DNA from: Cyanobacteria bacterium P01_D01_bin.156
GTDB taxonomy: Bacteria > Cyanobacteriota > Cyanobacteriia > Phormidesmidales > Phormidesmidaceae
Assembly (NCBI GenBank): GCA_039024555.1
Contig: JBCCQQ010000094.1
Span: forward strand, 1 to 17,570
Length of the DNA: 17,570 nt
Reading direction: 5' to 3'
Below are positions 1 through 17,570 of this stretch, piece by piece (position 1 is the first letter of the stretch; each line of letters starts with the position of its first letter). The notes beneath the pieces were generated by a model. The model did no database searches, was not told the origin of the DNA, and saw nothing but the letters and a program-made list of their open reading frames with translations. The position numbers and the translations under genes are program-made.

Positions 1-882
1 CGAAACTTTGCCAAATACACGGGGCGGCTATCTAAAGCAGCGGCTTCAGGAGAGCGAATTCTAAATGTACTAGAACAAGAACCAGATGTTTGCGATCGCA
101 CCAATGCCGTTCCAGCACCGATCTTTAAAGGGGCTGTCCAGTTAAAAGACCTGAGCTTTGCCTATACCCCCGATCAAACCATTCTTAAAGAGATTAACCT
201 CTCGGTACAGCCGGGGCAGCAGATTGCCCTTGTCGGTCCCTCCGGCAGCGGTAAATCTACTCTGATGAGTTTGTTGCTACGGCTGTATGACCCCACTGAG
301 GGCCAGCTTAAAATAGACGGGCGTGATATTCGTGACTACACCCTAGAGAGCCTGCGCCCCCAAATCAGCGTTGTTCTGCAAGATAGTCTGTTGTTTGCCG
401 CGACCATTCGAGAAAATATTGCCTATGGCATTGCCGGTGCTAGCGACCAAGAGATTGAAGCCGCCGCCCGTCTGGCCAATGCCCATGAGTTTATTATGGA
501 CTTGCCCGACGGCTACAGTACGGTGGTCGGCGAGCGGGGCAGCACTCTGTCTGGTGGTCAGCGACAGCGAGTTGCGATCGCTCGTGCTGCCATGCGTCGT
601 ACCCCCCTATTGATCCTTGATGAACCCACCAGCGGTCTCGATAACGCCAGCGAACAGGCAGTTGCCGAAGCCCTGCGTCGTCTGGCCCAGAACCGCACCA
701 CATTTCTGATTACCCACGATTTGCATTTAGCCATTCCTGCCGATCAGGTGCTCTACATGGAACAGGGACAGGTGGTAGAACAGGGCACCCACAGCGAGCT
801 AATGAGAAACAATGGCCCCTATGCCACGCTCTTTAGAATGCAGTCTGTTGTTCAACAGGATGTGACCTTGTCAAATTGTTAA
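1..882 (+). CDS. ABC exporter, fused permease/ATPase (ABCB/MsbA-like), 5'-truncated by the window edge
   Basis: Frame is open from base 1 (RNFAKYTGRLSKAAASGERI...). Walker A GPSGSGKST lies just upstream of the ORF-track start at 265; signature LSGGQRQR, Walker B LLILDEPTS and H-loop ITHD follow. Confidence 0.92.
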   Translation, partial: RNFAKYTGRLSKAAASGERILNVLEQEPDVCDRTNAVPAPIFKGAVQLKDLSFAYTPDQTILKEINLSVQPGQQIALVGPSGSGKSTLMSLLLRLYDPTEGQLKIDGRDIRDYTLESLRPQISVVLQDSLLFAATIRENIAYGIAGASDQEIEAAARLANAHEFIMDLPDGYSTVVGERGSTLSGGQRQRVAIARAAMRRTPLLILDEPTSGLDNASEQAVAEALRRLAQNRTTFLITHDLHLAIPADQVLYMEQGQVVEQGTHSELMRNNGPYATLFRMQSVVQQDVTLSNC

Positions 883-924
883 TTGTCTGATCTAGAGGCA
901 AAAATTTTATCGTGTGCCAATCTC

Positions 925-1010
925 TCCCCTCCAGGGAGGGGTGCCGTAGGCGGGGTGGGTCTCGATCGCGTTAACGGTCAACCCACCCCGGAGCCCCTCC
1001 CTGGAGGGGA
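925..1010. repeat. REP-like/miniature palindromic element between convergent genes
   Basis: Perfect 17-bp inverted repeat TCCCCTCCAGGGAGGGG (925-941) / CCCCTCCCTGGAGGGGA (994-1010), with an inner 10-bp inverted repeat CGGGGTGGGT (951-960) / ACCCACCCCG (981-990). Related copies at ~15007 and ~17502. Confidence 0.85.
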
Positions 1011-1058
1011 TGAGTTATCGGCTCTTGCATTAAGTACTGCCTTTTCTTTGACGCTTTA

Positions 1059-1895
1059 CTATCCTTGCCAATGGACAATGCGTGAGGAAATGATTCTGAG
1101 TAAGAAGTCAGACACTACGCCAAAAAATCCAATCATGAGAATGCCAACAAACAGACCTTCTACATTAAAAAATGTGCTGGCATCCTGAATGATATAACCA
1201 ATGCCCAGATCGCCTGCCAACAATTCCGCGGCCACTAAAATTCCAAAGTCTACGGATAGGGCCACTCGCATACCGGTAAAAATGCTTGGCAGGGCCGCTG
1301 GCAAAATCACATATAAAAAGATGGCTAGATCGTTAGCCCCTAATGTTCGCGCGGCCAGAATCTTATCCTTCGGGCAAGATTGTACACCAGCCATGGTGTT
1401 TAGCATCACGATTAAGGCCCCAGCATAAAGAATGATTAATACTTTGGAGACTTCACCAATGCCAAACCAGAGGATAAACAGGGTGATAAATGCTAGTGGA
1501 GGAATCGGGCGCAACAGCTCGGTAACAATGTAAAAGGCTGCCCGGACATACTTGTAGTAGCCCATAAGCAACCCGAGGAGAAGCCCCACCATGGTACCGA
1601 TGGTAAAGGCGGTAAAGACCCGTCGAAGACTTCCCAGAACATGGCTTATCAGGGGAGTTCCGGCATAGCCTTTTTGAGTCATGGCCAAGAACTCGGTAAC
1701 AATGCCTGATAAACTGGGGAGAAACAGTTCGTCAACCCAACCCATGCGGGTGGTGAGTTCCCAAAGGATGAGAATTAGGGCAGGAATTGCGATCGCAACG
1801 CAAAACAATATCCCTTTTTCTCGCAATGCCTGGGTTTGGAGATCTTGTCCCTTAAACTTAGGCATACTGTCGGATTTCGACATTTTTAACTGCAT
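1059..1895 (-). CDS. ABC transporter permease, TauC/SsuC (NitT/TauT) family
   Basis: Hydrophobic 278-aa ORF with RPIPPLA...LWFGIGE and EAA-type loop AARTLGA...VILPAALPSIFTGMR; last gene of an SBP-ATPase-permease operon. Confidence 0.92.
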   Translation of the reverse strand: MQLKMSKSDSMPKFKGQDLQTQALREKGILFCVAIAIPALILILWELTTRMGWVDELFLPSLSGIVTEFLAMTQKGYAGTPLISHVLGSLRRVFTAFTIGTMVGLLLGLLMGYYKYVRAAFYIVTELLRPIPPLAFITLFILWFGIGEVSKVLIILYAGALIVMLNTMAGVQSCPKDKILAARTLGANDLAIFLYVILPAALPSIFTGMRVALSVDFGILVAAELLAGDLGIGYIIQDASTFFNVEGLFVGILMIGFFGVVSDFLLRIISSRIVHWQG

Positions 1896-1943
1896 CAGGC
1901 TACTATCCCCTACTCACCAATCATGATCGTCCGGTGGGCCGTG

Positions 1944-2762
1944 CTACTCAATGGCCTTCATTTTTAGATATAGGTCTGTTCGATACTGGTTAAAAGCATC
2001 TGATACTCGATTCATCGCCGTATACCGAGGCTCTGGCAAATGAATCCTAATATCGTGGGCAATGCCTCCCAGGTTGCGATCCAAAATGATAATGCGATCG
2101 CTTAAAAACACCGCTTCCTCAATACTGTGGGTAACAAACAGAATCGCCCCTGCCACCTGTTCATGGAGCTTTAACAATTCCTCCTGTAATCCCTCACGGG
2201 TTTGAACATCAACGGCAGCAAAGGGTTCATCCATTAGCAAAATCTCTGGCTGCACCACCATAGACCGTGCCACAGCGACTCGCTGCCGCATTCCCCCTGA
2301 GAGCTGATACGGATATTTTCGTTCGTTGCCCCGTAACCCCACTAAACCAATAATGGTCTCCACCCGCTTCCGTTTCTCATATTTAGAAATGGATTGAAAT
2401 CGAAACCCAAAACCAATGTTCTGTTCGACGGTCATCCAATCAAACAGAGCATTGCTTTGAAAGACCACGCCGCGTCGAGCAGAAGGTCCTTTAATCTCTT
2501 CCCCTCCATGGGTAACGGTACCTAAGAGGGGCTTATAGAATCCGGCAATCAGATTTAGAATAGTGGACTTGCCGCATCCAGAAGGTCCCAACAACGTCAA
2601 AAATTCCCCCTGTCGGATTTTTAGATCTAAATCCTGAAGAACTAGACGTTTACGGCTGTAGCCGAAGGAAACATCATCTAGGGAGATAATCTCAGCCAGA
2701 GAATTCTCTGGCTGAGTATGACGTTCCAATGAATCAACGGATTGAACAGGAGATTGGGACAT
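1944..2762 (-). CDS. ABC transporter ATP-binding subunit, TauB/SsuB family
   Basis: GPSGCGKST, RGVVFQ, YPYQLSGGMRQR, LLMDEPF, FVTHSIEEAVFLSDR. Confidence 0.95.
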   Translation of the reverse strand: MSQSPVQSVDSLERHTQPENSLAEIISLDDVSFGYSRKRLVLQDLDLKIRQGEFLTLLGPSGCGKSTILNLIAGFYKPLLGTVTHGGEEIKGPSARRGVVFQSNALFDWMTVEQNIGFGFRFQSISKYEKRKRVETIIGLVGLRGNERKYPYQLSGGMRQRVAVARSMVVQPEILLMDEPFAAVDVQTREGLQEELLKLHEQVAGAILFVTHSIEEAVFLSDRIIILDRNLGGIAHDIRIHLPEPRYTAMNRVSDAFNQYRTDLYLKMKAIE

Positions 2763-2779
2763 GGAGCAACAACTAGCGA

Positions 2780-3883
2780 CTACTTCGACTCAAGATATTC
2801 CGCTACATAGGAAGAATTAATTAGCGGTGCTAAGTCTTCTGGGACGCTATCCAAACGGCCTTGGTCAACTAGGAATGTGCCGTATTGCTCATAGGCTTTG
2901 TACAGAGCAGTGTTCTGGGGTTGTCCCGGTGCACCGAGCCAGTCATCCGAGAGCTGATCCTCCATTGCCACCACAGTTGAGCCTTGACGACCTACCATAG
3001 CGCCAAACTCTTCTGGAGTAAGGTTTAGACGCTCAGCCTCCCACTTTTGGCCAGATTTAGGATCGGCCAAATAGTCTTTCTGAGCCATATCCCAAGCTTC
3101 CATAAACTTGGTCATCACCTCAGGATTTTCTTCAGCAAACTCTTTGCGCACGGCCCATAGGGCTACGGCATAGGCACCAATGGATTTGGCTGTTGCAATA
3201 TCTTTTCCGCCTAGCTCATTGAGCTTACCTGCGGCAGGTTCCCAGGTCCAAGCCGCGTCAATTTTGCCTGCGGAGAATGCCGCTGCCATTTCTGATGGCT
3301 TGAGGTTAACTAAGTTGACATCACTTTGCGCAATCCCCGCCTGATCGATGGCTGCCAGTAAAGAATGGTGCCCAGAGGTACCGATGGTCACTCCGATAGT
3401 CTTACCCTGCAAACTAGCCACATCTGGGGCCGCATCCCCGGCAATTAAACGCTCCGCTGTTAAAGGTGCATGGTCCAACAGAACCACCTCAATATCGATG
3501 CCTGTGGCAAACGCTGTTAATGAGGGGAAGGGGAAGAACCAAGTGATATCCACCTCATCCGCTGCCAGGGCGGGCACCATTGCGCCACCGGATGAATAGG
3601 GGGCTAGCTCGACATCTAAACCAACTTTCTCAAAATATCCTTCCTTTGCGGCCACCATGGTGATGTTGTTGATGTCACCAGTTTGGAAGCCCACCCGCAC
3701 TTTAGGTAAATCTTTTGCTGGTGCGGCAGCAACTTCGGTAACGGCCTCTGTTGTTTCTTCAACGGCGTCAGAAACCGTTTCTGCAGGCGCACACCCGATG
3801 GCTAAGGCTAGGGAACAAGCGGTTAAACCACTTAATGTAAAAAACTTACGTCGGCTGAAAAAATGCGTAACTGATCGCTGCAT
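2780..3883 (-). CDS. ABC substrate-binding lipoprotein, TauA/SsuA-like, predicted Tat-exported
   Basis: ATG at 3883 preceded by GGAGG (the ORF-track TTG at 3895 overlaps this RBS). N-terminal SRRKFF twin-arginine motif and LAIGC lipobox; SsuA/TauA-like motifs (LQGKTIGVTIGTSGH, GKIDAAWTWEP). Confidence 0.88.
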   Translation of the reverse strand: MQRSVTHFFSRRKFFTLSGLTACSLALAIGCAPAETVSDAVEETTEAVTEVAAAPAKDLPKVRVGFQTGDINNITMVAAKEGYFEKVGLDVELAPYSSGGAMVPALAADEVDITWFFPFPSLTAFATGIDIEVVLLDHAPLTAERLIAGDAAPDVASLQGKTIGVTIGTSGHHSLLAAIDQAGIAQSDVNLVNLKPSEMAAAFSAGKIDAAWTWEPAAGKLNELGGKDIATAKSIGAYAVALWAVRKEFAEENPEVMTKFMEAWDMAQKDYLADPKSGQKWEAERLNLTPEEFGAMVGRQGSTVVAMEDQLSDDWLGAPGQPQNTALYKAYEQYGTFLVDQGRLDSVPEDLAPLINSSYVAEYLESK

Positions 3884-3973
3884 GATTGCCTCCAATCCCT
3901 ACAAATGCCGATATGTGTTAGTGGCGATACCTCGCACGTTAGGAAGTACTTTGACAGCTGCAGAGATTTGGAT

Positions 3974-3989
3974 TGTATCTTCTAGCACA
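3974..3989. promoter_or_regulatory. Putative NtcA box (one mismatch) in the divergent SBP/amidase promoter region
   Basis: TGTA-TCTTCTAG-CACA versus consensus tGTA-N8-TACa. On the minus strand it reads GTG-N8-TAC, with a weak -10-like CAAAGT 21 nt downstream, toward the SBP gene. Confidence 0.5.
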
Positions 3990-4015
3990 AACCTGCTTTT
4001 ACGGTGGCATCTATC

Positions 4016-4046
4016 GATAACTAAAATCTATGGACCCATAAAAAAT
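4016..4046. promoter_or_regulatory. Putative LysR-type operator (copy A)
   Basis: ATA-N9-TAT (T-N11-A) at 4017-4031, within GATAActaAAATCTATGGA; shared with 5829-5847. Confidence 0.55.
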
Positions 4047-4289
4047 ATCTTCTCAAGCCATCGGAGTCCTTAAGATTCTTAGGCTACTGTTAAACTATTG
4101 TCCCTCGTCCGATGCGTACGCGATGAATTGACGATGAGACCCCATAAATCAGAAGCCGAATCATTGTCGATTACTGGGCAGAGCAAAGAGTAGATGCTTA
4201 GGTTGATTTTTACGCTATAGCTAGGCTAGGCCAAGAAGCTTTGAAACAGAACTATGCCGAAGATAAACTAGTCCCTGGAAGAAAACATA

Positions 4290-5690
4290 ATGGCGAAGCA
4301 GCTAGATATTTCCCTAACGATTTCTTCTCTTAATCAGCAGTATGCCCAAGGAACACTGACTCCCGTACAGGTGGTTAAAGCAATTCTCACAGCCCTAGAA
4401 GAACGTGGAGATGATGGCATTTGGATCTATACAACATCTGAAGCCGCATTAATTGAGCGGGCTACGATGCTGACAACTATGTCAGCTAGTCAGCGATCGC
4501 AACTGCCGCTATGGGGTATTCCCTTTAGCATTAAAGACTGTATCGATGTGGCAGGGCAGCCCACATCTGCTGGATGTCCCGGCTTTAGCCATACTGCTGA
4601 ACATACGAATCCAGCAGTGCAAAAGCTGTTAGATGCAGGGGCCATCCTCATTGGTAAAACCAATCTAGACCAGTTTGCAACAGGGCTGGTGGGGGTGCGC
4701 ACCGGTTATCGAATACCCCACAATGCGTTTTCAGCGGACTATATTTCAGGCGGGTCTAGTTCCGGTGCGGCCCTTTCCGTTGCTAATGGTCTGGTTTCCT
4801 TTGCCATTGGTACCGATACCGGGGGGTCGGGGCGAGTCCCCGCAGGGTATAACAACATTGTGGGGCTAAAACCCACGAAAGGATTGTTGAGCACCCGCCA
4901 CATGGTTGCGGCCTGTCGTACCCTAGACTGTCTTTCCGTTTTTGCCCTGACGGCAACGGATACTGAGCATGTTTTTAAGGTAGCCCAAGAATTTGATGAT
5001 GAGAATCCCTACTCTCGTTCAGGGCAGAATTCTCCTGTAAAGACCTACGAACCCAAACACCCGTTTCGCTTTGGTGTTCCCCGGGCCGATCAGCGGGCAT
5101 TCTTTGGGAATGCCGATGTTAAAGCCCAGTATGAAGACGCTGTCAAAACCCTTACTCAGTCGGGGGGAACCTGTATTGACATTGACTATGAGCCCTTTTT
5201 AGAAACCAATAATTTGTTATTTAACGGCCCTTGGGTCGCCGAGCGTTATGTCTCGGTGGGTGATTTTGTCGAAACAGATCCGGAGTCAGTCTTTCCAGTT
5301 GTCCGTGAGATTATTCTGAAGTCTAAACAGCTAACAGCTGTTGCCACATTTAAGGGACTGTATGCACTAGAACAACTAAAACGCACGATTCAACCCCTTT
5401 GGGATGATATTGATTGTTTAGTGGTGCCAACAACCGGAACCACCTATCGCCTCGATGAGATTGCGTCAGCTCCGATAAAGCGCAACAGCGATATGGGATA
5501 TTACACTAATTTTGTTAATTTGTTAGATTTGTGTGCGATCGCAGTCCCTAACGGTTTTCAATCTAACGGTATTCCCACAGGCATCACATTCATCGCCCCT
5601 CCCTATGGGGAACATTATTTAGTCGGATTGGGAGATGCCTTTCACCGCACTAAGACTGAGAAACTGGGAGCCACAGCATTTGATGTGTGA
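4290..5690 (+). CDS. atzF: Allophanate hydrolase-like amidase (AtzF family), amidase domain only
   Basis: Amidase signature: IKD (catalytic Lys), GKTNLDQFATGLVG, SGGSSSG, GTDTGGSGRVPA (cis-Ser/Ser). AtzF-typical GPWVAER and MGYYTNFVNLLDL are present. The protein ends at KLGAT, with no C-terminal domain. The symbol reflects family only; the substrate may differ. Confidence 0.8.
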   Translation: MAKQLDISLTISSLNQQYAQGTLTPVQVVKAILTALEERGDDGIWIYTTSEAALIERATMLTTMSASQRSQLPLWGIPFSIKDCIDVAGQPTSAGCPGFSHTAEHTNPAVQKLLDAGAILIGKTNLDQFATGLVGVRTGYRIPHNAFSADYISGGSSSGAALSVANGLVSFAIGTDTGGSGRVPAGYNNIVGLKPTKGLLSTRHMVAACRTLDCLSVFALTATDTEHVFKVAQEFDDENPYSRSGQNSPVKTYEPKHPFRFGVPRADQRAFFGNADVKAQYEDAVKTLTQSGGTCIDIDYEPFLETNNLLFNGPWVAERYVSVGDFVETDPESVFPVVREIILKSKQLTAVATFKGLYALEQLKRTIQPLWDDIDCLVVPTTGTTYRLDEIASAPIKRNSDMGYYTNFVNLLDLCAIAVPNGFQSNGIPTGITFIAPPYGEHYLVGLGDAFHRTKTEKLGATAFDV

Positions 5691-5828
5691 GACATTTAGT
5701 TCAATTGATGTAACATCTTAAACTTCTCTCTTTTCTTTTGCCTTCAACCTCTGTAAAGGTTAATCTCTATCTTTTTTACTTTATGTGGGTAATCTATATC
5801 CATTAGTCACGTGTGCGCGTTAGTAATG

Positions 5829-5859
5829 GATAAAGGAAATCTATGGATCTAATCAAAAT
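5829..5859. promoter_or_regulatory. Putative LysR-type operator (copy B)
   Basis: ATA-N9-TAT at 5830-5844, within GATAAaggAAATCTATGGA; 16 of 19 bases identical to copy A. Confidence 0.55.
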
Positions 5860-5892
5860 TCTTATCGAATCAGAGGGTTGATAAAAAGCATC

Positions 5893-5908
5893 TGTAAATA
5901 GAGATACA
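5893..5908. promoter_or_regulatory. NtcA box upstream of the second ABC operon
   Basis: Perfect TGTA-AATAGAGA-TACA, 57 nt before the ATG at 5965. No clean TAN3T at the canonical distance (TTAAAT at N23). Confidence 0.7.
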
Positions 5909-5964
5909 GATACATCCGTGATGTCATCGATTAAATAGAGCAAATCGATACGGGTCATTCTGTT

Positions 5965-7533
5965 ATGAATTCTACTTACGCTCGATTCAAAAGATTTTCT
6001 CTTCCAGGTGTTTTAGCCCTCTCTGCTGCTATTGTTGCATCATGTTCAGGCCCTTCTGGTACTGAATCGGCAGATTCTACGTCTTCTGGTGGCAGTGGTG
6101 AAGTGATCCGTATTTCTATCGGAACACAAGACCAGGTAATCAATACGGCTGTTGGCGGTGCCACCGTACGCGAACTGGGCTTACTGGAAAAACATTTGCC
6201 GACAACGGGTAAATATGAGGGTGTTGAATATGATATTCAATGGTCTAGCTACACATCGGGACCGCCAATCACCAACAAAATGTTAGCCAATCAGATCGAT
6301 ATTGGCTTAATGGGTGATTTCCCAGCAGTTATTAATTTGATCAAGTTCCAAGAGGAAGTAGAAGGCGTTACGTCTACATTTATTGGCACCCTAGCCTACA
6401 GCCCCAATGGAGCCGGTAATGCGGTAGTGGTTCCCAAGGATAGCGATGCCACCTCTTTAGCCGATCTAAAGGGAGGTTCTGTATCGGTACCCTTCGGTTC
6501 TGCGGCCCACGGCATGGTCTTAAAGGCATTAAGTGATGCTGGAATTGATCCAGAAAAAGATGTCAAGCTGATTAGTCAGGCTCCTGAGGTTGGCGGCACC
6601 AGTTTGCGTACTGGCCAAATCGATGCCCACGCTGACTTTGTTCCCTTTGGTGAACTTTTTCCCTTCCGAGGCTTTGCTAAAAAGATCTTTGACGGTGCCC
6701 AAACAGGCGTGCCCACATTACACGGTATTGTTGTTCGTTCTGATTTTGCAGAAGAGCATCCAGAGATTGTTCAAGCCTATCTCCAGGCAATGCTGGAAGC
6801 AAATCAGACATTCCAGGAAAGTCCTGAAGAAATTTCAGCCCAAATCGAGGAGTGGTCGGGCATCGAGAAAGAAGTGGTCTATATGTTCCTTGGCCCTTCT
6901 GGTTTACAACCCATTAACCCCAGTATTGGTGAAGTCCAGCTAGAGGCCCTAAAAAATAGTATTGCCACGCTAATTAGCCTGGGTAAAATTGAGTCCCCGG
7001 TTAATCCTGAAGATGTTACCGGATGGGTCGATGAAAGCTTCTTGAAAACAGCCATGGATAACCTGGGCCTGAACTATGACGAAGTAATCGAAACCGGTGA
7101 AACCTACGTGATTACGGGGAATGACGCTCTAACGAATGAACCCATTGAAGAGCCCAAGATGGCGGCTCAGCTGTGGATTCAAGAAGAGCCCACAGTGACT
7201 AACTTTGCCACCATTCCCAATATGATCAAAAAGCTCAATGAGCTACAGGCTGATGGAAAAGCCTCTGATGTGATCTTTGTTCACGATCGCAACAAAGGCT
7301 GGAAGCTCTTTGCTGAAAATTCTCACTACGTTAAAAATGGAGATGAGATCTCGGCCTTTTTGTTAGAGTCTGATGCTAAGGCGTTTGCGGCTGAATCTGG
7401 TGGCGAGGTAACCACCTTTAAGAGTTTGCTGCAGACCTACGCCAATGGACCTCAGCCAGCTCGCATTAGCCGGTTAACAATGGAGGATTTAAGACAGGCA
7501 ATGTTGGATGCAGTCCCTGCACTAGCCGGTTAA
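5965..7533 (+). CDS. ABC substrate-binding lipoprotein (NitT/TauT, AsfC-like) with a C-terminal NosL-like extension
   Basis: Lipobox IVASC followed by a Ser/Gly linker; SBP motifs SGPPITNKMLANQIDIGLMGDFP, VPFGSAAHG and HPEIVQAYL; ~140 extra C-terminal residues; first gene of an SBP-permease-ATPase operon. Confidence 0.9.
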   Translation: MNSTYARFKRFSLPGVLALSAAIVASCSGPSGTESADSTSSGGSGEVIRISIGTQDQVINTAVGGATVRELGLLEKHLPTTGKYEGVEYDIQWSSYTSGPPITNKMLANQIDIGLMGDFPAVINLIKFQEEVEGVTSTFIGTLAYSPNGAGNAVVVPKDSDATSLADLKGGSVSVPFGSAAHGMVLKALSDAGIDPEKDVKLISQAPEVGGTSLRTGQIDAHADFVPFGELFPFRGFAKKIFDGAQTGVPTLHGIVVRSDFAEEHPEIVQAYLQAMLEANQTFQESPEEISAQIEEWSGIEKEVVYMFLGPSGLQPINPSIGEVQLEALKNSIATLISLGKIESPVNPEDVTGWVDESFLKTAMDNLGLNYDEVIETGETYVITGNDALTNEPIEEPKMAAQLWIQEEPTVTNFATIPNMIKKLNELQADGKASDVIFVHDRNKGWKLFAENSHYVKNGDEISAFLLESDAKAFAAESGGEVTTFKSLLQTYANGPQPARISRLTMEDLRQAMLDAVPALAG

Positions 7534-7537
7534 CTTG

Positions 7538-7605
7538 ACCTCATTTGAGGCGCTACCTCGTTCGAGGCGCTACCTCGTTCGAGGCGCTACCTCGTTCGAG
7601 ACGCT
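7538..7605. repeat. 17-bp palindromic tandem repeat (GAGGCGCTACCTCGTTC) x3 plus degenerate flanks
   Basis: Exact units at 7547-7563, 7564-7580 and 7581-7597; partial units at 7538-7546 and 7598-7605. Confidence 0.95.
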
Positions 7606-7638
7606 TTCCGTTTTGACTGATTTCTCACAACACTTCCT

Positions 7639-7669
7639 AAACATGGGGGGAATCTTCCCCTCATGTTTT
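7639..7669 (+). terminator. Stem-loop (intrinsic terminator or mRNA-stabilising hairpin) between SBP and permease
   Basis: AAACATGgGGGGAA-TC-TTCCCCtCATGTTT, whose 3' arm ends in a T run. Confidence 0.6.
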
Positions 7670-7856
7670 CTTAGAAGCTGGCAAGAAATGACTTCATGGT
7701 TTAAGCCTGAAACGCTTGTTAAGTCATGATTTAAATGCGTAAGACCACAATTTTAATTTTTAACAAGCCCCTAGCTTTTGATAAGCCCCTAGCTCTTCTA
7801 CTTTCTCCTGCTCTCAGTGGGAATAAACCTTAAAAGTTCCTCTGATATTTTTCCCT

Positions 7857-8714
7857 ATGGCCAGTACCCTTCCTCAAACTCGGGTTCGGAATCGCAGATC
7901 TAACCCAGCGATATACCAAACACTAAAAGCATTTATTCTGTCAGGTCGTTCTACCAGGCGATTGATCGCTCTGGTACTCTTTTTTGGAATCTGGCAAATT
8001 CTATGCATGATTAGCTTTAAGTTTTTTATTAACTTTCAGCTGATTCCTTCTCCATGGGAAGTTGCTAAAGCGACGGTTGATTTCTTTACCACTGACCCCT
8101 GGGTGCATATTCGCTCTAGCGTCGTTCGAGTATTAGTTGGATTTGCCGTAGCCTCTGTACTAGGAACTATCTTGGGGATCTTGATTGGGTGGTTTCACAT
8201 TGCTGAAGACTTGTTAATGCCATCGTTGGAATTACTGCGCCCGATTCCTGCCGTTGCTTGGATTCCCCTAGCAATTCTCATGTTTCCTAATGCTGAAACA
8301 GGGATGATTTACATCACCTTTATTGGGGCGTTTTTCCCAGTTCTCATCAGTACCATTCGGGCTGTTGAGAATATTCTGCACGATATTGTTTTAATTCGTG
8401 TAGGGCAGTGTTTAGGAGCTAATCAATGGCATGTCTTTAAAGATATTGTTATTCCTGGAGCATTACCCGGTATTGCGGGTGGTTTAACCATTGGTATGGG
8501 CAACGCCTGGTTTTGTTTGGTCACTGCCGAGATTTTGGCAGGGCGCTATGGCGTAGGGTACATAACCTGGGAGTCCTATGTCACATCGAACTATCCTCCC
8601 ATTGTCATGGGCATGTTACTCATTGGCCTGATGGGCGCCATCAGCTCCTGGGCTGTAGGACGGAGTACGGCCGCCTTAATGCCCTGGCGCGTGATTAAGA
8701 AGCAGGATGTTTAA
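7857..8714 (+). CDS. ABC transporter permease, NitT/TauT family
   Basis: LRPIPAVAWIPLAILMF and LGA...FKDIVIPGALPGI motifs; multiple hydrophobic segments. Confidence 0.93.
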   Translation: MASTLPQTRVRNRRSNPAIYQTLKAFILSGRSTRRLIALVLFFGIWQILCMISFKFFINFQLIPSPWEVAKATVDFFTTDPWVHIRSSVVRVLVGFAVASVLGTILGILIGWFHIAEDLLMPSLELLRPIPAVAWIPLAILMFPNAETGMIYITFIGAFFPVLISTIRAVENILHDIVLIRVGQCLGANQWHVFKDIVIPGALPGIAGGLTIGMGNAWFCLVTAEILAGRYGVGYITWESYVTSNYPPIVMGMLLIGLMGAISSWAVGRSTAALMPWRVIKKQDV

Positions 8715-8730
8715 CTAGAGGAATACACCC

Positions 8731-9555
8731 ATGATCCAAGAGACCCTTGCCCCGGCTGCTGTCGAAACAGACCCCAAAGGTGCTGTCAATGTCGAAGGCA
8801 TTTCCATGACCTTTAGCCGACAGGGCCATTCTACTCAGGTGCTCGATTCGATTAACTTACAAATTAAGCCGGGAGAGCTAGTCTGCCTGCTAGGGCCATC
8901 GGGATGTGGTAAATCTACGCTGCTTAATATCATTGCCGGATTTATTAAACCCACCGCTGGTTATGTCATGGTGGATCAAAAACAGGTTACCAAGCCGGGT
9001 GCCGATCGAGGGTTTGTTTTTCAACAATATTCTTTGTTGCCCTGGAAAACAACCTATCAGAATGTTGAATTTGGATTAAAAATTAAAGGCATTCCCAAAG
9101 CAGAACGACAAGATATGGTTGGGGAGTATCTTAACCTCGTGGGGCTTGGTAAGTATCGCAATGCCTATCCCAGCCAGCTTTCCGGAGGCATGCAACAACG
9201 AGCTAGTATTGTTAGAGCATTGGTAAACTCACCTTCGGTACTACTGATGGATGAGCCATTTGCAGCGCTAGATGCTCAAACTCGACATATGATGCAGGAG
9301 CTGCTGTTAAATATTTGGAGTACTCTAAAGACAACCGTTATTTTTGTCACCCATGATATTGAAGAAGCTGTCTTTTTAGGCGATCGCATCTTTGTAATGG
9401 GGGTACAACCAGGCCATATTAAAGCCGAGTTAGATATTCCCTTGGCTAGACCTCGCCATGTGGACGATATGCTAACGCCAGAGTTCACCCAGCTTAATCG
9501 ACAGGTATTTGAATGTATCCGAGAAGAAACCTTAAAGAGTATGGAGCAGCCTTAG
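8731..9555 (+). CDS. ABC transporter ATP-binding subunit, NitT/TauT family
   Basis: GPSGCGKST, YPSQLSGGMQQR, LLMDEPFAALD, FVTHDIEEAVFL; GAGG RBS upstream. Confidence 0.95.
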   Translation: MIQETLAPAAVETDPKGAVNVEGISMTFSRQGHSTQVLDSINLQIKPGELVCLLGPSGCGKSTLLNIIAGFIKPTAGYVMVDQKQVTKPGADRGFVFQQYSLLPWKTTYQNVEFGLKIKGIPKAERQDMVGEYLNLVGLGKYRNAYPSQLSGGMQQRASIVRALVNSPSVLLMDEPFAALDAQTRHMMQELLLNIWSTLKTTVIFVTHDIEEAVFLGDRIFVMGVQPGHIKAELDIPLARPRHVDDMLTPEFTQLNRQVFECIREETLKSMEQP

Positions 9556-9568
9556 GAATATTGTCGTA

Positions 9569-10753
9569 ATGGTTCCCCCCAGCTTGAACGAAAATATTTC
9601 TAATAGAAATCCTTTGGGACGTCTATTGGGTTCAGCTCGGTATCTAAATAAACTTCATGGCATATTTTTTGTGAGTTTATTTAGCCTAGCTGCCTATCAT
9701 CTATCTTCCTTTGAAATTCTGAAGAGCCTTAAAATGAGTCCAGTTATTGTTGGACTTATTCTGGGGGCTTTTTATGCAAACAGTTTTGGCAGAGATTTGC
9801 CCTCCAAATGGGTGCCTGGTATTGTTTTTTGTAAAAATAAAATCCTTAAAATAGCCATTATATTTTATGGTGTAAAGCTAACTTTTCAAGATTTATCTGC
9901 GGTGGGTCTAGCTGGGCTTTTATCTTGTTTTTTTATCGTCATTAGTACCTTTTTTATTGCCTTTTTGCTAGGCAAATATTGTTTTAAGCTAGATCATGAC
10001 CTCTCGATTCTAATTGCTGCAGGAAGCTCTATTTGTGGTTCAGCCGCCATACTAGCGACAAGTTCAATTTTAAAGAGCAAATCCTATAAAAACATTATTG
10101 CTGTCGCGATTACGTTTCTACTTGGCACTTTGGGGATGTTGCTGTTCCCTCTGGTTTACAGGCTGGGATGGTTTCAGGTGAATGAAACTATATTTGGCGT
10201 TTTTCTGGGTATTACCCTGCCATCTGTCGGCAATGTAGCCGCAGCAGGAGCGGCTGTTTCTGAGGTAACCGTGCAAAGTGCCATCATTGTAAAGATGATT
10301 CGGGTCATGATGCTAGTTCCTTTTTTGTTGCTTTTGGGACTATACAGGTCAAGAGGGGACGCTTCTGATTCAGGAGATGCATCAATCCGTGGCAAAGGCT
10401 CGTCAGTATCTTTGCCAGAAAGCCATACCGGAGTGCAGTACCGTCCCAGAAACTATATGGGGGTAATCTCTGGGACGCCGACTATTCAACAAAAGAGTAA
10501 AGCTATTGTTCCTTGGTTTGCTATTTTTTTTATAGGTGCGATCGCAATAAATTCACTGTTACAACCGCCCCTTGGAGTTGTTAACTTCATTAACCATGTC
10601 GACAAATTCTGTTTGACCATGGCAATGACGGCTCTGGGTATTGAAACAAGCGCCCATAAAATTCAGGGAGTCGGTCTTAACCTGATTTACCTAGGTCTTG
10701 TGGTGTCGGCTTGGCTAATTGTTGCTGGCTTACTCATCACTTATTTTATATAG
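9569..10753 (+). CDS. YeiH/UPF0324 (PSE, putative sulfate exporter) family membrane protein
   Basis: Family motifs ILKIAIIFYG, LIAAGSSICGSAAI, IVKMIRVMML, VPWF and LTMAMTALG; about 10 hydrophobic segments. Confidence 0.85.
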   Translation: MVPPSLNENISNRNPLGRLLGSARYLNKLHGIFFVSLFSLAAYHLSSFEILKSLKMSPVIVGLILGAFYANSFGRDLPSKWVPGIVFCKNKILKIAIIFYGVKLTFQDLSAVGLAGLLSCFFIVISTFFIAFLLGKYCFKLDHDLSILIAAGSSICGSAAILATSSILKSKSYKNIIAVAITFLLGTLGMLLFPLVYRLGWFQVNETIFGVFLGITLPSVGNVAAAGAAVSEVTVQSAIIVKMIRVMMLVPFLLLLGLYRSRGDASDSGDASIRGKGSSVSLPESHTGVQYRPRNYMGVISGTPTIQQKSKAIVPWFAIFFIGAIAINSLLQPPLGVVNFINHVDKFCLTMAMTALGIETSAHKIQGVGLNLIYLGLVVSAWLIVAGLLITYFI

Positions 10754-10766
10754 CCCCTGGCATCAG

Positions 10767-12827
10767 CTAGAAGGACTTGATAGCCGTTTCCAAAAACTCT
10801 GTCTGTATCCAGTTATTTGTATCAATATTTCCTAGTTCCTCGTTGCCTGGAATGATTTGGAGTTGTTTAATATGCTCCGTAATCCAGTCAGTTTTAATTT
10901 GCGTTGCTGGGAAAAACAAACCAGTGTGATTAGGTTGCTGGTAATCAAGGGTCTTTGCCACAATTTCAGGAGCTAGACTAACCCAGTTACTAACCAAGGA
11001 AAGCGCGCTAGGTGTGGTTACATACCAATGTTGAGCTGCAATTAAGGCTTTAAGGTAAGCAACGACAATTTCAGGATGGTCGTCTATTAAAGCTTTTCTG
11101 GCTACAATGCCATGAAATGTTGGTAGGCCCGTCATATCAGGAGTATCCACCAAACGACGAAACTTACCACGGTGGCTGGCAATTTCATGGAGAGGGGCAA
11201 AATAGGCATAGCCGTCCGCCTCGGCATTTTGCGGAGTGAGCCGATTAATGCTCAGGTTATTGATCGAAGTAAGCGTTACATCCTGCAACAGATTTGCTTG
11301 GGACAAAGTACGCATCACCATCCCGTGAGCTGATGAAGCAAAGGGAACGGCAATAACGCGATGACGTAAATCATCCAAACTGCTTAGGGGTGACCGACCA
11401 GGAACAATAATGGTATTACCTGTACCATCTGGATTGCTGGCAACAAAGCTAACTAATCGGGTTTTGGTTAAGGATTCATTTTCCGGAGAAATACCACTTA
11501 ACAACAAGGGATAATCCCCTAAGATGCCAATATCTAATTCTTGAGATTGCAAACCTGCTACGATGGGAGCCCCTGATGTAAAATCTCTCCATTTAATTCT
11601 ATAGTCAATGTTGCTGTATTGCCCATCCCGAGGGAGAAAATGCTCCAATAGCCCTAAGCGTTGAATAATGCTCCCAGCGGTCACTGTTTGGATTGTTTTA
11701 TTTTGGGTGCCAATGGCCAGGGTTATGGTTTCAGTCAGCGTTTTAGAACGTTGAATAGCAATGCCCGGAGATCTTAAATGAACCTTCCTAGCATCCTTAG
11801 CAAAAGGTGATGGAAAAGAACTTGCAGATATTCCATCAGAGTATTTTGTCGTTGTTGAGCTTGGTTTTCGGAGACGTCGTCTACGCTCAGATTCCCTAGA
11901 AACAAGCTGAATAAACTGCTGTACCGGTTCAACAGATATTGTTTTAGCCCCGCGTTTTTGAGATTGCCGATGGAGCATCTTGGAAAGTTGCTTTGGCATC
12001 AGCATAAATAATTGATAGTCAAAGGCAAATTCCTGCAATGGAATTTCGACTAGCAATTTGGTTTGGCGCTCTGTTATTAGCTGCATGCTTGAGCCAAACC
12101 CTAAATAATGGCCCTGGGTTAAGAATGTATTCAATAATCCAGCTGTGTGAACGACTTCCTGGTGAGGAAAGTCAGAGATTTGCATTCCCAGTTCGGATAG
12201 TCGTCCCTCCAATGCCAGACGCTCAGAGGTGCCGGTGGCTGGGAATACCCAAAATTCTGATTTAAGCTCCTGCAAACTAAGCCATTTACAATGAGCCAAA
12301 CGATGGTCAGCGGCCACCATTAGAAAATATTGAAAGCTGCCAACAGGAGATGAGGTAATCTCGTTAAAATCACTAAGATTTGTTTCAGAAAACCCAATTT
12401 CTACATCACCTATGGTGATTGCTTGATGTAGCTGCTGAACCGTATCAAATGGCAAGCATTCTAACTGGATATTGGGATATTCCTGACGATATCTAAATAA
12501 AAGATGGGGTAGCCATCCACGGGCAATACTGTGGGTACAGCCAATCTTTAGATGGCTAAATTTTCCCTGTTTTATTTCGTTGATTTTATTGAGTAAATGG
12601 CTTTCTAAAGCGATAAGTTTTGGCCCTTCTTCTAACAAGTAATCGCCCACAGGCGTTAGTTCTATTTTGCGCCCAAGCCGATAGAAAAGCTCCGTGTCTA
12701 GGCTAGCTTCCAGTGCCTTTATCTTCGCACTCACCGCAGGCTGGGTCAGATTTAGCACATCTGCCGCTTCTGTAAAACTCAGGTGGCGAGCCACCTCTAG
12801 AAAAACTTTAAGCTGATAAAACTCCAC
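10767..12827 (-). CDS. LysR-family regulator fused to a C-terminal ABC substrate-binding-like domain
   Basis: LysR HTH (EFYQLKVFLEVARHLSFTEAADVLNLTQPAVSAKIKALE...LFYR), LysR effector domain, a basic/Ser-rich linker, then ~320 aa homologous to the SBP at 5965. GTG at 12827 gives a typical LysR N-terminus; the ORF-track ATG at 12875 is an alternative start. Confidence 0.88.
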   Translation of the reverse strand: MEFYQLKVFLEVARHLSFTEAADVLNLTQPAVSAKIKALEASLDTELFYRLGRKIELTPVGDYLLEEGPKLIALESHLLNKINEIKQGKFSHLKIGCTHSIARGWLPHLLFRYRQEYPNIQLECLPFDTVQQLHQAITIGDVEIGFSETNLSDFNEITSSPVGSFQYFLMVAADHRLAHCKWLSLQELKSEFWVFPATGTSERLALEGRLSELGMQISDFPHQEVVHTAGLLNTFLTQGHYLGFGSSMQLITERQTKLLVEIPLQEFAFDYQLFMLMPKQLSKMLHRQSQKRGAKTISVEPVQQFIQLVSRESERRRRLRKPSSTTTKYSDGISASSFPSPFAKDARKVHLRSPGIAIQRSKTLTETITLAIGTQNKTIQTVTAGSIIQRLGLLEHFLPRDGQYSNIDYRIKWRDFTSGAPIVAGLQSQELDIGILGDYPLLLSGISPENESLTKTRLVSFVASNPDGTGNTIIVPGRSPLSSLDDLRHRVIAVPFASSAHGMVMRTLSQANLLQDVTLTSINNLSINRLTPQNAEADGYAYFAPLHEIASHRGKFRRLVDTPDMTGLPTFHGIVARKALIDDHPEIVVAYLKALIAAQHWYVTTPSALSLVSNWVSLAPEIVAKTLDYQQPNHTGLFFPATQIKTDWITEHIKQLQIIPGNEELGNIDTNNWIQTEFLETAIKSF

Positions 12828-13006
12828 AGTAAAATGCCTACCCAGCCATTTAATAATTGGTGATTTCTTAACCATGTTCTGAGTAATAAGTACTCAGTTT
12901 ATAATTTTTAAAAAATTGTATTAGCCAAACCCTTGCCTAAGGCTTAATTGTCAGTATTACTTAACCAATTAGAATTTCTTTTTTCTTGGTATTCACATTT
13001 TTTATG

Positions 13007-13049
13007 AGTATATAAAATAAATGAATCCAAAAACTGTACCCCTCGATAC
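13007..13049 (-). promoter_or_regulatory. NtcA-activated (class II-type) promoter for the LysR-SBP gene
   Basis: Minus strand reads GTA-TCGAGGGG-TAC (13049-13036), N23, TATACT (13012-13007), matching GTA-N8-TAC-N22/23-TAN3T. Confidence 0.7.
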
Positions 13050-13164
13050 TAAAAGTCTTGAGCCAATCACTGACTCTCTTTAAGATAGTGACAGCAGGAA
13101 AAAAGGTTGAGGCTGTAATTTTGTTGACTAGGGCTATACTCTCTTTTGAAATTTTGGGCCAAGT

Positions 13165-13179
13165 ATAAGTTTTTGATAG
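13165..13179. promoter_or_regulatory. Possible LysR-type operator upstream of the flavoprotein operon
   Basis: ATA-AGTTTTTGA-TAG (T-N11-A) in the divergent lysR/flavoprotein intergenic region. Weaker match than copies A and B, in AT-rich context. Confidence 0.35.
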
Positions 13180-13296
13180 CAACTGCCTCTTTAAGGTTTT
13201 AAATTCGATTCAAACTTCAAAGATGTTAAGTCCTGCTGTGTTGTCAGCTTTTTTTCGGTCAGGTTTGATTACCCAAGTAGACGTGAGGGATTGTGC

Positions 13297-15000
13297 GTGA
13301 AGACTCAGCATCTGCAAACAGATTTTTTAGTGATTGGTGGTGGCACCGCTGGTACGATGGCAGGCATCAAAGCCAAGCAGGCTAATCCAGATGCCGATGT
13401 TTTGATTTTGGAGAAAGCGAATATTCGTCGCAGTGGCGCGATCGCAATGGGTATGGATGGCGTTAACACCGCTGTTATTCCCGGTAACTCTACACCTGAG
13501 CAGTACGTGAGAGAGATTACTATTGCCAACGACGGTATTCTAAACCAGAAGGCGGTCTATCAAACCGGTCGCTGGGGTTTTGAGGTAATTCAAGAGCTAG
13601 AGAGTTGGGGTGTAAAATTCCAAAAAGACAACGAAGGGAATTACGACCTAAAGCAGGTGCACCGAGTGGGTAAATATGTGTTACCCATGCCTGAAGGAAA
13701 AGACCTCAAGAAGATTCTTTCTCGTCAGGTAAAACGCCATAAAGTGCGGGTCACTAATCGAGTTATGGCCACTCGGGTCATGGTTAAAGAAGGTCGCGTG
13801 ATCGGAGCCGTTGGTTTTGATGTGCGGAAGGGAGACTTTGTTGTTATCCAAGCCAAGGCCGTTGTTCTGTGTACTGGAGCCTGTGGACGTCTTGGATTGC
13901 CTGCCTCGGGTTATCTCTATGGTACCTATGAGAATCCCACGAATGCTGGCGATGGTTACTCCATGGCTTACCACGCTGGGGCAGAACTTACCAACATTGA
14001 ATGTTTTCAGATTAATCCCCTCATTAAGGATTACAACGGTCCTGCTTGCGCCTATGTGGCCAGTCCCTTTGGGGCCTACACCGCTAATGCGGAAGGTAAT
14101 CGCTTTATTAGCTGCGATTACTGGAGTGGCCAGATGATGCTGGAAACTTGGAAAGAGTTGAACTCAGGTAAGGGGCCAGTACATCTTAAGATGTATCACC
14201 TGGATGATGATACCATTTCCGAAATTGAACGAGTCTTATGGGCCAACGAGCGTCCTAGTCGAGAGCGTTTCCACGAGGGACGAGGAGAGAACTACCGTAC
14301 CCACGGCGTGGAGATGAACATCTCCGAAATTGGTCTGTGTAGTGGTCACAGTGCCTCGGGTGTTTGGGTCAATGAAAAAGCAGAAACAACTGTGCCAGGT
14401 CTTTATGCGGCTGGAGACATGGCCAGTGTGCCCCACAACTATATGATTGGGGCATTTGTTTCCGGGCGTTTATCCGGCATCAATGCTATGGATTATGTGA
14501 AAGGGCTGGGGCACGTAGAGCCAGACCCTGAGTTTTTAGCAGCGGAAAAAGCTCGGATTTACGCACCGTTAGATCGTCCCGATGGCATTCCCCACACCCA
14601 GGTGGAATATAAGCTACGGCGATACGTCAATGATTATCTGCAGCCACCCAAGTCTCCCACTAAGATGGACATTGGTCTGGCCTACTTTGAAAAGTACTAT
14701 CAGACCCTAGATTTAATGGGAGCTAGGGATCCCCACGAACTGATGCGCTGTATGGAAGTCCACTTTATTCGCGACTGTGCCGAAATGGCGGCACGGGCCT
14801 CTTTATACCGAAAGGAGAGCCGCTGGGGACTGTATCACTATCGACTAGATTATCCTGAGAAGAATGATACGGAATGGTTCTGCCATGCCAACTTAAGGAA
14901 GACAGAGGCCGGAGAGATGGAAATGTTTAAGCGTCCTGTAGCTCCGTATATTGTAGAAGTAGATCTGCAACAGGAAGTTTACGATGTCGCTGTAAGGTAA
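13297..15000 (+). CDS. FAD-dependent oxidoreductase, APS reductase alpha-like (AprA/AsfA-type; SDH/FRD flavoprotein superfamily)
   Basis: VIGGGTAG FAD fold; EKANIRRSGAIAMGMDGVN resembles the AprA N-terminal motif (xKAxxxRSGAVAQG); TTVPGLYAAGD; RKESRWGLYHYRLDYP. Lacks the SdhA/FrdA RSH covalent-FAD motif. GTG at 13297 follows a GAGGGA RBS (the ORF track uses TTG 13291). Confidence 0.85.
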   Translation: MKTQHLQTDFLVIGGGTAGTMAGIKAKQANPDADVLILEKANIRRSGAIAMGMDGVNTAVIPGNSTPEQYVREITIANDGILNQKAVYQTGRWGFEVIQELESWGVKFQKDNEGNYDLKQVHRVGKYVLPMPEGKDLKKILSRQVKRHKVRVTNRVMATRVMVKEGRVIGAVGFDVRKGDFVVIQAKAVVLCTGACGRLGLPASGYLYGTYENPTNAGDGYSMAYHAGAELTNIECFQINPLIKDYNGPACAYVASPFGAYTANAEGNRFISCDYWSGQMMLETWKELNSGKGPVHLKMYHLDDDTISEIERVLWANERPSRERFHEGRGENYRTHGVEMNISEIGLCSGHSASGVWVNEKAETTVPGLYAAGDMASVPHNYMIGAFVSGRLSGINAMDYVKGLGHVEPDPEFLAAEKARIYAPLDRPDGIPHTQVEYKLRRYVNDYLQPPKSPTKMDIGLAYFEKYYQTLDLMGARDPHELMRCMEVHFIRDCAEMAARASLYRKESRWGLYHYRLDYPEKNDTEWFCHANLRKTEAGEMEMFKRPVAPYIVEVDLQQEVYDVAVR

Positions 15001-15006
15001 CTATTG

Positions 15007-15040
15007 AACCTACCCTGGAGCCTCTCCAAAGAAGGGGAGA
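15007..15040. repeat. Degenerate single-arm copy of the REP-like element
   Basis: AACCTACCCTGGAGCCTCTCCAAAGAAGGGGAGA resembles the right arm at 980-1010 (AACCCACCCCGGAGCCCCTCCCTGGAGGGGA). Confidence 0.65.
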
Positions 15041-15139
15041 AAACATTAGGTTTGGTTTTAAGTACGGCATCGAACAGTTCTTTTAGCTAAATGTACTTCT
15101 GGTCTGTCCCAATCTGTTCTTTATCTGAGAAAGTTATCT

Positions 15140-15367
15140 ATGGCTTTAACAACCCAGCGTGTAGACGTTCCCGTCATTGTCGACGAATCTAAATGTCTCG
15201 AAAAATGTGTCGCTTGCATTGAAGTGTGTCCTCTGGATGTCTTGGTGAAAAATCCAGAAACCGGTAAAGCCTACATGAAATATGACGAGTGTTGGTTCTG
15301 TCTCCCCTGTGAGAAGGAATGCCCCACCAATGCCATCACCGTTCAGATTCCATTTCTGTTGCGTTAG
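15140..15367 (+). CDS. 2x[4Fe-4S] ferredoxin, AprB/AsfB-like partner subunit
   Basis: CLEKCVACIEVCP and ECWFCLPCEKECP; the Trp in ECW matches the AprB-type motif; 75 aa, directly downstream of the flavoprotein. Confidence 0.9.
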   Translation: MALTTQRVDVPVIVDESKCLEKCVACIEVCPLDVLVKNPETGKAYMKYDECWFCLPCEKECPTNAITVQIPFLLR

Positions 15368-15381
15368 GGAGACTATTTACC

Positions 15382-16362
15382 ATGGCTAATGCTGAACTGG
15401 ATCCAGAGGTAGTGCAATGGGTAGAAATGTTGGGCTCGGAGGATCTTGGCGATCGTCTTGTGGCGGCCAAAGCCCTGCAACATTTGGGTGACGAGGATGC
15501 TATCGATGCGCTGATGCAGAGTTTAAATGACACAAGCGCTAGGGTTCAAGAGATTGCTGTTACAGCCCTATGGGAAATGGCTAATCCGGTAGTGGTGCCT
15601 GCCCTGTTGGACTGTCTGAGTTCTAACCATGAGCCAGATGTGCGCACAGAAGCTCTGTCGGCGCTCAAAGAACTGGTCTCCCCTGATGACTTACTGAAGC
15701 TGTTGGATGCGATCCAAGTGGATGACGAGAATATGCAGCTGAATGTGTTAGTTCTGCTGCGAAAAATCCACGATGCCCAGGCATTGCCCTATGTGATGCC
15801 TTTCTTTGAATCGGGAAATCCCACCCTGCGAGAAGCCTCTATTGTTACCCTGCGATATCTAAACCAGGTGGTGCGGTGTGAACCAGCGTTGGCTTTAGCT
15901 AAGGATACTAACGACGATGTGCGACGTTCGGCAATTTTGACCCTGGGCTACCTAAGCGATGAGCAAGTGGTACCGATGCTGTGCGATGCGATCGCAAACG
16001 ATTCCGATTGGCAGGTGCGCCGTAATGCAGCTCAATCCTTGGATTTACATGCCACTGAAGCAGCGATTCCAGCCCTGACCCAAGCCATGGGAGATGACCA
16101 CTGGCAGGTGCGCAAGTTTACGGCCCGTGCGTTGCAAAAGGTAGCTAATGATGAAACTATCCCCAACCTAATCAAGGCCCTCTCCGATGAATATTCGGAT
16201 GTGCGACGGGATGCGGCCATTGCCCTAGGCAATCTAGGTAATCCCGAGGTGCTACCGGCCTTACAACAAACCCTAGATGACCCGGATAGGGACGTTCAAA
16301 TCTTTTCCCAGCGCGCCATTCAAAAAATTCAGGATCAGCTGACAGAGACCTCTAATGCCTAA
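15382..16362 (+). CDS. HEAT-repeat (PBS lyase HEAT-like) protein
   Basis: About 10 repeats of the L.D.D..VR..AA.ALG pattern (DSDWQVRRNAAQSL, DDHWQVRKFTARAL, DEYSDVRRDAAIALG). ATG 15382 follows GGGAG; the ORF-track start at 15319 overlaps the ferredoxin. Confidence 0.9.
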   Translation: MANAELDPEVVQWVEMLGSEDLGDRLVAAKALQHLGDEDAIDALMQSLNDTSARVQEIAVTALWEMANPVVVPALLDCLSSNHEPDVRTEALSALKELVSPDDLLKLLDAIQVDDENMQLNVLVLLRKIHDAQALPYVMPFFESGNPTLREASIVTLRYLNQVVRCEPALALAKDTNDDVRRSAILTLGYLSDEQVVPMLCDAIANDSDWQVRRNAAQSLDLHATEAAIPALTQAMGDDHWQVRKFTARALQKVANDETIPNLIKALSDEYSDVRRDAAIALGNLGNPEVLPALQQTLDDPDRDVQIFSQRAIQKIQDQLTETSNA

Positions 16363-17452
16363 CCACAATTCCCCGTTTGGTCGTAGTAGCATACCGGCTG
16401 CTGAGACAGTGCCTGAAAACCCCATTGTTGCCGCGCGTAAACAGGCTGCTATTTATTGCTTAAAACAAGTAATAGAGCCCACCCTTGACAACAATATTGT
16501 GGATTTGGGGATGGTGCGCAACCTACGGATAGTAGACAATTACGTCTACTTAAGGCTGTATGTGGGCTCTCATCAACGGGCTCTAAAGGACCAGGCCCAG
16601 TTAACCCTAGGGGATTTAGACTGGTGCCAAAAAGCCTATATACAGGTTTGCACCATTCCCGGAGTACGCACTACCTTGGCGGTCTCTAGCGGTAAAGGCG
16701 GGGTGGGAAAATCCACCACCGCTGTAAACTTAGCCGCTGCCCTGACAAAAACGGGGGCAAAAGTGGGGATATTGGATGCAGATATCTACGGCCCTAATGT
16801 GCCCCAGATGTTGGGGTTATCTCAAACCGCTGTTGAGGTAATCGATACCCCAGAGGGGCAACGGTTTAAGCCCATGGAGGCCCATGGCATAAAAGTAATG
16901 TCGGTGGGGTTACTCGCAGAGGCCGATCATCCATTAGCGTGGCGCGGCCCCGTACTCCATAAAGTGATTACCCAGTTTATTCAGGATGTGGACTGGGGAG
17001 AGCTGGATTATCTCTTAATTGATTTACCGCCAGGTACGGGAGATGCCCAAATTACGATTATCCAAGAGAGTCCTATTTGTGGTGTGGTCATGGTAACAAC
17101 GCCACAGCAGGTAGCGGTTTCCGATGTGCGGCGCAGCATTTACATGTTTCGCCAGGTAGGGGTGCCGGTACTGGGGCTGGTGGAAAATATGAGCTATTTG
17201 ATCTGTAGCTGTTGTGGAGAGCGCACCTCCATTTTTGGTAGTGGGGGCGGAGAACAAATGATGGCAGAACTGAAGGTGCCTCTGCTAGGGCAGGTGCCGA
17301 TTGATCCGCAGATTTGTCAGAGAGGCGATACAGGTCAGCCGTTACCTTTAGCAGATGCACAGGCTCCTTTATCAAAGGTGTTTGAGGCCATTGCCATAGG
17401 GTTGAATAGCACTTTTTTACCAGTGTTATCTCAATCGGTACTTTCCCTGTAA
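16355..17452 (+). CDS. mrp: Mrp/ApbC/NBP35 family Fe-S cluster carrier ATPase with an N-terminal DUF59-like domain
   Basis: SGKGGVGKST, DADIYGP, WRGP, DLPPGTGD, VTTPQ and ENMSYLICSCC (CxxC). Overlaps the HEAT gene end by 8 nt, suggesting translational coupling. Confidence 0.92.
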   Translation: MPNHNSPFGRSSIPAAETVPENPIVAARKQAAIYCLKQVIEPTLDNNIVDLGMVRNLRIVDNYVYLRLYVGSHQRALKDQAQLTLGDLDWCQKAYIQVCTIPGVRTTLAVSSGKGGVGKSTTAVNLAAALTKTGAKVGILDADIYGPNVPQMLGLSQTAVEVIDTPEGQRFKPMEAHGIKVMSVGLLAEADHPLAWRGPVLHKVITQFIQDVDWGELDYLLIDLPPGTGDAQITIIQESPICGVVMVTTPQQVAVSDVRRSIYMFRQVGVPVLGLVENMSYLICSCCGERTSIFGSGGGEQMMAELKVPLLGQVPIDPQICQRGDTGQPLPLADAQAPLSKVFEAIAIGLNSTFLPVLSQSVLSL

Positions 17453-17501
17453 GGCGATTGCACAAAAATAAAATTCCAAGCAGGATTTTATTAAGCAACG
17501 T

Positions 17502-17541
17502 CCTCCCCTTAACAAGGGGAGGTGCCGTAGGCGGAGGGGTC
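17502..17541. repeat. Single-arm copy of the REP-like element
   Basis: Hairpin CCTCCCCTT-AAC-AAGGGGAGG overlapping GGTGCCGTAGGCGG (17521-17534), which is identical to 940-953. Confidence 0.8.
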
Positions 17542-17570
17542 TTCGGCCATTTGCGCTAGTTTTCCAGACC

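Follow-up and report, generated by a model that had tools for sequence, protein, structure and literature searches.

We analyzed a window of 17,570 bases, which is the entire contig, so the gene cluster it carries may extend past both ends. The only listed holder of this DNA is labelled marine metagenome. Genes were called from a list of open reading frames together with Pfam and NCBIfam profile searches, and the genes that an earlier note had read from this DNA are all present, at or near the positions it gave them:

1059..1895, minus strand: ABC permease of importer 1 (NitT/TauT type); PF00528 89.6 bits, best NCBIfam match TauC at 174 bits (cut-off 342, not reached)
1944..2762, minus strand: ABC ATPase of importer 1; PF00005 116 bits, SaoA and TauB-like models below their cut-offs
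2780..3895, minus strand: SsuA/TauA-like binding protein of importer 1 (sbp1); NMT1 86.6 bits, neither the SsuA_fam (152 bits) nor the TauA model (152 bits) reaches its cut-off
4290..5690, plus strand: allophanate-hydrolase-like amidase, 466 aa; NF006043 586 bits, cut-off 487
5894..5907, no strand: NtcA-type box GTAAATAGAGATAC, upstream of the importer-2 ATG at 5965
5965..7533, plus strand: binding protein of importer 2 (sbp2), 522 aa; SsuA_fam 127.5 bits, below the cut-off of 163.5
7857..8714, plus strand: ABC permease of importer 2; PF00528 57.1 bits, best NCBIfam match nitrate permease NtrB with 119 bits, below cut-off
8731..9555, plus strand: ABC ATPase of importer 2; PF00005 117.8 bits
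9569..10753, plus strand: YeiH/PSE-family membrane protein, putative sulfate/anion exporter; PF03601 246.5 bits, TIGR00698 222.1 bits, slightly below the cut-off of 232.6
10767..12875, minus strand: LysR regulator, 702 aa, with an additional NMT1-like domain; HTH_1 75, LysR_substrate 88, NMT1_2 28.6 bits
13007..13086, no strand: divergent promoter region with NtcA-type box GTACCCCTCGATAC at 13036-13049; sequence reading
13297..15000 (open reading frame opens at 13291), plus strand: AprA-like FAD flavoprotein, 567 aa from a likely GTG; NF006131 1000.8 bits, cut-off 587
15140..15367, plus strand: 2x[4Fe-4S] ferredoxin, 75 aa; Fer4_7 31.2 bits
15382..16362, plus strand: HEAT-repeat protein; HEAT_2 168 bits
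16355..17452, plus strand: Mrp/ApbC-type Fe-S cluster carrier; PF10609 328.6 bits, ApbC model 292 bits, below the cut-off of 348

Pfam found no TauD, luciferase-like monooxygenase, aminotransferase or Xsc-type domain among the open reading frames of the window. We confirmed 594 relatives of the flavoprotein and examined the neighborhoods of 80 loci (numbered with the prefix L). The contiguity described in the earlier note is not due to chance, because the same gene sets surround the flavoprotein in these 80 related loci; the genes thus co-occur in other genomes as a conserved unit. Specifically, a core consisting of a sulfonate-type ABC importer, the AprA-like flavoprotein, the 75-aa ferredoxin and the HEAT protein is syntenic in the examined loci of Cyanobacteria and Actinobacteria, and also in records of Paraburkholderia, Cupriavidus, Acinetobacter and Acidithiobacillus (Proteobacteria). 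The window belongs to a subtype with 26 occurrences (the window, 24 loci and one plasmid), whose LysR regulator carries a fused, importer-like sensor domain.

The fused regulator and the promoter boxes

In the regulator, a LysR helix-turn-helix and effector domain are followed by a C-terminal domain akin to sbp2: residues 360-702 are 33% identical to sbp2 (E 1e-58) and 22% identical to sbp1 (E 7e-8). The motif GTAN8TAC, the NtcA consensus, occurs four times in the window, a count not above chance in 200 shuffles (mean 2.15; 36 shuffles reach 4). Conservation in relatives is confined to the pair at 5894-5907 and 13036-13049, located in promoter regions; the matches at 6358 and 8655 are intragenic. 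The NtcA-like boxes of the earlier note therefore stand as two conserved promoter elements at class-II spacing, and not as a motif enriched across the window.

At the sbp2 promoter, the box is followed after 22 nt by ATTAAAT (5930-5936), ahead of the ATG. Ten of 11 sbp2 upstream regions, the window's among them, carry an exact GTAN8TAC 69-94 nt ahead of the start codon, and ATTAAAT begins 20-22 nt past these boxes. In the divergent spacer, a 23-nt stretch separates the box from TATACT (13012-13007, minus strand) on the regulator side, and the flavoprotein side carries TTGAGC (13058-13063), 17 nt and TAAGAT (13081-13086) on the plus strand. Of 24 regulator/flavoprotein spacers, 18 have GT[AG]N8TAC at the corresponding position (11 exact, 7 with GTG), adjoining a conserved AGTNTA block and accompanied on the regulator's strand by a TAN3T hexamer, which follows the box after 23 nt in the two cases counted (the window and L016). 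This box is absent from the subtype loci L020, L021 and L053. The BL0902 plasmid (L082), retrieved separately, carries both boxes as well. No box precedes the amidase or sbp1 (0/5 and 0/2 regions), and the box is not conserved in loci of Nostoc type, where 6 of 25 regions contain one, at scattered positions.

These palindromes might instead be operators of the LysR-sensor regulator, making the cluster responsive to its substrate only, with no tie to nitrogen status. They sit exactly at the two promoters expected of a pathway-specific regulator, its own divergent promoter included, and on the flavoprotein side the box is centered near -50, beside a good -35 element and upstream of a complete -35/-10 promoter, where it resembles an upstream activator site and differs from the canonical NtcA position. 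Genome-wide counts are also not striking (1021 for GTAN8TAC and 177 for the composite with TAN3T; rough by-hand expectations ~1,600 and ~200). Against this, the boxes fit the NtcA consensus and depart from the T-N11-A pattern that LysR boxes follow, and conservation is limited to the outer triplets: GTA and TAC are fixed, the inner eight bases vary, and most rows are flanked as tGTA...TACa. Moreover, the boxes lie 20-23 nt before the -10 hexamer, and the sbp2 promoter lacks a -35 element, as in NtcA-activated (class-II) promoters. The same arrangement is found upstream of glnA in the host genome (GTAN8TAC-N22-TAGGAT), which also encodes ntcA (384.6 bits, cut-off 245). We consider LysR operators an unlikely explanation, although one with perhaps a one-in-several chance of being correct.

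An AprA-like flavoprotein and its partners

A GAGG at 13285-13288 precedes the GTG at 13297, and most homologues of the flavoprotein have 567 aa. Its closest solved relatives are the alpha subunit of MtPAPSR (8a8o, 237 bits) and AfAprA (2fja, 149 bits), and the neighboring ferredoxin is AprB-like, which would be expected if the enzyme were an assimilatory or dissimilatory APS/PAPS reductase. However, scores remain below the cut-offs of the NCBIfam AprA models (185 vs 641.75 and 316 vs 557). AprA Asn74 and His398 are conserved in all 84 family members checked, whereas in the same 84 the AfAprA residue Arg265 is replaced by Leu, Trp234 by Tyr, and Tyr95 by Glu or Asp. An Ilyobacter enzyme encoded beside cysC and cysDN retains all three of the residues that this family lacks. 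The positions of MtPAPSR Lys120-Arg121-Ser122 are likewise occupied by Lys-Tyr-Val. Pfam detected no sat, cysC, qmo or aprM near the flavoprotein among the window's open reading frames, and the host genome already has two canonical CysH-type genes. Because the catalytic Arg265 is Leu in every member checked, the flavoprotein is not an APS reductase, and we give that reading almost no weight. The "AprAB-like" description thus holds for the fold and two active-site residues, and fails at the catalytic Arg. We regard the flavoprotein as a cousin of the sulfite-forming APS reductases; with Arg265, Trp234 and Tyr95 changed throughout, we can only infer even the release of sulfite.

The loss of Arg265 would also permit a different chemistry. 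The superfamily includes L-aspartate oxidase, and the binding proteins of the cluster resemble TauA and SsuA (for sbp2, 60.6 and 59.5 bits in a PDB search). The flavoprotein might accordingly be an amine dehydrogenase that takes ammonium from taurine, cysteate or a similar aminosulfonate, with YeiH or TauE exporting the organosulfonate; TauE-family proteins have been linked to organosulfonate export too. Yet the similarity to L-aspartate oxidase NadB (1knp, 64 bits) is far lower than that to the PAPS and APS reductases, and ferredoxin-reducing enzymes adjoining the module point to the reductive direction (a 2-oxoacid:ferredoxin oxidoreductase in L056; FdxA and a large FAD oxidoreductase in L084). 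Furthermore, no sulfite would form, which would leave the sulfur-scavenging settings of the Nostoc-type loci described below unexplained. We therefore judge it improbable.

The ferredoxin retains an AprB-like core without AprB's tail (AprB 3gyx_B, 166 aa, 42.3 bits; MtPAPSR beta, 104 aa, 33.5 bits) and is 88-99% identical among cyanobacterial loci and 55-60% identical in Actinobacteria. The HEAT protein is probably a subunit or scaffold of the flavoprotein. The two are fused in Actinobacteria, as in the 899-aa protein of L078 with FAD_binding_2 and HEAT domains, and the NCBIfam model of the fused type, NF010374, scores 914 bits; a complex prediction (0.33; best control 0.00) adds weak support. 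Most cyanobacterial loci carry the Mrp/ApbC gene after the HEAT gene.

Exporters, amidase and relatives in sulfur-scavenging settings

Flavoproteins 83-86% identical to that of the window occur in Nostoc/Microcoleus (Nostocales) loci beside luciferase-like monooxygenases, acyl-CoA-dehydrogenase-type enzymes and extra SsuA proteins, a classical sulfur-scavenging setting. The cluster could be a cyanobacterial counterpart of asfRABC that supplies sulfite for assimilation by releasing it from an imported organosulfonate, with the amidase and importer 1 as unrelated neighbors. One report describes the asf cluster as induced by sulfate limitation and as comprising a binding protein, an ABC transporter, a reductase/ferredoxin pair and a LysR regulator, a matching gene set, and describes asfA mutants as unable to grow on arylsulfonates as sulfur source (PMC4267179). 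Arylsulfonates contain no nitrogen. Variovorax, Cupriavidus and Paraburkholderia, from which asfA has been reported, have homologues at 60-65% identity, and FMN-dependent monooxygenases and SsuA-like proteins lie beside both Nostoc-type and Cupriavidus loci.

Several features of the window's subtype argue against plain sulfur scavenging. The conserved GTAN8TAC promoters are confined to it, and the survey of homologue neighborhoods for YeiH proposed in the earlier note showed that this exporter accompanies the box-bearing subtype (15/25 loci) and not the Nostoc type (0/25), with 4 of 31 actinobacterial loci carrying it. TauE, which like YeiH does not go with the Nostoc type, is found in the subtype loci L010, L011, L016, L017 and L019 and on the plasmid; the functions of both exporters are family annotations. 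Prochlorococcus and other marine organisms are among the subtype's hosts; since sulfate is plentiful in seawater, they would have little use for sulfur scavenging. In Prochlorococcus, the amidase gene is embedded within the importer operon. Together, these observations leave sulfur scavenging a minority possibility, though one to be taken seriously.

The amidase is present in 7 of 25 subtype loci and absent from 18. Its match to NF006043 covers positions 5-453 of 600, and it also exceeds the cut-off of a second NCBIfam allophanate-hydrolase model (549.5 vs 511 bits); only the amidase part of these models is matched, the hydrolase C-terminal domain being absent. In a PDB search its best relatives were AtzF (4cp8, 441 bits) and GbAH (4gyr, 408 bits). 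The GGSSSG and TDTGGSGR motifs are retained, and Phe replaces the Tyr that both aligned hydrolases have at the Tyr299 position, as in all 7 amidase copies of the subtype and 118 of 120 best homologues. No urea carboxylase scored above cut-off in the host genome. The sbp1 gene is divergent from the amidase gene, a pairing identical in L011, and an sbp1 relative (26-27% identity) adjoins the amidase in L045 and L046. As for importer 2, sbp2 has an SsuA-like core with a C-terminal NosL-like extension (NosL E 1.4e-4), and actinobacterial operons carry binding proteins 32-38% identical to it.

A proposed nitrogen-scavenging pathway

We propose the following sequence of events. Upon nitrogen shortage, NtcA would induce both the operon of importer 2 and the gene for the LysR regulator, as the conserved boxes suggest. 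The regulator's sensor domain, an sbp2 paralogue, may then detect the imported compound and activate the flavoprotein operon. The flavoprotein, small ferredoxin and HEAT-repeat partner would cleave the X-SO3 bond of an imported small anion using low-potential electrons, with Mrp maturing the Fe-S clusters of the system. By homology with APS/PAPS reductases, flavin N5 would attack the sulfur to yield sulfite, although the missing catalytic Arg makes this step less secure. Nitrogen would be retained, and the co-travelling genes suggest that the sulfur oxyanion leaves via YeiH (and TauE in relatives). The second importer and the allophanate-hydrolase-like amidase, with Phe replacing the substrate-binding Tyr, may supply an amide precursor and liberate one further ammonium. 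The candidate substrate that fits most simply is an N-sulfonate, for instance sulfamate, although we found no abundant natural N-S substrate documented in the literature read. An amidase-signature enzyme described in another report yields sulfamate by hydrolyzing an N-acyl sulfamate, and the sulfamate is proposed to leave through a TauE-like exporter (PMC10413263).

The nitrogen-scavenging reading of the earlier note gains from the conserved unit, the conserved boxes, the exporters of the box-bearing subtype, the recurring amidase and the marine hosts. It is held back by the closely similar enzymes in sulfur-scavenging settings, by asfA genetics that point to arylsulfonates and by the lost catalytic Arg. 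What is new is the subtype, with its fused LysR-sensor regulator and boxes at fixed places. We give about even weight to the full proposal, in which the window is a nitrogen-controlled variant of a widespread importer-coupled AprA-like module that keeps the nitrogen and exports the sulfur oxyanion. Overall, the cluster probably harvests nitrogen from an imported compound containing both nitrogen and sulfur, and discards the sulfur.

The gene unit and its three layouts

An ORF listing and profile scans of the window returned every gene that the earlier note had named from the sequence alone. The window is one entire contig of a 6.6-Mb genome in 149 contigs, and these genes are arranged as follows:

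1059-1895, minus strand, importer 1 permease
1944-2762, minus strand, importer 1 ATPase
2780-3895, minus strand, importer 1 SsuA/TauA-like binding protein (sbp1)
4290-5690, divergent from importer 1, amidase (466 aa)
5965-7533, plus strand, importer 2 binding protein (sbp2; 522 aa)
7857-8714, plus strand, importer 2 permease
8731-9555, plus strand, importer 2 ATPase
9569-10753, YeiH-family membrane protein
10767-12875, minus strand, LysR regulator (702 aa) with an added NMT1-like domain
13291/13297-15000, plus strand, AprA-like flavoprotein
15140-15367, plus strand, two-cluster ferredoxin (75 aa)
15382-16362, plus strand, HEAT-repeat protein
16355-17452, plus strand, Mrp/ApbC Fe-S carrier

The profile scan found no TauD, SsuD-like, Xsc-like, Tpa, TauXY or aminotransferase domains among the window ORFs, in agreement with the earlier note, which had seen no tauD, tpa/xsc or ssuD. 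The flavoprotein is 95% identical to that of its best named relative, Adonisia turfae, and the only listed run that holds window DNA, which may be the source sample, is labeled marine metagenome; no RNA run with this sequence was listed. The contig opens inside an MsbA/HepA-like ABC exporter gene (1-882, C-terminal ATPase half only), followed by a 101-aa ORF without family matches (883-1188); neither adjoins the module in relatives.

A scan of species-representative genomes for the flavoprotein confirmed at least 594 relatives, and we examined the best 80 of these, sorting their loci by tblastn with the window proteins and by further profile scans. The contiguous gene set recurs in these relatives and is thereby borne out as a real unit, with three layouts. 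Type A comprises 25 loci (the window, L001-L021, L045, L046 and L053) and, in addition, a plasmid of Leptolyngbya BL0902 (L082); it combines a 510-520-aa binding protein, a permease, an ATPase and a divergent LysR-sensor regulator with the flavoprotein-ferredoxin-HEAT-Mrp series. Type B comprises 25 loci of Nostocales and Oscillatoriales in which a short, unrelated SsuA-like protein (about 25% identical) is encoded directly upstream of flavoprotein-ferredoxin-HEAT-Mrp. Additional SsuA proteins are found near the type B modules, 7 of the 25 loci encode luciferase-like monooxygenases, and a few encode acyl-CoA-dehydrogenase-type enzymes (for Nostoc sulfonate transporters in general, see PMC5913679). 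Type C comprises 31 actinobacterial loci with the order GntR-ferredoxin-binding protein-permease-ATPase-flavoprotein, the HEAT repeats being fused to the flavoprotein (899 aa in L078, for example). The order GntR-flavoprotein-ferredoxin-(binding protein-permease-ATPase)-HEAT is found, at 59-65% identity, in plasmid and chromid sequences from Paraburkholderia, Cupriavidus, Acinetobacter and Acidithiobacillus.

Members of the family occur in three phyla or more. Among 8,000 candidates examined, a set that includes broader relatives, over 7,000 clusters (90% identity) had E ≤ 1e-20. Within the cyanobacteria the gene is patchy: 23 of the 401 genomes sampled have it, representing 15 of 156 genera. 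It scored over the cut-off in 8 of 13 genomes of the window's genus and in none of 14 control genomes. The family to which the two Prochlorococcus carriers belong was sampled with 301 genomes, of which 2 have the gene. In a tree of the flavoproteins, the actinobacterial members group as a single clade and type B falls within a type A grade; the outgroup, a sulfonucleotide reductase from Ilyobacter, has a branch of about 10 changes per site. One contig filed under a Rhizobium MAG (L026) encodes a flavoprotein 83% identical to cyanobacterial ones and clusters with them in the tree; its assignment is probably a binning error. Two neighborhoods outside the cyanobacteria place ferredoxin-supply genes beside the module: a ferredoxin and a 2-oxoacid:ferredoxin oxidoreductase in Isoptericola (L056:15988-18176), and FdxA with a 1153-aa FAD oxidoreductase on an Acidithiobacillus caldus plasmid (L084:10102-14035).

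The flavoprotein and its partners

The closest solved relative of the flavoprotein is the alpha subunit of the PAPS reductase of Methanothermococcus thermolithotrophicus (MtPAPSR; 8a8o), matched over the full length with 237 bits (E 2.7e-69). AprA of A. fulgidus (AfAprA; 2FJA) gives 149 bits, and structures of succinate dehydrogenase, fumarate reductase and L-aspartate oxidase only about 64-70 bits. The protein matches NF006131 (PRK08275) with 1000.8 bits (cut-off 587), a model whose name, fumarate reductase/succinate dehydrogenase flavoprotein subunit, is generic. Both AprA models score below their cut-offs (TIGR02061, 185.3 against 641.75 bits; NF005331, 316 against 557 bits). We aligned 84 family members with the Ilyobacter outgroup, which is encoded between cysC and cysDN, and followed five AfAprA residues that we take to have active-site roles, their numbering being checked on the printed alignment:

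AfAprA active-site positions in the family and in the outgroup
Asn74: invariant in 84/84 members; kept in Ilyobacter
His398: invariant in 84/84 members; kept in Ilyobacter
Arg265: Leu in 84/84 members; Arg in Ilyobacter
Trp234: Tyr in 84/84 members; Trp in Ilyobacter
Tyr95: Glu or Asp in 84/84 members; Tyr in Ilyobacter

The earlier note had called the enzyme APS-reductase-like. This description holds for the full-length similarity and for Asn74 and His398, but not for Arg265, Trp234 and Tyr95, which are changed in every member. At the site of MtPAPSR Lys120-Arg121-Ser122, the window protein reads Gly-Lys-Tyr-Val, preceded by a five-residue insertion, and most of the 84 members have GKY or GSY as this triplet. 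In the excerpted text of the MtPAPSR study, these three residues confer PAPS-specific traits, and the proposed mechanism has the N5 of FAD attack the PAPS sulfur to give a sulfite adduct (PMC10322725). Like AprAB and MtPAPSR, the window pairs its flavoprotein with a ferredoxin bearing two [4Fe-4S] motifs. This ferredoxin matches AprB (3GYX) and MtPAPSR beta over the two-cluster core only, and it has 75 aa against 104-166 aa. Those enzymes are tied to sulfate-activation genes, whereas the window module is coupled to an importer: the profile scan found no sat, cysC, qmo or aprM among the window ORFs, and importer genes stand in their place. The active-site residues, the sub-cut-off model scores and the gene context rule out an APS or PAPS reductase, and because the AprA/PAPSR residues are changed and the scores fall under the AprA models, the substrate is unlikely to be a sulfonucleotide. 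Judging from these alignments, the fold is common to the flavoprotein and the AprA/PAPSR enzymes, and flavin-sulfite chemistry is probably shared as well. We found no defined reaction for the family in the literature consulted.

The fusion of HEAT repeats to the flavoprotein in Actinobacteria indicates that the HEAT protein belongs to the enzyme. Complex prediction for the two window proteins gave a score of 0.33 (runs 0.33, 0.62 and 0.01), the best of three controls reaching 0.00; at least 27% of contacts are shared between the runs, and the partner pLDDT is at least 87. The mark for such predictions is reached by 116 of 157 solved complexes and by 2 of 215 mismatched pairs. These models weakly suggest a flavoprotein-HEAT complex. 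An AlphaFold2 model of the flavoprotein itself, built on a 34-row alignment, was too poor for pocket analysis (mean pLDDT 64; residues 194-354 below 50).

Promoter boxes, regulator, putative exporters and amidase

The NtcA consensus is GTAN8TAC, at a characteristic class II promoter spacing. The NtcA-like boxes pointed out in the earlier note did not hold up as a raw count, which is not above chance in the window, but two intergenic boxes (5894-5907, upstream of sbp2, and 13036-13049, between regulator and flavoprotein) are conserved in relatives. Upstream of sbp2, 10 of 11 type A regions, the window among them, have an exact GTAN8TAC 69-94 nt ahead of the start codon, the exception being the Prochlorococcus locus L045. 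In this sbp2 promoter, ATTAAAT begins 20-22 nt after the box, no -35 element is seen, and GTA and TAC are fixed while the inner eight bases vary between loci. In the window, the inner bases (5898-5905) are the exact reverse complement of those in the related loci L001 and L002 (AATAGAGA vs TCTCTATT), with the box flanks keeping their orientation; read from this comparison, the difference is a very small inversion that leaves GTA...TAC intact. The regulator/flavoprotein spacer has GT[AG]N8TAC at a constant position in 18 of 24 regions, of which 11 match exactly and 7 have GTG. Another two regions deviate at one other base, the match in L019 is doubtful, and the box is missing from L020, L021 and L053. 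After the box, the regulator strand has a TAN3T hexamer, which appears as a conserved AGTNTA block on the plus strand; the spacer is 23 nt where counted (window and L016), and the window hexamer reads TATACT. The flavoprotein strand reads TTGAGC, 17 nt, TAAGAT, and on this side the box, one of two elements in the divergent region, lies near -50. Both boxes are also present on the BL0902 plasmid, which was reached through a different collection. In type B we found no conserved box, as only 6 of 25 upstream regions hold one and at scattered positions.

We read the type A boxes as NtcA sites on the strength of these motifs. They resemble class II promoters in the 20-23 nt spacing to the -10 hexamer, NtcA is encoded in the window's genome, and glnA there has GTAN8TAC-N22-TAGGAT upstream. 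They differ from class II promoters in having GTG for GTA in seven relatives and in the flavoprotein-side box near -50. Alternatively, the boxes might be used by the cluster's own LysR-sensor regulator, whose gene flanks one of them. We prefer NtcA, given the match to its consensus and spacing. Genome-wide counts of GTAN8TAC (1021) and of its composite with TAN3T (177) were near or below rough expectation and were rejected as evidence. An Rfam scan of the window at E ≤ 1 found no riboswitch, and a mir-612 match was spurious (31.9 bits against a gathering score of 100). The predicted flavoprotein leader of about 200 nt (13087-13296) has no Rfam match, and a conserved leader RNA is unlikely, since relatives have the box anywhere between 77 and 378 nt ahead of the start codon.

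The regulator combines a LysR HTH and a LysR effector domain with a complete periplasmic-binding-protein-like domain, a paralogue of sbp2. Its residues 360-702 are 33% identical to sbp2 (E 1e-58) and only 22% to sbp1, so that it most likely senses the importer 2 compound. It is conserved at 43-73% identity in most type A loci and at 27-29% in the two Prochlorococcus loci. The binding protein sbp2 carries a C-terminal extension of about 150 aa (7075-7533, residues ~370-522) with a weak likeness to NosL (Pfam E 1.4e-4 in the window and 3.2e-7 in L021; the Atlas feature score of 0.81 is a lead only), also present in 475-507-aa actinobacterial and proteobacterial orthologues.

The YeiH protein scores over the cut-off of PF03601 (246.5 bits) and just under that of TIGR00698 (222.1 against 232.6 bits). 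A survey of homolog neighborhoods for YeiH, as the earlier note had proposed, located the gene at 15 of 25 type A loci, several of the others ending at contig edges. TauE/SafE is encoded beside YeiH in L010, L011, L016, L017, L019 and the BL0902 plasmid. Neither exporter occurs at any of the 25 type B loci, and among the 31 type C loci YeiH occurs in three and TauE in one; by these counts, the putative exporters travel with the box-bearing subtype. A similar logic, in which one element is kept and sulfur is excreted, is seen in taurine/sulfonate dissimilation clusters (TauZ/YeiH or TauE), which likewise join a NitT/TauT importer to a PSE or TauE exporter. Unlike these, the window would assign catalysis to the AprA-like flavoenzyme, with no Tpa, Xsc, TauXY, TauD or SsuD. 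The YeiH of the window shares only about 30% identity with its positional counterparts in L001 and L003, the window's closest relatives, and 52% with the one in the distant L020, which suggests an exchange between two YeiH subtypes.

The amidase occurs in six further type A loci (41-72% identity): directly after mrp in L002, L005 and L021, divergent from the sbp1 orthologue in L011, as in the window, and within the importer operon in both Prochlorococcus loci. It matches the hydrolases AtzF (4CP8; 441 bits) and that of Granulibacter (4GYR; 408 bits) over the whole amidase domain, exceeds the cut-off of the allophanate hydrolase equivalog TIGR02713 (549.5 against 511 bits), and keeps the catalytic motifs GGSSSG and TDTGGSGR. 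The C-terminal AH_C domain is absent, the protein covering the model only up to position 453 of 600. In the motif LL[Y/F]xGPWVAER, all seven cluster copies and 118 of the 120 closest homologues have Phe, whereas both aligned hydrolases have Tyr. This replaces Granulibacter Tyr299, while Arg307 is kept; we take both to be substrate-anchoring residues, and Tyr299 reportedly anchors allophanate. Unlike allophanate hydrolase, the amidase gene is paired with a sulfonate-type importer, and the genome holds no urea carboxylase over the cut-off (best TIGR02712, 530 against 1303.85 bits, in the biotin-carboxylase part only). Excerpts of published work report that a 50-kDa amidase-only fragment of AtzF is active (PMC3944691), that an amidase-signature enzyme converts acetoacetamide-N-sulfonate to sulfamate, and that sulfamate removal by a TauE-like exporter has been proposed (both PMC10413263).

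Two stand-alone AH_C genes lie on other contigs in unrelated settings, one after a Bmp/PnrA-type ABC transporter and the other adjoining an M20 peptidase (G000:C24:26126-26506 and G000:C31:54291-54761 in the window's genome). The L021 amidase gene likewise has M20, AH_C and a xanthine/uracil permease after it. In L005 (14176-20030) the amidase is followed by an FGE-sulfatase-like gene, CobW and nitrile hydratase (beta, alpha, accessory), which hints at a nitrile as a further origin of the amide substrate. Across the 401 cyanobacterial genomes, the joint presence of amidase and flavoprotein was uninformative: of 19 other genomes with an amidase match, 15 have full-length hydrolases of 606-615 aa from a single genus, and four also encode the flavoprotein (G206, G270, G311 and G404).

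Proposed working and substrate

Among the known systems closest to this unit is asfRABC of P. putida S-313, which shares a flavoprotein gene followed by a small ferredoxin, a sulfonate-type binding protein, an ABC transporter and a LysR-type regulator. This likeness is one of described gene inventory and of genus-level overlap: flavoprotein homologues occur in genera with reported asfA (Variovorax, 60.2%; Cupriavidus, 64.6%; Paraburkholderia, 63.9% identity). The excerpted review describes AsfA as a reductase, AsfB as a ferredoxin, AsfC as a binding protein and AsfR as a LysR regulator, with asf induced by sulfate limitation and tied to arylsulfonate sulfur (PMC4267179); AsfA/AsfB form a reductase-ferredoxin pair in Cupriavidus CH34 (PMC2864759). 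Compared with asf, the window has a putative exporter and an amidase attached, HEAT and Mrp genes in the unit, and an extra sensor domain on the regulator. Its NtcA-like promoter motifs point to NtcA, unlike the induction of asf by sulfate limitation. We found no definition of the AsfAB reaction in the literature consulted, and nothing on the present cluster. Together, these comparisons suggest that type A is a new, apparently nitrogen-controlled variant of a known but uncharacterized AsfAB/AprA-like module. It would be, to our knowledge, the first setting of this module under nitrogen control with sulfur export.

Drawing on the observed gene sets, promoter motifs and residue states, the best-supported account would run in four steps. 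Nitrogen shortage, through NtcA, would turn on importer 2 and the regulator; the regulator would then sense the imported compound and turn on the reductase operon; the reductase would split off sulfite with electrons from ferredoxin; and sulfur would leave through YeiH or TauE, with the nitrogen retained. The amidase and importer 1 may widen the range to an amide precursor. The nitrogen-scavenging interpretation of the earlier note is supported in part: comparison with relatives backs its regulatory and export logic, and its substrate is hypothetical. Against it stand near-identical enzymes in sulfur-scavenging surroundings and asfA genetics, which, in the excerpted review, concern arylsulfonate sulfur (PMC4267179). 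A substrate that gives both ammonium and sulfite would reconcile the two settings, and the sulfamate of the earlier note is a hypothetical example. Our literature searches (nitrogen-source use, precipitation, groundwater) found no abundant natural source of sulfamate documented, and sulfamates go unmentioned in the review as excerpted (PMC4267179).

More specifically, the flavoenzyme might be a reductive N-S lyase (a sulfamate or N-sulfonate reductase), which we consider unlikely at present. The N5 of the reduced flavin would attack sulfur in H2N-SO3- or R-NH-SO3-, the leaving amine would take its proton from the Glu that is specific to the family at the position of AprA Tyr95, and a single two-electron step would yield ammonium and sulfite. 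The Phe-type amidase would cleave carbamoyl-sulfamate, the sulfo-analogue of allophanate, or other N-acyl sulfamates, and so feed sulfamate to the reductase. If true, one reaction would explain how near-identical enzymes allow marine cyanobacteria to scavenge nitrogen and export sulfur, and soil bacteria to scavenge sulfur.

The apparent combination of nitrogen control and sulfur export restricts the candidate substrates to compounds that contain both elements. Culturable strains, for example Leptolyngbya sp. BL0902 or Nodosilinea nodulosa PCC 7104, allow the question to be tested directly. If the enzyme does perform reductive X-SO3 cleavage of a non-nucleotide substrate, it would constitute a new route into the sulfur cycle and would give marine cyanobacteria, rare Prochlorococcus lineages among them, a new source of nitrogen.

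Follow-up and report, generated by a model that had tools for sequence, protein, structure and literature searches.

LysR-type transcriptional regulators (LTTRs) of the canonical form have an N-terminal winged helix-turn-helix (HTH) motif and a two-lobed effector domain, and are encoded divergently to a target operon, an interrupted palindrome separating the two. Two of them, CysB and Cbl, control the ssu and tau sulfonate operons of E. coli. DNA-binding heads joined to periplasmic-binding-protein folds that act as sensors are known from SgrR and from regulators of the LacI/GalR type. Cytoplasmic relatives of the substrate-binding proteins (SBPs) of importers can likewise serve regulation. According to the available sections of PMC13287603 and PMC10945777, the C-terminal domains of NrtC and CmpC are cytoplasmic SBP paralogues (about 30% identical) that report an intracellular small anion; they are part of an ATPase and gate transport allosterically. 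NasS is described in the accessible part of PMC3795266 as an NrtA-like cytoplasmic binding protein that senses the transported anion and controls assimilation genes, being a separate protein that releases the RNA-binding antiterminator NasT. In the literature searched, whose coverage ended at subscription journals, no description of LysR regulators with an SsuA/NMT1-type domain was found.

The window, i.e., the whole stretch of cyanobacterial DNA that was analyzed, comprises 17,570 nucleotides. On its minus strand, the ORF 10767-12875 has a stop-free translation and encodes 702 aa in its longest form, which starts with ATG at 12875. Homologues start at a position corresponding to a GTG at 12827, which is residue 17 of this ORF. 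In the homologue alignment, residues 1-20 showed a gap fraction of 0.77 and M17 was nearly invariant, which was the basis for assigning the start to this conserved GTG. The gene thus extends from 12827 to 10767 (stop codon 10767-10769), in agreement with the end coordinate given in the earlier note, and its product has 686 aa; residues are numbered below according to the 702-aa form. ORF translation, Pfam and BLASTP confirmed the proposed order of a complete LysR protein, a linker, and a C-terminal SBP-like domain. The winged HTH (residues 21-77; 12645-12815, minus strand) matched HTH_1 (PF00126) with 75 bits (cut-off 26.6) and was 0.75-0.87 identical to its homologues. The canonical effector-binding domain (residues 105-296; 11988-12563, minus strand) matched LysR_substrate (PF03466) with 88.2 bits (cut-off 28); it is intact and conserved (identity to homologues about 0.55), and its best Foldseek match was full-length CcmR (5y2v, E 6.7e-22). 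This cyanobacterial CcmR/NdhR structure is the closest solved fold to the fusion among canonical LTTRs. The linker (residues 301-380; 11736-11975, minus strand) is variable, with an identity of 0.09-0.28 and gaps in the homologue alignment. Its residues 316-336 form one conserved helix, and residues 341-361 are disordered (pLDDT <50). It lacks a hydrophobic segment and is the place where the natural breaks of broken homologues fall. The C-terminal domain (residues 381-702, 322 aa; 10770-11735, minus strand) matched NMT1_2 at residues 419-621 (28.6 bits, cut-off 24.7). With this third domain the protein departs from the two-domain size of about 300 aa; compared to canonical LTTRs it is about twice as long, owing to a variable linker of 60-80 residues and a transporter-derived domain. 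The AlphaFold2 model of the fusion protein had a pLDDT of 86.3 and a pTM of 0.82. No solved chain found by Foldseek spanned both halves (best query TM-score 0.36).

The C-terminal domain had been proposed to be a copy of the cluster's own SBP, a lipoprotein with a NosL-like C-terminal tail encoded at 5965-7533 on the plus strand. In a BLASTP comparison of the whole fusion protein with this SBP, residues 382-702 aligned with SBP residues 46-367 (33% identity, 55% positives, E 2e-55), and all eight motif pairs picked out by eye in the earlier note were recovered. The alignment starts after the signal peptide and lipobox of the SBP (residues 1-27) and stops before its tail (residues 397-490; its NosL match is weak and, at 22.7 bits, falls short of the cut-off of 24), so that the fused copy lacks both, as had been noticed before. 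The fused domain therefore has none of the marks of an extracytoplasmic SBP (signal peptide or lipobox, permease docking), being internal to a protein with an HTH at its N-terminus. Its fold is that of a type II two-lobed binding protein, with SsuA (3ksx, TM 0.80) and TauA (6ssy, TM 0.71; phmmer E 8.8e-15) as Foldseek matches. In the genome from which the window derives, the neighboring SBP is its closest paralogue. A tree united 17 fused domains in one clade (support 100/100) that is sister to the clade of the cognate importer SBPs (95/85). The fused domain thus has a single origin by duplication within the SBP lineage of the importer, which bears out the proposed descent. Distances among fused domains correlated with those among the partner SBPs (r 0.71), a value reached by 0 of 2000 permutations. 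The stem of the fused clade is long (0.95 substitutions per site) and the fused domain evolves about 1.5 times faster than its partner, which would also fit a changed function.

With 33% identity and sister clades, the fused domain stands to its cognate SBP as the cytoplasmic paralogues in NrtC/CmpC and NasS do (about 30%). NrtC and CmpC share with it the cyanobacterial origin and the NitT/TauT-type SBP superfamily, but here the sensor is attached to a DNA-binding LysR protein and would act on transcription. Unlike NasS, it is covalently joined to this DNA-binding regulator. SgrR (SBP family 5) and the LacI/GalR proteins (type I) carry one sensor domain of another SBP class, whereas the fusion adds an SsuA/TauA-class paralogue of the adjacent SBP to a full LysR effector domain.

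The possibility was considered that the fusion is an artefact of assembly or gene calling, or a decaying pseudogene, and that the functional state is two genes. A total of 118 homologues of 640-800 aa aligned end to end and near full length, all with the fusion architecture, and every named source was a cyanobacterium. HTH_1 and LysR_substrate were both present in the 120 of 120 near-length matches listed; Synechococcus sp. PCC 7335 and strains of Leptolyngbya and Nodosilinea are among the sources named there. The fusion was found in four of four other genomes, full-length matches occurred in 43 of 50 metagenome loci, and some of the 118 uninterrupted sequences lie on contigs of several Mb. 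Both halves are under constraint: identity to P0001 is 0.09-0.28 in the linker but about 0.67 in the SBP domain and about 0.55 in the LysR effector domain. Separate pieces do occur: at locus L042 an in-frame stop in the linker yields ORFs of 336 and 357 aa (contig coverage 2.7), locus L077 has frame breaks, and in a Spirulina sp. P0316 and P0122 share one contig. Such broken forms are rare, however, and one of them (L068) occurs where the flavoprotein gene described below is itself decaying. The 40 short matches are fragments or truncated derivatives of the fusion rather than members of a separate unfused family, and the nearest unfused LysR proteins are at most 35% identical. In Waterburya agarophytonicola K14, the orthologue is missing most of the C-terminal domain. 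A two-gene state would require most homologues to be split; it is refuted as a general explanation, and we consider it extremely improbable. The expectation that homologues retain the fusion was thus borne out. When genome contigs were searched with a single fusion protein, the only matches were three ordinary LysR genes of unrelated bacteria. P0137 (Cyanobium-type), used as a query to look for a separate clade of fused regulators, recovered the same five of 401 genomes and no others.

The regulator gene lies between two sets of genes on the plus strand. Downstream of the SBP gene, the importer operon continues with a permease (7857-8714) and an ATPase of 274 aa without an extra domain (8731-9555). 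A YeiH-family membrane protein (putative sulfate exporter family; 9569-10753), a variable member of the module, is encoded convergently to the regulator. On the other side and divergent to it, a flavoprotein resembling the alpha subunit of APS/PAPS reductase is encoded (13291-15000), followed by an AprB-like 2x[4Fe-4S] ferredoxin of 75 aa (15140-15367), a HEAT-repeat protein (from 15319, probable start ATG at 15382), and an Mrp/ApbC Fe-S carrier (16355-17452). Among solved structures, the flavoprotein is best matched by PAPS reductase alpha (8a8o, E 2.7e-69). Proteins 81-87% identical to the flavoprotein are encoded by 22 cyanobacterial genomes, and one more has a 71% identical fragment. The gene order was the same in four of four distant genomes. 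At 46 of 47 metagenome loci, the flavoprotein operon was divergent to the regulator at a distance of no more than 1.2 kb, and importer genes were present at 30 of 38, which links the regulator more tightly to the former. In the remaining eight, importer genes were absent from the available flank, three of them offering 7.7-9 kb downstream. Locus L072 has no flavoprotein, and its regulator lies beside a different NitT/TauT transporter. In cyanobacteria without the fusion, a canonical SsuA was encoded directly upstream of the flavoprotein (six of six loci) and exceeded the TIGR01728 cut-off in three of three scanned. At locus L020, MetY and MetX are encoded inside that flavoprotein operon. For SsuD-type monooxygenase, no match above the family cut-off was present in this genome. 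The one HEAT-SBP fusion found, P0148, was rejected as a "Rosetta stone" for a cytoplasmic link between SBP and HEAT protein, its two parts being separated by a hydrophobic segment plus a lipobox. P0173 was dismissed as a mistranslated high-GC frame.

The spacer between the regulator and the divergent flavoprotein operon contains a long interrupted palindrome (12985-13032; arms 12986-13005 and 13012-13031) with the core TTTAT-N6-ATAAA at 13001-13016. With at most one mismatch, this core was present in 39 of 46 regulator/flavoprotein spacers compared to 11% of shuffles, a comparison which, like those below, overstates independence because the loci are related. A divergent operon and a conserved spacer dyad of the T-N11-A type are thus present as in LTTRs, as judged by sequence conservation, and we infer that the palindrome is the operator of this regulator. 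Operator-like half-sites also occur upstream of the importer operon (5824-5901), where a dyad at 5824-5850 is followed by a half-site at 5878-5901. A half-site matrix ranked both palindrome arms and 5878-5901 (15.2 bits, third) as the best three of 35,000 positions in the window. The matrix score exceeded 95% of shuffles for 19 of the 21 regions upstream of importers, and the mean z was 2.71 in importer regions and -0.17 in 113 control non-coding gaps. The importer signal emerged only with the half-site matrix and these controls; a search with an nhmmer model that covered the complete 46-bp block from five genomes yielded nothing significant upstream of the importer. An Rfam scan of the whole window (E up to 0.1) gave only a spurious miRNA match and thus identified no riboswitch or leader. 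A sigma-70/terminator consensus scan of 10600-13400 did not rise above shuffles (four promoter-like sites compared to 5.7 expected), and no promoter was therefore assigned in this region.

For the nature of the ligand, the contact residues of TauA given in the available part of PMC6906117 were transferred to the fused domain by HMMER sequence alignments, not from a liganded structure. Q391, G435, G453, N487, S514, H517, and F559 were present in 118 of 118 sequences and H588 in 116. The residues of TauA that anchor the sulfonate (Gln30, Gly61, Gly79, and the Thr132 backbone) correspond to Q391, G435, G453, and S514/S515, so that by alignment the anchor is retained and invariant in all 118. Conservation in the fused domain peaks at the positions lining the cleft; 12 of 14 pocket positions are identical to those of the neighboring SBP, compared to 33% identity overall, and 26 fused/SBP pairs from the same locus shared a mean of 9.8 of 14 compared to 30% overall. 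Asn487 and His588 take the place of Glu106 and Asp205, the amine contacts of TauA, and the ligand is therefore predicted not to be taurine-like at that end. Among 48 signatures from distant fused lineages, 22 have Tyr and one has Ser at position 588, and positions 434, 486, 515, and 586 vary too; in the deepest fused clades N487 is lost as well. The pocket signature of the partner SBP was unchanged in 23 of 26 cases. The view that the pocket is not degenerate holds for the close relatives, where it is invariant and largely matches the SBP, whereas the distal positions drift in distant lineages. Among solved structures, TauA and SsuA are nearest to both SBP copies. Both copies scored below the TIGR01728 SsuA_fam cut-off of 163.5 bits (fused domain 65.2, neighboring SBP 127.5). 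The ligand is likely an organosulfonate or a related sulfo-compound.

Taken together, the protein is on balance probably a ligand-gated LysR activator whose cytoplasmic SBP duplicate likely binds the imported sulfonate-type compound and would thus act on two promoters. The descent of the domain, the retained fusion, the pocket residues, and the operator-like motifs give partial support to the reading in the earlier note, a two-input transcription factor with a duplicated SBP as sensor of the imported ligand. The imported compound would reach the cytoplasm and bind to the transporter-derived domain, and closure of the two lobes would change the LysR oligomer on the DNA. Substrate inside the cell would thereby induce the importer operon and the APS/PAPS-reductase-like operon for flavoprotein, ferredoxin, HEAT protein, and Mrp. 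A second input, e.g., sulfur status, may come from the canonical effector domain, as in CysB and Cbl, functional analogues with which a connection to sulfur and sulfonate acquisition is likely shared. As a tentative extension, the protein might be a switch with two keys, both needed, in which the SBP domain reports the substrate and the LysR effector domain the sulfur status. The flavoprotein/ferredoxin/HEAT/Mrp enzyme would then free sulfite, replacing an SsuD-type monooxygenase in a so far undescribed cyanobacterial pathway of sulfo-compound assimilation; this whole combination is possible, with considerable doubt.

Two other readings concern what the extra domain recognizes. It could sense an intermediate or product of the pathway rather than the compound bound by the importer SBP, such as a cytoplasmic derivative of that compound, sulfite, or the true substrate of the enzyme. 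The closer tie of the regulator to the flavoprotein operon than to the importer, the long stem of the fused clade, and the drift of its distal pocket next to a fixed partner pocket are in line with this idea. We nevertheless regard it as unlikely, as the anion-anchoring positions are invariant, the pocket is largely that of the SBP in the window's own subfamily, and operator-like half-sites are found at the importer promoter, too. Still less probable in our judgment is that the domain is a docking or oligomerization module without a small-molecule ligand, binding for example the HEAT/flavoprotein complex or the cytoplasmic face of the transporter and leaving the canonical effector domain as the sole sensor. 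That effector domain is indeed intact and conserved, and protein partners are on record for comparable domains, as the available sections of PMC13287603 and PMC3795266 describe binding of the CmpC regulatory domain to nucleotide-binding domains and of the SBP-like NasS to NasT. Both precedents still bind a ligand, however, conservation in the fused domain is highest around the cleft, and P0148 does not represent a cytoplasmic SBP.

Understood as a ligand-gated activator, the fusion illustrates how a cell can match sensing to import: the SBP of an importer was copied, lost its export signal, and was joined to a transcription factor that already had an effector domain. It would do for transcription what the NrtC/CmpC regulatory domains do for transport within the same phylum. 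Whatever the fused domain and the SBP bind should also be the substrate of the conserved flavoprotein/ferredoxin/HEAT/Mrp set, which offers a practical way into the pathway. As a soluble, self-contained module leading from ligand to DNA, the protein might also provide a natural basis for a sulfonate biosensor.

The window, a complete contig of 17,570 bp from a cyanobacterial genome of 6.6 Mb, contains an open reading frame of 702 codons at 10767-12875 on the minus strand. Alignment of homologues places its start at residue 17, a GTG at 12827, in agreement with the gene end given in the earlier note. A Pfam scan found three domains above cut-off, a LysR HTH (residues 21-77, 75 bits), a LysR effector domain (residues 105-296, 88.2 bits) and NMT1_2 (residues 419-621, 28.6 bits), and among the NCBIfam families the tail was nearest to taurine and aliphatic-sulfonate binding proteins (67.9 and 65.2 bits, both under cut-off). 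In BLASTP, residues 382-702 aligned with residues 46-367 of the neighbouring importer SBP (5965-7533, plus strand) with 33% identity (E 2e-55), and this alignment contains every motif pair quoted earlier for the two proteins. Scan and pairwise alignment thus bear out the claim that a LysR regulator and an SBP-derived C-terminus are encoded in one ORF. The neighbouring SBP has a signal peptide with VASC, read from the translation, which we take to be lipobox-like, and its C-terminal tail gave a sub-threshold Pfam match to NosL (22.7 vs 24 bits), a cut-off passed by relatives (25.1 and 27.4 bits). The fused copy has neither a signal peptide nor a NosL-like tail, as the earlier note had stated.

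The LysR-SBP fusion is real and old. Among the matches listed, all 120 near-length homologues (50-89% identical) contained HTH_1 and LysR_substrate, with a query coverage of 93-98% except for lower values in P0022, P0054 and P0065; some sit on contigs of 1.5-5.5 Mb, their database names are generic only, and all organism-named sources are cyanobacteria. In a family alignment of 118 sequences of 640-800 aa, from which the shorter P0022 and P0065 were excluded, identity to the window protein was highest in the HTH (0.75-0.87) and lowest in the linker of residues 301-380 (0.09-0.28). It was about 0.67 in the SBP-like domain and about 0.55 in the canonical effector domain; constraint is thus stronger on the added domain than on the canonical sensor domain. 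A complete LysR regulator is here joined to a binding-protein domain that is cytoplasmic, derived from a transporter and under constraint. When the C-domain by itself was used as query, an exhaustive search gave more fused proteins, down to about 30% identity; HTH_1 was present in 10 of the 11 LysR fusions >600 aa, P0124 being without the N-terminus, and the named ones were again cyanobacteria, including a Cyanobium clade. The best 150 representatives included no free-standing cytoplasmic C-domain; those of short length are fragments or bear signal peptides. A search for shorter proteins gave 40 matches, of which the aligned ones extend as far as the linker or SBP domain, where they end, and the closest genuinely two-domain LysRs were at most 35% identical. 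That the fusion is an artefact is highly improbable: the Spirulina copy (P0316/P0122) is split in two on a single contig and Waterburya K14 P0311 lacks residues about 302-658, in the sensor region, while keeping the last 40, but such broken forms are few beside the 118 near-full-length sequences. Natural broken forms were also seen in metagenome loci, namely L068, where a flavoprotein with an internal deletion accompanies a regulator truncated past the linker (co-decay), L042, with an in-frame stop within the linker on a low-coverage contig, and L077, with frame breaks. A tree of 46 SBP domains placed all 17 fused ones in a single clade (support 100/100, long stem of 0.95), sister to the clade with the cognate importer SBPs (95/85), a topology that indicates one duplication and one fusion. 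The fusion was present in 5 of 401 sampled cyanobacterial genomes, including that of the window.

An AlphaFold2 model of the fused regulator, built on an alignment of 75 sequences, had a mean pLDDT of 86.3 and a pTM of 0.82 and showed a conserved helix (316-336) and a disordered stretch (341-361) in the linker. In Foldseek searches, the N half resembled full-length LysR regulators (CcmR 5y2v, E 6.7e-22) and the C half SsuA (3ksx, TM 0.80) and TauA (6ssy, TM 0.71); a single chain spanning both halves was not among the matches. The contacts described for TauA include the Gln30 side chain and the backbone of Gly61, Gly79 and Thr132 for the sulfonate, and Glu106, Thr132 and Asp205 for the amine (PMC6906117). 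HMMER sequence alignment to TauA, by which the pocket positions were set, maps these contacts to Q391, G435, G453, S515, N487 and H588 of the fused domain, and the neighbouring SBP has identical residues at these positions but Ala in place of S515. Q391, G435, G453, N487, S514, H517 and F559 are invariant in the 118-sequence family, and H588 is kept in 116. Fused domain and SBP of the window share 12 of 14 cleft positions, and in 26 same-locus pairs 9.8 of 14 were identical on average, compared to 30% overall identity. The pocket of the copy, described earlier as internalised, is thus not degenerate; the anion-anchoring part is kept, and both copies have other residues in place of the acidic ones by which TauA binds the amine. 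A sulfonate-type anion lacking a cationic amine is the probable ligand. A C-domain ligand different from the imported compound seems unlikely in view of the shared cleft positions. The partner SBP signature, however, is constant in 23 of 26 cases, whereas the fused domain varies at 434, 486, 515, 586 and 588, with His588 replaced by Tyr in 22 of 48 fused signatures and by Ser in one, and N487 is also lost in the deepest fused clades; this variation speaks against strictly identical specificity. We give still less credence to a ligand-free docking module, given the invariant cleft residues.

One gene order is common to four distant genomes with regulators 44-52% identical: the genes for SBP-NosL, permease and ATPase (in the window 5965-7533, 7857-8714 and 8731-9555) converge on the regulator gene, and those for the flavoprotein, HEAT protein and Mrp diverge from it. 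Of 51 loci from a metagenome scan, 50 had a fused-type regulator. L036 and L048 are duplicate entries of one sequence and L037 hardly differs from L038, which slightly inflates the counts; since the loci are phylogenetically related, they are not independent trials. Upstream sequence of at least 300 bp was available for 47 loci; in 46 of these the flavoprotein gene was divergent and within 1.2 kb, and the remaining one, L072, adjoins a different NitT/TauT transporter. Downstream sequence of at least 1.5 kb was available for 38 loci, of which 30 had importer genes (28 convergent, 2 otherwise oriented) and eight had none in the available flank. The importer SBP (r 0.71) and the flavoprotein operon are both co-inherited with the fused domain. 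P0148, a metagenome protein of 779 aa, carries HEAT repeats linked by a hydrophobic segment with a lipobox to an SBP-NosL part that belongs to the partner clade. Whether it spans the membrane as a true fusion or results from gene-call read-through, it shows that the HEAT and SBP-NosL genes are adjacent in its source organism, too. Next to the importer lies the gene for an allophanate-hydrolase-like amidase with the amidase domain only (4290-5690). Since 8 of 50 metagenome loci also have a homologue, as does L024 next to its fusion-less module, the amidase may be an accessory pathway step. The minus strand at 1059-3895 codes for a second importer, likewise TauABC-like.

The highly conserved divergent set (13291-17452) comprises an APS/PAPS-reductase-alpha-like flavoprotein (13291-15000, plus strand), a previously uncalled 2x[4Fe-4S] AprB-like ferredoxin of 75 codons 3' of it (15140-15367), a HEAT-repeat protein and Mrp/ApbC. 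The flavoprotein is carried by 24 of 401 cyanobacterial genomes, that of the window counted, and is 81-87% identical in 22 others, plus one 71% fragment; among solved structures, the alpha subunit of the APS-reductase-like PAPS reductase 8a8o is closest to it (E 2.7e-69), with APS reductases next. In all 10 other loci compared, the ferredoxin ORF shows 89-97% identity. The longest ORF of the HEAT protein (15319 on) overlaps it, but the ATG at 15382 is more likely to be the start, as alignments with homologues begin at about residue 17-28. The fused regulator is absent from 19 of the 24 flavoprotein-bearing genomes. In all six fusion-less genomes examined (L020-L025), a lipoprotein SsuA is encoded directly upstream of the flavoprotein, and in none of them was a LysR found beside it; all three of these SsuA proteins that were scanned scored above the TIGR01728 cut-off. 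The enzyme set was always linked to an SsuA-type binding protein. L020 carries MetY and MetX inside the operon, between flavoprotein and ferredoxin, and L021 has ORFs of the same size at the corresponding place. Based on the SsuA linkage, the likeness to APS/PAPS reductases and MetY/MetX, the putative enzyme set is assigned to sulfur assimilation from imported sulfonate-type compounds. In the window's genome, no SsuD scored above cut-off (best 30.6 vs 518 bits), and its one TauD-family gene lies elsewhere than this locus.

Between the regulator and flavoprotein genes lies a long interrupted palindrome (arms 12986-13005 and 13012-13031), whose core TTTAT-N6-ATAAA at 13001-13016 is the sole exact match in the window. 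The block is conserved across five genomes and, with leave-one-genome-out matrices, ranks first or second of all intergenic positions in each. In 46 metagenome spacers the core had no mismatch in 25, one in 14, two in 6 and three in 1, at most one mismatch being reached by 11% of shuffled spacers; the regulator start mostly lies 52-90 bp downstream of the core's centre, compared with 181 bp in the window. For the importer, 300 bp upstream of SBP-NosL were scored with a half-site matrix from which each locus's own site was left out, and for 19 of 21 loci the best score was higher than in 95% of shuffles. These regions had a mean z of 2.71, with 86% at p ≤ 0.05, compared to −0.17 and 1% for 113 other non-coding gaps of the same, related loci (Mann-Whitney p 2e-13). 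When about 35,000 window positions were scanned with a matrix built from metagenome sites only, the top three were the palindrome arms (22.9 and 17.5 bits) and a half-site at 5878-5901 (15.2 bits), which precedes the SBP start by 64-87 bp. The motif is shared by both promoters, and its position and conservation suggest that the palindrome is the operator of the fused regulator. An inverted repeat with 18-nt arms and a 6-nt spacer, matching the palindrome in geometry, is also located upstream of the SBP gene (5794-5835), and the spacer between the amidase and second-importer genes (3896-4289) has weak operator-like matches at 4027-4042 (1 mismatch) and 4011-4034 (12.3 bits), singly not significant.

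Binding-protein folds serve as sensors of transcription factors in LacI/GalR, in SgrR and also in LysR's own effector domain. A description of a full LysR to which an SsuA/TauA-class domain is added was not found in the literature searched. The C-domain is, like the regulatory domains of NrtC/CmpC (PMC13287603) and NasS (PMC3795266), a cytoplasmic paralogue of a transporter's SBP; these are described as reporting an intracellular anion, whereas the output here is a LysR DNA-binding regulator. We favour, as the somewhat more probable reading overall, a ligand-gated regulator, with a second input via the canonical effector domain being possible. An imported sulfonate-type compound would bind the C-domain, whose closure would be relayed to the LysR core by the linker helix or by docking, and a changed seating of the oligomer on the palindrome would then induce the importer and enzyme operons.
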